A stretch of 63,347 nt of DNA, the filler included, from Reclinomonas americana ATCC 50394 (Eukaryota): the NCBI GenBank assembly GCA_048213135.1. It is 8 parts of 5 records of this genome, joined end to end, with 100 filler letters (N's around TTAATTAATTAA, not from the genome) between each part and the next. Parts side by side here need not be neighbours in the genome. Positions count along the whole stretch, not along the records: positions 1 to 31,689 come from PS015428.1; positions 31,790 to 38,722 come from PS015430.1; positions 38,823 to 41,287 come from PS015430.1; positions 41,388 to 54,047 come from PS015430.1; positions 54,148 to 58,232 come from PS015431.1; 3 more parts are not named here. The stretch is one strand, 5' to 3'. Positions 1 through 63,347 of this stretch are shown piece after piece (position 1 is the stretch's first letter; each line of letters opens with the position of its first letter). A program made the translations under genes and the position numbers. Under the pieces are notes generated by a model. It was not told the origin of the DNA, did not search any database, and saw only the letters and a list, made by a program, of their open reading frames with translations.

Positions 1-17
1 TGCAGAGAAGCACGTAC

Positions 18-186
18 GAATCGAGGGCTGAGGGTGGGGGAGAGACACTGATCACACACGCACGAGGATCAAGGGTTGAGGGCGAAGGAGAGACACTGAT
101 CCCACGCACACACCGATCAAGGGTTGAGGGTGGCTGATCACACGCAAACACACATACCAATGGAGATCTGAAGGGTTGAGGGTGTT
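18..186 (+). repeat. Degenerate ~47-bp tandem repeat (GATCAAGGGTTGAGGGTGG..AGAGACACTGATC), ~4 copies
   Basis: Repeated units visible directly; the same unit recurs at ~16005-16121. Confidence 0.75.
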
Positions 187-347
187 GATTCTGAGTAGAG
201 CAAACGCTTTCCGTCGTCTGCTGTTGTGTGACATGACATCCCCTCGCTGGCAACACGATCAATCTGTGGTGAAAAACGGCGGTGACATTCAATTCATTCC
301 CCACCACAATCAATTAACACAGCCCCTTTACAACACATAACACATAA

Positions 348-3300
348 TCAAGAATCGCCGTTTCTTGCAAACTCGTCACACACGGGATCCGGTCCATCCT
401 CTGGCGCGGCTGCCAGGTGGACTTGATCACCGCGCGCGGCTGCCACTGGTGCAGGGCGCAAATTATGGACATCGTGGCCCACGACGTGGTCAGCTACAAC
501 GGGGACTTGCAGGAGATGAGAAACACTTTGGCGAAAGACACGGAGGAACACAATGTATCACGCCACCTGCATCGACGACGGGTGCACCACCGCGATCGAC
601 GTCCGGCTCTTGCACGAGGTCGCCGTCGTCACGAGGACGCACAAATGTGACTGAGTTTGGCAACATGTAGTCGGATATGTGCAATCCGACTGCTGTAATG
701 TGTTTCGTCGGTAAGTGAAGGCATCAATCGCGCGGCAGAAGATGATATTCACATGCACGCACGTACACACACAGGTAAGCACACCCGCAAGCACACACGA
801 ATACACACACGCATCCATACACGCACTCACTCACTCAATCTCTCACTCAATCACTGCACTCACTCAATCACTCTCCCTCTGTCTCTGTCTCTCTCTCTCT
901 CTCTCATCCCCCACAAGCCCCCCCAAATCTATGCAACAACGCATTCTTGGCAGTCGATAGACCCTGCACACCCACCATTCTGCATCAGCGACTGCCTGGC
1001 CAGCGACACCGCCAACCGTGGACGTGGTTCAGCTTGAATGTTGATGCGCGGCATCGAGGCAGGGACACGTTCGTAGTGCTGCCCGATGCCGCGTTTGCCG
1101 AACTCCTCCTTGACTGGCGGCTTCCCCACGTCGAAAAGGTCACGCGCAAGATCATCGTCACCACCAGGACCATCGTTCCCTTCTCAAACCGCACATGAAA
1201 AGGCAGCGACAGACAGACGCGGCGCAAACACTATCGCACCTTCCTCCTGTGCGTGATCCTTCTGCTCTCGCTCGTCGTCATCTTGTTGCCCGATATCTCC
1301 TACAGGCTCCTCTGCCTGATCAGCTGCAGGCGGGAGAATAAACTCGATGGACGATGGCGATAGTTGCGGAGCGCGGGAGCCGTCGTCGGGATCAAAGTAT
1401 GCGCCGCGTCTGAACACTGGCGAATCGACGGCGTCGGGGATTCGCAGTGCATGCAACTCGAACACCGCAGGTGCACCATCTGTTAGGGATGGGGTGAGAG
1501 TACTTTGCGTAAGCGAGAGCATCATGACGAAAAACAGGAATACATCGACAGCTGGAAGACGTACCCTCGACAACTCCAGGGACGACAGCGGAGAGACGTG
1601 CATTCTGCTGACGAGCTTCCTTTCGACGCTGACAGTACGCCACCAACGACCGGACCATGGACAGGATCACCGGTCCGGTGAGGATAATGCCAATCACGGC
1701 CAGCACAGCGATGCTGGTAGAGACTTTGAAGGTCGAAGAGACGCGTGAGGCGAACAGGGTGGAAATGATGATGAGTCCGCCGAGACCAATCGCCTGGAGC
1801 ACAGTGAGAAGCGATGAGAACATGGAATGTCAAGCAGTTGTACGTCACCTCCAACACATTGTTGCGCATGTTCTCGTATGGAAGCACCGCCAGATGGATA
1901 AAAAGGAAGCCGATGCAGATGAGCCACAAGGCCAGCGGTAGTGCGTCAAGCATATTCGCGGCGGCCAGTGGAAACAGAACGGCGAGCAAAATGAGGCGGC
2001 GCGAGAGCTGGTAGGCTGCGACAAAAAGAGTCAGCATCGCAGTCGACTGGTGTGTAGAGTGCTTTGCTCTCTCTCTCTCTCTCTCNNNNNNNNNNNNNNN
2101 NNNNNAGAGAGAGAGAGAGAGGGAGTGTGGGAGGTTGAGAGAGAAAGAGAGGGGAGAGAGAGTGAGAGAGATAAGGGACGCTGAGAGAGTTCTGATACGT
2201 GTCTGCGAGACTGCGTTTTCACATGGAGACTGGGAGATACTGCAAGAGAGATGCGAAGGTTTAGTGCAAGAGCGTGTGTGTGCCTTAGAACTTGAGAGAT
2301 GGAGACGCAAGGCGATGGCAGTCAAAGAGCAAGAGGGACGTATGTGAGTTTTAGAGCGACAGAGTTCGTGTGTTGGAGAGGGCGTGTCCAGTGAGAGAGA
2401 AGGAGAAGGCTAGGGGAGAGAGAGAGAGAGAGTATTTGAGGTTCCTGGAGGAAGAGGATGCAGACAGCCAGTGATAGCTATTAAACAGATGGGATAGCGA
2501 ATCGCAAAGAGGGAGCATCACGCCTGCAGCCACAGTGACCACCTTTGCTGGCACCACATGCGGCTTTGCGAATGGCACAGGAGCGGCAGCTCATTTCAAA
2601 AAGTGCGAAGAGTCAGAGCTTGGAAGGCGCTATGTTACAGATATTCTAATGCTTCGTGCATAAGAAAGTGAATGCANNNNNNNNNNNNNNNNNNNNNNNN
2701 NNNNNNNNNNNNNNNNNNNNNNNNNNNNNNNNNNNNNNNNNNNNNNNNNNNNNNNNNNNNNNNNNNNNNNNNNNNNNNNNNNNNNNNNNNNNNNNNNNNN
2801 NNNNNNNNNNNNNNNNNNNNNNNNNNNNNNNNNNNNNNNNNNNNNNNNNNNNNNNNNNNNNNNNNNNNNNNNNNNNNNNNNNNNNNNNNNNNNNNNNNNN
2901 NTAGTGGAGGAACTGACGCTTGATTGTGAAGAGAACGGATAGTAAGAGAGAGCAGCGAATAGGTGCTAGGAAGCAATGGGTGACAGAGAACATCGAGCCA
3001 AGAAAGAAATAACCAAGGGACACTTCAACGGGTCAACCCACATGCGGAGGAGACACTTCTCAAGAAAAGCAATTCCGAAACGGTGTGCAGAATGTGACCG
3101 CTCGCCTGATCTGCATCGATTCAGAGACCACTACGTTCGAATGCTTCTCTGTTGCCTAAGCGCAGCCATCTCAGCTAAGAGTCAACTGTGTGCGCACTCA
3201 CCGAATTGCAGGCCGGACACTGCACGCGGAATAGAGTTCCATCAAGTGTGGACATGAACTGTTGGAACACGTCCACGGCACGGATCTGTACGACGCGCGG

Positions 3301-6300
3301 CTCGTATGGCGACGGGAAGCTGACGTTTCCACGTGTTGCGAGCGAGAGCGAGGCGGTGAACAGGGCTGCGAACGTGAATCCGAAGGCGATAAGAATAATA
3401 GTTGCAGAATTCATGACGACAAATTTTAGTCGTCTCATTCTCAGTTCCACCCACTCATTCTCTGGCTGTATTCCCACACTACCTCTGCCATTCACTCACA
3501 TCATTCCGTCACTCACTCACATACTCACTCCCTCAGTACCCATCAGTATATATCCTTGCTCTCCAACCCCTCCCTTCTGTTCTACTCGTCTTCCCTTGTT
3601 CCCTCATTCACTCCCATTATCTCTCTCTCTCTCTCGCACTTGTTCACACTCGCAATGCACTATACACACATACTCTTGATCACTTACACCCACACTCACT
3701 CACTCACTCACCCACCCACCCACCCACTAAGCCACTCACTCTCTCATGCACTTTCTTCCACTTTCTCTCTCTCTCTTTCTCACTCACTCTCTCACTTTTT
3801 CCCTCGCTTACTCCCTCCCTCGCTTCCTCCCTCCCTCACTCCCTCACTCACTCTCTCTCTCACTCCTTCCCTCACTCACTCCCTCCCTCCGTCCCTCCCT
3901 CACACACATTCTCTCTCGTTCTCCCTCCTTCCCACAATCCCGTCCTCTCATTCGTTCCCGTCTTTCCTCTTTCTCTCCGCTCCTTTCTTTACTCCCTCAT
4001 TCACGGCACGCACTGTCGACATGTCTCGTGCATTCAACTACTAAATCACTCACCCCTGCATTGACCGTTCCCATCTCCCTCTCTCGCTCTCTCTCTCTCT
4101 CTCTCCCTCCATCTTTCCCTTCCTCTTCCTCCCTCTTTCCCCATCTTCCCGCTCCCCTCCCCTTTCCCCTCTCGCTGTGCGCGCAACTGCTGCCCACATC
4201 CGAGGAATTGCGATTGGAGGCCAAGTTGCCGTCGATTGTCACAGAATGCGCTTCCATCCACGCCGACCAGCCACCCTTCGAGTGAATGGACTGATACAGC
4301 GGCATCAGCGCGGTGGGGTCACCGCCGCCGTTCCAAAAGAGCCCACCGCCCGAGCCTTCGCCAAGAAAGCGCGCCGAATCACTATTGCCTCGACCCGCAG
4401 CCGTATTGCCTGAGATGCTGACGTGGTCAAGCGTCACGGCGCGCGACGCAAAGAGTGTTGGATCGGTGCAATTGATGGCGAGACCGCCACCGCGAGCCCC
4501 ACATACATTGTCGGCGAAGGAGACGAATGAAAACGACGCCTTTGCCGTGTCAGCCACAGACGCACCGCCACCATCGCCGCGCGCGGCGACGTTGCTGACG
4601 AATCGAGTATTCAAGCAAATCACAGCGACCGAGCCACCGGCAAATAGTCCGCCGCCCACAGCTGCCGCCGTGTTGTTGTACACCAGCGAGCCAGACATGG
4701 TCAATTGTGGATTGTTGTCCGTGTACACGCCGCCACCATAATCTGCTCGATTCCCCTCCACCGTCGCTGCACTCATCGCCACTTGCGCAGTTTCAGTAGC
4801 TGACACTCCACCACCACCACCACCACCACCACCGTCGACTCGATTGGCGATCAAACGAGATCCAAGCAGCGTGGTGCGCGAGCTGCCACTTGCGTACACC
4901 GCACCTCCACGCAGCTGTGCACGACCACCACTGATTGTGCTTCTTGTGTCAGACCATGCACCCAGTCCCTGCGTGGTCACGTGTCCACCGGACGTGGCCG
5001 CCACGTTGCTCACGAACTGACTCCCTGCCGACGTGGCATTGGCCGACTGCGAGACGTACATGCCGCCGCCGGCCAGCGTGGCATTGTTGGCCGACATGCT
5101 ACAGCCAGAGAGACTGATCTGCGACAGTCCGTCCACATACACACCGCCACCGTCTGCCGCGGCCTGGTTGTTGCTGATGGAGGTGCTGGTCAGAGTGTGC
5201 TTGCTATTCTGGTCGACAAACATGCCACTGCCAAAGGGTGCCAAGTTGCCGACGACAAATGAATCGGACCACGAGGACGAGGACTGCAAGTCGGCAAACA
5301 GTCCACCACCAAAGTGGAGCGCCTGGTTGTTCCGCACGGCAGAGCCACCCACCACAGCGAGCGTGGCGGTGGCGGTGAGGTACAGACCGCCGCCATTCTG
5401 CATCGCCTGATTGCCGTCCACAATGGACTGCGATTGCATCTGCAAGTGCACTTGCTCGGCACGCACTGCCACACCGCCGCCGTACAATGCCGAGTTGCCG
5501 GAAATGATGGTGTTCGAAATCGTGGCGGTGGTGGCCACCTCGTTGAGCACCACACCGCCGCCATATCCAGAGGGCGACGTGTTGGCTGTCACCGAGGAGT
5601 CCACGATGGAGCAACCCTGTCCACTCATGGCCACGCCGCCACCTCCAGTGTCCAGAGCGATATTCTGCGTGACCCGAGTTCCAGATAGGAGTGACTGAGC
5701 TCCCACGAGCACGCCGCCGCCAGTCACTAACTGCCCAGACACTGAATTCCCCGAAACCACGCAGCCAGTGGCGGAGCTGGACGCGTCAAGCAAGAGCGCT
5801 CCACCTCCATGCGAGCGACCGGCGATGACGAGAGGGACGGACAATTGAACAGTGTTTCCAATCAACGTCGACGACGTGACATTGGCACCGTTGACTGCAA
5901 GCACAGCCCCACCACCGCAAAAGGAACCTGAGGAAAAGAGCACATTTCCGGCACCTGCATCCTCCACGTGGTTATTAATGAACTGGGAGCCGCTGACAAC
6001 AACTGCCGAGTTAACGAGAAGCAACGCGCCGCCACCGTTGTGGTCGCTGCCCTGCCCGTTGAGCGTGCTGTAGAGACCACCGGCGCCGTCACGAACAGAG
6101 CGATTGTCGCTGAAGGTGCATTCAGTGACGCTGAATGTACCCTGACAAGAAAACAAGAAGACAATGAGCTGCGTCCAAACGCACCATCGCGAGAATCACA
6201 AGCATAACTGTTGACGATGAGGGTGCTACGAGCATCGCCGCTCCTCCACCGCTGAAACCGCCAAATGAAGCACCAACGTTGTTGTTTACACCGCCCGCAC

Positions 6301-9300
6301 CGTTGTGAGATGATGTGTTGTTGAAAAACTGCGAATGGCTGAGGTTCTGCAACAACAAAGTAATCGGCATACAGCAGAGGATTGTAACATGTGACGGATC
6401 GAGGTACACACCAACACGGATGCAGAGTTGGGCTCGGAGTGTACCAACAGGGCGCCTCCTCCGGAGAATGTTGCTGAGCTACTTCCTGACGACGGATTCC
6501 CACTGCCACCGTTGCCTGCGGGAGGTGTGAGAACGACTACCAAAGGTAGAAGGTACACACCACGCAGGAAATCACCATTATTGCCGGCAATGTTATTCAA
6601 AAAGGTGCAGTTGTCAATCTGCTTATCGCGCTCGTGAGATTAACAGTTCCTGCATATTGCGGGGTCGACCAATGTGGAACACACCTCCAGTGTACCGGGT
6701 AGAGCAGCAAGGACAGCACCACCACCACTTACGGTACCCGTGGCATCTCCCCGCACTCCAGCAGCATTACCTGAAGCCGTATTAGAATCAAAGCCACAAG
6801 ATCGCACCACCATCTTCACCACAGTGTAAGTATCAAATCAAAAACTGACATATTTTCAAATGGCGATAGCAGTTCGAGTTACCTGACTCCTAACGTTTCC
6901 GAGCAACACAAGTAATGATCCACCTCCATTCCGAGTTCCAGATGAGTTTATCGACCCCTCACAATTCTGGCTAGCATCATTCGCGACAAAACGACAGCCC
7001 TCAATTGCCTACGTTGACCGATTCGGGTCAGTATTCAGTGACAGTAAGCACATTGGAGCAGTGTGAACAAAACAAACCGTACTGAAACCAAACCCAAACT
7101 CCGCTGCCGCGGAGACAAGAATGGCTCCACCGCCGCTGAGGTAACCCGCAGCATTTGCTGAATCCGGGTTGATCAGATAAAAAGCATAACACTCACGGTC
7201 GAGGAACCACTGCACATACCACCGATCCCATTGCCACTTGCGCTGTTCAATGTGAATTCACAGCCGCGAATGGTCTGTGACAATCTCAGCCAAGCGGCGA
7301 TTTAAAAATAACCCTCGCAATGACGTTCACAATCACGTACGACTGTCCGTGAACACAACGTACCTGCGATGCTGTGCTGCCACGGTCGAAGATGAGGATG
7401 ACACCACCACCATTGATAAAACTATTGCTGTCCGCACCCAGATTGCCAGAACCTTGCATTAACAAGCGGCGAATATCAGCCAGGAATGACAGTCACTTCA
7501 ACGGTCGCTGCTACTGCGACTCACCACCATTTCCATTATTGCTTGCAGCGTTCGACGTAAACGTACAGAGTTCAGTAATCTGCGTTAACTGGGTTACGCA
7601 GTTCAGTGAGCAAGCAGTGAGAAGAACACATTAGCATGACGGCGACAAGACTTCCTATCTTGCGGTTAATACGAACCACAACTGTGCCAGGATTAGTGCT
7701 GCTAATCAACAAAACTCCACCACCATTAGTGTTGCTGCTGCTATTTGCACTCCCGAGTGAAGATCCTGCATTTCATAATCACACGATGTTAAGTCAATTA
7801 ATCGGATGTGCTACAAGAGCGACAGGGAGATGGCAAGCGCACACGGACTACTCACCTCCGCCGTTCCCATTGCCACTTGCGCTATTTGCTGTGAATCTGC
7901 AGCCGAACATGGTCTACATCACATGCATAGTCAAGGCCAACAGAGAGATACGAGCGGAATAGCGTAGGTGAAAGTGACAACCACCATCACACAACACAGA
8001 GCGAGACGTACTCAAGCTAGCAGACAAACGCAAATAAGCATAGAAACCGTACCCGTGATGTCGAACCGGGACTATCGGCTGAGTACAGGACGACACCTCC
8101 GCCATTGGTGCTGCTACTGCTGATCGCACTCCCGTACACTGAGCCTGCACGGCAAATAATACACCGATCATGTCACCCACAAAACAACCGACAGCTCGTG
8201 CGCTGATGAACATACCACCGCCATTTCCATTAAAGTTTGCGCCATTAGATGTGAATGTGCAGTCTTGGAAATCCGAGAATGCCTGCCAGAATAAACAAGA
8301 GGTCAATACATCTTGTCAACACAGGGCCAGAGTACAATCGAATGCTACGTACACGACTTGAGCTGCTAAAAATATCGGCCCGAACGTTGATCAACATCAC
8401 GCCACCACCATTGGTACTGCTTCTGCAATCAGCAGTCCCACCGATACCATGCGCCGCTGCACACGAGGACGAATCGGCAAAGTCAATCACAGTGCACTCT
8501 GTGTCGCTTGCACATGAACGAGCGACCAATTAACGAACCGCCACCGTTCCCGTTGCTGTTTGCAACATTCGATACAAATATGCAACTGACAGCTGCCAGA
8601 TTCGACTGCAACAGCGTGCAGTCAGCAGTCTCGTGCAGAANNNNNNNNNNNNNNNNNNNNNNNNNNNNNNNNNNNNNNNNNNNNNNNNNNNNNNNNNNNN
8701 NNNNNNNNNNNNNNNNNNNNNNNNNNNNNNNNNNNNNNNNNNNNNNNNNNNNNNNNNNNNNNNNNNNNNNNNNNNNNNNNNNNNNNNNNNNNNNNNNNNN
8801 NNNNNNNNNNNNNNNNNNNNNNNNNNNNNNNNNNNNNNNNNNNNNNNNNNNNNNNNNNNNNNNNNNNNNNNNNNNNNNNNNNNNNNNNNNNNNNNNNNNN
8901 NNNNNNNNNNNNNNNNNNNNNNNNNNNNNNNNNNNNNNNNNNNNNNNNNNNNNNNNNNNNNNNNNNNNNNNNNNNNNNNNNNNNNNNNNNNNNNNNNNNN
9001 NNNNNNNNNNNNNNNNNNNNNNNNNNNNNNNNNNNNNNNNNNNNNNNNNNNNNNNNNNNNNNNNNNNNNNNNNNNNNNNNNNNNNNNNNNNNNNNNNNNN
9101 NNNNNNNNNNNNNNNNNNNNNNNNNNNNNNNNNNNNNNNNNNNNNNNNNNNNNNNNNNNNNNNNNNNNNNNNNNNNNNNNNNNNNNNNNNNNNNNNNNNN
9201 NNNNNNNNNNNNNNNNNNNNNNNNNNNNNNNNNNNNNNNNNNNNNNNNNNNNNNNNNNNNNNNNNNNNNNNNNNNNNNNNNNNNNNNNNACCTGGAAAAA

Positions 9301-12300
9301 GAAAATTCCAAAGCGGACATTGATGAGCGCGAAACCACCGCCATTCGTGTTGCTCTCGCTTACTGCTCAAAAAGAAGACACAAGTTAGTTGAATCTGCGT
9401 CCCATTGTATGGCAACAAAACCGGCGTTGGCTGTAGCAGTTCTGCGATACTCACCAGCACCGTTCCCATTGTTGTTAGCGGTATTCAATGCAATGGTACA
9501 ATTGCTAATAGTCTGCGACGACGATTACAAGCGCCGTCAGTCGACAAGAATGCTCACAGAGAAGATTCATGGTTCGAGAAGTGACAGACACCAAACGAGG
9601 GTCTGAGGAACACACCTGGAGGAGACCACTGCCTTGATAGATCAGCACGACACCCCCACCGTTCGTGTTACAAGAGATCGCTCCAGGCGAGACTGAAAAC
9701 CAACAGATCACCGCACGGTTGATGAGCCGCAAACACACACATACGCGCACACACCAAAGCACTCCACTTCTCACCGCCACCGTTTCCATTGTCATTTGCA
9801 GTGTTTGATGTGAATGTGCAGTTGCTGATGGTCTGTGAACGCAACACGCACATCGTCACAACAAGCTGTCGCTATCAACCACCGACGCAATCGACCCATA
9901 CCTGGACTGTACTTCCGTTACTGGAAGCATTTATCATCACGACGCCGCCACCGTTGGCAAAGTCGAGCACTGTCAATATAAATTCGCGAAAAGAAAACTC
10001 AACAACTATTCGGCAATAATCATGACTACGTGCCACTCACGGCCACTGACTCCGTTGCCATTTGCAGTGTTAAATGCAAACGTGCATCTGTTGAGAGTCT
10101 GCGCAAAACGCAAGAGGATTCAGTGAGAAATAATAGTCGCCTGCAGTCTCCAAACGCAAGGGAGCACACCTGATCGGTGGAACCGTAGATAAGCATTACA
10201 CCACCGCCGTTTGTGTTGCTGGTGCGCTCTACGCGCAGGAAAAACACACCCATCAAGTTGACCACCTTGTGCAGATCTGCAACTTATCACATTCATACAG
10301 CACAGCGGCTCACCTCCAATTCCGTTGCTGTTGGCGGTGTTCGAGGTGAATGTACAGTTGACGACGACCTGCGACGAAACTTGAGAAAGTTTAATTGTCG
10401 CAGCTTATTTGGCGGAACACACACCTGCGTGACTGATCCATAGAGAAGCATTGCACCACCACCATTGCTAAAGCCAGCTGTGTGTACAAACAAGCACATC
10501 AATCAAGGCAAACAAACGCCCAATCATTTACAAACCGTCAAACACAAACCACTTCCGTTGGCATTTGCAATGTTCGAGGTAAATGTACAGCTACTCATGG
10601 TCTGCAATATTCACAAAAATCTCAGTTATGCGTACACAGACGGTGACCCATTTGACATCGGCTGTCGCTAATAGTTGACACACGACAATACACTATGAGA
10701 AACATACCTGACTCACGGAACCGTACAAGAGCATGACACCACCACCGTTGGCGATATTAGTGTGAACTGCTCCGCATCAAGTGAGTTAGTGAGTTGACAA
10801 CGACCGACAACACCAAGGTGCACATCGAGCACTCTGCTACCAACCGTTGGAAACACCATTGCCGCTTGCTATGTTCGACGAGAATAAGCAGTTGCTGACG
10901 GCCTGCGGAATAATGAGCGATTCAATCCAGAGGTAAATCTTTGTCGGAGAGAAGCGTACAACTTAAAAAACATACCTGCACCACAGCAACACGGTTACCG
11001 AAGACTAGCATCACGCCACCGCCATTTGTCTTTCCATCCTCTCCGACAGCGTCTCCAAGGGAGGACACTGAGCGCAGTTGAGTCGCATCGATTAGGGACA
11101 ACACCACAACGATCGCTCACTCATGTGACGACAGAAAGAGCATGCCAGCATGCGCGTCTTCACTTACCGACGCTACGCCCATTGCTGTCGGCAGTGTTAC
11201 CAACGAACGTACAGTTGCTAGTGGTCTGCGACAACTGCAATCACTGCGGTGAGGAGGTAACTGCTGCAATAACGAGCACACTCTCTGCGCGACGATTTTC
11301 TGGGAACGCACCTTTTCACCACCTTGGTTAAAATTGATTAACATGACGCCGCCACCATTTGCAGAGCTGACTCTCACTGCCAACAACAGCCATAGCAGAT
11401 CTCAAACGCCGTACTCCACCGCAGCAAGCCCCCCCAGGCGAAATGGCACACACCTCCATTTCCATTGCTTTCAGCACTGTTCAACGTGAACGCGCAGCTG
11501 GTGATGGTCTTCACAATCAAGTGCGCTATATGTGTCAATGACATGCTCGTAGCGAAAGATGGAGGCAATGCCTTTCTGTACAGACAAAACACACACCTGC
11601 TCGACATTAAAACCACCATCGATAGTGATCAGCATGACACCACCGCCACTCGACAGGGAATACACACCTGTACACAAACACATTGACAAAATGCCTCACC
11701 AGCAAAGTTCCACACCCACGTCAACTACGCTGTGCTTCTCACCACCGCTATTTCCGTTGCTGTTGGCAGAGTTTGAGGAAAATGTGCAATTGCTGATGGT
11801 CTGCGACAGCTGTGATGGCATCACGTTATTCAAGCGATGAGCGCAATCACAACGATGATCAAAACACACCTTGCTGGCGCTCGCGAACAAAAGAACGCCA
11901 CCGCCAGCACCAATAGCTCTCGTGCTCCCTGATCCTCCTCCGTTTGCGTTGTGATCAGCGTGGTTGAATAAAAACGTCGATCCAGTGATCTGCTAGAGCA
12001 AAAGCCTCTAGTATTAACCCCATCCGGAAACACGATCGCAACAGCTCGTAGAGATCTAGAACTCACGGTCTGCGTTGCCGATTTCGACACGTCGTTGTAA
12101 GACGACCAAATAACGCCTCCGCCGACGCGTATACCGCCACCAACATTTGCATTTTCCGACGCTGTGTTATTGAGAAACCAGCTGTCCAAGATCTGTCATC
12201 CGTGGGTAGCAGGTGAGCGGGCAGAAATTTATCAGCTCGGCACCATCTCGATGTTCACAAAACCTCAAGCGTACTTGCTCCAGACGTCCAAACAACCCCA

Positions 12301-15044
12301 CCGCCGCAGTCACCCTCAAAGCCTTGTTGATTACTTCCCCCTTTGCAGTTGCTGGTGGCCCCGTTCAGGGTGGCCGTCACATTCTACACGATACCTCACT
12401 GTATAAGCACATGGTCTGCTGTCTCTCGCCCCGCAGCTTCCATCAAACCTTCAGTGATACAATGGGTGACAATGCAGCTGACGCAAAAAGCGCCCAAATG
12501 GCTCCGCCTCCAACTTGTCGGCCACCACTTGCATACGCATAAACGCATAGCGGGTCATCTGCTGACGGACATTGCGCGCTAATGCCACTGTTGGTCACCA
12601 AGTTCCCAGCCAACGAGGTGCCTTGAAAATCAACCAACAGCGCGTTGTTGACAAAAAGGCCACCACCGCCCACATGCGTGAACCCGTTCGACCAGAAAAG
12701 GCCACCATTTCCGCATTGAAACACCGTGTTGTTTGTCCACACGCCACCGACATCTGTTACCGTCGCCGACGTTGGATCCGTCACATACATCGCACCACCG
12801 CCCGTTTTCATCCAAGTGAGGTTCGTGGCCGTGTTGTTGACAAACCGAGTATCCACAGTGTTGACGACGACTCCACCGGAACCCGACACGAACACGGCAC
12901 CCCCACCCGCGCTGCCCTGCGACACCGATAAATCACCCGATCCGACAACGGAGTTGTTGGAAAACTCGCTGTCTTGGAAGACAACAGTGGCGCCAGGCGC
13001 GAGGTTGACAAGCGAAAAGGCGGCTCCGGAGGCATCGTCACCGAACTTGGTGCAACCATGCCACGTTGAGCCTGTGACTTGAACAGCAGAGAATGGGCCA
13101 GACACGAGCACGGCAGAGGACAGTGCAGAACTTGCAGCAGCACTGTGGTCCACGAACTGCGAGTTGATGATGAACAGCGATGCGGTGGTGGTAGAGCTCG
13201 AGGGAAGCGCAGTGGCGTCAAGCTGCAGGGCGCCCGCCGTGGAATCGGTAAAAAGACATCCAGAGATCACGACTTGTGGAGTCGGGGTTGAAGAGAGTGC
13301 GCTCCACGAGACTGCTGGCTGACCGCCGGTGACGGAGAGGCCCGTCATTTCGAAGCGTTGTGAATCTTGCACGATGACGGACGCCATGGCCGACATGTGC
13401 AAGACGGGCGGTGGCGATGTCGACGACGATGCCTGCAAGGTGACGTTGCGACCTGTTTGTGTGCGAGAAGCGGAGTGAGTTGAAGAAGGGAAAAGACGCG
13501 CAACTGCATCAAAGAGTGAGAGAGATATATAGAGATAGAGATAGAGCTCGAGAGAAAATAATGCGCGATCGCGAGGATAATAAGGGGAAAGTGGGGACAA
13601 GAGCAGGGGAGGTCAATATAGAAGGAAAACAAGAGCGGGAATGAGTACACGAAGAGGATGGCTTTCCTCAGATCTCCCTCTTCATCTCCCTCACTTCCAC
13701 TTGCCACGGCCGTTGGACAAGGGAAAGATTATCCACCTCCCGCGCTTATCTCCCTCTTTCCTCCTTTCCCCCCACTCTCACTTGCCACGGGAAGGACAAG
13801 AGAAAGACTATCCACCATGGCCACCCGCACTCATCCCCCCTCTTTCCTCCTTTCACGCTTCCACTTGCCACGAGAGGGACAGATCTAGAGAAAGACTATC
13901 CACCACCCGCACTCATCCCCCATCTTTCCTCCTTTCCCGCTTCCACTTGCCACGGTCGTTGAGTGAGAGTGACGAGAGGGACAAGGGAGAGACTATCCAT
14001 CTCCCGCACGCATCTCCCACTTTCCCCCTTTCCCTCACTTCCACTTGTCACGGCCGCCGAGTGAAGAGTGACGGGAGGGACAAGGGAAAGACTATCCACC
14101 TCCCGCGCTTGTCTCCCTCGTTCCCCATTTTCTTCACTTCCACTTGCCACTGGACAAGGGAAAGACTATCCACCTCCCGCACTCATTTCCCTCTTTCCCC
14201 TTCCCCTCGCTTCCACTTGCCACGGCCGCCAAGCGAGAGTGCCGAGAGGGAATAGAGAAGACTACCTACCCCCCGCACTCATCTCCCCCCTTTAAATTTT
14301 CCCCATTTCCTCACTCTCACTTGCCACGGCCGCCAAGCGAGAGTGCCGAGAGAGAATAGAGAAGACTGTCTACCCCCGCACTCATTTCCCTCTTTCCCCC
14401 TTTCCCTCACTTCCACTTGCCACGGCCGCCGAGTGAAGAGTGACGGGAGAGACAAGGGAAAGACTATCCACCTCCCGCACTCATCTCCCCTCTTTCTCCT
14501 TCTCACGCTCTCTCTCGCTCTCTCGCTCGCTCGCACATACGCACACGAACGCGTACACTCACCTCCAAGTGAGAGCGGCGCGGTCAAGACGAATGTGTCG
14601 CTGGCAAAAAGCACTTGCAGTGCCCATTCGAGCGATGCGGCCGAGTACCCACGTTGGGCACACGATGCCATGATCTGGTTCAGCGCACAGGGTGTAACAG
14701 AATCACCACACGATGTAGAGAAGGAGCCGGCGGCGGCGACATTAACTGGCGGACATGATTATTGATGTGTCAATATCAAGACTGTTTTCATCACGCAACA
14801 CGCGCACACGCACCTGCACACTGCGACGATGGAGGCGCAGCTGTTGGGAAGAATGCGCGCTCATCCAAACGCAGAACTAGCGCACGTGTGTGTGTGAGTG
14901 AGAGAGAGTGGGATGAGAGGCGGACACAACTCCGGACAGGTCACGCCACCCACGCTCACCGCTGGCTCTCGCAGTGGATGACACAGCGACGAGGGAGAGT
15001 AGCAGCAGCAACACCACTGCTACTCTCCACACGCGAGCCCACAT
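348..15044 (-). CDS. Giant multi-exon secreted/membrane protein: signal peptide, long right-handed beta-helix (Pmp-like GGG/GGA + FxxNxA repeats), C-terminal multi-pass TM region and acidic cytoplasmic tail
   Basis: ATG at 15044 gives MWARVWRVAVVLLLLLSLVAVSS (signal peptide). GT-AG exons join in frame through 14563-14745 and 12443-13454, a micro-exon array at 7100-11990 and a ~1.95 kb exon at 4188-6141 (FSDNRSVRDGAGG, NNTAAAVGGGLFA...). Hydrophobic helices lie at ~1600-2030. The model is interrupted by N gaps. The 3' end (348 vs ~930-1184) is uncertain. Confidence 0.75.
13690..14495. repeat. Intronic minisatellite, ~9 copies of an 80-105 bp unit (CACTTGCCACGG...GACAAGGGAAAGACTATCCACCTCCCGCACTCAT)
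   Basis: Core recurs at ~13698, 13779, 13862, 13944, 14042, 14141, 14214, 14318 and 14414, inside the intron at 13455-14562. Confidence 0.85.
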
Positions 15045-16004
15045 GAGGCGGTAAATGATTCGTGCGATGTTGCGCGGGTGGCGGTTTCTTGCACCACTAT
15101 AGTAGATATTCTGCACACATACATTCCAGATGTGAGGCAACAATGCAGGTGGTTTGGGAGGAGAAAACCATCGCACGTTATCTTCTCTCTTCGCTGTTTT
15201 TTTTTGAGTGTGTGATCGTGTCCCGCGAGATGAACTTCGGCAAACAAAGTCAAGCATGGCCGACTTTCGCTGGCGCCGACCACAATAAAGTTGCCGACAA
15301 AAGTAAGAGGTTGTATTGCACAAAGCGGCGCGTGATAGCGCAATGATCGACGTCGGGACTCGAGGGAAGGGGAAGGGGAAGGGAGGAGGGAGGAGGAGGA
15401 GGAGGAGGAGGAGGAGGAGGAGGAGGAGGAGGAGGAGGAGGAGGAGGAGGAGAGAGANNNNNNNNNNNNNNNNNNNNNNNNNNNNNNNNNNNNNNNNNNN
15501 NNNNNNNNNNNNNNNNNNNNNNNNNNNNNNNNNNNNNNNNNNNNNNNNNNNNNNNNNNNNNNNNNNNNNNNNNNNNNNNNNNNNNNNNNNNNNNNNNNNN
15601 NNNNNNNNNNNNNNNNNNNNNNNNNNNNNNNNNNNNNNNNNNNNNNNNNNNNNNNNNNNNNNNNNNNNNNNNNNNNNNNNNNNNNNNNNNNNNNNNNNNN
15701 NNNNNNNNNNNNNNNNNNNNNNNNNNNNNNNNNNNNNNCTGAGAGAGGCGGCGGGGGTGGTGCAGGAGGGGGAGAAGGAGGAGGGGAAGGAGGGGAAGGA
15801 GGGGAAGGAGGGGAAGGGAGAGACAATGCGAGAAAATGTACAGTGATTGATGGACACATTGAGAGGGCGAAGGGCATAAAGAGGATGTATCACGTGAGCC
15901 TGCTGTTGTTGTGCGGCACACATCGGAGCGATGTGCATAGCATAGCAGGCGGTAAATACCAAAAACAAGCGCGTCCTGCATGACACTAACAATCTCACCT
16001 TAGA

Positions 16005-16121
16005 TGATGAGGGTGGAGAGAGAGATCGCGCACACGATGATCAAGGGTTGAGGGTGGAGAGGGGCACTGATTGCACGTGCACACCGATCAAGGGTTGAGG
16101 GGTGGAGAGAGACACTGATCT
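16005..16121 (+). repeat. Second array of the ~47-bp GATCAAGGGTTGAGGGTGG repeat (2-3 copies)
   Basis: gatcaagggttgagggtggagag... and ccgatcaagggttgaggggtggagagagacactgatc match the array at 18-186. Confidence 0.75.
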
Positions 16122-16124
16122 CAG

Positions 16125-16517
16125 CTTCTCCACCGCCAGCATCTTACGCGATCAGAGGTGCACTGTGGCTACTCCCACCCTGCACTCTGCCACAACGGAC
16201 GACTCGGCCTGCACTCAGGCGTCGATCACCTTCGACGCCTCCAGTGATCTCTCTGGCGGCGAGTACTTTTTGTGCATTGACCGGGACGGCGTCGGCAGCG
16301 CTTCCGGCTTTGAGTTTGTCGTGCAGGTCGCAGTCTGTTGCGTCTCCTCTCCCTGCATCCCTTCCCCGCATCCCTTCTCCGCATCGTAGTCAGTCTCTTT
16401 CCTCTCTCTCTGCATCTCTCTCTCGCTCTCTCTCTCTCTCTCTTCTCTTCTCTCTCCCCCTCTCCCTGCATCGCAGTCATCAGTCTCTCTCTCTCTCNNN
16501 NNNNNNNNNNNNNNNNN

Positions 16518-16549
<32 letters not shown>

Positions 16550-19500
16550 TCTCTCACTCTCTCTCCTCCTCCCTCTCTCTCTCTGCATCTCTCTCCCTCC
16601 TCTCTCTCTCCCTCCCTCCCTCCCTCTCTCTCTGTGTGCCCATCCTTCTCCTCTTGTCGCACCGACTGAAAGTGCCACACAGACGCCGTCAAGCCTCAGC
16701 CCGACATTCACGTGGTCACCGGCCTCGCCTCCGCCACCGTCACCGTCCACAGCGACCACTTCCCGTCGGTCGGCACTGGCAACCTGGGAGCCTCGTTCCT
16801 CCTCACGAGCGATGCTGCGTGCACCACCGGCACAGTCAACACCCATGTCGCCTTGTCGCCGCTCGGCCAGAGCCCGAAGAGTCTGCACTTCAACATCTCC
16901 ACGGGCACCAACTTTAAGCAAGGCGCACTGAGCGCCGAGGCTCTCGGCACCTGCGACCTCGCCGCTCCCGGTGTCTACTATCTGTGTGGCAGGTGTGTGT
17001 GCGCGAGTTTGCTTCACGAGGTTGATGTGCTGCTCGACGACTCACTCCCTATTCCTGCACCCCCTCGGTGCGCAGTTTCCAATTGACCGGCGGCGTCGTG
17101 TGGCCCGTGCTCGGCGGACGCATCATTGTGGTGCAGTCGTCGACGCCGACAGTGTCCTTTGTCAACCCGCCGGTGCTCCAATTCGGCAAGGCGAACAACG
17201 TCTACGTTGGCTCGCCGACCACCAGCTTCACCAACTGCACCTCGTTCAAGCTGATGGCCTCGGACCAGGACTGCAGCTCTATCGCCGTCTACGACACGGT
17301 GGAGGGCAGTGTCGGCGCCACCACCACTGCGCTCGGTCCCAGTGGCTGCACGTCGCCGACCGGCTGCAGTCGCTACCGCCTGTCGATGACCCCCAATGCC
17401 ATCACCGGCGGCGTCGCCGTGAAGCTGTGTGTGGCCATCAACAACGGTCCCTACGTCGACAGCAGCGAGGCGTTGACGTCCGGGTTCGACGTGCAAGTCG
17501 GTGAGCCGCTGTCGAAGATGACGCCGACGAGTGTGACGACCAAGGCGGCCACCACGGTCACCGAGAATGTCGTGCAGTTTACGTTTGATCACGATTTCTA
17601 TCGTCGGCCGCGGGTGCTGCTCGGCTTGACGCAGTACAACAACAACTATGCTGGTGGGAGTGCCGGTGATACGAATGCGCATTGCGGGGAGCCTGTGGTG
17701 ACGCCGCATGGGGTGAAGACGGTGTGTACGGCGATTACTGCGAGTGGGTAAAAGGGGAAGGGACCGGGAAGGAAAGGGAGAGAGACTGCAGAGAACAATG
17801 TGGAGAAGACAGAAAATGGTGGCGTGTGTGCATGAGTGCATGAGTGCTTCTGGTGAGTGGCAGTGAGGAAGGGAATGAGGAGAAACAGAAAAGGAGGCTT
17901 GTATGGTATGAGTGAGTGGAGGAGGCAAAGATTTGTGAGGGAGTGACTGAACGGATGAGTGCTTTGGGTGGGAGAGACGGAAGAGGGAGGTGCATGAATG
18001 GCGGCGACAAAGTGACTGTGTTGTTGATAGTAGAGGCAGTGAATAGTGAAGGGGATTGTCTGTTGTGAGGGGGGCAGAAAAAGGCGCGAACGGAATGAGC
18101 GAGTGGGCGAGTAACAGTGTGGTCGAGGAAAAAGGCAGCTGCAGTGAGGAAGGGAAGTGGAAGAGACATTAATCGTGGCTTGAATGGTAAGAGTGAGTGA
18201 GTGAATGTGCTTGAGGAAAGATGCAGCGAACAAGGGAGTAACGGGTGTCTGTGTGGATGAAGGAGACAGGTGAACGGAAAGAGAGTGAATGAATGAGTGC
18301 TGGGAGAGAGGCAGAGAAACAGAGTGCCTGTTTGGGTGAGGGGAATAGAAAAGAGGCGTGAACGGAAAGAGTGAGTGAGTGCTTGAGAAGAGGGGCAGTG
18401 CTTGAGGGAGTGTCTGTGTGAGTGGGAAGCTTAAGGATAGAACAGAGGGTGTGAGTGGGAATGGCGGAGACACCGAGACTGCGGGTAGATGATCGTAGGG
18501 GTGCTTGAGGAGAAGGGCAGTGATTGAGGGAGTGTCTGTGTGAGTGGAAAAGACAGAGGTGAGTGGAGGAGACAAATAGTTTGTGAGGGAGTTTGTGAAT
18601 GAATGAGTGCTTGCAGCGAACAAGGGAGTGAGGAGTGTCTGTGTGGATGAAGGAGACAGGTGAACGGAAAGAGTGAGTGAGTGAATGAAAGCTGGAAGAG
18701 AGAGACAGTGAATGAGGGAGTGACAGGTGTCTGTGTGGATGGAGGAGACAGGAAAGAGTATGAATGGAAAGAGTGGGTGAAAGAATACTGGAGGAGTGAG
18801 GCAGTTTAAAGAGAGGATCTGTGAGAGGGCGTGGACGAAAAGTGAACGAATGCTGGAGGATAGAGACAGTGACGCAGAGTGTCTGTGGGAAAATGAGCGT
18901 GAACGAAAAGAGTGAGCGAAGAATGCCGGAGGAGAGAGCCAGTGAAAAGGAGTGTCTGTAGTAGGGCGTGAACGGAAACAGTTAATGAGTGAAAGAATGC
19001 TGGAGGAGAGAGCCACTGAAAGGAGTGTCTGCGCGGAGTGAGGGAGCCAAGAAAAAGAGGGCGTGGACGGAAAGAGTGAGTGAGTGAATGCCAGAAGAGA
19101 GAGGCAGTGAGACAGAGTGTCTGTGTTGGTGAGAGGAAGAGATAAAGAGGGAAAGAGTGAGTGAGTGAATGAATGTGTGCTTCAGGAGAAATGGAGAGTG
19201 ATGGCTGACAATCTTCTCCCTTCCCCCTCCCTCTCCCTCTCCCTCTCTCCCCCTCTCCACATCACAGCATACCTGGCCTACTACATCCACCACTCGTACG
19301 CCTACACGATGGACACGCAGTTGACTCTCACCGACAAGTCGTGGTTGCTGAGTTCTTCATCCGATCGGATTGCCAAGTCGGTGCGTTGCCTCGTCGCACC
19401 GCTCTGTGCTGCATATGATGTCGAGGTCTCACCCTTTCGAGCGCAGTCGCACAGCGTCTCCAGCGTGTACCCGTTCGCCATGGTGCCGACGTTTGCCACT

Positions 19501-22500
19501 GCGCTGCTCGGTGTGCACACGCTGCGCCAGTCGCCGCACGACACTGCGCCCACCGTGCACGGTGACAGCTTTGCGTTGTCGATTGGTTCGACTGCGCGCT
19601 ACAATGCCAATGTGCAAGGCACCGTCACCGGCACGTCTCTCGTTGAGAATGTCGCGGCGCGCGTCGCTATTGGGCCGGCGCGAGAGGATGCCACCAACAT
19701 TAGCGGATTTGTGCTGTTGTCGGGTGGTGAGTGGATCCTTTGATACAAGCGCATTCCCTCCCCCTTCCTGTTACTTGCCCCGTCTTCATTCCGGCTGTTT
19801 GAATCCCACCGCGTCGTTCCTCCTTCCATTCACCTCCTTCGCCCTTCTTCTTCATGCTCGTTGTACCTCATGCCCCTTGTCCTTTATCCCTCTTCTCATT
19901 CATCCCATTCTTGTTTCCTTTCTTCTCCCTTCTCCATCACCGTCCTCCTTCTCCCTCTTCTCCTTCTCCCTTCTCCTTCTCCCTTCTCCTTCTCCCTTCT
20001 CCTTCTCCCTTCTCCTTCTCCCTTCTCTCTTTTCCTTCTCCCTTTTCCTTCCCCCTTCTCCTTCTCCCTCTTCTCCATCTCCCNNNNNNNNNNNNNNNNN
20101 NNNNNNNNNNNNNNNNNNNNNNNNNNNNNNNNNNNNNNNNNNNNNNNNNNNNNNNNNNNNNNNNNNNNNNNNNNNNNNNNNNNNNNNNNNNNNNNNNNNN
20201 NNNNNNNNNNNNNNNNNNNNNNNNNNNNNNNNNNNNNNNNNNNNNNNNTTCTCCTTCCCCTTCTCCTTCTCCTTCTCCTTCTCCTTCTCCTTCTCCCTTC
20301 TCCTTCTCCCTTCTCTTCTCCTCTACCTCCTCTCATCTCCATCTTGCTTCTCCTTCCCCGCCTCTCCATTTGTCGCGTCGTTCCTTTCCCTCGTCCTTCG
20401 CCCTTCTGCTTCTCCACTGTCCTTTCTTCCTCTTCTCCATTCTCCCTGCTCCTTCTCCCTTCTCCGTCTCCGTTCTCTAGTGACGCGCTTTTCCTTTCCC
20501 TCGTCCTTCACCTTCTTTCATCTGCTCATTTATCCCCTTTTCCTTCTCCCTTCTCCTTCTCCCTTCTCCCTCTCCCTTCTCCCTTCTCCCTCTCCCTTCT
20601 CCCTTCTCCATCTCGCTTCTCCCCCGCTTCTCCTTCGTTGCGCCTTTCCATCCCTTCATCGTTCGCCCTTCTCCTTCTCCCTTCTCCTTTCCCCACCTCT
20701 CCATTGTCACGCATTTACTTTCCCTCATCCTTCGCCCTTCTGCTTCTCCACTGTCCTGCCTTCCTCTTCTCCCTTCTCCCTGCTCCTTCTCGCTTCTCCT
20801 TTCCCCACTAAGGCTTCTCCCTTCTTCTTTTTCTCTTTCTTTTCTTCTTACCTCTCCTCTATCCCCGTCTCCTTTCCATTTCTCACACCGCCTATTCATT
20901 CCGCGCCTTCCTTCCCGTGATCTTGATTCCTGTTCCTCCCGCTTTCTTTTCCCCCTTTTACTATTTCCTCTTCCCCCATCTCATTCTCCCCTTCTCCCAT
21001 GAGCCCTTCCATTATCCTCCTTTCCCTCACTCTCTCTCTTCTCCCATCCCTTCTCCCTTCCCAGCAACGACGCACAGCAGCAACTCGCTGACGGCCACCG
21101 TGGACCTCAAATCCATTGACGCACCGCACGGCCTGCTGGCCACGACGGCCACCGTGCAACTCTTCCTGCGAGGCTGGAAGTCGCCGGCGGCGCAGTCGAT
21201 TCAGCATCAGGTGCTGAACAACTCCATCCAGCTGATCACCGTACGGGTCGGCGACGACACGTACGTCACCGGCTTTTCGTTCCAGGTGGCGGATCCGGGC
21301 GCCGGCAGCGAGACGTACGTGACGTGGACGGCCATTGGGCGTGTGCGTCCGGGTGCGACGCCCAAGTGCCAGGCGGGCTTCTTCGGATCGGACTGCTCTC
21401 GGTGCTCGCTGAGCGTCGGCGACTCGGTGTGTGGCGAGGACCAGATGAGCGTGCTGACGTGCAGCAAGGACGGCGAGCGTGTGAAGACGGCGTGTGGTGC
21501 CGACAAGCCGGTGTGCGTCGGTCTGCCTGCGCTGAAGACGTCGTGCGAGGCGTCGTGCCTGGAGACGCTGACGACTCCCGCCACCACCGCATTCGGCATT
21601 GTGCAGGTCTTGGTTAGCGGCGACGGGCAGACCATGCTATACGTCGACGAGGCGAATGTGTTCGTGTCGACTGACACGGGTGCCAGCTGGACCGCTCCCA
21701 CCGTGGCCGGCGCCGGTGGCGTCATTTGGGGCTCGCCAGCTCTGAGTCGCGACGGTACGACCATGTGCGTTTCGTCGGGCCACACCGACACCCTCGGCGT
21801 GTACGTGTCGCGAGACGGCGGAAGCACGCGGAGGCTGTGGGCACCATCGGCATCAGCGACGACGGAGCGGTGATTGCGGTGACATTTGATACCGCACAAG
21901 TGACCGTGTCCACCGACGGCGGAGCCTCATGGTCGTCGCCGACCTTGCCGAATTTCAAATTCAGTCGGGGCTCCAAAGGGGGAGAGTCCTGCATGTTACG
22001 CAGTATCGCCGATCCCCCTTCTCCTCATCCTTCTCAACCTCCCTTCCTCTCTCTCAGTTCCACCGCCCTCTCCCACGCCAACCACCGCATCCAACAACAT
22101 TGTGAGAATTGGCAGCCACTGTCGCCATGATCGCTCAGCCAGCACCGACATGGTGGTGGTCTTGCCGGCTCCACTGTTGCCAAAGAGCACCAACACACGC
22201 TGTGTGCTGTTGGAGTCGGAGAGGAAGGCATCCACCTCCATCAACAGATCCGGCATCTTCCACCAACAAACCAGAGTAATCTCGCTGACCAACTTTGGCA
22301 GCCCCCAGGTCTCGACCGACCAGGGCGCCACGTGGAGCCAGCTGATCTCCGACGTCGTCTTTGTGGTCGTCAACAACGCCAATGGGGTGCTGTTTGCCAA
22401 GAGCGCCCAGAGTGCTTTCGGCAACGTTCAGCTGTCGGTCTCCACCGACAATGGGGCGACGTTTACGAGTGACGACTTTCCGTTTTTGAGCTCGCCGATT

Positions 22501-22707
22501 AATGCGCTGGCGGTCAGCGCAGGGCGGTTCTACGTTGCCACGCTGGATGACATTTACACGTCGGTGGATGGCGTGCAGTGGACTGATACGAAGGCGTTGC
22601 ATGGGTGGAGCTCGATTAGTGCGAGTGCGGATGGGCGGGTGGTGGTGGGGTGTGAGTTTGGTGGGCAGTGTCATGTTTCTAGGGGGTTGTTGTGTTTGAG
22701 GCCGTGA
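16125..22707 (+). CDS. Extracellular modular protein (5' end not found): Cys-containing Ig-like domains, H-type-lectin-like domains, EGF-like Cys cluster, BNR/Asp-box beta-propeller; apparent frameshift at ~21828
   Basis: Exons ~16125-16336, 16683-16992, 17076-17747, 19268-19726, 21065-21994, 22275-22707. Lectin-like motifs are FTFDHDFYRRPRVLLGL and GFSFQV..VTWTAIG. EGF-like CQAGFFGSDC. Six Asp-boxes (VSTDTGASW, VSRDGGST, VSTDGGASW, VSTDQGATW, VSTDNGATF, TSVDGVQW). Confidence 0.65.
17748..19267. repeat. Purine-rich degenerate minisatellite filling a 1.5-kb intron
   Basis: Recurrent GTGTCTGTGTG..GGAGACAG..GTGAACGGAAAGAGTGAGTGA units; ~100-bp near-duplicate at ~18223-18320 and ~18613-18710. 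Confidence 0.7.
19740..21060. repeat. Pyrimidine-rich (CTTCTC)n-type low-complexity intron
   Basis: Long CT/CTTCTC runs around an N gap; the overlapping long ORFs are artefacts. Confidence 0.8.
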
Positions 22708-23339
22708 GGGGAATAAGGGAAAGGGAGGGGGAGACGGGGGGATAGGGGAGAAGGGGGAGGTTTCTGGATTCTGTTTTTTTCATTGTTTCATTGATGTGTC
22801 TGCCGCGAAGTTGAATGTATTGATGCGGTGGCTGGTGTTGAGTGGTTGGTGAAGGGGAGCTCCAGAGAGAGAGAGGGAGAGAGAGGAAAAAATGCACAGA
22901 TCGAGTGTTGAGAGAGGAGAGGGCCACTAATCGCAAGCATGCANNNNNNNNNNNNNNNNNNNNNNNNNNNNNNNNNNNNNNNNNNNNNNNNNNNNNNNNN
23001 NNNNNNNNNNNNNNNNNNNNNNNNNNNNNNNNNNNNNNNNNNNNNNNNNNNNNNNNNNNNNNNNNNNNNNNNNNNNNNNNNNNNNNNNNNNNNNNNNNNN
23101 NNNNNNNNNNNNNNNNNNNNNNNNNNNNNNNNNNNNNNNNNNNNNNNNNNNNNNNNNNNNNNNNNNNNNNNNNNNNNNNNNNNNNNNNNNNNNNNNNNNN
23201 NNNNNNNNNNNNNNNNNNNNNNNNNNNNNNNNNNNNNNNNNNNNNNNNNNNNNNNNNNNNNNNNNNNNNNNNTTTCACACAGTGTGCAGGTTTGTCTCAC
23301 ACACTGTGTGAAACAAAAAATACAAAAAGAAAAAGAAGG

Positions 23340-23412
23340 TGCCTTCCGGCGGGATCGAACCGCCGACCGATGGCTTATTAGACCATTACTCTACCGACTG
23401 AGCTAGGAAGGC
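23340..23412 (-). tRNA. trnI-AAU: tRNA-Ile, anticodon AAU (IAU)
   Basis: Reverse complement GCCTTCC TA GCTC AGTCGGTA GAGT A ATGGT CTAATAA GCCAT CGGTC GGCGG TTCGATC CCGCC GGAAGGC A folds into a full cloverleaf; T-tracts (pol III terminator) lie just downstream. Confidence 0.93.
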
Positions 23413-23595
23413 CTTCGAGTATCTGGTGCGATCCAACATACCTCACCAGTGCATCTGCACTCCAGGATTAGTTTGCGTTGTCTCCGCGGCCGTCTACGCA
23501 TGTCTCCGCAGCAGGTTCTAGAAAGGAACGGCTGTTTTCATTGTTTGTTCTCTGGTCCACACGAGGTCCAGGGGGCGGCGGAGGAGCAGCGAGGA

Positions 23596-24488
23596 TTACT
23601 CCTTTGCCGCGGCCGCCGCCGGGTTCAGTCCGCTCAGCATCTGCTTGAGCTCGCCTGCAACGCCACACGCACACACACATACACAGTGCGTGAGTGGAGA
23701 GTCCGACACACAAAAAGCAAGCGCAACACACGCACCTGTCTTGTGCAGCGACATCATAATATCGCAGCCGCCAATGAACTCGCCCTTCAGGTACACTTGC
23801 GGGATCGTCGGCCAGTCGCTGCACACCACACATGTCACAACGCATGCGTGCGACGGGTGGCACAGCAACCGCAGCCTGTACGCAACGAATACTTCTTGAC
23901 GCCCTCACGGATCTCACTGTTCTGCAACACATCGTAGGTGACGTACTCGATCTCTGCACGCGCACTCAACGTGGTAAGCGAGAGGAGGACGAGGAGGAGG
24001 GAAGAGGAGGAGCAGCAACTGTACGAGTCGAGGATCTGCACGACGGCGCGACTAAAGCCACACATGGGCTTCTCCGGCGATCCCTTCATAAACAGCACCA
24101 GTGGGTCTGCCTTGACCGCCTGCATCAACAGAAGGAAGGAGGAGTGAGTCGTCGCACGCACAGGAGAGACACAGTGAGAGAGTGATCGCACCTCATCAAT
24201 CTGCTTCTGAATGTCGTCTTCTGACGCCGACGATGATGGCGCCTTGCGGCCAAAGTCAGGATGTGAGCCACTGGAGTCGACAGTGGAGAATGCGCGCAGT
24301 GGCAGCAGACGCGCGAATGACACTGACAAGAGGGCGAGTGAGTCACTGCAGTGACGCATCTCTTTCTCTCTTTCTCAGATGCGCACCTGTTGGTGTGCGG
24401 CTGATGCAGGAGGCAATGCGTTGCTGTGCATATGTGAGCGAGTGAAGCAAGAGAGAGTGAGACGACGACGATCGCTCACCAACAACAT
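23596..24488 (-). CDS. GRX5: Mitochondrial monothiol glutaredoxin (Grx5/GLRX5)
   Basis: Spliced product has an Arg-rich presequence, then [60 protein letters not shown]. Confidence 0.95.
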
Positions 24489-24556
24489 GAGAGAGCAGGA
24501 CGTGCGCAGGACTCGGTCAGTTTCGCGAGTCAATCAACGACCACCGAAGGGAGGAG

Positions 24557-25137
24557 ATGGCCAGCAAAGACATTGGTGTCGACGTTGAGAGTGTGGAGCA
24601 ACTGGAGCAGGAGATCGACAAGTTCCGCGAGGGAGTGCTTGGTGCGTGTGAGCGCACAGAGAGTCGCGTTGATTGCTTGTGCTCTCACACTCACACACAC
24701 TCACGCAGTGTGCGATGTGTTCTCCACATGGTGTGGGCCGACACGACCCATGGCCGCCACCATCAAGCGTCTCTTTGTGGAGAATGATTGCATGTCAAAA
24801 CCAGTCGTATTCTTGAGAGTGAGCGCTCTCTCCCCCTGCTCATTCTCTCGCGTCACACTCATTCACACATGTTCTCTATGCTCACCAGATCGACATTGAC
24901 AAGACGGCAGCCTCGGCGCGTGACTACGACGAGCCACCGGGCTTGCTGGGCACGCTGGAGAAGCACCTGGGGCACTCGAGTCCGCACTTTGTGATTGTCA
25001 AGGACATGGAGGTGCGCGCCGAGATCGACGGCTGCAACGTGCCGCGCATGGTCGCCGAGTTCGAGGCCGTGATCAAGGAGCTCGCTGAGGACATTGCGCG
25101 ACGGGCGGCGCAGAGTGGCACAGGTGAAAATATTTGA
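24557..25137 (+). CDS. Single-domain thioredoxin-like protein resembling outer-arm dynein thioredoxin light chains / NME8 Trx domain; WCGPT site
   Basis: 3 exons: ..VLVCDVFSTWCGPTRPMAATIKRL..FLRIDID..SSPHFVIVKDMEVRAEIDGCNVPRM. Confidence 0.75.
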
Positions 25138-25189
25138 GTGGTTGTTGTTGTTGTTGGTGAGGCAGAGCCACTCGAGCTCGCGCGCGTGT

Positions 25190-25815
25190 CTCGTGTGCGA
25201 GGTGTAAAACTGTGTGTGGAGTTGTTCTTTCTTTTAACTTGGTACTTGATGGAGTGGCAGCCTCTCGCAAGGTGTGGAGTTGCAGCTCACACACGAGGCG
25301 CGATGTGGAGTTGTTCCTCGTGCTCGAGAATGCTTCGATCTTGCAGGTGGCGCAGAGTCGTGTTTGTCTCCAGTGTGAGAGCGATAGCCTCCTCTCCAGA
25401 TAGCAGCCACGTCGTGTTTCGTTTTCCGTGGACTTGTTTCCTCTCACTCGAGAACGAGCAGTTTTCTCTCTTCAGGTGGCGCAGAGTTGTGTTTCTTGCT
25501 CGTGTAAGACAGTTGCCACGCGCGCCCATGTCATGTTTCGTTTTCTCTCCGTTCCACCGTTCCACGCGACGTGGACTTCTTTCCCTCTTCGTTGGTAGCA
25601 CAGAGCTTCCTCTCGAGATAGCAGCCACACGCTCATGTCGAGTTTCGTTTTCTCGCTGGTTCTCGACGAGGACTTCTTTCTTCTCTCGTTGGTGGCGCAG
25701 AGTTGTGTTTCTCTCCGTGCGGGAACGATAGCTTCCTCTCGAGATGTGTTTCGTTTTCCGTGGACTTGTTTCCTCGCGCTCGAGAACGAGTTGTTTTCTC
25801 TCTATGCAGGTGGGC
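25190..25815. repeat. Degenerate tandem repeat between convergent genes (GGTGGCGCAGAGTTGTGTTT...GTTTCGTTTTCCGTGGACTTGTTTCCTC..CTCGAGAACGAG)
   Basis: Blocks recur at ~25345, 25474 and 25691, and at ~25413 and 25746. Confidence 0.65.
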
Positions 25816-25878
25816 AGTTGACGACACAGTCGCTGCCCGTCTCTGTTCCTTCCAGGCTCCTATACACCTTTGCTGCGT

Positions 25879-26549
25879 TCACTCGCCACTCGGTTCCTTC
25901 GCCTCCTCTGCTTCTTGCGCTTCTCTGCTCGATCGCCTCCTCCGCCTTCCCTCCTTGGCCACCGGCTTCTCTTGCATCGGCGGCTGCTGCGGCTGCTGTG
26001 GCTGCTCCTCTTCCCGCCCCTCAGCACCCGCCTCATCAGCAGGCATCGGATGCCACACGCCACCATACGGATCGCGTCGCACGGGAATCGATCGCACACC
26101 GCCACACTCGGTGCATCGCTGCTCCACGCGCATTGTCTTGCGCTTCCTCGAGCCTGCCCGACAACACACAGGAAACATCAGACACACACACACACACACA
26201 CGCAGCAACTAATGACGAAGCAGCACCTTGCACGCGCACAGTCGACGTGACGCCCGGAATAAGCAGCACCTCACATCGCGCACATATCGATCGTTTCACA
26301 TGTGGATGTCTGCCAGCCCCTCCCCATCAACACACAAGACAGCGAGAGACAGACACATACACATACACACAGAGCACGCAACAATCTGCGCACAAGACGC
26401 GCACACACTCCGCGCATGGTGTGTGTCAGGAAGCGCGAGACACCCACAGTCTTTACACGACCTTGCGATTGCACTCCCATCAGAGTGGCAGCTTGCAGCA
26501 GGAAGTTGCAGCGTAACCATGCCTCGTCGGTGACAGCACGCCCGTTCAT
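25879..26549 (-). CDS. RPP21: RNase P subunit Rpp21/Rpr2
   Basis: WLRCNFLLQAA..SRFLTHTMRGVCARLVRRLHPHVKRSICARCEVLLIPGVTS..QRCTECGGVR, i.e. two CxxC pairs and family motifs; 2 introns. Confidence 0.88.
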
Positions 26550-26613
26550 TCAACACAACAGAGATAAGAGAGAGACAAAGAGTTGTCCTTTGAGTCCTCT
26601 CGTTGTTCTTCTC

Positions 26614-29248
26614 ATGGACGTATCGCGCATTGTGAGTGTGGACAGCAGTCGTGTGCTCTCATGCATGCTGTGCACTGTGTGTGGACGGGTACCGTATGCG
26701 TGCGCAGTGCACGGTTGTGCGTGTGAACACATTCTGTGCTCCGAGTGCTTTGCAGGTGCCACTCTCGCCACACAGACACACACTCGCGTGCCCTTGCTCA
26801 CTCACTCTTTCTCTGTCTCGTGTTGTTAGTGGTGAGCGCGGGCACTGGTGTGTGTGGACGATGTGAGCGGCCACTGGGCCCTGGTCAGCATAATCTCTTG
26901 CCTCTCTCTCTTGTCTCTCTCTCTTGCTCAACGCGCGTTCTCTCCACAGAGCCCTATGCTGCTGCTCGTTACTTCTCCAATGCACTCGGTCGTCTGCGAG
27001 GCTACTGTCGATTCACCACGCGAGGATGCACCGTCACTCCGTTCCTCGAGGACCTGGAGAACCACGAGCGCGTGTGTGAGCACCGTGAGCAAGAGGAGCC
27101 TCCTCCTGCTGCTCCTCCGAGGCAGCAGCAGCCTCGCTTCATTGCACAGCATACGGCCAAGCTGGAAAAGGAGCTCACGCGGGCCAGGAAGCACCTGCAG
27201 GTGTGCGAGCGGCGGTGTGAGCAACTGCAACAGCTCAGCAAGGTCCGCGTTTGTAGCTTGTCGTACGATGCCTGTGAAGCACTGGTTGGGGGTGTTGATG
27301 ATGCGTGGCGCAGAGTGTGCGCGAGGCCGCGGAGCGACAACTGGCGCTGGTGCACGCGCAGTGCGTGATTCTGCGCGAGGAGCTGGATCGCGAGGAAGCG
27401 GCAGGGTCGCCGATGGATGAGCTGGAGGTGGACGACGAGGACGAGGAAGACCAGCAGCAACGGCAGCAGCGCGAGGCGGCACGTGCGGCCGACTTTGGCG
27501 CCGTTGTGCCGTCTGCTGCGTCGGCGGCTTCTGTGGCTGCCACGACGAGACGACGTGAACAGTCGTTGTCGTTGGTGCTGCGTTGCTCGCATCGTTTGAG
27601 GCGGCTGGCGGTGGCCTTCAACTCGGAGAGTCAGTACCTCACGGCGTGTGAGCTGTTTACGCGGGCGCTGGAGATGACTGCGCTCCTGCCCCCTGGGATG
27701 ACTCCCGTGACAGCGCAACGAGCGCGTGCACGCGCTCTGGCCGGCCGTGGTGTGGCACACAGCAACATGCATGATGAGGCCGCGTCAAAGCGCGACTTTG
27801 AGCGAGTGGCAGAAGTCGATCCACTCGTACCCGGTGCGTGCTCCTTCCCGTTTTATCATTCTCTGTTGTTGTTGTTGTCGTCGTCGTCCTTACCCTCCTC
27901 CTCCTCCTCCTCGGTCAGGCTATCACCACCAGTATGCCATGTCGTACATTGCGAGAGGAATGGATTACATGGATGAGGCGGCTGAGGAAGTGCGGTGCGC
28001 GCTGGAGGCCAACCCCGACGACGCGGTAGCGCTGGCTCTGGACGGATTTCTCATGTCACGACGGTGTCGACAAGCCGCTGAAGCAGGTGTTGATGCGTCA
28101 TCCCGGCTGGAAGATGCACTGGCCACGTGCACGCGTGCCGTCAACTTGAACCCGATGCATCCCACCTGCTACTTGTCGCGCGGTCACGTGTACGAGAGTC
28201 TCCAGCAGTGGGACAAGGCGCTGGAGGATTTCCTCACGGCCTGTCGTCTGCGGCCACGGCATTCCACCTCGCGTGTGCGTATTCCTTTGCGTCATCCATC
28301 CACTGCGCGCCAGTGACACTCACGATGGTCGGCTCTACAGCGTAACCTGGCCTTGTGTCGCATTCACATGGTATGTCTCTCTCATCGCTTTGCTGACTCT
28401 CTGCTTTCTCATCGCGCGCGCAACCAGCCTGGTCCCGACGCACGCCGCGAGGCCATGGACGACCTTCGAGCCTCGATTCACCTCGCGCCACGGCACCAGG
28501 CCTTTTCGCGACACGTACTCTCTGGCATGCTGATTACTGACAACAAGTCGGCTGAAGCGTTTCCTCTGCTGGTGTGGATGCATGCAAGCCGTCACTCCAC
28601 GGTGCACCCCCGCTCACAACCTGGGTGTGCATTTTTTCGCAGTTTGCAGCCACGCTGGTGGACTCGTCGGACTGGCGTGTCGTGCTGCGCATGTCGCAAG
28701 CTTCGGCCAACATGCGTCGTATCAGTCGTGCCATCACGTACATGTCCATGGCGATGACTATGAAACCCGACGACGCACTGCTCCACGAATCACGCGCGCA
28801 GCTGCTGATGCACGTGGCGCCGCAAGCGGCAATTGACGACTTTACGCTGGCTTTATTGGTGTGTTGGCAATCGTGGTGATGGTGGGGGCTTGTGTTTGTG
28901 TTTGGTTTCACTCATGGAGGTGGAGCAGCTCCCGCGCGGCGCAGAGGATCGCAAAGCTGAACTACTCGTGTCTCGCGGATCCCTGTACTTCACCATGCGT
29001 GAGTATGCTTCGGCCCTCGCCGATTTCGAAGAGGCACTGCTGAGCGACGAACCGCCGCCACAGGTGATGCCGCCACCTCCCACGAGGGTTTCTAGTTGGC
29101 TCGGTCTCTCACGCCGCATTTCACGACGCAGGTGTACCTACTCAAGCTGCAAACGTTGATTGCACTTGATCAGGTGGCAGAAGCCGACGCTTGGCTGGTG
29201 CAGCACGCGGGGCGCATGCTGCAGATGCGCAATGCACCGGCGCCGTGA
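26614..29248 (+). CDS. RING finger + TRAF/SIAH-type zinc finger + coiled coil + multiple TPR repeats (putative E3 ligase)
   Basis: CTVC..CACEHILCSEC..CGRC; CRFTTRGC..LENHERVCEH; TPRs such as CYLSRGHVYESLQQWDKALEDFLTACRLRP and LLVSRGSLYFTMREYASALADFEEAL. Confidence 0.8.
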
Positions 29249-29326
29249 TTGCCGCAGATACAAGTCGCATGCCAGTTGAAAATTTACTGCGCGTGTGCCC
29301 GCGCTCGGGTTGCTGCTGCTGCTGCG

Positions 29327-31611
29327 CTACAACCGTGCAGCCTCCGCGCAACTGTCGGCCACGTGCAACTCGGTCGGACCCTTGTCCAGCAACGCCGTCA
29401 CCAGCGACACGGCGTGCCGCGGTTGCAGAAAATCGGGCCGTGGTGTCTCCACCGTCAGCACCTTATCCTGTGGACGAGAGCATTGTGAATGGATGCCGCC
29501 GCTGACATGATTCGAATGAATAAAACGTAGACCCACCTTCCATGCTTGTCTGATTGCTTTCGCGCCGTACGCTGCTCCGAGAATTCCACCCACTAGGATT
29601 CAAGGGTGGTGAGAATTGACTGTGAAAAGAGGCGGTTCATGCGAATGACAGACGCACCAATGGCGGCGTTGGTATCTGTGTCACCACCACCACGCAGTGT
29701 CTCCTGCATGGCATCCTCGAACGTGGTGCCGGCGATCAAGTGGCGGAAGGCTGTTGCAGGAAAGAGTTAGAGAGGGAGTGGATCAAACAGAGGAGCGATG
29801 AGATCGCACGCGCACCATGCACAAACGCAATCTTTGCATGCCCAATGTTGGGCTTGTAGGGAACCTGAGATGATCGACAGACGTTATGAGTGGTGCGACA
29901 GGACAAGAGGAGTTGACGTGGAAAGACCAACGCACCTTTTCGCCACGCTCCGCCAGCTCGAGCCACTCGCGTGTTTGCTCGTGACCGTGCGCCGACAGCC
30001 AATCACGCGCTGCCGCCAATGCTGCCTCCGAATCTGCCCAGTGCAAGTGAGATTGCTGCTCGTACACGCTTCGCTGCGCACGCCGTCACACGTACCGCCG
30101 CGGGAAATTAGTTGAGAGCAGGCGATCACATAGGCAGCGACGGCGGAGCAAATAACGGGACTCGGATGCGACATGCGCGAATCCATCACCGCCAGGGTGC
30201 CGGCGTCTGTGGCATGACGGCAGTAAGCACTCATTACCACACGCACGCGTGCACAGTCAGCACGAGCAGGAACCCACCTTCTGGTGACATGCGATACGCG
30301 AATACGGCCATGGGCTGCAGATCGCGTGTGAGACAACGTGGTGACGATGACAGACGGGGAGGCGGACGCAACGGTGGCGCGCATGAGACTGCCGTTGGCT
30401 TGTCCGTCAATGGACGACATGGCATTCGACAGGAAGCGACGGTGCAGTCCGGAGATTGCATCGGGTGCCACGCGTGAGCCACTGCGATGAGCAGTGTGGT
30501 GAGCATAAACCCGTTGATGCAAGCAGACGGGATGTGGTAGTCGAACTCACTGCATGGCTTGTCTGCGGGGGGAGCACAAACACAACAGCTTGGACATCAG
30601 CAACAAGAAGAGGGAGAAGAAGAAGAAGCAGGAGGAGATGCAACAATCACTCACCGAGTTGTGCCGCCAATGTCAAACGGAGGGCTATTAAACTGTGCGC
30701 CTGCATGTCAGCTGAGGTTGGATGCACGCAGATTTCGTGAAAATACTCACCCACTCGCGGTACCAGTAGGCAATGTAGTCCAAGTCCACAATGCCGGCAT
30801 TCTTCTCGCACATGTCGACCAGCCCGTGCGCCAGCGACAATGCCAGTTCGCCATCGTCGGTGCACTGGCCTGCGCACTCGTTAAGAAGCGTGTCAATTGC
30901 ACGACACATGGCGTGGAGTGCACTCACCAGCCATGACCTCAAAGACACCACCGCCCGGCATGGTCATGGCGTGCGCCACCGTCGCGTCGGTGACGGTGCT
31001 GAACTCTGCACGAGCAAGTCATGCCGCGAACAACAACACTGTCGTAGCGTGGAACAGAAACAAACCAAGCACAGCACCCAGTGCATCGCCGACCAGCGCA
31101 CCCAGTACACATCCCAGTGCGCGATCCGTCACCAGATCGTTGTCCGCGGTCTCGCTCACCATGCGACCCAGTGCCGAACCACTGAACACCACTTCGTGAG
31201 AAATGCGAGTGTCGAGGGACCTCTGCAAGAGCGCTTATCACCTGCTACCATGCTCACGAATCCATGCTGTGCGTCGGTCGACCTCGAGCTGCGCCAGCCG
31301 CGCCGACAAGCCCTCCCGAATCGACTCCATGGTCGCACACTCGTACGGCGTCCGACCGCGTGCGTCGGTCAGTGTCGGATCGGCACCCAGCTCCAACAGC
31401 ACACTGCACACGATCACAGCAGCGTGTGAGCAGGGAGGAGGAGGAAAGGAGGGGGAAGTGGAGAAAGCGACCTTACAAAATGCAAGTGGCCGCGAGTGAC
31501 GGCCACATGCATCGGTGTGTACAAGATCTCATCGTGCGTCTGCAGGTCCAAGTTGGCACCGAACTCGCGTCGCAGGTGCAACAGAGCGTTCACGTTGCCA
31601 TGATACGCAGC
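29327..31611 (-). CDS. Ankyrin-repeat + ADP-ribosylglycohydrolase (DraG/ARH family) protein, 5' truncated by a linker gap
   Basis: TPMHVAVTRGH and LLELGADPTLTDARGRTP (ankyrin). ARH motifs: DRALGCVLGALVGDALG, GQCTDDGELAL, FDIGGTT, ANGSLMRATPMAV, MSHP, GGDTDTNAAIVGGILGA. Confidence 0.88.
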
Positions 31612-31689
31612 CTGGAGACACACAAAGCATTCATCATAAGCAGGAAGAAAACTGAACACGAGAGAGATGGAAATACCTCGTCCTCTCTC

Positions 31690-31789
31690 NNNNNNNNNNN
31701 NNNNNNNNNNNNNNNNNNNNNNNNNNNNNNNNNTTAATTAATTAANNNNNNNNNNNNNNNNNNNNNNNNNNNNNNNNNNNNNNNNNNNN
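31690..31789. other. Artificial scaffold linker 44N-TTAATTAATTAA-44N (also at ~38723, 41288, 54048, 58233, 60431, 62009)
   Basis: Identical 100-nt cassette with stop codons in all six frames, 7 occurrences. Confidence 0.95.
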
Positions 31790-31831
31790 GAGAGAGAGAG
31801 AGAGAGAGAGAGAGAGGGACACGCGCGTCAC

Positions 31832-32545
31832 CTGTGTCACGAAAAGGGAGCTGGGCTGGCCATCGGCCTCGTCCACGGCAAGCTGCAACGCCCTGCACAG
31901 TCATGATACAACACACACATGAGCTCATGCACGTCGCAGACAGAGTGATGAGTGGTATCAAACCCGTAGAATGTCGCCGTGTCAGGATCGCCATCAATGG
32001 GGGCATTCGACATGCTCATGTTGCTGCCGACACCGCCGGTGATGCGGGTGACCTGTCCGTCGGCCACACCCACTTTGCGGATGCGGAAGAAACTGTCGGG
32101 AAAGGGAGGGTGAGGTGGGAGGAGAGACGCAAGGATGGTGGCAGTGGTGGCGACAGTGGCTACGCACGCATTCTCGAGGACGTAGAGGTTGCCGGCCTTG
32201 TCAGACGTGACGGCCTGTGTGTGTGTGCGTGGAGGGGAAAGAAAATTCCGAATTGTAAGTTGGTTTTGTGTGAGGAAAGGCAACTGAGTGCTGCTTGCTG
32301 CGCCACGCAACAGTGGGGAACGCGAACTGTGCAGAAAGAAGCGGACCGTCGCTGCTGCCGTATCCGTTGCTGCCGGCGTAGTAACTCACAGAGGCCTCAA
32401 AGGCCGAGGAGTCGGTGGCAAACTGGATCCAATTCGGCAACTCACTGGCACCACCGCTGTTGTCCACGCTGGCATTCAGCACAGCGGAGACGGGAGTGAT
32501 GGACGAGGCACTGCTGGTGGTCACAGTCACTGCGCCGACAGCTCC
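31832..32545 (-). CDS. Fragment of an FN3-like/NHL module homologous to the modules of the 33717-45296 gene, in the opposite orientation
   Basis: TTSSASSITPVSAVLNASVDN..NWIQF..YAGSNGYGSSDGPLLSAQFAFPT|AVTSDKAGNLYVLEN|FRIRKV..DGDPDTATFY; same intron positions as the + strand modules. Confidence 0.75.
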
Positions 32546-33640
32546 GCAGAGAAGAATTCCTGTATTTGTTTTTCTCATTGAGCGATACATGAACGCAGCC
32601 AGCAACAGCGTGACGAACGAGCAGAGAGGAAACACACCACCACAGAAGCAGAGGGAGGCGAGGGAGGGAGGGACAGCGGCGAGAACGAAATTGAAGCGAT
32701 AGAGCGCGCGAAAACATACGAATCATGCATGTGCAGCAAGAAAAAACACACGAATCTTGCACATTTGTGCAACGGTTGAAAAAAAGATCAAAAGGGACAT
32801 GATTGATTCTCCACTCTGTCACGCTCACGGTCACCCCCACTCTCCCAACACAGCATGATGGTGCCTGCGAAATTCNNNNNNNNNNNNNNNNNNNNNNNNN
32901 NNNNNNNNNNNNNNNNNNNNNNNNNNNNNNNNNNNNNNNNNNNNNNNNNNNNNNNNNNNNNNNNNNNNNNNNNNNNNNNNNNNNNNNNNNNNNNNNNNNN
33001 NNNNNNNNNNNNNNNNNNNNNNNNNNNNNNNNNNNNNNNNNNNNNNNNNNNNNNNNNNNNNNNNNNNNNNNNNNNNNNNNNNNNNNNNNNNNNNNNNNNN
33101 NNNNNNNNNNNNNNNNNNNNNNNNNNNNNNNNNNNNNNNNNNNNNNNNNNNNNNNNNNNNNNNNNNNNNNNNNNNNNNNNNNNNNNNNNNNNNNNNNNNN
33201 NNNNNNNNNNNNNNNNNNNNNNNNNNNNNNNNNNNNNNNNNNNNNNNNNNNNNNNNNNNNNNNNNNNNNNNNNNNNNNNNNNNNNNNNNNNNNNNNNNNN
33301 NNNNNNNNNNNNNNNNNNNNNNNNNNNNNNNNNNNNNNNNNNNNNNNNNNNNNNNNNNNNNNNNNNNNNNNNNNNNNNNNNNNNNNNNNNNNNNNNNNNN
33401 NNNNNNNNNNNNNNNNNNNNNNNNNNNNNNNNNNNNNNNNNNNNNNNNNNNNNNNNNNNNNNNNNNNNNNNNNNNNNNNNNNNNNNNNNNNNNNNNNNNN
33501 NNNNNNNNNNNNNNNNNNNNNNNNNNNNNNNNNNNNNNNNNNNNNNNNNNNNNNNNNNNNNNNNNNNNNNNNNNNNNNNNNNNNNNNNNNNNNNNNNNNN
33601 NNNNNNNNNNNNNNNNNNNNNNACACGTGACGCGCGCGTC

Positions 33641-33677
<37 letters not shown>

Positions 33678-33716
33678 GTTGACATGTTGTTCACTCTCTC
33701 CTTGATGACACGACAG

Positions 33717-36700
33717 CCGCATTGCATTCGCCGCGTTAACCTCAGCGACAGCATGACGACCACGTTGGCTGGCACATACCAAGACAGCACCACCGACTCT
33801 CCGAGCACTCGCTTCTCGTCGCCTTACGGCATTGCTGTGGACTCTGCCACCGGCACTCTCTACGTTGCCGAGAACGGCGCTCACATCATTCGGTGTGTGT
33901 GAGCACGCCCGCATGAATCACATCTCCCCACGACTGACACGCCACTGCTGCTTCTCCCTTGCCTCTCTCCCCCCTCTGCAGTGAACTCAAGCGCGACGGC
34001 TCTGGCGTGGCGGTCACGTGCGGTTCTCGTGGCAACGAAGGCGTTGTTGATGGTGCTTGCGCCTCCGCTGCGCGTTTCTCCCGGCCCACTGCTGTCGCCC
34101 TCGACTCTACCAACCATATTCTCTACGTTGTGTCCTCGAACACCAACTGCGTTGTCAAGATCGATCTCGTCGCCAAGACGTTGTCGCATCTGACTGGACA
34201 GTGCAACAATTACTATCTGGACTCGGTGGAGGAGAAGACCAACGATATCATGGGCTCCTTCCGTTCCATCCAGGGCATTGCCTTGCACCCGAAACTCGAC
34301 TTCCTGTACGCCACCGATGTTGCGCACCGTGTCGCTGGCTGGCTCTCTCCCTCCGATTATGGCAAGCTCTGCTCACGCGTACGCCGCGGTTGTGTTTGCA
34401 TGCAGATTGGCTACCCCACCCTGTGGTCGATCAATGTGGCCTCCGGTGCCACGGGCAGTCACGGCGGCAATGGAGGTGGTGGCGTTATTCGGAATGGTGC
34501 ACTGTCGAGTGTTTACTATGGCTACCTGGTGCGTTCTGCAAGCAGTGAGAGCGTCGCCGCTCTCCTCGTTATCTCTCACGCGTGTGATGTCACTGGTGCA
34601 GTCCGGAATCACCTTCACCGATCAGTACACGGCCTTCTTTACCGGTATGCTTTTTGTGCCTCTCGCCATCTTTGCATGTGCAAGTGTCGTAGGACTTACC
34701 CGGGTCTATTTTTCACGCGCACGCACAGACATGACGTTTAGCGGATACAGCTTCCAGGGAGTCCGCAAGCTCGACTTCATTCCGCTCCGCAAGTCGCCGA
34801 CTCCAGCCACCTCTGCTGCCGACGCGACGACTCCGATTACGCTGGCAGTCACCGGCCTGCAACCGGCCACCACGTACTGGTACCGCGCCGCCTCCTCCAC
34901 CGACGGTAACGTGTTGGTGGCCGCCGGTGATCCAGTCGACTTCACCACTCAGGACTACGGCTCTGCTTCCACCAGCGCGGCCACCTCCGTGACCTCTACC
35001 ACTGCTTCCTTGCACGGCTCTGTCTCCAACAACGTCTCCGCCGCCATGTCCAACTGGTTCCAGCTTGGCCTCAGCGAGACGGACCTGCAGCCGCAGGTGG
35101 ACACCTACGCCGGTGGCTCGCAAGGCTTCGACGACGGCGACCGCTACTCTGCCCAGTTCACCGTGCCGCAGGTGGAGATTTCATCGTTTTTTTCTGTCAA
35201 CTTCCCGCTTTGTGCCTCTCGTCTCACATTTTTATTCGCACGCAGGCCATGGCTGCTGACAAGAGCGGCAATCTGTACGTCCTTGAGCAAGGGTTTGTCT
35301 GCATGTGCCCGCCCACAGTGCTTCCACTTGAACAAGTATTATCAGTCTCACTTTCTACACACTCGCAGCGCGAATCGCGTCCGCAAGGTCAACACCTCGG
35401 ATGGCACCGTGAGTCACTTTGCCGGCTCCAAGTCGGGACAAGGAGGCTTCACCAACGGCGATGCCGAGACGGCTCGTTTCTACAAGTTGCGTGTGACGCG
35501 TCGTCACAAAACCTTCACTGCAGCTGGCTCACTTGCTCGTTCTCACTCCTCGTCGCGCATAGTTTGGTCGGCATTGCTGTTGACGAACCGCAAGACGCTC
35601 CTGGAGCCGTCTACGTGTCGCATGTTGCGTCGGCCTTTTTTGTCCTGCTGTTGCCAACACGAGCTGAACTGAGGGCCGTTGTCATCTGCAGCCGCACGCG
35701 ATCCGTCGCATCGATCTTGCCACCCAGGCCACCACCACGCTGGCGGGTGGTGCGGAGCCCTACAACGGCAACTTTGGTTTCTTCGGAGTGCAGTCGACCA
35801 CTCGCGCCGACATGATGGGTGGCCAGTCTACGACCATCGGGTTCAACACGCCGGGACAACTGGCCATGGACACGGCAGCCGGCACCATCTACGTGGCTGA
35901 GGTCGGCTCCTCGGTTGTCAGGTTTGCACACCGGCGTGTTGCATACAGTGCGTGTACACACAACAGCGTCCTCACTTCGCCTCTGTTCGCCGCAGTGCGC
36001 TGTCGCGTGACGGCACAAAGCAGTCTGTCGTGTGCGGCCAGCGTGGCTCGTCTGGCTACCAGGTGGGCGACTGCACCACTGGTACCATGCTTGGCGGCCT
36101 GCAGGGCATTGCTCTCGATGCAGCCAACCAAGTAATCTACGTCTCTGTCACTGCAAGCTGTGTGCTCCGTATCGACATCGCCACCAGTCGGTCGTACTCG
36201 TTTGCCGGCAACTGCCAGACGTCGCAGCCAGTGGACCCCGAACCCTACTATCCCTTCGTCTTCGACTACGGCTTGAACAGCTCTCCTTTGACGTATGTGC
36301 CGGCGCTCATGATTGCACCCTCTGGCGATTCGCTGCTGGCACTGGATGTTGCGTGGGTCGTCTGCCTGGTTGCAATTGTTCAGCGATAGCAGTGGCTCAT
36401 CATTTTTTGGCACACTCGCTGGCAGATTGGCTACCACGGTATCCATTCCATCAACCTGCGCACCGCGGCCGTTACTACTCTCATCTCGTCGCACGGTGGC
36501 TGCGGCACGCTGAATGGAGCCGCGAGTGCCGCGACCACGTGCACACCGGTTTGTTTGTCCTTTCTTTTCTCCCGCTTCCACTCTCCTCGTTCCATCGTTT
36601 TCATTTCATCTGTGTACAGAGTGGAGGTGTCTTTGTCGACGCCAAGACGGCGTACTTCTCCGATCTCGCTCAGGAGAATGGCGCCATGACCATCCGCAAG

Positions 36701-39700
36701 ATCGACTTCTTGCCCAACCTGTTCCAAGCGGCCCCCAGCACCACCGCTACCGGTGCCACCGTGCAGATTGCACTCGACACCACCGGACTGCTTCCCGCCG
36801 CCACGCACTTTTTCCGTGCTGTCGCCATTGCCGGCAACGCACTCCTGTTCGGCGACACTGAGAGCCTCGCCACCGACAACGAGATCGACATCACCACCAG
36901 TGCGGCCACCAGTGTCGGCAGCACCAGAGCCACACTCCACGGCAACGTGGCCAACAAGGGTGCAAACGTTTCGGCCAATTGGTTCCAGTTGATCAGCAGC
37001 GAAGCGGACAGCTTTACGCCATCCGAGTCCACCTTTGCCGGCAGCGACCCTGGCTATGGCGACGGAGTCAAGGCCGAAGCGCACTTGATTGACCCGCAGG
37101 TGCGTGAGCGCTTTGGGACCTATTCTCTTTTTTTCGTCAACAATTCATCGCCACTCATCGACGTTTGCCGACGCAGGGAATTGCGGCCGACAAGAGCGGC
37201 AACCTGTACGTGGCCGAGCGTGGGTATGTTCTTGCTCATCTTGCCGACTGCCGTTGTTGTTGTTGTTGTTGCACCAGTATGAAAACGCTGATTTCTGCAT
37301 GCCCGTCCCTCAGAGCCCATCGTGTGCGCAAGATTAACAGCGCCAATGGTTTGGTCGTGCACTTTGCTGGATCCTCTGGTGGCCAATCTGGTTTCACTGA
37401 TGGAAGCTCGACGAGTGCGCGCTTCATTGCGTTGCGTCTGCATCGCTGTGCATGTGGGTGTGCGTGTTTGCGTAACTGACTGTTGAATGGATAGACCATT
37501 TGGCGTCGCCGTGGACGAGCCGGCCAACGAGGCCGGCGCTGTCTACGTCACCTGTGTTGCGTTTTCTTTCCCCATCACACCCTCAAGTACACATGTGTGT
37601 TGCTAAATGTAACCCGACCGCAGCAACACGCCGTTCGCCGTGTGTCGCTCGCCGATCAGAGCACCACGACGATTGCTGGAGGCGCCGATGCGTGGGGTCC
37701 GATGGCCAGCGAGGAGAGTGGTCCCAAATTCACGGAGCCACGTGGCATTGTCGTCGACAGCGCTGCCGGCGACCTCTATGTGGCCGAGTACGGAGCAAAC
37801 AGCATTCGGTGTGTGTCGCCCATCAACGCCACCTTGTGCACGCATGTGTGCGCGCCCTCACATCATGTTTGCAGCAAGCTGAAGAAGGACGGAACTGGCG
37901 CTGCCGTGTTCTGCGGCAATCGACTCCTCGGTGGCTATGCCACCGGCGGCTGCTCTTCGACTGCCCGATTCGTGACGCCACAGAGTCTGGCGCTGGACAA
38001 GAGCAAGAACATGCTGTATGTAAGCAGCAACAACTGCGTGCTGCGAGTCGACCTGCAGACTCGTGTGTTGTCGCGTGTCATTGGCCAGTGCACCCAAAGC
38101 GGCATCACCGACGGCAACGCGTACACTGCTATGTTTGCTCAGATCACTTCGATCTTCTTCAGCCCGTCGTCGTACGACGCTCTCTACATCGTCGACGTTG
38201 CGTCTCGTCACCGCACGCTGTTGTGTGCACATAACAGGGAGCTGACGACACGCGTGTTTGTAGGTGGGCTTTGGTGGCGTCCGTCGCGTCAACATGCGCG
38301 CACTGACTGTATCGACCTTTGCTGGTCCAAAGGGCGAAACGGGCGGCAATGACGGCGGCAATGACGGAGGCGGAGGCGGCTGCGAGGGTCCCTTCTGCGG
38401 CTGTGAAGGGCCTTTCTGTGGCTGCCCCGGCCCCATGTGCTTCCTCCCGGGTCCGTGCCCGGGTCCCATGTGCCTGCTGCCACTGGCAGTGGTACGTGCT
38501 CCGCTTGTGTGTGCTCTTCGCCCAACCTTCTGTGCCCTCACTCGCAATGCTGTTTGATGATGTCGATGAGCAGGACGCATCAGCTGCGCCGGTGATCACT
38601 GCCACCTTCCAGGATGTGGTACGTTGGCACACGAGCGCTTGGTTTGCCGTGATGTGTTGTTGTTCTCACAAGCCAGCTGCTGCCTCTCCTTCACTCTCTT
38701 TCTCTCTCTCTCTCTCTCTCTCNNNNNNNNNNNNNNNNNNNNNNNNNNNNNNNNNNNNNNNNNNNNTTAATTAATTAANNNNNNNNNNNNNNNNNNNNNN
38801 NNNNNNNNNNNNNNNNNNNNNNTCTCTCTCTCTCTCTCTGCGTGTCACTCGAACAGCGAATGGGAACATTCTCGGATGCAGCTTCCATGTGGCTGACTGG
38901 TCTGTCAAGAAGTGTCGTGTGCAACAGACTTTTTTCTCTTCGTTTTCTGACAGCTGCTATTGCAGAGTCCAAGGAAGGCAAGTTCATCATCCGCCTGCTC
39001 GACCTGCTCCCGCACCGCGTGCCCGCCGAGCCGACCACGACCTCTGGCGGCTCCACACTTGCGCTTTCCACCACGGCCAATGTCACGCCCGCCACGGCGT
39101 ACACGTTCCGTGCAGCGGTTGTCACTGCCACTAGCTCCGTGTTTGCCGGCGAAGCGGCAACGTTCACCACTGGCCCGCTGTGCGTCGTCACCACTGGCGA
39201 CGCGACTGAAGTCAGCAACTACCGCGCGGTGCTGAACGGCAGCGTGACCAACAATGGCGACGTCAGCACGACCAACTGGTTCCAGGTCGGACAAAAAGAG
39301 ACCGATTTTGTGCCCTCGGTGCAGTCGTTTGCCGGAGCAACCTCTCCCGGCTCCAACGACGGCGTTGGCCGCAATGCCAGGTTCCAAGTGCCACGAGTTG
39401 CGTGCTGTACCCCTCTGCTTCTCTCTCTCCGTGTTTGCGACCTCGTGTTGAGAATGCTTTTGCATCGGGCGTAGGGCATCACTGCCGACAAGAACGGCAA
39501 TCTTTATGTGGCGGAATACGAGTGAGTCGGCAAGCATTTTTCTCGCCTTGTGTTCATGCTTCTCACTTCGTCGCCTGCTGCGCACAACAGTGGTAACCGA
39601 GTGCGCAAGGTCAACACAAACACTGGTGCGGTGACGCACTTTGCTGGCTCGAAGACCGCCGAGTCCGGCTTGGTGGATGGCGACTCGCTGACCGCCCGGT

Positions 39701-42700
39701 TCAATAGGTTTCGCCCGTCACTGCAACTTGCATGTTCATCACCCGCTATCTTCTTGCTCAACTGTGCGCGCCCCCTCGCAGCCCAATTGGAATTGCCATT
39801 GACGAGCCTGCCGAAGGCCCGGCCTACCTTTACGTGACAATGGTGAGTGCACACTGCGGAGCGATAATGGCACGAGGCTGCAGCTCACCACACGGGATTG
39901 TGATATCTACTTGCGCAGCTTCACTGCATTCGCCGCGTGGGAATTGCCGATCAGGCGACCACCACCGTGGCCGGCACTGCGGAGGAGTGGTCTCCGGAGC
40001 CGCAGATAAACATTGACGCATTCAGTGCCACGACCACTGCGCTCTTCTCCAACCCTCGCGGTATTGCCGTCGACGGGGCCAATGGCATTCTGTACGTGGC
40101 AGAGACGAGCTCTCATGTCATTCGGTGCGGTTTCCCACCACTTGGCGTCAAGCATATGCTCCTTGATGATTCGTCTCACAATGTTGTCGTGGCACGTGCA
40201 GATCGCTGAACAAGGACGGCACGAATGTGCAAGTCAAGTGCGGCACTCCTAAACAGAGTGGCGTCACNNNNNNNNNNNNNNNNNNNNCCATGTGGATGAC
40301 TGGTATGTATGTGCGTTTACGCTTCCTCTTGTCCACGAAAGCTCACGGTGTTGTTGCTTGCGTATTGCAGACCTGTCGTACGGTGGCCCGCAAGTCGTGC
40401 GCATGGTGACATTTGTTCCCAGCCGCTTTTCCACTGTCCCAGCCATTGCGGCCCCAGGAAGCTCCTCGGCCACATCGGCCCATGCTTACGGTCTCCAGAA
40501 GAAGACCAAGTACATCTACCGCGCCGTCACGGTCACCTCCGAAAACCAGGTGTTTGGTGGCGAGTTCAAGGAATTCACCACCCCGTTCAACAACGTTGCC
40601 CCGACTGGCATCTCCATCTCGGCCAGCAAGTACGATCCGCCGAGCATGGAGGAGGCCTTGATCGGCACTCTCAGCGCCACTGATCCCGACGAGATGGACT
40701 TTGCCGAGTTCTCGATTGTGCCGAATGATAACGACTTCGACCTGTTCGAGATTGGCGAGGACAACACGCTGTGGCTGGTGGCCGAGGGCGTGACCAAACC
40801 GCGCCTGTTTGTCACCATTCGCGCCACAGACATTGGCGGACTGACGCTCGACGTGACGCTGACCATTGTCGGTGAGTTAGTGCAGTCACTGGATTTTTCG
40901 TTCATTGTTCACCGCTAACCGCAACCGCGTTTTGCAGCCACCAACACTGCTCCGACGGCCATCATTCTGTCGGCATCTGAGTACACTCCGCCGTCGTCGG
41001 GCCCGGCTCTGATTGGCTTGCTGTCTGCTGTCGACCCCGACGTCGGTCAGGATCACTCGTATCAAGTGGTCGGTGGCGTCGATGCGGCTCTGTTCAGCGT
41101 GCGTGAAGTGAACCAGCTGTGGCTCGAGGCCTCTGGAATCACCAAGACCCCGCTCTTTGTCACCATCCGCGCAACGGACACTTCGTCGGGAAGCATCGAC
41201 GGCACTTTTGTGGTTTCTAGTGGTGCGCACGCTCGTGCACGAGATCGTCTCGCTGCTTTTTCTCTCACTGATTTTGTGTGACGTGCTNNNNNNNNNNNNN
41301 NNNNNNNNNNNNNNNNNNNNNNNNNNNNNNNTTAATTAATTAANNNNNNNNNNNNNNNNNNNNNNNNNNNNNNNNNNNNNNNNNNNNCGTGCGCGCGCAG
41401 CGGCTGTGGTTGACGTGTCGGAATTCCGCTCCGACCGCGTCACCCTCACCAGCACCATCTTCCTGCAGTCCAACTCGCTGACAACGGCAGTTTTCGAGAT
41501 CGCGCCTCGCGTCACGTTCGGCGTTGTGCTGCAAAACGACATTATTACTGTGCCTGTCACATCGCCCTCGGCTGGACCGTTCTCTGGCGAAAACACGGCC
41601 ACGATGATTGTGTCGACAAAGGTCGCACTGACGCCGGACACGCAGTACTTTGTGCGCATTCGCTACACCGATGCTGTCGGTCTGAAGTCGGGTGTCGGCA
41701 AACCTACTCGCTTTAGCACGCTGCCGGTTTGCACTGGCGGCTTCTTTGGACCGGAGTGTACCGGTATGTGTGTGTGTGCTTCTCTCTCTCTCTTTCTCTC
41801 TGCTCGTGCTTGGACGTTGCTGATCCGCGAGTGACAGGCGTTGCCGAGTCGGCGACCCCGGTATCGATTGGCCCGTTCGGCAGCTCTGTGCTGACGATTA
41901 CCGGCATTTTCTTGACGCCAACTGGTATGCAGCGTTTGCTGTGCTGGAAGAATGTGATTGCTTCGGTGTGCTCACTGCTGCTGCTGCTGCCACGTGTGCA
42001 CAGACATGAAGTTCGTCACCGTGGCCAAGGAGACGGACTGCGCCAACAAGAAGGACCTCACGTCCACTCTTCCGCTGAGTGCGCCGTCGCAAAATCTCAA
42101 GGATAAGTCCACCCTCACCGTGACCGTCACCACGTCACTGAATTTGATCGGCGCCCGCTTCTACCTCTGTGTGCTGTGCGTTGGTGACACTGTCTCACAG
42201 TTCAGTCGTCTTTGCTCAGGCGATCTCACTCTTTTCTTGTATGCCAAACAGACCCACTCTGTGGTCCGACACGTATTTGCCGGTTGGCGGCGGCGGTATC
42301 TCTGTTGTCGGTGCGTTCACAGAGAAAGGCGTGCGTGCGACTCGCGGTACCTTGCCACTCATTCGTACATCGACCGACCGTAGAGCCTGCCTTTTCGAGC
42401 GTGTCGCCAACTGCAATCACCAACCTGGCCCCCACCAGCCTGTCGCTGGTGGGCACCGCTCTGCCGCTGGTCAACGCCGAAGTTGTCCTCCGCCTGCCAG
42501 GCTCCACCTCGCCGTGCACTCCGGACACGGAGGGTGCCACTCTGGAGAGTAACGTGGCCAATGTCCAGCTGGATCGCTCTGCAGCCATTGACGAGACCGG
42601 CACTGCGGTGACCAAGCTTACACCGCAGCTGGACGCGGTGAAGATGACGCCGCCGGTGTATCCGCAGCTCATTGTGTGTGCCAGGTACACGCCGTACACG

Positions 42701-45296
42701 CTCACTTCCAGCATCGTTACCGACGCGTCGTACACTGACTCGATTTTGTGGTCATTCTCATCGTAGGGTGTCGCCACTTCGTCCATTTATTGCATTGCCG
42801 CAACCCATTGCCATGTCAGGTCTGTGATGCAGTGCACATGTTTCTCGCCGCCGCCCCTGCCACCTTTGCACTCAAATCGTATCACCATCAGCACCTGGTG
42901 TCTCGAGCATGGAACCGTCTTTCGTCCGCCCTGGTGTCCCCACCACGGTGACGCTGAGCGGCAACGGATTCCACCCCGACGACAAATTCTACGTGTACTC
43001 GCGGACGCAGTCCATCGGACCTCGCAGCGACCTGCACCAGCGTGCCGTGCAGGGACTGGTGTCGCTCGCCTCTCTTCGGTGAGTATTGCATTGTTCATGG
43101 CGACGCGAGAGGCGCCAGTGTTCTCATGACGCGACACCGCACCCACACGCAGATCGACTCAAATTCTGTGCGGCGGACAAGTGGTCACCGATCCCACCGA
43201 GTTGCAGCAGACCTTTGTGTCTTCTTCCCAGCAGCAGGTGCAGATTGTGTTGCCGGCCGACACAACTAGCTGGGAGCTGTGCGTGCGACACGCCGGTGCA
43301 CAACAGTTGCCGTCGGGCACCCTGACCGGTTTGAGTGGCGTCGGATTCCAGATTGTCAGTTGAGTTTTTGCCGCGACTTGCAAGCATTTTCTGCATTGTG
43401 CGCGACATTCTCTTTTTACTGACCTTGTCACCACCAACAGCCCCAGTGGTGAATCAGGTCGAGCCGCTGCAAATCAGCGTCGGTAGCTCGATTTCGTTGA
43501 CTGTGCGTGGACCTGCTTTGCGACTGGTCGACACCCCGATGCTGGTGCCGGTGACGAACACATCGACCACCTGCGGTGATGTGCCGCCGTCGGCTGTGCT
43601 CAGTGCCATTACGCCCGTTTCGGGTTCCATGACGCTGACGCAGGTGCCGAATACCTCCGACAGGTACTGCTCACCACCACCACCACCACTACTACCACTG
43701 TCTCTCGTGTAAGATTGCCACCCGCCACTCACCCAAGTGTGACTCCCTCATCAGCAATCTGGTGGAGCTGAATCTGCGCCTCAATGTGCCGACTGCCGGC
43801 CAGTACATTGCCTGTGTGCTGGTGCAGCCCGACACTGGTGGTCGCCGCTCTCTGTACGCCGCCTCCGCCTACATGGCGCAGATGAGACAGAGCTTTGTGA
43901 TCACAGCTACGCCGGCTGTCGTTGTCCCACCCCCCACTGACACCGGTTCCACTTCCGGCTCGTCGTCCACCACACTGAGCGGTGAGCGAGTGAATGAGTG
44001 TGCCTGCGCTCGCTGCGGTGAATAGTGCGCTGAGTTTTGGAGTGCTAACTTGGATTATACGCACAGACAACAAGCGTGCCCTCATTATCGGACTGAGCGT
44101 TGGTCTCGGATCATTGGCGCTCATTCTCTTGGCGTTGTTGGTGTGGTTCCTGGTGGCCCGCCGCCGTCGCCAAGAGCGCGATCGCAAGGGCAGATCCACT
44201 ACTACGACCATTGCTCCGCCTTCGGCGCGTGCAACTCCTCGCCGCGACGAAGAGTCGTGGACCGGTGTGCGTCCGATCGATACGGAAATGGGCGACGCGT
44301 CGCGCACCACCCTGCAGCTCATGTCGCCCGAGTCGGCCACCAACGCTGCCATGGCGGGTTTGCCGACGCAGACGCCGTCTGGCATTCCGCTGCTGGCTCA
44401 AATGTCGGACGCCGAGACGCCGCGTATGGGTGGCACGGGCCCTTACAGCTCGTCCTTCTCCGTGCCTGGTGCAATTGGTGTGTTTGTGTTGGTGTGCTTG
44501 TGTGTTCGTGTCTTCTCTGTATTTACAGTCCGCCGCGCAGCTACGAGCCCCGACGCCACATCGCACGCGCATCTGCCATCGCTGCAGGTGGTACCCACTC
44601 CGTCGGGCGTTCCTCTCCTGTCGCAGCAGCAGTCCTCGTCCAGCGACGTCGACACCCCGGTTGGCGGCGATATGCCGCCCACCACCGCTGGTACGTTGTC
44701 GCGTCAACCAACAAAAGAGAGGCGTCCATCACTCATTTGTTGCCTATTGTGTGTTTGCGTGCGATGAACAGGCTCGTCGGTGGCTGTCACGCTGTCGGAC
44801 GTCGACTTCCTGTCACCGACTGGCATGGGGCTTCTCTCCGACGCCGCTCTCCTTCCGTCGCCGGCCGCTGCACCGATCGTGGTCGGACTCGGTGGCCCGT
44901 CGGCCGAAGAGGCTGCTGACGCCCAGGCGCAGGCTCAGGAGAGTCCTGAACCAGACTCGGAGCACTCACGCGGCGAGTCCGAGACGAGCTCGCCCACGTC
45001 GGGCCACACGGCTGCCGACCAGGGTGCTCGCTGGTTGGAGCTGCCGTGGGGATCTCGCTGGTGTGTGCAACAGGAGGATGGCATGGTCACCGGAGCCATA
45101 CAAGCACTGCAGGAGCTGCCGGAGACCGACTACTTTGGCAGCATCGCGCTGCCGTTGGTGGCTCTTCGCTGGATGCATGTGGACACTCGTGGACGGCTTG
45201 CCGAGCTCGACACATTGATGGACGGTGAGTCAATCGTCTCTCACTCTCTGCGCGTTGCTGGCCTCTCTGACCGATGTTCCCTGTGCAGAGCTTTGA
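33717..45296 (+). CDS. Very large type-I membrane protein: at least 4 FN3-like domains each carrying an NHL beta-propeller, 2 cadherin-like domains, EGF-like motif, several Cys-containing Ig-like domains, TM helix, low-complexity tail (5' end missing)
   Basis: NHL repeats (FSSPYGIAVDSATGTLYVAE, GIAADKSGNLYVAE). FN3 ends (TGLQPATTYWYRA..DFTT). Cadherin-like NVAPTGISIS..GTLSATDPD..IRATDIGGL. CTGGFFGPEC. TM LIIGLSVGLGSLALILLALLVWFLVARRRR at ~44080-44170. Ends MDEL*. Spans two linker gaps. Confidence 0.8.
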
Positions 45297-45410
45297 GAAT
45301 GCACAGCACATCCCCCTGCGCAGCAAAGTAGATTGAACAAGTAAATGCCATGCCCCGCGTGTAGCGTCGTTGAAAGTTGTCCGCCGTCAACAGCGCATCC
45401 CACCACACAA

Positions 45411-46622
45411 ATGTGTTCACACGAGCTGGTGACGCACGTCGAGGAGTTTGTGCACAAGCAGATGGCTGGCAACGATGCCAGCCACGACTGGGCACACGTG
45501 CATCGTGTTCGTCGCCTGGCACTGACGATTGCGGTGAGCGTGACATACACACTCTCTTCTCTCTCTTTCTTTCTCTTTCTCTCTCTCTCACACACGCACG
45601 CGCATGTGTGTGCATCTCCGACACACAGGAAAACGAGTCTCGGGAGACTGGTGTGCCGGTGGACATGGAACTTGTTGAACTCGGAGCGCTGTTGCATGAT
45701 GTCGGAGATCGCAAGTATGCCTCTGCAGAGTTGCGGGTGTGCGCACGCGCATATGTGTGTGCATGCTTGTCTCTGAGAGAAGCTGACAGAATGGCGGTAT
45801 GTGGTGCAGAGATGAGGATTGCGTGACGCAGGTGAATCGCTTCCTTCGCCAGCATGACTACTCCGAGGCCAAGCTTGAGAAGTTGGCGTTCATCCTGGAG
45901 AATGTGTCGTTCTCGCAGTTGCGTTGCACGTCTCTCTCTCTCTCTCCCTCTTATGTGTGTGAGAGAACAGTCACCTCACATGTCATCATGCAGCGAGGTT
46001 GCCAGTGGCGGCTCACTGACTGTCACGCCAGAGTTGGCGGCGGTGCAGGATGCAGATCGTCTGGATGCTGTTGCGTCGACACTCATTGTTCTGACACGAG
46101 GCGCCTTGACTTACGCAGCCTCCCCGCCTGCGCAGATTGGAGCCGTCGGCATTGCGCGAGTCATGGCGTACTCGGGGCGCAAGGGACGACCGCTGTACGA
46201 GGCCGAGTTCAACTCGAATCCCGACGGCTTCCTCGTCGAGTGCGAGAAGGCACTGGTACGACGCTATGCATCGCCCTCGCCCACCTTCTCGCTTCTCCAC
46301 TCTTCTCCTCCTTTGCCTGCGCACACATCTCACCGACACGCGCAGAACGACCCGATCGACGTGGCGAAGTACAAGGACGCGCAACGGCGCGACTCCAGCA
46401 TCAAGCACTTTTACGAGAAGCTGTTGAAGCTGCGCAGCATGATGAAGACGGCGGCGGGCCGTCGACTGGCCGACGAGCGTCACCGTTTCATGGAGGCGAG
46501 TGTCCAATCTTTCTTTGTTTACGACGGTTTCTGCGCGCGTGTGGTGTGTATCCTCACGCGCCCTCCTCACTGTGCAGCTCTACCTGGACCAATTCTTTGC
46601 GGAGTGGCGAGGCGAGCGCTAA
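45411..46622 (+). CDS. HD-domain metal-dependent phosphohydrolase, YedJ/YpgQ-like
   Basis: DASHDWAHVHRV, ALLHDVGDRKY, VQDADRLDAIGAVGIAR, HFYEKLLKL..MKTAAGRRLADERHRFMELYLDQFFAEW; 6 introns including one GC-AG. Confidence 0.92.
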
Positions 46623-46744
46623 AGCGCCAATTGTCGGTTTCTGCGATGAACGAATGAACAGTGAGCGCTGCGAAGTAGAAACCGTTTTTTCTTGGGCGTA
46701 TACAGTGATTAGTGATTGAGAAGAGACGCAGAGAGCCGGCGCGC

Positions 46745-49307
46745 ATGTCGAGTCGCCAGGATCGACCAGCCACAGCCAATGGCACCACCAATGGAGCAGT
46801 GCCTGTGCCACTCCACACAGTGGCGGTGTTGCAACTGAACGCGCCGTTGCTGGTTTGTTCCGAACAATCACGCACACACACACACTCTCACTCGCTCACA
46901 CTCACACTCACACACACACACACACAGACACACGGAACGACCGTTCCTCAACTCGCTCCACCCTCTCCCACCGCGCTTCTCCTGGGCGCCCCCGCGTCAC
47001 CTGCGGGCACCGCAATCAACTTTGCGGTGACCTCACCGCGTCTGTTGACGCTCAACGAAGACGGTCCACCGCCTCCACCTCCTCCTCCAGCCACCACCGC
47101 CGCTGTGGGGCACATCCCCGCGCAACAGTTTCGGCGATTTGTGCCTCCACGATCTATGCAGCAGCAAATGGCGACACAGGCGGCGTCGCTCTCGCTGCGT
47201 CTGCGCCGGGATCCGCTGGCCTCGGCGCACCAGCGCGTGCTCAGTCTGCCCATGTCGGCATCAGTGCCTCATATGAGTATGGGAGGCGGCATTGGTGGTG
47301 GTGGCGGTGGAGAGGTTGGATCACCGCGATCGAGAGGACCGGCGACAAAGCATCCGCGCAGTGCGGGTGCCGTGCGGAGTAGCACGGTGGCGAGCAGTAA
47401 CATGTTCCCGGTGATCGCGGGCCAGCCTGGCGTTCAGGTGTGTGCTTCATGCGTGCTGGCATCGATCCTCTCTGTCTCACCGCTGCTTTATTTTTTGTAG
47501 ACACCTCGCGTCTCGTCGGCCATGGCTGCGATCCCGCAAGTGACGGACTCGGCGGAGACTGAGGACGACACGTTTATGTTTAGGTGTGTGTTTGCGAGTG
47601 CTGTGCGGTCGCCGCTGCGGTCCTCCCCCACCCGACTCATCGACATTGTAGGAAATTCAACACGAAAATCCGTGGCCCATACAGCGCCCGTGACCGCGAG
47701 TTGAATCTCGGCATGGTGTCGCCGTATTCTGCGCGGTCTGGCAGTGCGTCGGCTCGTCCAGGTGCGTACTCGATTGCCGATCTCTCGTCTCCGCCGTTCA
47801 CCCGTCTCTCATCGACCTTTCGCAGCGCGCGCCGAATCGGCCGCCTCGTACACGTCGCCGGCGTCACCGTTGCAGCGCAAGCTGGAAAAGTCTCGGCGTG
47901 ACTTGCAACGCGCCTTGGCCACGACGCAGTCGCTGACGGTGGAGACCACGGTCCCTGTCGAACCGGAGGAGCGGTGCAGCATGGAGTGGTACGCCAATGC
48001 GACTCGCAAGAAGATGGGCGAGCTGGTGGAGGCCATTGAGTACTGCTACGAGGAAGCAACAAGTCCACGCGGTGGCTCGGGTCGCCGCGTCAACGCTGTG
48101 CGAGCCATGATGGGTTTGTCACCGCTGCCATCTTGTATCGTCATCTGTGCCTCGCTCACTCCATGGTATCCACAGGCGTCAAGTCACTGGTGAAGACGCC
48201 GCGGACCACAGCGGAGCAACTGGTTGTCGCACGCTTGCGCGACCCTCAGTTCAACGGCTGGCACAATGTCATTCACGAGCACGTCGACACGGTGTTCTCG
48301 CTGCACTCGAGATCCGCACAGCGTCACGACGTGGAGGAGCGTGCCATTGAGCATCAGCAGCACATGTGGACGGTGGTGACGCAGCGCGAGCGTCACGCAC
48401 AGGCAAGTCGGAAGCGTGTGGTAGACATGCTGCACGAAGACGACAAGCTGATGCTGGAGGCGGGGAGGAGGCGCGATCATGTGCTGGAGCAGCGGGCGAC
48501 ACATCGAGCCAATGTGTCGCCGTCGCGTGCCCGGAGTGCCTCCCCACCACGCCCGCAATTACAACAACAACAACAACAACAGCAGCAACATTCACCGCAA
48601 AAGCAACATCACCGGCAGCAGCAGAAGCAGCAGCAATCGGCGCGATCACACCACGGCAACGGCAACGACAATGCCAGCAGTCGACTCTCCATACCACGTG
48701 ATCCGGCCGATCGTGCGGCCGCCGCTTCCACACTGCACTTGTTGGTGCCCGACTCCAGTGCCGGATCGGCCAAGAACGTAACTCGCGCCGTCCTCAATCG
48801 CCTGCTACCGGCGACAGGCACATGAGCTGTTTACGAAGTGAAAAAAAAACGAGCAGACTTCATATCACGTGCGTTCGTCCTCCATACAAGATCCGTCAGT
48901 CTCCGGCGCTCATGGCCGCCACCGCCAGTGACACCGCGGTAGATGACTACGAGAGTGTGGACTTTGACAGCGCGCCGCATCTTGCGCGCCTGAATGAGCA
49001 CGACGAGGCACTGCTGCTCGACTGGATGGAGATGTATGCACCGCAGCGTGACACCACTGTCGTGCAACGATACCGCGGTGCGCGGGCGACGGGCCTCACA
49101 CGCCATGCACTGGTGGTTGATGTGGACTGCCACGCGTGGGAGAACGAGGAGCGGTTTGATCGCTTCTTTGAACACCGCGCGGAACTCACGGTGCGCGGTG
49201 TACACATTCCGCTGGTGGAGGAGGTGCAGAGTGAGGCCGACTGGCTGCGTGTAAGGGAGCTGATGGAGCGTGCGGCCGTGGAGTGGCGTCACGCTGGCTT
49301 CTCCTGA
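46745..49307 (+). CDS. Hypothetical multi-exon protein, largely low-complexity/disordered with coiled-coil segments and a compact C-terminal region
   Basis: ATG at 46745; coding-like exons joined by short GT-AG introns; junction near 48778-48890 inferred; no recognisable domain. Confidence 0.5.
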
Positions 49308-49342
49308 GTGAACTTTCGCTTGCGTTGTTTTTCACTCTTGTC

Positions 49343-51850
49343 TCACGTCACGGCGGCGGTGCGTGTGCCGCTGGCGGGGCGCTTGCGATCACGTGAACGC
49401 TCCTCCAACCGACTCACTTCGTTGCGCAGCATCCTGACGGCATCGTGGACGAAGTCCAAGTCGCTGTCGTCGCCCCGCACGACCGGCAGCAGCGGCAGAT
49501 GTGGTGCGGCTGGCGTGGCCTCCTCTGCCGGTGTGCCTGTGCCATTAGCTTCCGCGTCTGTGCTCTCGTCGAGGCTCTCCAACTCGGCCGGATTCGTGTG
49601 TGCCAGCTGCATGGCCGACTGCAGCTGTGGCTGCGTGGCGCGAGCGAGACGTGTGCGATCTTGCGGAGGAATGATGCCGGACTGCACGAGCGCCACCAGC
49701 GAGTCGGCCGGCNNNNNNNNNNNNNNNNNNNNNNNNNNNNNNNNNNNNNNNNNNNNNNNNNNNNNNNNNNNNNNTTGGTGGCAGTCCCTCAACATGGTCG
49801 CTGCCGACTTCATCGTCGTCGTCGCCGTCGCCGTCGCCGTCGTCGACTTGGAATCGGTATCGGCCGTCTTCGGATTCGAACACCTCGTTCCAGCTGTCGA
49901 TGCTGCGCTTGCGAACTGGCAGTCCCTGTGCGTGCGGGTGATAGTGGACCGGGTTTGGATGCTGCAGAGAGCCGCTGATGATTGCTGGTCCCGCTGCGAA
50001 TCGCCGTCGTTCCCGCTCGCTGACGGCGAAGGCCGCCGCCGACGACGACGACGGCGACGATGACGACGACAACGGCGAAGTTACTGAGGTCGGTGATGTT
50101 GACGTTGGGATTGTGTGCGCCAGTCGCTCCTTTTGCGACGCATGCCTCTGCAGCACCGATACCAGGGCCCGCGTGTACTGCGCGGCATGAGCGTTGAGCG
50201 AGTGCATAGTGCTGCTTAGTTCTCCAGCAGCTGCCGTGCTGTCGCGGGTCGGTGGAGCAGTTGCCGGCGTGTGCCTCGCTCTGTGCACCTGGTTGAATTC
50301 CTCGACCGACTCGCGCTCCAGCGTCGCCGCATGGTGGTCGTGCGATGCCAGTTGGTGTAATCGCAGTAGGGCCGCAGAGTTGTTGCCGGCGGTGGTGCCG
50401 CCAGTGCCGCCGCCACTGCTGTTGGCCGCCAGTGATCGGTTGGCCATGTGGACTAGCAGGGCGGCTTGAGGTATCAGTGGCTGCGGAAGCTGTGATTGTG
50501 GTGGTGGTGGTGGTGGTGGCTGTGGTGGCGGTGGCGCTGCGGTGGCTTGTGACGATAGGCTGTGGACAGGACCACCTCCGTGTGAGGGTGTGACAACAAC
50601 GCAGGATTGGAGCGCGGACGCTACGTACCTGCTGGATCGCGAGAGGCGAGATGGCTGCGGAGAAGGGGATCGCGAGCGTGTATTTGGCGAGCGCGATCGG
50701 TCACGCAGACGACTGAAGGCCTCATTCGCCTGTTCGGGAGTGGCGCCGAGGTTGGCCAGCGGCAGCGGACGACTGGTGCCGTGAATGCCTACCATTGCGC
50801 GGAGGCAAGTGAGTGAGTCGGCGGGCGGAGCTCACAGTCAATGCACCATGGATGTGTGTACCTCCGTCGGCCACAAAGATCGAGGCTTGTCGCTCTCTCC
50901 AGCAGTCGGCGTACGCCACGCGCATCAGTTTGTCAATGAACAGTGCCACTCTGTGGGTGACGTGTGAGCGAGCTCATGATCACCGACGCCAACCACATTG
51001 TACGCAACTCAAAGGCCGTCGGTCTCTCGACCCATACTGCAGAATGAAATCATCGTGAGTTCTTTCTCGGATTATCATCGCTAGCAACGCAAACACACTC
51101 ACCATCGGCGAGCTCCAGCATGCTGATGTTGAAGGTCTTTTCGTTCACCACTCGGCCCGAGCGCAGCGTGTCGAACGTGTAGCTCTCGTCGGCCAGCATC
51201 TTGCTCTGCGACTGCAGCAGGCATGGCAGCAGACAAGCGTGAATCCGCATGGCGAACTTGATGTACTGCTGGCGTGTGAGCGTGTACGACGACACGTTCT
51301 TGCCCACACACTTCCACAGCTGCGCCCGTGCGAGTCAGAACCGCCGCACTGTGTCAATGTGTTTTTTACCGTGTAAATACCTTGCTCAACGCCTCGACCA
51401 CGCGCGGATGCGTGGCGAGGGAGCTGCGCTGATGATGAAACACAGAAGCACCTCCGCTCAGCTGGTCCCCCGGTGCGGCCGGAGGCAGCGTCCATCTACA
51501 TCACTCATCCGTAAGAGAAATGAATGATCTTTTAAATCAAGCCCACACGTACGATGTCCGCGGCATCTCGACCAGCACGATCTTGCCCTCGACCACCAGC
51601 TCGGTGATCTTGGTCATGATCACCTCCCACCGCTGCCGCCGTGTCACACACGGAGTGAGGTTGGCGTCGAGCACGCGATCCCACCAATCGCCAACGAATT
51701 CATCGCCATCCTGTCGGGAACGTGAGTGGAGAGTGGGTGATGTCGACAACGCACGCCAGTCTGCCTCACCTGCACGGGTCGAATGTGGCCGCCGATCAAC
51801 AGGTACCACACAGGGTGCATACATCCCGACATACGATTGGCGTCTGTCTG
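49343..51850 (-). CDS. Hypothetical protein with a degenerate EF-hand-like helical domain and a long low-complexity C-terminus
   Basis: HPRVVEALSKLWKCVGKN..LTRQQYIKFAMRIHACL..TFDT..VNEKTFNISMLELAD; long ORFs at 49545-50795 and 49343-49712; start codon uncertain. Confidence 0.5.
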
Positions 51851-52019
51851 TGAAAACGCACACAAAATGCGGCAAGTAACGCGCGAGCATTATTGACCTG
51901 ACCGACCTAACCCAGCACGCACACACGCGCTCCCCTCGCTCGGCACACCGAGAGAAGCGGAGGAGGACAGGAGAAAAGAGAGCGCGCTCGTGTGTGTGGG
52001 CCCCTCTCGCACAAGAGAG

Positions 52020-54037
52020 ATGAGTGAGCCGCGATTTGTGCTGGCACCAACTCGGCCACAGGTCAGTCAGTATTCATCACGGGCCGTTGCAAATCATCAC
52101 TCAATCACTCACTCACTCTCTCGCTCTCTCTCCACACACACAGGCGCCAACAAACTCCGTGCTCCAAGCGGTTCCGGATGCCTCAGTGCTGCGCGTGGCT
52201 CGACACAAGCAGCAGCAGCAGCAGCAATCGTCACGATTACAGCCGTCACAGGCGCAATCAACCGCAGTGACAGCCGTGCGCCTGCCGTCGCCCACGGTGA
52301 CAACGGCCGTCAGTGCTCCATCCATGGATGATCTGGTGATGAGTGCGGCGCCGGTGCCCATGGCCACACGAGTGCACAGCGACTCGACAGTTCCTCCGCA
52401 GCCTCCTTACCACCATCACCATCACCACAGTCATCATCATCACAAGTCCGCGTCGCAGCCACAGCAGCAACAGCAACAGCAGCAGCAGCAGCAGCAGCAA
52501 CACAAGGAGCATGTGCAGTCGACGCGGCGATTGGTGGCCAGCATGGCTGGTGTCTTCACGGCGGGCATGCAGGCGGCCACGGCTGCGAGTGGCAACTCTG
52601 ATTTCGTCGATGTCACTCGACCACGGAACATTGTGGCGGGCCTCGTGCAGCCACCGCCCCCGGCTTCGCTGGCGATGATTGCCGCCACGCGGTCGGAGTC
52701 GTCGCTGTTGGATCTGGCCAGTGCATGTACGATTTCTTGACTGTATGTGTGGGGGTGGCGTGTAGACGAGTGACTCTGACTCTGTTTCCTTCTGCCTCTC
52801 TCTGTGTGTGTGTGTGCACAGCGCTGGCCGCTGCACCCAAGCAATCCGCGCGGCGACAGCGACAAGGACAAGCCAGTCATCGTCGCCAATTGCACATTTC
52901 GCAGCGGACTCGTGTTCAGCGTGTGGTGAAGGGCCTGTTGCAGGCGACGGCACTGGGGGCGGCGAGTCACCGAGATGAGGAGTCGCTGGCGGGTACCTTT
53001 GGTGGTGACGCGCTGGTGTCGGTCCCCTGGCAGCAGCAGCAACAGCAGCAGCTGTCGTACCGCAGCGGAGCAAAACGATCCGCTGCGGCCACGACCACCA
53101 CCGCCGACGACCCCGACGGCTTTTCCGATTCGGACGCGGCGGCAGACGGGCTCACGACTGCGGAAGGAGGTGCGACTGCGCGCAGCAGCTCGACGCCGCA
53201 CACCCGCATGTCGGCTGCCGGCACCGCACCGCGTCGCACCAGCTCGGACTACGTGGTGCCCGACTCGGTAGTGACGGCGTCCATGACGGACAGTGATCGT
53301 CGAGTCGTCGCCGCCGCGGGACCGCCGTCGCTTCTCACCTTTCGGCAGTACCTCGCCACTCGTTTCCAAGAACCACGTTTCCTGGCCGTGCGCTCCATGC
53401 AAACGCCACACGGCAGCGGTAGCGTGCTTGACCCGAGCAATCGTTCGCAATCGCCACAGCGGCAACCCGAATCACGCGTGCATTTTCCGCGTGTTGAAGG
53501 TGATTGTTATTGTTATTGTTGTCTTTGATGCCTGCGTACTGACTGACAAGCCTGTGCTCTTCCTTTCGTGCGCAGGTGCCTCTGCTGTGGAGACCCTAGT
53601 GTCCGCGGAACCGATTCGTGCACCCGGCCACACCAGAACACGCCTACTGGCGCAACTCGAGTCGTCGCTGGCGATGCCACCGCCGCCACCGCCGTCATTG
53701 CAGACAGCAGTCGGCAGCGCAAGCAATGTGGCGCTGCCGGCACAATCGCTGTCGGCACGCAGTGTGCCATCGCTGTCGAGTGCGCCGTCGACAGCGCGCG
53801 ACTCCACAGTCACACGGGAGAGCTCTGCCAGCAACACACACTCGATGCTCTCTCTTGGCGCGCTGTCGCTTGGCGGTAGTTCTTCGACCACTGTCAGCTC
53901 GACAATGTCGCCGCTCGTGTTGCCTGCGTCAGGCGACGAAGACGAACTGGTCACCATTGTGGTGGTGGCCAACAATGACGAGCTGAGCAGCGCCTTGTGC
54001 ATCGACGGCGAAGCAAAATCGCCCGAGGTCCAAGAGG
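52020..54037 (+). CDS. Hypothetical low-complexity (Q/H/S-rich) protein, 3' truncated by a linker
   Basis: Four in-frame exons with GT-AG boundaries; polyQ and polyH tracts. Confidence 0.5.
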
Positions 54038-54155
54038 TACGTACATTNNNNNNNNNNNNNNNNNNNNNNNNNNNNNNNNNNNNNNNNNNNNTTAATTAAT
54101 TAANNNNNNNNNNNNNNNNNNNNNNNNNNNNNNNNNNNNNNNNNNNNCCACCACG

Positions 54156-55870
54156 TCAGTGATGCCAGGTGTGGAGATGTGAGGGCGGGGGAATCGGGCG
54201 ACGCAACAGCTCCTCGACATGGAATCCCTCGACAAGTTTGCTCTGCGTGTAGATTGGCATGGTCCGCTTGAAGGCGGCGGTGGCGGCGAGATCGGCGTTG
54301 GTCGGGTTGTACACCACATTGCCCGTGTGCGCTACGCATCACACACACATAAAACGAGTGAGCCACACCCCACAGACAGACGCCGGTTTCGCTGTGCACA
54401 GCAGACGCAACGATCAATCGACACCACTTGCGGCAACTCATTAAGTCGCTTCGAGGGCGACCGCCGCGGCAGCGCTTGTTTGTAGTTGGCCAGCTGTACA
54501 GGCGTAGGGACAATGAGCATGACGATCATTGGCATGTCTCTCTCGTTGCATGCACTCACCTCGTTCTTCAACTCTGCCAGCTCCCGTTCCGTCTGCGCCA
54601 GTCGACCACCCATCATGACCATTGCGTCTGGCTCTACAATCCCGCGTGTCAGCACAACGACAATAACACGAAACGGAATGGTGACACAAAGTTAGGCGCA
54701 ACTGACAACCATGATGCCGCCGGGACCCGCCTCTGCTGCCGTGTGCACCACCATGGTCGGTGGCGACGTGGCCACCAAGATGCCGGACTGGTTCAGTGTG
54801 GGTGGCGGGCTGGCCATTGCACCGGTCACCTTCTCCGGACTGGACAGCAGTCGCAGGATGTGCTCCTGTCGCTTCTTCACCGTCTCCAGTGCACCCTCTG
54901 TCTTTTCTCGCAACGTCCTCTCGCGCTCCAGCCGAGTCTCCAGCGCATGCAGACGATTCAGAGTGCCCTCCGACACCTCCGATCCCATCGCTCGCGAACT
55001 AGCCGACGGACCCAAGTCCGAGTACTGATCCAACAGCAGCCTGTCGTGCATCGAGGCCGACGATGAACGCAGGCGCCGTGAACCACGCGATCCAAAGGAG
55101 AGGCGCGAGGCGGCCGACATGCCACCCGACGACATTGGTCTTGGGTGATCGGTGGGTGTTGGTGCCGGCGCTCCTGCACCCTCCCCACTCCGTTCTCCTC
55201 CCATCGGCAACGACAATCGCAGCGCGTTCATCCGTTCGCGCGCCATTTGCTGCGCGACGAGTGAGAAGGGATGCACAGCGGAAGGCGATTCACACGAGAG
55301 CACCACTCGCTCACCTCCTGTGCCATCGCCTCCTGCTGCTGTGCGTGACTCGACAAGAGACCAGCGGCTGTCTGCGGTCGACTGGCGCCCGACAGCGACG
55401 ACATTCGACTGAATCCCGACAAGACCGAGGCGGGCGTCTGCGGTCGGAACGACGAAGCCCGTGACGATGCACCCACCGAAATCAGAGAAGCGCCATCATC
55501 GTGACCACGGTGGTCGTCTTGCTGCTGCTGCTGCTGCTCCTGTTGTGTGTGATCCACACCGCCATCATCACCACCAGTGGCGCTCGCCGAGTCCTGGTGC
55601 GTTGGACTCCCGGCCATCCTATCATACACGTCGCGCGGAAGTCTGCACGGGAAACCCTCAGCATTTTCTCGCGGAGTGGACGTGGTACCACACGCACGCA
55701 ACGTGGCCATGGTCGACTGCAGAATGTGCTGGTGCAGCGGCGTCGAGTTGGACGCGCTGGCATCCATCGACGATTTGACAGCCGGCAGCGGTCTCCACAC
55801 ATGCGTCTTGTTGGGCGACGGCACGCCACCGCCCTTGCGCAGCGGCTGCGGTCGGTTCTAAAAAACACCC
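54156..55870 (-). CDS. Hypothetical coiled-coil/low-complexity protein, 5' end in or near the gap
   Basis: Exons with coiled coils (LNRLHALETRLERERTLREKTEGALE; LAQTERELAELKNE) and an RPQTA motif. Confidence 0.5.
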
Positions 55871-56514
55871 CNNNNNNNNNNNNNNNNNNNNNNNNNNNNN
55901 NNNNNNNNNNNNNNNNNNNNNNNNNNNNNNNNNNNNNNNNNNNNNNNNNNNNNNNNNNNNNNNNNNNNNNNNNNNNNNNNNNNNNNNNNNNNNNNNNNNN
56001 NNNNNNNNNNNNNNNNNNNNNNNNNNNNNNNNNNNNNNNNNNNNNNNNNNNNNNNNNNNNNNNNNNNNNNNNNNNNNNNNNNNNNNNNNNNNNNNNNNNN
56101 NNNNNNNNNNNNNNNNNNNNNNNNNNNNNNNNNNNNNNNNNNNNNNNNNNNNNNNNNNNNNNNNNNNNNNNNNNNNNNNNNNNNNNNNNNNNNNNNNNNN
56201 NNNNNNNNNNNNNNNNNNNNNNNNNNNNNNNNNNNNNNNNNNNNNNNNNNNNNNNNNNNNNNNNNNNNNNNNNNNNNNNNNNNNNNNNNNNNNNNNNNNN
56301 NNNNNNNNNNNNNNNNNNNNNNNNNNNNNNNNNNNNNNNNNNNNNNNNNNNNNNNNNNNNNNNNNNNNNNNNNNNNNNNNNNNNNNNNNNNNNNNNNNNN
56401 NNNNNNNNNNNNNNNNNNNNNNNNNNNNNNNNNNNNNNNNNNNNTGTGGGTGCAAAGTGAGTGCGTGTGTGTGTGGCAATGTCACACAAACAACAAAAGA
56501 CACACACACTCAAC

Positions 56515-56958
56515 GTCGTCATCGTCCTCATCGTCATCCTCCTCCTCGTCCGAGTGGTGAGTCTTCTTGTACTCCTCCAGCTCGGCGGTGTAGCGCTTCT
56601 TGTCCTTGTTGGCCTGCGCGGTGTAGGGCTGCGCACACGCACACACAACAAAACGATCTCAGTCACTCATTTCTCAAAAGAACACCGTGGAGCACACACA
56701 CTCACCGCCTTATCCTCGTCGGACAGCTCACGCCACTGCTCGGCGATCTTCTTGAACACCTCCGGCTGTGTGAAGCTCGGGTTCTGCACGAAAAAGGAAA
56801 AGAAATGAGTGACCATCACAAAACAAAGCTCCCCCTGCTCACTCCCCGCTCACCTCCGACTTGATCTGAGAGCTCATGGCCTTCTGGTAGAAAATGTAGG
56901 CCGAGCTGGCCTTCTTGGGCGCCGCATCACCCGCTGCTGCCTTCTTCGCCTTTGGCAT
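56515..56958 (-). CDS. HMG-box protein (HMGB/Nhp6-like) with acidic tail; last exon probably in the gap
   Basis: MPKAKK..APKKASSAYIFYQKAMSSQIKSENPSFTQPEVFKKIAEQWRELSDEDKAPYTAQANKDKKRYTAELEEYKK..DEEEDDDEDDDD. Confidence 0.92.
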
Positions 56959-57982
56959 TGTTGATGGTGGTGTTGATGGGGGAAAAGTGCTTCACACAAA
57001 CGTCTGCACACGACAACAAGAGGGTAAGTCACTGCAGCAAAAACGCCCGACGACAGACAGGCAAGCAGAAGGGAGAGAGAGAGAGTGAGAGAAGAGCAGT
57101 GGTATCTTGTGAACATTCCCTTGTCTGTGGAGTGAATCTTGTGCAAGCGGTTTTCGCGCTCTCCCTCGTGCCAGTGGAGGAGATGGCAAGAGGCGCAAGT
57201 GTGCACGACACAACAAGAAGAGGCGCGGCGCAAAGAAGAGGAAAAGTGGGCACAATAAAAAGACAAAAAAAAGGCACCGGCGAAACGACGCGCACGACGC
57301 ACAGTTCACCGCACGCCCGACAAACACACGGTGCGCAGAGAGCGCGCACGGTGGAAAGAGGCGGGGGGCAAACAACAAAAAAAGTGGTGAGATGGTGTGA
57401 CATGACATGACGGGCAAAAAGAAAAAAAAGGGGCAAACACACACACGCACACGCACGCACACTCGTCGCCCTCATTGGGTGTGTGAGGCGCGCACGCAGC
57501 GGCAGACGATCAGGCGATCTGTCATTGCCGCAGCGCAGAGCAAGAAAAAGTAAAAAACGGAAAAAATCCGCCGCTTGTGTGAGAGTGAGACGATGAGAGC
57601 ACTTTCTCATCATCTTCATCATCATCATCATCACAATGACACTCACAGAGAAAAATAACAGAGAGACAGTCTGAATTTCTGCATGAGCGTGCATGAAAAA
57701 ATCTCTCTGTCACGTCGTGCTGCCCACCGCCAGTGCACACACGGGCAATGACCCCAACAAAATACACACACAAACGAACCTCGCTTAGCGCGCCTGAAGA
57801 GAAAAAATTGTGAGTGACCGATTCCCGCCAAGATCACGTGCAAACCCCCCGTGACAATCGCGCTGGGTTTGCCATGCGATGACGTGATTTTCGTGTCGCC
57901 AAGCGTCGTCATGTCGACTTCACGTATGGGATGATGATGGCAAACATGTGGTAAACCAAAACAAAGTCGTGTGTGTGTGTAT

Positions 57983-59521
57983 TCACAATGCAATGAGCGT
58001 CCGCGTGCTCGGCAACTTGACCGCCTGGTCGTTCCCGAATGATGACGACGAGCCATTCATCGAGTCGGTGCCTGCGAGTCGTCGCTGCTGTTGCTGTTGC
58101 TGCTGCTGCTGTTGTGCGGCCAGCAACTGCTGTTGGTGTTGTTGGCGAGCGGCGAGCATGGCGTCGGCATTTGGCGCCGACTCTGCGCCTCCGAGAGAGT
58201 TGACCGACGGGGCGCGCTCCAGTGGTGTGCTTNNNNNNNNNNNNNNNNNNNNNNNNNNNNNNNNNNNNNNNNNNNNTTAATTAATTAANNNNNNNNNNNN
58301 NNNNNNNNNNNNNNNNNNNNNNNNNNNNNNNNCCGCCGCCGTGAGTTTGTTTTGCCGGTCGCGCGCCAACGTCGCCTCCGACATGGCGGCAAAGTGCGGC
58401 GCCAGGGCGGCCGAGGATGGTGGTGACGAGGCGAAACTGCGCGCCGAGGAAGCGGGTGGGTGGGCCGAGGAGACGCCACCGCCGCCATCTACCAGCTCGC
58501 CCATGGCGTGCGACACCTCGTCGCCCGAGTACTCCGAATCTGACGAGTCCGGCGTGCGCCCACGTATCCTCGTCGAGCCCAACATGCGCAGCACGGTGTC
58601 GGCGTTGTGTCGCTGACCCAGATAAGGCTGTGTATGTGTGTAAGAGAAATGTGAGATTGGTGCGATCAGACGAAAACAATGAACAAGGATGAGTAGAACC
58701 GACCAGCAAGGCGTGCTTCTTGGTGGTGACCAGTGTGGATCGCTCGTCAGTGACACTCCGAGACGACTTGTCGCCCGCAAAGCTCATGGTGTCGCTGTCG
58801 TTGAAGTCCCGATTCTGCTGCTGCCGTGCCATGCGCGCAAACCCTGACAGCGACGACAGTTTGATGGAGACGGCCAGCGTGCGCTGAATCTCCTTGACCC
58901 ACCGATGGGTGGGACCGAGACTGCGCGCAATGACCTCGGCCCTCTCGCACTGATCGATCGCGTCCTCGAATCGTCGAAAGCCCGCCACCTACAAACGACA
59001 CGCAGTCGTGAGCACAGTGTGGGGAAGGCGGGGGGTTGGAGGCAGCGCAGTGAGAATAGTGACACCACGCACCAGGTTCACGGCCAGATTGTGATGACAG
59101 ATGGCGAGAGCGCACGACGACATGGCCAGGCCGGGAATCTCGTGAACAAACTGCACAAAACTCGTGTCCTCCAACGCCTGCAACGTGTCGGAGATGGCGA
59201 CCTCGGCCACTGCCGGGTACGCTTTTTCGAATAACCGCAACGAGTCCTCGTACTTGCGCATGAGTGCGTACAGAGAGGCCTTGCGCACGGTGAAAATGTA
59301 TGCCGAGTGATTGATGTTGCACTTGTACCACAACTGCTGCGCCTCGCGCAGGTACTTGAGAGCGGCATTGATTTTCCGCCGCCGCAAGTAGTAGTTGGAG
59401 AGGTTGTTGGAGGTGAGGCAGCGGAAGAGATGCCGATCGTCGCCGAGGCACATGCCCTCCGGCTGCGTCATGACGTTCTCGGCCACTTGCCAGAGTTTGA
59501 AGGCGATTTCGTCGCGGCCTG
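57983..59521 (-). CDS. TPR-like helical repeat protein with S/Q-rich tail, 5' incomplete
   Basis: LTSNNLSNYYLRRRKINAALKYLREA, AICHHNLAVNLVAGFRRFEDAIDQCERA..LGPTH; spans a linker. Confidence 0.65.
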
Positions 59522-59654
59522 GGTAAAAGGGAAAGTGAGGAAAGGGGAAAGGGGGGAGGGGGAAGGGGGAGGTGAAAGTGAGTGGGAGGGAGGGGGGAAA
59601 GTGACGAACGTGTCTAACCCTGGAGAAGTGCACAACTGGGGAGGATGAATGCAC

Positions 59655-60300
59655 TCACAACAAAGAAGCAACGAAAAAGGCTATGCACAGGGCCAGGACC
59701 GACGCTGGCGACAGGGGCAGAGAGAGAACAAAAAGAGCACGATGCCACACGGCGCAGATGAATGCACGAGCGCCACTGATGACAGAAGAAGCGAGTGTGA
59801 GAGAGATAAGGCGCGTGTCTGTCACTGGCGACCAAAGAAGAGAAGAGGAAGCAAGCGACACGACGCATAATAGGATACGGCGCAGGTGAATGCACGAGCA
59901 CCACTGCCGACAGAAGAAGAGAGCGAGCGAGACGATCCGCACAAATGGTTACACCGTGGATGAGCACCACAGGCGACGAAAAAGGGGAAGCAAGAGAACA
60001 CTATGCGATACTTCACAGATGAACGCAGGAGCACCACTGACGAAGGGAGAACAGAGAGCGAGCGAGATAGTGCACACTATAACGGATACAGCACAGACGA
60101 GCACCACTGCCGACAGAAGGAGTGAGAGCCAGCGAGATGATCCGCACAAATGATTACACCGCGGATGAACGACTGTCACTGGCGACAGAGAAGAGAGAAA
60201 GAAAGAGAGAGAGAGAGAGAGAGAGCAAGAGAGTACGATGCGATACGACGCCATTGAGCGCACGCCTGTCTCTGGCGAGTAGAGAACACACAAGACGATA
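59655..60300. repeat. Degenerate ~100-bp intronic tandem repeat (GAGCACCACTGCCGACAGAAG..GCGAGACGATCCGCACAAATG.TTACACCG)
   Basis: Blocks recur at ~59761, 59890, 59960, 60028 and 60098. Confidence 0.65.
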
Positions 60301-60530
60301 CGGCTGAACATCCCTGCTGACGAGAGTGCAAGAGAGTGCGTACGACCCTCACAGGCACCACAAGAGCCGGATGAATCGCAAACAATGCTGCCGCCGAACA
60401 GCAGAAACCAACAATCACGACAAAAAGCCCNNNNNNNNNNNNNNNNNNNNNNNNNNNNNNNNNNNNNNNNNNNNTTAATTAATTAANNNNNNNNNNNNNN
60501 NNNNNNNNNNNNNNNNNNNNNNNNNNNNNN

Positions 60531-63297
60531 TGTGGCCGGTCAGCGCGGTGCTGCTCGTCGCATGTCGTTCAACCCGCTGTCGCCGACGCTGTTGGTGATG
60601 GAGAGACGGCAGGATGGCGCGACGATGGTGATCAATCCGCAGCAGCTGAGTGGAGCGGTGCGCGAGGCTGGGGTGACGGTGGCAGGCGGTGTGTTGCAGG
60701 TGGATGGAGTGGCCAGCACGCCTGGCGATGTGTGTGTGGCGCTGCCGGGCGATGCTGTGGCGTTTGTGCGCAAGGCGAGCTCGACGGCGTACCTGGCGTC
60801 GCTGGGCGAGTCGCCACCGACGCTGCAGGTGGTGTACGAGAGCTCGGGCGATCCGCCGGTGCTGGTGGCCGGCAGTGCGACGCTGGTGGCTGTGGGTCTT
60901 GAGTTGTGTGCAGTCCATTAGCCAATGCAGTGTGTGCGCACGAGTTGTTGCTGACTCATTCTGTGCAGATCGGGTGCGGTGCTGATCTACAATCGTGCAT
61001 CGCTCGCGGATACGACGTTGAGAATAGCGGTCGACGGTGACGACGAACGCAACGGTGGCGTTGTGTCGCTGGCGGTGCTCCCGGGCGACATTGTGGTGGC
61101 GTCGCAAGGCCTCACCGAGGCGCAGCTCAACGATCAGTTTGACGCCGAGGACTTTGATCCGAAGCTGCTGGTGGCCGCCGTGCCTCCGCCTGCAGCGGTG
61201 CGTGCATGCCTTCTGATCTTGTTCATCTCGTCTCGCCACTGACCGCCGTGCTGGGCCTTGTCGGAACGCAGTGGGCGGGCATCGGTCATCGGTTGCAGGC
61301 GAAATCGCTGCTGGTGTGCATGGGTGACGATTACGAAACGCCAATGCCACAGAAAGTGTTCAGTGTGTGTTCTCTCGGGCACATTGGTTCCAGGTTTGCA
61401 TCAGTGTTCTCGCCTTGTGTGCCGAGCACGCATGAAAGCTCAATGTGGTATCACAGATTCTTTTGCCTGGCCGCGTCCAACTGGTCGTTCAAGCTGCGCG
61501 CGTTCGAGGTGGACGTGACCGCCGGCCGCGGTGATGCCGCCAAGATAGAAAGCACCGTGGTGGACGAGACTGGCGAGTGCAAAGTGCGCAAGGAGACCGC
61601 CTTTGTGGAGCTGTTCCCTGACGATCAGAGCCCGCCGCTGGCGGCGTTGTCGGTGTGCTTGGACACGTCGGGCCTCGCGCAGCCGCTGCAGGCCACCAAT
61701 CGCGACGGCGAAACGATCGAGTGGCAGGGTCATGCCGTGGTCGCGCTGCTGTCGTCGTACGGTCACGTGTACGTCAACCGCTTCACGCACGCCACGGCGG
61801 CCATTGATGCGCCGCTGGTGGGTGTGCCACGCGCAGTCGCCACTGGCGCACTGGCGGATCCCGCGAAACTCGGTCCACTGCAAGTCGGCGCCTCCGGCAG
61901 TGCACCGAAAATAGTGCCGTCGACTCCAGAAAAGGTGCCGTCGACCGTGACTGCCGGAGCGCCATCGGCGCCACTGTCGTCTGGTCCACCCACCACTGCT
62001 ATTGAGGTNNNNNNNNNNNNNNNNNNNNNNNNNNNNNNNNNNNNNNNNNNNNTTAATTAATTAANNNNNNNNNNNNNNNNNNNNNNNNNNNNNNNNNNNN
62101 NNNNNNNNGGTGGCTGTTGCGTACCACGCACACCCTGTCCATGTCACACGCCGGTTGTTGACTATTCTCGTACTTCACAATGCACAGTGTCTCCACCCGC
62201 CTTGTCACCCGGAGCCCCGCCTCCACCGCCACCCCCACCGCCTCCACCTGCACCACCACCACCGCCACCACCGCCACCGGGTGGTCGCTCGGCGGCTGCG
62301 CCATACACCGGTCCGAATGTCAAGGCGCTGCACTGGGAGACGATTCCGGAGCACTTGCTGCAGCAGACGATTTTCCACCAGCAGCCGGCATCCGACATTG
62401 CGGTCGATGCGGAGAAGGTGCTCAAGATGTTCGAGATTCGGCCGTCCGGCAAGACAGTCGACGCCGACAAGCCTGTGGAGACGGGCCCGCGGCGTCTGCT
62501 GGAGCTGCGCCGTGTCAACAACATTGAGATCACCCTCCGACACGCCAAGTTGTCGATCGAGGCAATTGTGGAGGGCGTTATGGAGTTCGATATGGAGCGT
62601 GTGAGTTCTGAGTTGTTGGAGAAGCTGCGGAGTTGCTTGCCGACCACGGAGGAGCGCGATGTGTTGGAGGCCTACCGAGGAGCCAAGTTCGTGTTGTGTT
62701 TGCGTCGCAGACTTCACACCTGCTGTTGTGTGCTAAACGCAACGCGCTGTTTGTGTACGCAGAGCCGATTTGGGAATGGCGGAGCGATTCCAGTTGGAGA
62801 CCATCAAGGTGCCGCGCTTCAACAAGAAGATCGAGGTGTTTATCGCTGCGACCGGCTTCCGGGAGCTGTCAATTGAGGTTCGCGAGCGAATGGAGCGCAT
62901 CGGCGCCGCCTTCTCGGCGGTCGGTTCCTCGCTGCGATTGCGTCGTGTGCTGCAGCTGGTGTTGGAGATTGGCAACATTCTCAACCGCGGCAAGGCCAAG
63001 GGTAACGCCAAGGGCTTCCGTATGGACATTTTGACCAAGCTGAAGAACACCAAGACCACGGATCAGCGCATGGACCTGCTCGAGTTCCTCGCACTGACCG
63101 TGGTGCAGGATCCGCGCAATGAGGACTTGCGCGATCTCGACACCGACCTGGCGTGTGTCCATGTGGTGCCGGTGATTACGGTGGATGCTGTCAGGGCGCA
63201 GGTGGAAGAGTTGAGGAAGAACGTGCTGGCGATGGAGTCGGAATGCAATGCTTGTGCGCTGGACGCCAATGCCGAGCGGTTCCATCTGCGGTTAACG
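60531..63297 (+). CDS. Formin (FH1 polyproline + FH2), with a beta-rich N-terminal region across a linker; runs off both ends
   Basis: PPPPPPPP FH1 at ~62215-62280. FH2 motifs: VKALHWETIP, LLELRRVNNIEITL, LPTTEE, AERF..VPR, LQLVLEIGNILN..AKGFRMDILTKLKNTKT..LLEFL. Confidence 0.9.
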
Positions 63298-63347
63298 GTG
63301 AGTTTTCTATCGTCTTTTTACTAACGATCGTCAGGCAGCAGCTGAGT

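Follow-up and report, generated by a model that had tools for sequence, protein, structure and literature searches.

Recognition of 5' splice sites in a displaced register is, to our knowledge, otherwise known only as a rare human oddity, and the human shifted-register donors number only a handful. Passages of Tan et al. 2016 (PMC4856993) treat both the shifted register and a bulge at +3 (or +2) as established for human U1, citing Roca et al. 2012 for donors of the bulged kind, and passages of the same paper and of PMC9311317 cite Roca and Krainer 2009 for human /GUUAAGU donors read by shifted U1 base-pairing. A further form of compensation, between -1G and +5G, is described in part of PMC8283771, where donors that lack the -1 G have a stronger intron-side signal.

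The donors we describe here from the intron-rich protist Reclinomonas americana ATCC 50394, which read GTTG(C/A)G at the start of the intron, resemble each of these systems in part. As in human /GUUAAGU donors, a U follows the GU, consensus positions +3 to +6 come one base late, the cut is at GU, and the G of GU replaces the exon-final G. However, the displaced core is GCGU rather than AAGU, and its pairing to a standard U1 gives an interrupted helix of almost no stability; furthermore, the human shifted-register assignment has suppressor-U1 proof, whereas the GTTG class is described here from sequence. The class is also far from a handful of sites, as it accounts for 19 of the 144 clean introns in the window (13%, or about 1 in 7, a count which the self-training of our donor model may inflate), in keeping with the original prediction of more than 10% for this stretch. 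The likeness to bulge donors is that GU(U)GCGU is GUGCGU with an extra U able to bulge at +2 or +3, but here the extra base is always U and is followed only by GCGU (rarely GAGU), and a bulge register would still gain from a -1 G, yet none of 25 GTTG sites has one. The class shares a stronger intron-side signal with the donors lacking -1 G in the -1G/+5G case (PMC8283771, in the part describing this), but would compensate through one inserted base, which displaces the register, where a closer fit to the normal register would otherwise be expected.

The window, by which we mean the whole stretch of DNA analysed (63,347 nucleotides including filler, from assembly GCA_048213135.1), had been predicted to contain 22 such donors, each following an exonic base other than G. 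The motif was present at all 22 coordinates (19 GTTGCG, comprising 15 GTTGCGT, 3 GTTGCGC and 1 GTTGCGG, plus 2 GTTGAGT and 1 GTTGCTG), and the exon-final base was A in nine cases, T in eight, C in five and never G. Three new sites (54411 and 55702 on the - strand and 62116 on the + strand) bring the set to 25, nine of which sit in two paralogous genes and are not independent. GT and AG ends and a restored reading frame were found for 24/24 introns with a known acceptor; the remaining claimed donor, gac/GTTGAGTGT (56508..56514, -; here and below the slash marks the cut), has the motif and a putative acceptor inside the N gap at 55872-56444. GTTGCT (4) and GTTGTG (1) were also seen and are possible degenerate members of the class.

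GTTGCGT occurs 23 times on the two strands of the window compared with 13.4 +/- 3.4 in dinucleotide shuffles, none of 100 of which reached at least 23 copies. Eighteen of the 23 copies lie on the coding strand at donors that were predicted or claimed, while only 6/66 copies of GTGCGT that follow A, C or T are used as donors, although this usage share is confounded by GT-rich repeats and is not a gauge of donor strength. A full-text literature search for the GTTGCGT donor class found no description of it.

Two versions of a Viterbi gene finder were used to place the donors. The first was signal-free, requiring GT and AG only with donor scoring absent, and in this GTTGCG was the commonest donor hexamer (6/106 noisy introns); as the model has many false long introns, we used it only for the emergence of GTTGCG without training and not for counts. 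The second was self-trained on the window and scored the donor at +3 to +9 only, leaving exon bases unused, and it placed donors at 18/22 claimed sites as well as at the three new ones. It missed 45730 (+), 26382 (-), 32311 (-) and 56514 (-). We note that at one of these four missed sites the originally predicted donor is favoured by homology, and at another by paralogy.

Both models recovered tca/GTTGAGTTT (43359..43440, +), gca/GTTGCGCGC (4049..4187, -), which has an atypical GAG acceptor and a length of 139 nt, and the new gct/GTTGCGTAC (62116..62187, +), which lies in a formin gene 7 nt past a contig linker and is of low confidence owing to this gap (the FH2 exon, searched for among longer proteins, gave no match). 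The self-trained model placed tga/GTTGCGTAC (50951..51008, -), tca/GTTGCGCCT (54634..54702, -), the new atc/GTTGCGTCT (54332..54411, -) and cac/GTTGCGTGC (55643..55702, -), and the claimed tct/GTTGCGTCT (16337..16389, +), which is weak as it lies in a low-complexity gene. It also placed acc/GTTGCGTCC (30315..30372, -) in a gene with ankyrin and a part that we take, from the motif LMRAT/PMAV, to be ADP-ribosylglycohydrolase-like (ARH).

Homology provided a separate view of five junctions in two genes. In the Grx5 gene, a profile of 102 homologues was used to rank 66 in-frame GT-AG isoforms, and the best of these used both ttc/GTTGCGTAC (23819..23886, -), where the cut falls in KKYS/DWPT, and aca/GTTGCTGCT (23954..24019, -), the GTTGCTG donor that deviates at +6; the margin was 16.6 bits over the next donor at 23886 and only 2.8 bits at 24019. 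In the HD-domain gene, a profile of 55 homologues of 195-260 aa, out of 150 listed, ranked first aga/GTTGCGGGT (45730..45809, +; best of 12, 264.7 vs 261.8 bits, a margin of 2.9, and missed by the self-trained model), gca/GTTGCGTTG (45918..45993, +; best of 27 by 5.5 bits, and recovered by both models) and gct/GTTGCGTCG (46070..46135, +; best of 7 by 12.8 bits), and at the last of these the family motif DADRLDA/IGAVGIAR runs unbroken over the junction. The GTTG cut was thus best among the in-frame GT-AG alternatives at 5/5 tested junctions. The highest identity to homologues, over short matched stretches, was 50% for Grx5 and 67% for the HD-domain protein, and the named homologue clusters of the latter are from plants, green algae and oomycetes. 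A GC-AG reading in which the cut falls three bases later (GTT/GCGT) scored worse by 2.1, 5.2, 7.2, 6.5 and 7.6 bits at the five junctions and was rejected. Homology does not separate the chosen cut from one moved a single base downstream at donor and acceptor alike (G/TT...AGN/; 0, -0.7 and +2.0 bits), a reading that was dropped on the general GT-AG rule.

The original prediction had also cited conserved protein motifs as fixing several donors, and in the Grx5 and HD-domain genes, two of the four it named, the donors are best by profile. In the Rpp21/Rpr2 gene, the exon downstream of att/GTTGCGTGC (26310..26382, -) matches positions 40-66 of Pfam Rpr2 (E 5e-8), but this donor is one of four in-frame donors that could feed the exon. 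Pfam searches of the first Rpp21 exon and of the 36-aa ARH exon found no match, which leaves the site at 30372 supported by the gene finder and by the LMRAT/PMAV motif. Few Pfam matches were obtained for the 150 longest ORFs of the window, because the exons are short.

These results bear on whether the class might be an artefact of mis-modelled genes in which other donors are truly used, or of homopolymer errors by which GTG was recorded as GTTG. The draft state of the assembly, with its 25 N runs, and the self-training of the gene finder leave room for such an explanation, but the outcome at the five homology-tested junctions and the excess of the heptamer over shuffled sequence argue against it, and sequencing error could not create the link to the last exon base described below; we regard an artefact as very improbable. 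With most claimed sites recovered by a gene finder blind to the exon, the sites are confirmed, as far as sequence analysis can take them, as genuine GT-AG donors that form a major intron class in the window.

The link to the last exon base is seen among clean introns, where G is found at -1 in 0/19 GTTG(C/A)G donors compared with 47/66 GTNNGT donors (Fisher 8e-9), and the normal preference for a -1 G is absent from the class. It should be noted that G precedes only 10/57 copies of GTTG(C/A)G that are not donors, and hence while the predicted dependence on -1 holds in that the usual preference is gone, a depletion of G below background, and with it an active avoidance of -1 G, is only weakly supported.

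The same link is visible between paralogous introns of the two NHL-repeat genes, which have seven intron positions in common and 24 introns. After G, 13/13 of these introns have donors other than GTTGCG, while after A, C or T 8/11 have GTTGCG, and at the fifth, seventh and eighth positions (P5, P7 and P8) the donor class changes along with the -1 base. At P2, the donors gat/GTTGCGCAC (34319..34405, +; placed by the self-trained model and by paralogy, with P2 in two other modules also GTTGCG), gat/GTTGCGTGG (36348..36425, +) and gac/GTTGCGTCT (38197..38263, +) were identified, the last two being recovered by both models and by paralogy. The self-trained model and paralogy identified caa/GTTGCGTGT (35486..35562, +) and tgc/GTTGCGTCT (37431..37494, +) at P7, and cat/GTTGCGTCG (35624..35691, +) and tgt/GTTGCGTTT (37556..37623, +) at P8. 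At P5, cga/GTTGCGTGC (39397..39474, +), from the same two lines of evidence, has as paralogues cag/GTGGAG (35172) and cag/GTGCGT (37100), and in the second NHL gene act/GTTGCGTGG (32215..32311, -) was found by the signal-free model and by paralogy (FAFPT/AVTSDKAGNLYV).

In other respects the introns of the class look like their neighbours. A branch-like (YTNAY-like) motif is found 10-41 nt from the 3' end in 14/21 class introns, the CTCAC/CTGAC branch sites and their varying distances being shared with the introns nearby, and the median length is 68 nt compared with 70. The acceptors are CAG (12), TAG (7) and GAG (2), with TAG commoner than in GTRNGY introns (7/21 vs 5/71). Branch and acceptor style, apart from the additional TAG acceptors, therefore mark these as apparent U2-type GT-AG introns. 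U12-type introns, which are a minority of introns with a rigid donor that is wholly intronic and no exon-side consensus, have an RTATCCTT donor and a TCCTTAAC-like branch site. The GTTG class is alike in logic only, as a minority with a rigid intron-internal donor, and since neither its donors nor its branch sites are of these types, a U12 assignment was rejected.

The single fixed 5' end and the commoner TAG acceptors could also be seen as the marks of an introner, the heptamer being the 5' end, inherited unchanged, of an old mobile element that generated introns and whose insertion preference sets the -1 base. An all-against-all blastn comparison of 21 class introns found no terminal repeats and no similarity past the first 8-13 nt, on which ground an introner family was rejected, and the class switches with the -1 base between paralogous introns of one ancestral intron, so that the motif must be gained or lost in place; we consider such an origin most unlikely. 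The intron bodies have no similarity past about 10 nt, paralogues included, and as they otherwise share nothing the donor motif is probably maintained by selection.

The heptamer itself is rigid (n=21), with T at +3, G at +4 and G at +6 in 21/21 donors, C at +5 in 19/21 and T at +7 in 17/21. The original prediction held that G/GTGCGT and /GTTGCGT are the same 7-mer register with the cut moved by one nucleotide, and when +3 to +7 of the class are compared with consensus positions +2 to +6, this agrees at +3, +4, +6 and +7 (the +4 G matching G at ordinary +3 in 61/71 donors, and the +7 T matching T at ordinary +6 in 59/71) but not at +5, as ordinary donors have at +4 T 32, C 21, A 17 and G 1 (n=71). 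The two heptamers are therefore not read identically. GTGCGT, which is GTTGCGT minus one T, makes up 17/170 predicted donors, and deleting one nucleotide at +2/+3 turns GTTGCGT into a good donor in the normal register.

Pairing with U1 was calculated with the standard 5' end, which may differ from that of the organism's own U1, and gave mean duplex energies of -1.6 kcal/mol for GUUG(C/A)G (n=25), -7.6 for GUNNGU after G (n=50) and -3.9 for GUNNGU after any other base (n=26). GUUGCGU forms a stable helix with the standard U1 5' end in no register, and at the class mean given above a displaced-register helix did not outdo the normal register. By the same calculation A/GUGCGU (-2.5) pairs no worse than A/GUUGCGU (-1.4), so pairing with ordinary U1 fails to explain selection for the extra U. 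Shifted pairing to ordinary U1 alone, in the style of human /GUUAAGU donors, does not explain the class.

The RNA or protein that would read the heptamer, and its register, we infer from these comparisons. The reading we favour, tentatively and at slightly less than even confidence, is that the 5' splice site is read one base out of step, either shifted or bulged, making up for the missing -1 G. GUUGCGU would be the local optimum G/GUGCGU displaced by one base, with intron +1 providing the usual exon-final G, or, in other words, GUGCGU with one additional U behind the GU, and the whole 5' splice-site signal would be placed inside the intron. The class would be employed where the coding sequence lacks a final G, offsetting its loss. 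An early reader (U1 snRNP, and then U6) would bind the heptamer displaced by one nucleotide, either shifted or with U+2/U+3 bulged, and the cut would then be set at the sole GU.

A variant snRNA might instead read the class in its own normal register, through near-perfect Watson-Crick pairing, and leave G/GUNNGU to ordinary U1; it could be a paralogue of U1 or a U1 whose 5' end has diverged, and that end would be complementary to GUUGCGU. This we think unlikely, but the most credible of the alternatives. Such a reader would suit the rigidity of the heptamer, unlike that of ordinary donors, although rigidity is partly built in by the motif-based definition of the class and the GTTGCT and GTTGTG sites may be degenerate members. 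The conserved +5 C needs a G in the reader, where standard U1 has none and forms almost no helix, and the exon-side consensus is absent, as it is for introns with a separate snRNA. Human variant U1 snRNAs exist, as stated in part of PMC3561869. On the other hand, the ordinary branch sites and acceptors (save for the additional TAG) imply that at most the 5' reader differs, and class switching between paralogous introns is easy. A slightly smaller chance attaches to the fuller proposal of two 5'-splice-site readers in one U2-type spliceosome, in which ordinary U1 would serve the degenerate G/GUNNGU donors, while the rigid class, in more than one-tenth of introns, would be served by another snRNA that is complementary to GUUGCGU, whether a paralogue of U1 or U1 with an altered 5' end. 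This proposal would account for both the +5 C and the failed pairing with standard U1. An Rfam search of the window (at gathering level, and with E up to 1) returned one tRNA and weak miRNA-like matches, and no snRNA.

It is more doubtful still that the reader is a later or non-U1 component, such as U6 or U5 acting with Prp8, or else a protein that binds the 5' splice site, with U1 pairing nearly irrelevant and the extra U giving spacing when the U5-exon contact is weak at a non-G -1 base. U1 energy does not follow use, as the most donor-specific heptamer has a duplex energy of only -1.6 kcal/mol, and part of PMC8283771 discusses how, in humans, the exon-final G and intron positions are interdependent in a way that is not fully due to U1 pairing. 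However, reasoning from the textbook ACAGAGA interaction, we would expect positions +4 to +6 of GUUGCG to be unpaired with U6 in its normal register.

If the class is indeed read one base out of step, or by something that mimics this, displaced-register recognition would here be a main class of 5' splice site, kept by selection and gained or lost with the last exon base. In this lineage, gene finders that rely on a single donor matrix would wrongly place roughly one in every seven introns, and our own model missed 4/22 of the claimed sites. The class would also provide a natural test system for whether the cut site is fixed early, by the U1 helix, or later, by U6/U5 contacts, and suggests that in this organism the end of the exon, under coding constraint, may shape the signal of the intron that adjoins it.

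All 22 sites of the original prediction carry the GTTG-type donor motif (19 GTTGCG, two GTTGAGT and one GTTGCTG), and G is indeed missing from the last exon position (-1) throughout the set (A 9, T 8, C 5, G 0). The two strands together hold 23 copies of GTTGCGT, and shuffles that preserve dinucleotides have 13.4 +/- 3.4 (0/100 shuffles reach 23), a modest excess; what stands out is the location of the copies, as 18 of the 23 lie at exon–intron borders on the coding strand. Two more copies follow a T (gct/ at 54201–54207 (-) and cgt/ at 14793–14799 (-), the slash marking the cut), one near the end of a gene model beside a linker gap and the other where there is no accepted gene model, and these may be unrecognised donors.

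The window is eukaryotic nuclear DNA (G+C 0.46–0.60) of high gene density with very short and very frequent introns, and we predicted these with a Viterbi gene finder trained on the window itself. A first form, in which introns needed GT, AG and a flat penalty alone, was noisy (106 introns, many of them false) and returned GTTGCG as the commonest donor hexamer (n = 6). The second form learned an acceptor matrix, the length and composition of introns and, for donors, a first-order model of positions +3 to +9, with the score using no exon base; after models scoring below 10 and lower-scoring overlaps on the opposite strand were dropped it left 170 introns. It recovered 18 of the 22 predicted donors and missed 45730 (+), 26382 (-), 32311 (-) and 56514 (-), where it should be noted that the donor model is self-trained and that part of the sites are paralogous; it also added three donors of the same kind at 54411 (-), 55702 (-) and 62116 (+). 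In addition, it placed donors without G at +5 (GTCGCT at 8526 (-), 31471 (-) and 43061 (+); GTCACT at 28591 (+) and 59063 (-)), which may represent genuine donors of low strength or errors of the model.

Among the 144 clean introns (45–120 nt with a CAG or TAG acceptor), 19 (13%) have GTTG[CA]G donors, in line with the share of more than 10% proposed originally, and none of these 19 follows a G, compared with 47/66 for GTNNGT (Fisher 8e-9). Across all 170 introns, G precedes 1/21 GTTG[CA]G, 46/71 GTRNGY and 13/20 GTYNGY donors, the lone GTTG[CA]G case being the doubtful agg/GTTGAGGGT; of the 25 predicted and added sites, nine fall in two paralogous genes. The usual preference for G at -1 is thus firmly absent from GTTG[CA]G donors. 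Active avoidance of G is weakly supported, since few GTTG[CA]G copies outside donors have a preceding G either (10/57), and we confine the firm claim to the missing preference. Ordinary donors have G at +3 in 61/71 cases and almost never at +4 (1/71), and GTAAGT is nearly unused as a donor (one predicted, at 11167 (-), with nine copies on both strands, though G+C is ca. 0.55). Clustered genes whose products have beta-helix-like repeats were also seen at 9290–11821 (-), 7514–8640 (-) and 4044–6813 (-), with NCTF..SN..NGNGGG / NGGGVMLI units and a weak Pfam NosD match; in the middle gene, 17 introns fall on regular half-repeat borders and alternate in phase, with G at -1 in 15/17 donors and GTTGCG in 0/17.

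The two paralogous genes encode NHL-repeat proteins, the larger (33623–40267 (+)) with three tandem modules and the second (31790–32875 (-)) with one further module, and the modules have seven intron positions in common and 24 introns in total. GTTGCG is used by 0/13 of these introns after G and by 8/11 after A, C or T. At common position P5, cag/GTGGAG and cag/GTGCGT are found against cga/GTTGCGT and act/GTTGCGT; at P7, caa/GTTGCGT and tgc/GTTGCGT against tag/GTTTCG and cgg/GTTTGA; and at P8, cat/GTTGCGT and tgt/GTTGCGT against atg/GTGAGT and a doubtful, gap-truncated cac/GTGACG (33627). At P2, GTTGCG follows T in two introns and C in one. The donor class has changed at least three times among the paralogues, on each occasion in step with the -1 base. 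The intron bodies no longer resemble one another, which indicates that the duplications are old and that the donor was kept or remade. Each change of class requires an exon substitution and a one-base intron indel, and this suggests compensation under selection.

Homology supports the position of the cut in two further genes. For Grx5, scored against a profile of 102 homologues, the predicted donor pair (23886 (-) and 24019 (-)) was the best of the 66 in-frame GT–AG combinations that contained no stop and lay no more than 30 nt from the predicted introns, with a margin over the next donor of 16.6 bits at 23886 and just 2.8 bits at 24019. In the HD-domain gene (profile of 55 full-length homologues), the predicted donors ranked first among 12, 27 and 7 alternatives at 45730, 45918 and 46070 (+), with margins of 2.9, 5.5 and 12.8 bits; the spliced protein fits the family profile along its full length, and the 46070 joint falls within the invariant motif DADRLDAiGAiGIAR. 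A GC donor three bases downstream (GTT/GCGT) scored lower at all five junctions, by 2.1–7.6 bits, and a reading with both cuts moved one base downstream, indistinguishable by homology, was dropped on the GT–AG rule. For both proteins the closest homologues, which belong to many lineages, do not exceed 50–67% identity, and this over short matched stretches. For the last HD intron (46502–46577 (+)), profile and gene finder disagree: agt/GTCCAATCT, with its cut at 46502, scores 5.2 bits higher with the profile than GTTTAC at 46517, the donor chosen by the model. In the Rpp21 gene, the exon after the predicted intron (26382 (-)) clearly matches Rpr2 (E 5e-8) and could be fed by four in-frame donors, a Pfam search with the short exon of the ADP-ribosylglycohydrolase-like gene (30372 (-)) gave no match, and the acceptor position of the putative 56514 (-) donor falls in a gap.

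There are 25 N runs in the window, including seven identical linkers (44 N, TTAATTAATTAA and 44 N, with stops in all six frames) at 31690–31789, 38723–38822, 41288–41387, 54048–54147, 58233–58332, 60431–60530 and 62009–62108, making it a pseudo-scaffold of contigs in which genes are cut at linkers and order and orientation across the joints are uncertain. The Grx5 stop codon is followed after ca. 190 nt by a tRNA-Ile (AAT) gene of the same orientation (23338–23412 (-)), and overlapping weak matches to four plant-type miRNA precursor models at 19118–19270 (-) (E 0.04–0.6, far below gathering scores) suggest a long hairpin or low-complexity inverted repeat.

A mobile intron family is rejected, as just the first 8–13 nt are common to the 21 GTTG[CA]G introns, and so are U12-type introns, which have a different donor; the branch motifs are of the CTCAC/CTGAC type found in other introns. 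The GTTG[CA]G introns are of ordinary length (median 68 vs 70 nt) and phase. They have TAG acceptors more often (7/21 vs 5/71 for GTRNGY), a surplus that may come partly from paralogy (35486 and 37431).

In full-text literature, judged by title and abstract of the matches listed and to which supplements and further genome papers may add, we found no description of GTTGCGT, GTTGCG or GUUGCG as an intron donor, and as far as we searched, a major donor class made up of one displaced heptamer and linked to the exon-final base is undescribed; shifted and bulged registers are already known from humans, where they are rare exceptions. All of our donor evidence is DNA sequence from one 63-kb window. 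Human U1 uses both a shifted register and one bulged at +3 (or +2) at 5' splice sites (Tan et al. 2016, PMC4856993), and GUUGCGU could be likened to either, as a heptamer displaced by one base or as GU[U]GCGU read with such a bulge. Aligned on G/GUGCGU, its G+1 would take the place of the -1 G, with U+3, G+4, G+6 and U+7 standing for U+2, +3, +5 and +6. The proposal that both donors are the same 7-mer register agrees with the bases at +4 (G 21/21 vs 61/71) and +7 (T 17/21 vs 59/71) and is not exact at +5, where C 19/21 compares with T 32, C 21 and A 17 at the equivalent ordinary +4. When duplexes were folded in all registers against the standard U1 5' end, taken from Tan et al. (PMC4856993), the 25 GUUG[CA]G donors averaged -1.6 kcal/mol, compared with -7.6 for GUNNGU donors after G and -3.9 for those where -1 is A, C or T. 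Neither this near-absent helix nor the C bias at +5 fits the human model if it is simply carried over. With neutral flanks, A/GUGCGU (-2.5 kcal/mol) is no worse than A/GUUGCGU (-1.4), so an ordinary U1 helix cannot explain the preference for the extra U where -1 is not G; the alternatives are a divergent U1 in this organism, a second U1, or recognition by U6, U5 or proteins. The main rival, that a dedicated or variant snRNA reads the GTTGCGT class, we consider rather unlikely. A displaced-register reading of the donor that would make up for the missing -1 G is the best single account we can infer, if a tentative one.

What the first reader, a model, noticed from the sequence alone, without database searches (positions are those of the whole stretch)
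32305..39850. Homologous introns in duplicated modules switch donor class in step with the preceding exon base
Seen: at the same intron position after the 'xFxxPx' motif, the donors are CAG|GTGGAG (35172), CAG|GTGCGT (37100), CGA|GTTGCGT (39397) and ACT|GTTGCGT (- 32311). After 'ARF/ATF' they are AA|GTTGCGT (35486), GC|GTTGCGT (37431), AG|GTTTCG (~39708) and GG|GTTTGA (- fragment). After 'VYVxx' they are CAT|GTTGCGT, TGT|GTTGCGT, ATG|GTGAGT and CAG|GTGACG, with one non-G ordinary case, CAC|GTGACG. Inference: compensatory evolution, in which loss of the -1 G is offset by a one-nucleotide shift of the intronic consensus. This is internal evidence that the shifted class is functional.
Basis: partly seen in the sequence, partly recalled or inferred. 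Interest (0 to 1): 0.75.

Follow-up and report, generated by a model that had tools for sequence, protein, structure and literature searches.

The report
Second splice-donor class with extra T
About one intron in five in this protist-like genome window starts with GTTGCGT instead of the usual GTGCGT, these introns never follow an exon-final G, and related introns have switched between the two forms, which looks like natural large-scale use of a one-base-shifted splice-site reading so far known only from rare human sites.

Summary
The introns sit in the same alignment column and phase in four paralogous NHL/Fn3-like units.

The rule holds across the window. In my final list of 94 introns, 20 start GTTG[ACT]G, the "S" class. 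None of the 20 has G at -1, against 53 of 71 other donors (Fisher 5e-10). Before my manual corrections the counts were 0/16 against 48/67.

S donors are real GT-AG introns. Removing them restores conserved glutaredoxin, HD-domain and Rpr2 sequence residue for residue.

The extra base is always T: 16 of 52 GTTG[ACT]GT sites are donors, against 0 of 121 with C, A or G there.

Best reading, inferred and not shown: U1 pairs one base out of register, so the intron's first G takes the place of the exon's last G.

Limits:
- No RNA data and no whole genome were available, and the organism's U1 is unknown.
- Measured against the local background (12.9% G before GTTG), active avoidance of -1 G is only marginal.
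- The three class switches may all lie on one branch of the unit tree.

Verdict: a new variant of a known kind, and interesting.

The parts
33717..35623 (+). Repeat unit 1 of a giant NHL / Fn3-like protein gene (8 exons). Donors: i1 33893 TCG|GTGTGT, i2 34319 GAT|GTTGCGC (S), i3 34529 CTG|GTGCGT, i4 34645 CCG|GTATGC, i5 35172 CAG|GTGGAG, i6 35293 AGG|GTTTGT, i7 35486 CAA|GTTGCGT (S), i8 35624 CAT|GTTGCGT (S).
   Evidence: The spliced ORF is open and aligns to the other units. NHL and PhoD_N/Pur_ac_phosph_N Pfam hits fall on its exons.
35692..37555 (+). Repeat unit 2 (7 exons, no i4 intron). Donors: 35922 CAG|GTTTGC, 36348 GAT|GTTGCGT (S), 36549 CCG|GTTTGT, 37100 CAG|GTGCGT, 37224 TGG|GTATGT, 37431 TGC|GTTGCGT (S), 37556 TGT|GTTGCGT (S).
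37624..39842 (+). Repeat unit 3, interrupted by the N gap 38723-38822. Donors: 37809 TCG|GTGTGT, 38197 GAC|GTTGCGT (S), 38492 GTG|GTACGT, 38619 GTG|GTACGT, 39397 CGA|GTTGCGT (S), 39522 CGA|GTGAGT, 39708 TAG|GTTTCG, 39843 ATG|GTGAGT.
   Evidence: 38619 was read off the sequence.
39919..40267 (+). Start of repeat unit 4. Donor 40125 TCG|GTGCGG. The unit is cut by an N gap.
   Evidence: NHL hit.
31832..32529 (-). Paralogous unit fragment on the opposite strand. Donors: 32311 ACT|GTTGCGT (S), 32167 TGC|GTGCGT, 31963 CGG|GTTTGA, 31831 CAG|GTGACG.
   Evidence: 35-40% identity to units 1-3, with the same intron columns and phases.
46070..46135 (+). S-class intron (GCT|GTTGCGT ... GCGCAG|ATT) in an HD-domain phosphohydrolase gene. 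It is 66 nt, in frame and free of stops.
   Evidence: In all four printed BLAST alignments the homologues show an exact 22-residue gap, DRLDA|IGAVGIAR or DRLDA|MGAIGVAR. The spliced model aligns without a gap.
45730..45993 (+). Two further S-class introns of the HD gene: 45730-45809 (AGA|GTTGCGG) and 45918-45993 (GCA|GTTGCGT).
   Evidence: The spliced model aligns to 9 homologues with no gap at the 45918 junction; a short gap lies about four residues past the 45730 junction, in a variable stretch.
23819..24019 (-). Two introns of a monothiol glutaredoxin gene: 24019-23954 (ACA|GTTGCTG, S-like) and 23886-23819 (TTC|GTTGCGT, S).
   Evidence: The three exons map to PF00462 profile positions 2-21, 24-44 and 46-60, so each junction is one split codon.
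26310..26382 (-). Probable S-class intron (ATT|GTTGCGT ... TGGCAG|A) in an RNase P Rpr2 subunit gene.
   Evidence: It is frame-consistent. The Pfam Rpr2 match starts at the first residue of the downstream exon.
43359..43440 (+). Predicted S-class intron (TCA|GTTGAGT) in the C-terminal part of the giant gene.
   Evidence: Gene-finder prediction flanked by exons with strong coding scores. It has no homology support.
54628..55702 (-). Predicted S-class donors 55702 (CAC|GTTGCGT) and 54702 (TCA|GTTGCGC). 54411 (ATC|GTTGCGT) is a lower-confidence call.
   Evidence: Gene-finder predictions only.
60903..62762 (+). Predicted S-class donors 60903 (TGA|GTTGTGT) and 62693 (CGT|GTTGTGT).
   Evidence: Gene-finder predictions only.

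Best explanation
The window comes from an intron-rich eukaryote whose ordinary 5' splice sites read G|GTG(T/C/A)GT.

Shown at sequence level: about a fifth of its introns (20 of 94 listed) belong to a second donor class, H|GTTG(C>T>A)GT. Here the intronic consensus lies one base further from the cut, behind an extra T, and the last exon base is never G. These are normal GT-AG introns. They have the same length and the same branch-site-like motif as the others, and their removal restores conserved proteins.

Inferred: U1 snRNA pairs with these sites one position out of register, the 'shifted register' described for rare human sites. The intron's first G then sits where the exon's -1 G normally pairs. 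The +2 T is mismatched, and TGCGT pairs like +2 to +6 of an ordinary site. Cleavage still occurs at the GT. The exon's last base therefore loses its selective preference for G.

Inferred from three positions in four paralogous units: because the two classes differ only by one intronic T and one exon base, an intron can pass from one class to the other without moving.
For: 1. The class is real. GTTGCGT is over-represented, 23 against 13.4 +/- 3.4. S donors are confirmed to the residue in glutaredoxin and the HD gene, supported in Rpr2, and supported by paralogue alignment in 9 cases.

2. Covariation with -1. S is 0/20 with -1 G against 53/71 for the rest (p = 5e-10). Before manual corrections it was 0/16 against 48/67. 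Outside the repeat units it is 0/11 against 37/54. In the homology- or paralogy-supported subset it is 0/14 against 16/18. The -1 base was not part of the gene-finder's signal model.

3. Shift rather than a free bulge.
- The extra base is T only: 16/52 GTTG[ACT]GT sites are donors against 0/121 for GTCG, GTAG and GTGG[ACT]GT.
- There is no -1 G preference, which a bulge register would keep.
- A, which would pair with the next U1 base in the shifted register, is 8/20 at -1 against a 20% background (p = 0.03).
- With a generic U1 5' end, S donors make 4.5 pairs in the canonical register and 6.6 in the shifted one. Ordinary donors make 7.7 canonical pairs.

4. Same 3' machinery. A branch-site-like CT[ACG]A[CT] occurs in the last 50 nt of 12/20 S and 41/66 ordinary introns, against 22/94 exon controls. 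Median lengths are 75 and 76 nt.

5. Precedent. Shifted and bulged U1 registers are validated in human cells, where validated non-canonical registers are put at about 1.5% of 5' splice sites (passages of PMC4856993).
Against: - There is no RNA evidence. No run was listed, so cut sites rest on the GT-AG rule plus protein conservation.
- 60 of the 94 introns are my own gene-finder calls. That finder made errors I had to correct by hand, knowing the -1 base.
- The organism's U1 is unknown. With a generic U1, nearest-neighbour duplex energies for S sites are weak in any register: mean -1.3 against -6.3 kcal/mol for ordinary sites.
- Pair counts do not separate shift (6.6) from bulge (6.95).
- S sites prefer C at +5 (16/20 against 17/59 at the matching ordinary position). 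Pairing to a standard U1 does not explain this.
- Against the local background, 0/20 G is p = 0.06.
- Nine of the 20 S donors are paralogues of one another.
- The three switches may be one branch's worth of history.
Confidence: 0.6

Rival explanations
1. Bulged register. U1 pairs in the normal register with G+1 and one of the two Ts. The other T bulges out, and the rest of the consensus pairs behind the bulge (the human 'bulge +2/+3' register).
For: The same sequence fits. Generic-U1 pair counts are slightly higher for the bulge (6.95) than for the shift (6.6). A bulged U next to an identical U is a validated human register (PMC4856993 passages).
Against: In this register -1 G would still pair and should be favoured as in ordinary donors, yet it is 0/20. 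Bulges of C, A or G at +3 should also occur but are 0/121 among donors. The degenerate-U argument weakens this second point.
Confidence: 0.15
2. Dedicated reader. The organism has an altered U1 5' end, a second U1 variant, or a protein factor that recognises GUUGCGU as such. Two donor codes then coexist in one U2-type system.
For: The S motif is more constrained than the ordinary one: C at +5 in 16/20 against 17/59. It pairs poorly with a generic U1 in every register. U1 5' ends that co-evolved with atypical donors are reported for Entamoeba (donor GUUUGU) and Mastigamoeba (preprint 10.1101/2022.06.08.495308: abstract and sections 14-16).
Against: No U1 gene lies in the window (Rfam scan found only a tRNA) and no genome is held, so this could not be tested. 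The same preprint found standard U1 in other lineages with C or U at +4. Part of the C preference is shared ancestry among paralogous introns; outside the units it is 7/11.
Confidence: 0.2
3. Artefact or chance. The GTTGCGT sites are not the true donors, and the pattern comes from my gene models or from the paralogy of one gene.
For: 60 of 94 introns are predictions only. The finder erred at several sites. Nine of the 20 S donors share ancestry.
Against: Residue-exact support comes from glutaredoxin, the HD domain and Rpr2. The model-free pattern count is 1 G of 52, and that one site lies inside an intron. The pattern holds outside the repeat units.
Confidence: 0.03

Closest known systems
Shifted-register 5' splice sites of human genes (Roca and Krainer 2009, cited as ref. 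10 in PMC4856993; passages seen)
   Same: GU followed by U, with the rest of the consensus displaced by one base. All U1 pairs move one position, so the intron's first G takes the usual place of exon -1 G. Cleavage stays at the GU.
   Different: In humans these are rare; validated non-canonical registers together are put at about 1.5% of sites. Here the class is 20 of 94 introns, has its own tight consensus (GTTGCGT), lacks -1 G altogether, and interconverts with ordinary donors at homologous intron positions. The mechanism was not tested here.
Bulge +2/+3 register of human 5' splice sites (Roca et al. 2012, ref. 16 in PMC4856993)
   Same: An extra U after GU is tolerated by U1 pairing.
   Different: That register keeps the exon-side pairs. 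Here -1 G is absent (0/20), and only T occurs as the extra base.
Left-handed and right-handed 5' splice-site classes (LUC7 study, PMC11842720; abstract and passages)
   Same: There is a trade-off between exon-side and intron-side matching to U1. In this window, ordinary donors without -1 G more often have a perfect GTG[AC]GT core (8/14 against 12/52). G|GTTTG donors always have -1 G (7/7).
   Different: Handedness concerns one register. The S class adds a one-base displacement. No LUC7 data were obtained here.
Co-evolved U1 snRNA and atypical donors in Entamoeba and Mastigamoeba (preprint 10.1101/2022.06.08.495308; abstract and sections 14-16)
   Same: A lineage-specific donor consensus starting GUU (GUUUGU in Entamoeba). 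It raises the possibility that the snRNA rather than the register explains the motif.
   Different: There one consensus is nearly universal and the genome is intron-poor. Here two classes coexist in an intron-rich genome. The U1 of this organism could not be examined.
U12-type (minor) introns
   Same: A second intron class coexists with the major one and can convert to it during evolution (the conversion is recalled knowledge, not taken from a call).
   Different: No donor matches [AG]TATCC (0 of 94). The branch-site-like motif and intron length match those of the ordinary introns.

Membership tests
U2-type GT-AG spliceosomal introns | GT at the 5' end and AG at the 3' end | tested here: met
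   All 20 S introns in the final list begin with GT and end with AG: CAG in 16 and TAG in 4.
U2-type GT-AG spliceosomal introns | Removal restores the reading frame and the conserved protein sequence | tested here: met
   Glutaredoxin exons map to contiguous Pfam positions. The HD-domain gene shows an exact 22-residue gap and a model that aligns without it. The Rpr2 match starts at the exon start. The unit ORFs are open.
U2-type GT-AG spliceosomal introns | Branch-site-like motif upstream of the AG | tested here: met
   CT[ACG]A[CT] occurs in the last 50 nt of 12/20 S and 41/66 ordinary introns, against 22/94 exon controls. The motif choice is my own reading of the introns.
U2-type GT-AG spliceosomal introns | Spliced junction seen in RNA | not testable with these tools
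   No RNA run was listed.
Shifted-register 5' splice sites | More U1 pairs in the +1 shifted register than in the canonical one | tested here: inconclusive
   With a generic U1 5' end, S donors make 6.6 shifted and 4.5 canonical pairs, but the bulge register gives 6.95 and duplex energies are weak. The organism's own U1 is unknown.
Shifted-register 5' splice sites | The exon -1 position is released from its G preference, because intron G+1 takes that pairing place | tested here: met
   0/20 G against 53/71. A is enriched at -1, 8/20 against a 20% background (p = 0.03).
Shifted-register 5' splice sites | Register proven by suppressor U1 mutants | not testable with these tools
   This needs an experiment.
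Bulge +2/+3 register | Exon-side pairing, including -1 G, is retained | tested here: not met
   0/20 S donors have -1 G.
U12-type introns | Donor [AG]TATCCTT | tested here: not met
   0 of 94 donors match [AG]TATCC.
Co-evolved or variant U1 system (Entamoeba type) | A U1 gene whose 5' end is complementary to the atypical donor | not testable with these tools
   No snRNA lies in the window and no whole genome is held.

The most novel reading that the evidence does not exclude
This organism runs two parallel donor codes within one major-type spliceosome. One is the ordinary G|GTGNGT code. The other is a dedicated H|GTTGCGT code, read either by a second U1 variant or by an obligatory shifted register that excludes exon -1 G. 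Introns move freely between the codes through one indel and one substitution. This would be a natural, genome-scale counterpart of the U2/U12 duality, acting at the 5' splice site only.
Probability: 0.2. Interest if true: 0.85.

Novelty: new variant of a known kind. Interest (0 to 1): 0.65.

Why it matters
Non-canonical U1 registers have been demonstrated mainly on a small minority of human sites with reporter constructs. A genome in which about 20% of introns use a one-base-displaced donor, with its own exon-side rule, would be a natural experiment. It could show how the 5' splice site is defined, and how U1 binding and the choice of cut site are uncoupled. It could also show how introns drift between recognition modes.

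There is a practical side too. Gene finders trained on a single donor matrix will miscall such introns. My own finder read through the in-frame 66-nt S intron of the HD gene.

Tried and rejected
- Whole genome: none is held.
- RNA evidence: no RNA holder was listed for 33624-38722, so read laying could not be used.
- Earlier findings of the scan: none for this genome.
- Relatives in metagenome contigs, queried with the e2 exon alignment: 209 pattern matches, none a relative.
- Protein database searches with an Fn3-like exon, the HD ORF and a 732-aa beta-helix ORF found no near-identical protein. The best HD hits are 35-37% identical. So the organism and any existing annotation stayed unknown.
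- Literature: searches for GTTGCGT with 'intron' and for GUUGCGU gave no relevant title among the 15 of 325 and 10 of 61 hits listed. 'Shifted register' gave 6 papers, none on a protist class of this kind. One search on Thecamonas, donor and U1 returned only the Entamoeba preprint.
- The alternative cut G|TTGCGT...AGN was considered. It would give -1 G always. I rejected it because the base after the AG varies (A 11, C 5, G 3, T 1). Also, the GT-AG cut gives DRLDA|IGA, as in 3 of the 4 homologues printed (the fourth has M), whereas the alternative would give V.
- ADP-ribosylglycohydrolase-like gene: treating GTTGCGT at 30372 as a donor gave no frame-consistent model and Pfam gave no exon-level help. 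It is left unresolved and not counted.
- The signal-free first pass of my gene finder skipped small exons. The self-trained version over-predicted, giving 261 introns on both strands. I kept only the better-scoring strand per locus and applied a quality filter.
- A Pfam scan of 150 of the 371 ORFs of 90 aa or more (window 1-29 kb) gave few hits. The other 221 were not scanned.
Full report
WHAT THE REGION IS

The window is eukaryotic, about 57% G+C, gene-dense and rich in short introns of about 60-120 nt. It is broken by many N gaps, eleven of them of the form 44 N + TTAATTAATTAA + 44 N.

From 33.6 kb to about 44.7 kb the + strand carries one very large gene. Its first part is built of repeated units of about 2 kb, starting near 33717, 35692, 37624 and 39919. 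Exons of these units hit Pfam NHL repeats, and weakly the Fn3-like PhoD_N and Pur_ac_phosph_N domains. A paralogous unit fragment lies on the - strand at 32529-31832.

No whole genome is held. No RNA run was listed. No near-identical protein exists in the protein collection. So the organism is unknown to me, and everything below rests on the 63 kb window.

CHECK OF THE OBSERVATION

I built exon models of the units by hand, guided by paralogy. The spliced unit sequences are open reading frames. In a MAFFT alignment the introns after xFxxPx (i5), after LYVxExx (i6) and after ARFxx (i7) fall in the same column and the same phase in units 1, 2, 3 and the minus-strand paralogue. i8 closes each unit in phase 0.

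Donor states, in the order unit 1 / unit 2 / unit 3 / paralogue:
- i5: CAG|GTGGAG, CAG|GTGCGT, CGA|GTTGCGT, ACT|GTTGCGT.
- i7: CAA|GTTGCGT, TGC|GTTGCGT, TAG|GTTTCG, CGG|GTTTGA.
- i8: CAT|GTTGCGT, TGT|GTTGCGT, ATG|GTGAGT, CAG|GTGACG.

- i2 is the extra-T form in all three units, with -1 = T, T, C (34319, 36348, 38197).
- i6 is ordinary in all four but lacks -1 G in two of them (CGA|GTGAGT at 39522, TGC|GTGCGT at 32167 on the - strand). Both have a perfect core.

i4 is present in units 1 and 3 and absent from unit 2.

ARE THE EXTRA-T DONORS REAL SPLICE SITES?

Three conserved genes elsewhere in the window say yes, at residue precision.

(a) Glutaredoxin, minus strand. Three exons map to Pfam PF00462 positions 2-21, 24-44 and 46-60. 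Each of the junctions A|GTTGCTGCT (24019) and C|GTTGCGTAC (23886) therefore accounts for exactly one split codon.

(b) HD-domain gene. All four printed BLAST alignments show an exact 22-residue gap, DRLDA|IGAVGIAR or DRLDA|MGAIGVAR. It matches the 66-nt in-frame intron 46070-46135, GCT|GTTGCGT...GCGCAG|ATT. A spliced model that also uses 45730 (AGA|GTTGCGG) and 45918 (GCA|GTTGCGT) aligns to nine homologues with no gap at the 45918 or 46070 junctions; the only nearby gap lies about four residues past the 45730 junction, in a variable stretch.

(c) Rpr2 gene. The intron 26382-26310 (ATT|GTTGCGT...) is frame-consistent. The Pfam match begins at the first residue of the next exon.

I considered the alternative cut one base later (G|TTGCGT...AGN|), which would make -1 always G. 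I rejected it for two reasons. The base after the AG varies. And the GT-AG cut yields the isoleucine seen in 3 of the 4 homologues in DRLDA-I-GA.

WINDOW-WIDE TEST

I wrote a small Viterbi gene finder. It uses codon log-odds, obligatory GT/AG, and donor and acceptor matrices that use intron positions only, so the -1 base is not in the signal model.

It over-predicts. I therefore kept the better-scoring strand per locus. I then kept only introns of 40-140 nt flanked by exons of at least 40 nt with a positive coding score. That left 87 of 180.

In that unedited set the donors GTTG[ACT]G[TC] ('S') are 0/16 with -1 G. All other donors, leaving out 4 ambiguous GTTG sites, are 48/67 (Fisher 8e-8).

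The finder made errors that paralogy or homology exposed, for example 34678 instead of 34645, 38509 instead of 38492, and read-through of 46070. I corrected these by hand, knowing the -1 base, which is a caveat. I also added the homology-supported introns.

The final list has 94 introns: 60 prediction-only, 26 paralogue-supported, 8 homologue- or Pfam-supported.

Results:
- S is 0/20 with -1 G (A 8, T 8, C 4). Non-S is 53/71 (p = 5e-10).
- In the supported subset it is 0/14 against 16/18.
- Outside the repeat units it is 0/11 against 37/54 (p = 2e-5).

A model-free count agrees. Of 52 GTTG[ACT]GT sites on both strands only one is preceded by G. That site, at 34388, lies inside intron 34319-34405.

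HOW STRONG IS 'NEVER G'?

G is generally rare before GTTG in this window (88 of 683, or 12.9%). Against that background:
- 0/20 is p = 0.06.
- 1/52 at pattern level is p = 0.007.

So it is firmly shown that S donors lack the strong -1 G preference of the other donors. Active avoidance of G is only suggested.

ANATOMY OF THE CLASS

- S makes up 20 of 94 introns.
- The extra base is T and nothing else. 16 of 52 GTTG[ACT]GT sites are listed donors, against 0 of 40 GTCG, 0 of 9 GTAG and 0 of 72 GTGG[ACT]GT sites.
- The S core is tighter than the ordinary one. C at +5 is 16/20, against C at the matching +4 of ordinary donors in 17/59 (p = 1e-4). Outside the repeat units it is 7/11.
- Downstream positions track the ordinary profile displaced by one base.
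- Intron length is the same: medians 75 and 76 nt.
- A branch-site-like CT[ACG]A[CT] near the 3' end is equally common: 12/20 and 41/66, against 22/94 in exon controls.
- No donor resembles a U12-type site.

Among the non-S donors the familiar exon/intron trade-off is visible. G|GTTTG(T/C/A) donors always have -1 G (7/7). Donors without -1 G more often have a perfect GTG[AC]GT core: 8/14 against 12/52 (p = 0.02).

MECHANISM

The best-supported explanation is the shifted U1 register described for rare human sites (PMC4856993, passages read). In it:
- G+1 pairs where -1 G normally does.
- T+2 is mismatched.
- TGNGT pairs like +2 to +6.
- The cut is still made at the GT by later steps.

Evidence for it:
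- No -1 G preference.
- Enrichment of A at -1, which would pair with the next U1 base: 8/20 against a 20% background (p = 0.03).
- T as the only extra base.
- With a generic U1 5' end (recalled; the canonical hexamer is also quoted in the preprint read), 4.5 canonical against 6.6 shifted pairs for S donors. Ordinary donors make 7.7 canonical pairs.

Evidence against it, or left open:
- The bulge register scores 6.95 pairs.
- Nearest-neighbour energies of S sites with a generic U1 are weak in any register: -1.3 against -6.3 kcal/mol.
- The preference for C at +5 is not explained by a standard U1.

These last points keep alive the rival that this lineage has an altered or additional U1, as reported for Entamoeba and Mastigamoeba (preprint 10.1101/2022.06.08.495308). 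I could not test this. The Rfam scan of the window found only a tRNA.

EVOLUTION

Unit identities are:
- u1-u2: 0.49.
- u1-u3: 0.45.
- u2-u3: 0.44.
- Paralogue against units 1-3: 0.35-0.40.

They suggest the tree ((u1,u2),u3), with the paralogue outside. Units 1 and 2 share the states (ordinary, S, S) at i5, i7 and i8. Unit 3 and the paralogue share (S, ordinary, ordinary).

Parsimony then gives one S-to-ordinary change and two ordinary-to-S changes, each with the matching -1 change. All three can be placed on one branch.

This shows that introns change class in place. But it amounts to three events, not thirteen, and it does not show which change came first.

COMPARISON AND NOVELTY

The thing works like human shifted-register sites. 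It also shows the exon-side against intron-side trade-off now described as left- and right-handed sites (PMC11842720, abstract and passages).

It differs in four ways: scale (about a fifth of introns, against about 1.5% for all validated non-canonical registers in humans), a tight consensus of its own, the complete lack of -1 G, and documented interconversion at homologous positions.

My literature searches turned up no description of such a class. Most subscription journals are not in the library, and the organism is unknown to me, so prior description cannot be excluded.

I rate it a new variant of a known kind.

Noticed in passing
window 35562, 37494, 38263, 39474 (acceptors): S-class introns end in TAG rather than CAG more often than the others: 4 of 20 against 1 of 71 (Fisher p = 0.008). 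Two of the four are paralogous (i7 of units 1 and 2).
   Followed up: partly
window 36620-37099 compared with 34645-34728 and 38619 onward: Intron position i4 is occupied in repeat units 1 and 3 but absent from unit 2, whose exon runs straight through. This is intron loss or gain between tandem units of one gene.
   Followed up: partly
window 35293, 35922, 36549, 39708, 31963(-), 31065(-), 10549(-): A third donor flavour, G|GTTTG(T/C/A) or GTTTCG, always has -1 G (7 of 7). Its core resembles the GUUUGU consensus reported for Entamoeba.
   Followed up: partly
window 46070-46135: The S-class intron of the HD-domain gene is 66 nt, in frame and free of stops. An ORF-based or naive gene model reads straight through it, as my finder did.
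   Followed up: yes
window 38330-38480: Unit 3 carries a Gly/Cys/Pro-rich insert (GGCEGPFCGCEGPFCGCPGPMCFLPGPCPGPMC...) in exon e3 that units 1 and 2 lack.
   Followed up: no
window 31690-31789, 38723-38822, 41288-41387, 54048-54147, 58233-58332, 60431-60530, 62009-62108: These gaps are each 44 N + TTAATTAATTAA + 44 N, a stop-in-all-frames linker marking joined contigs. In the stretch read they are flanked by (CT)n or (GA)n microsatellites. Several exons and acceptors of the genes studied are lost in them.
   Followed up: no
window 23340-23412 (-): A tRNA gene is the only Rfam hit in the window. It lies just downstream of the glutaredoxin gene.
   Followed up: no
window 30372 (-): A GTTGCGT lies inside an ADP-ribosylglycohydrolase-like gene, directly after ...NGSLMRAT. 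Treating it as a donor gave no frame-consistent model, so it stays unresolved.
   Followed up: partly
window 20249-22700 (+): This is a strongly strand-skewed, CT-rich, low-complexity stretch (GC skew -0.31, AT skew -0.45). My finder called it a 534-aa gene. It has no Pfam support, and its coding status is doubtful.
   Followed up: no
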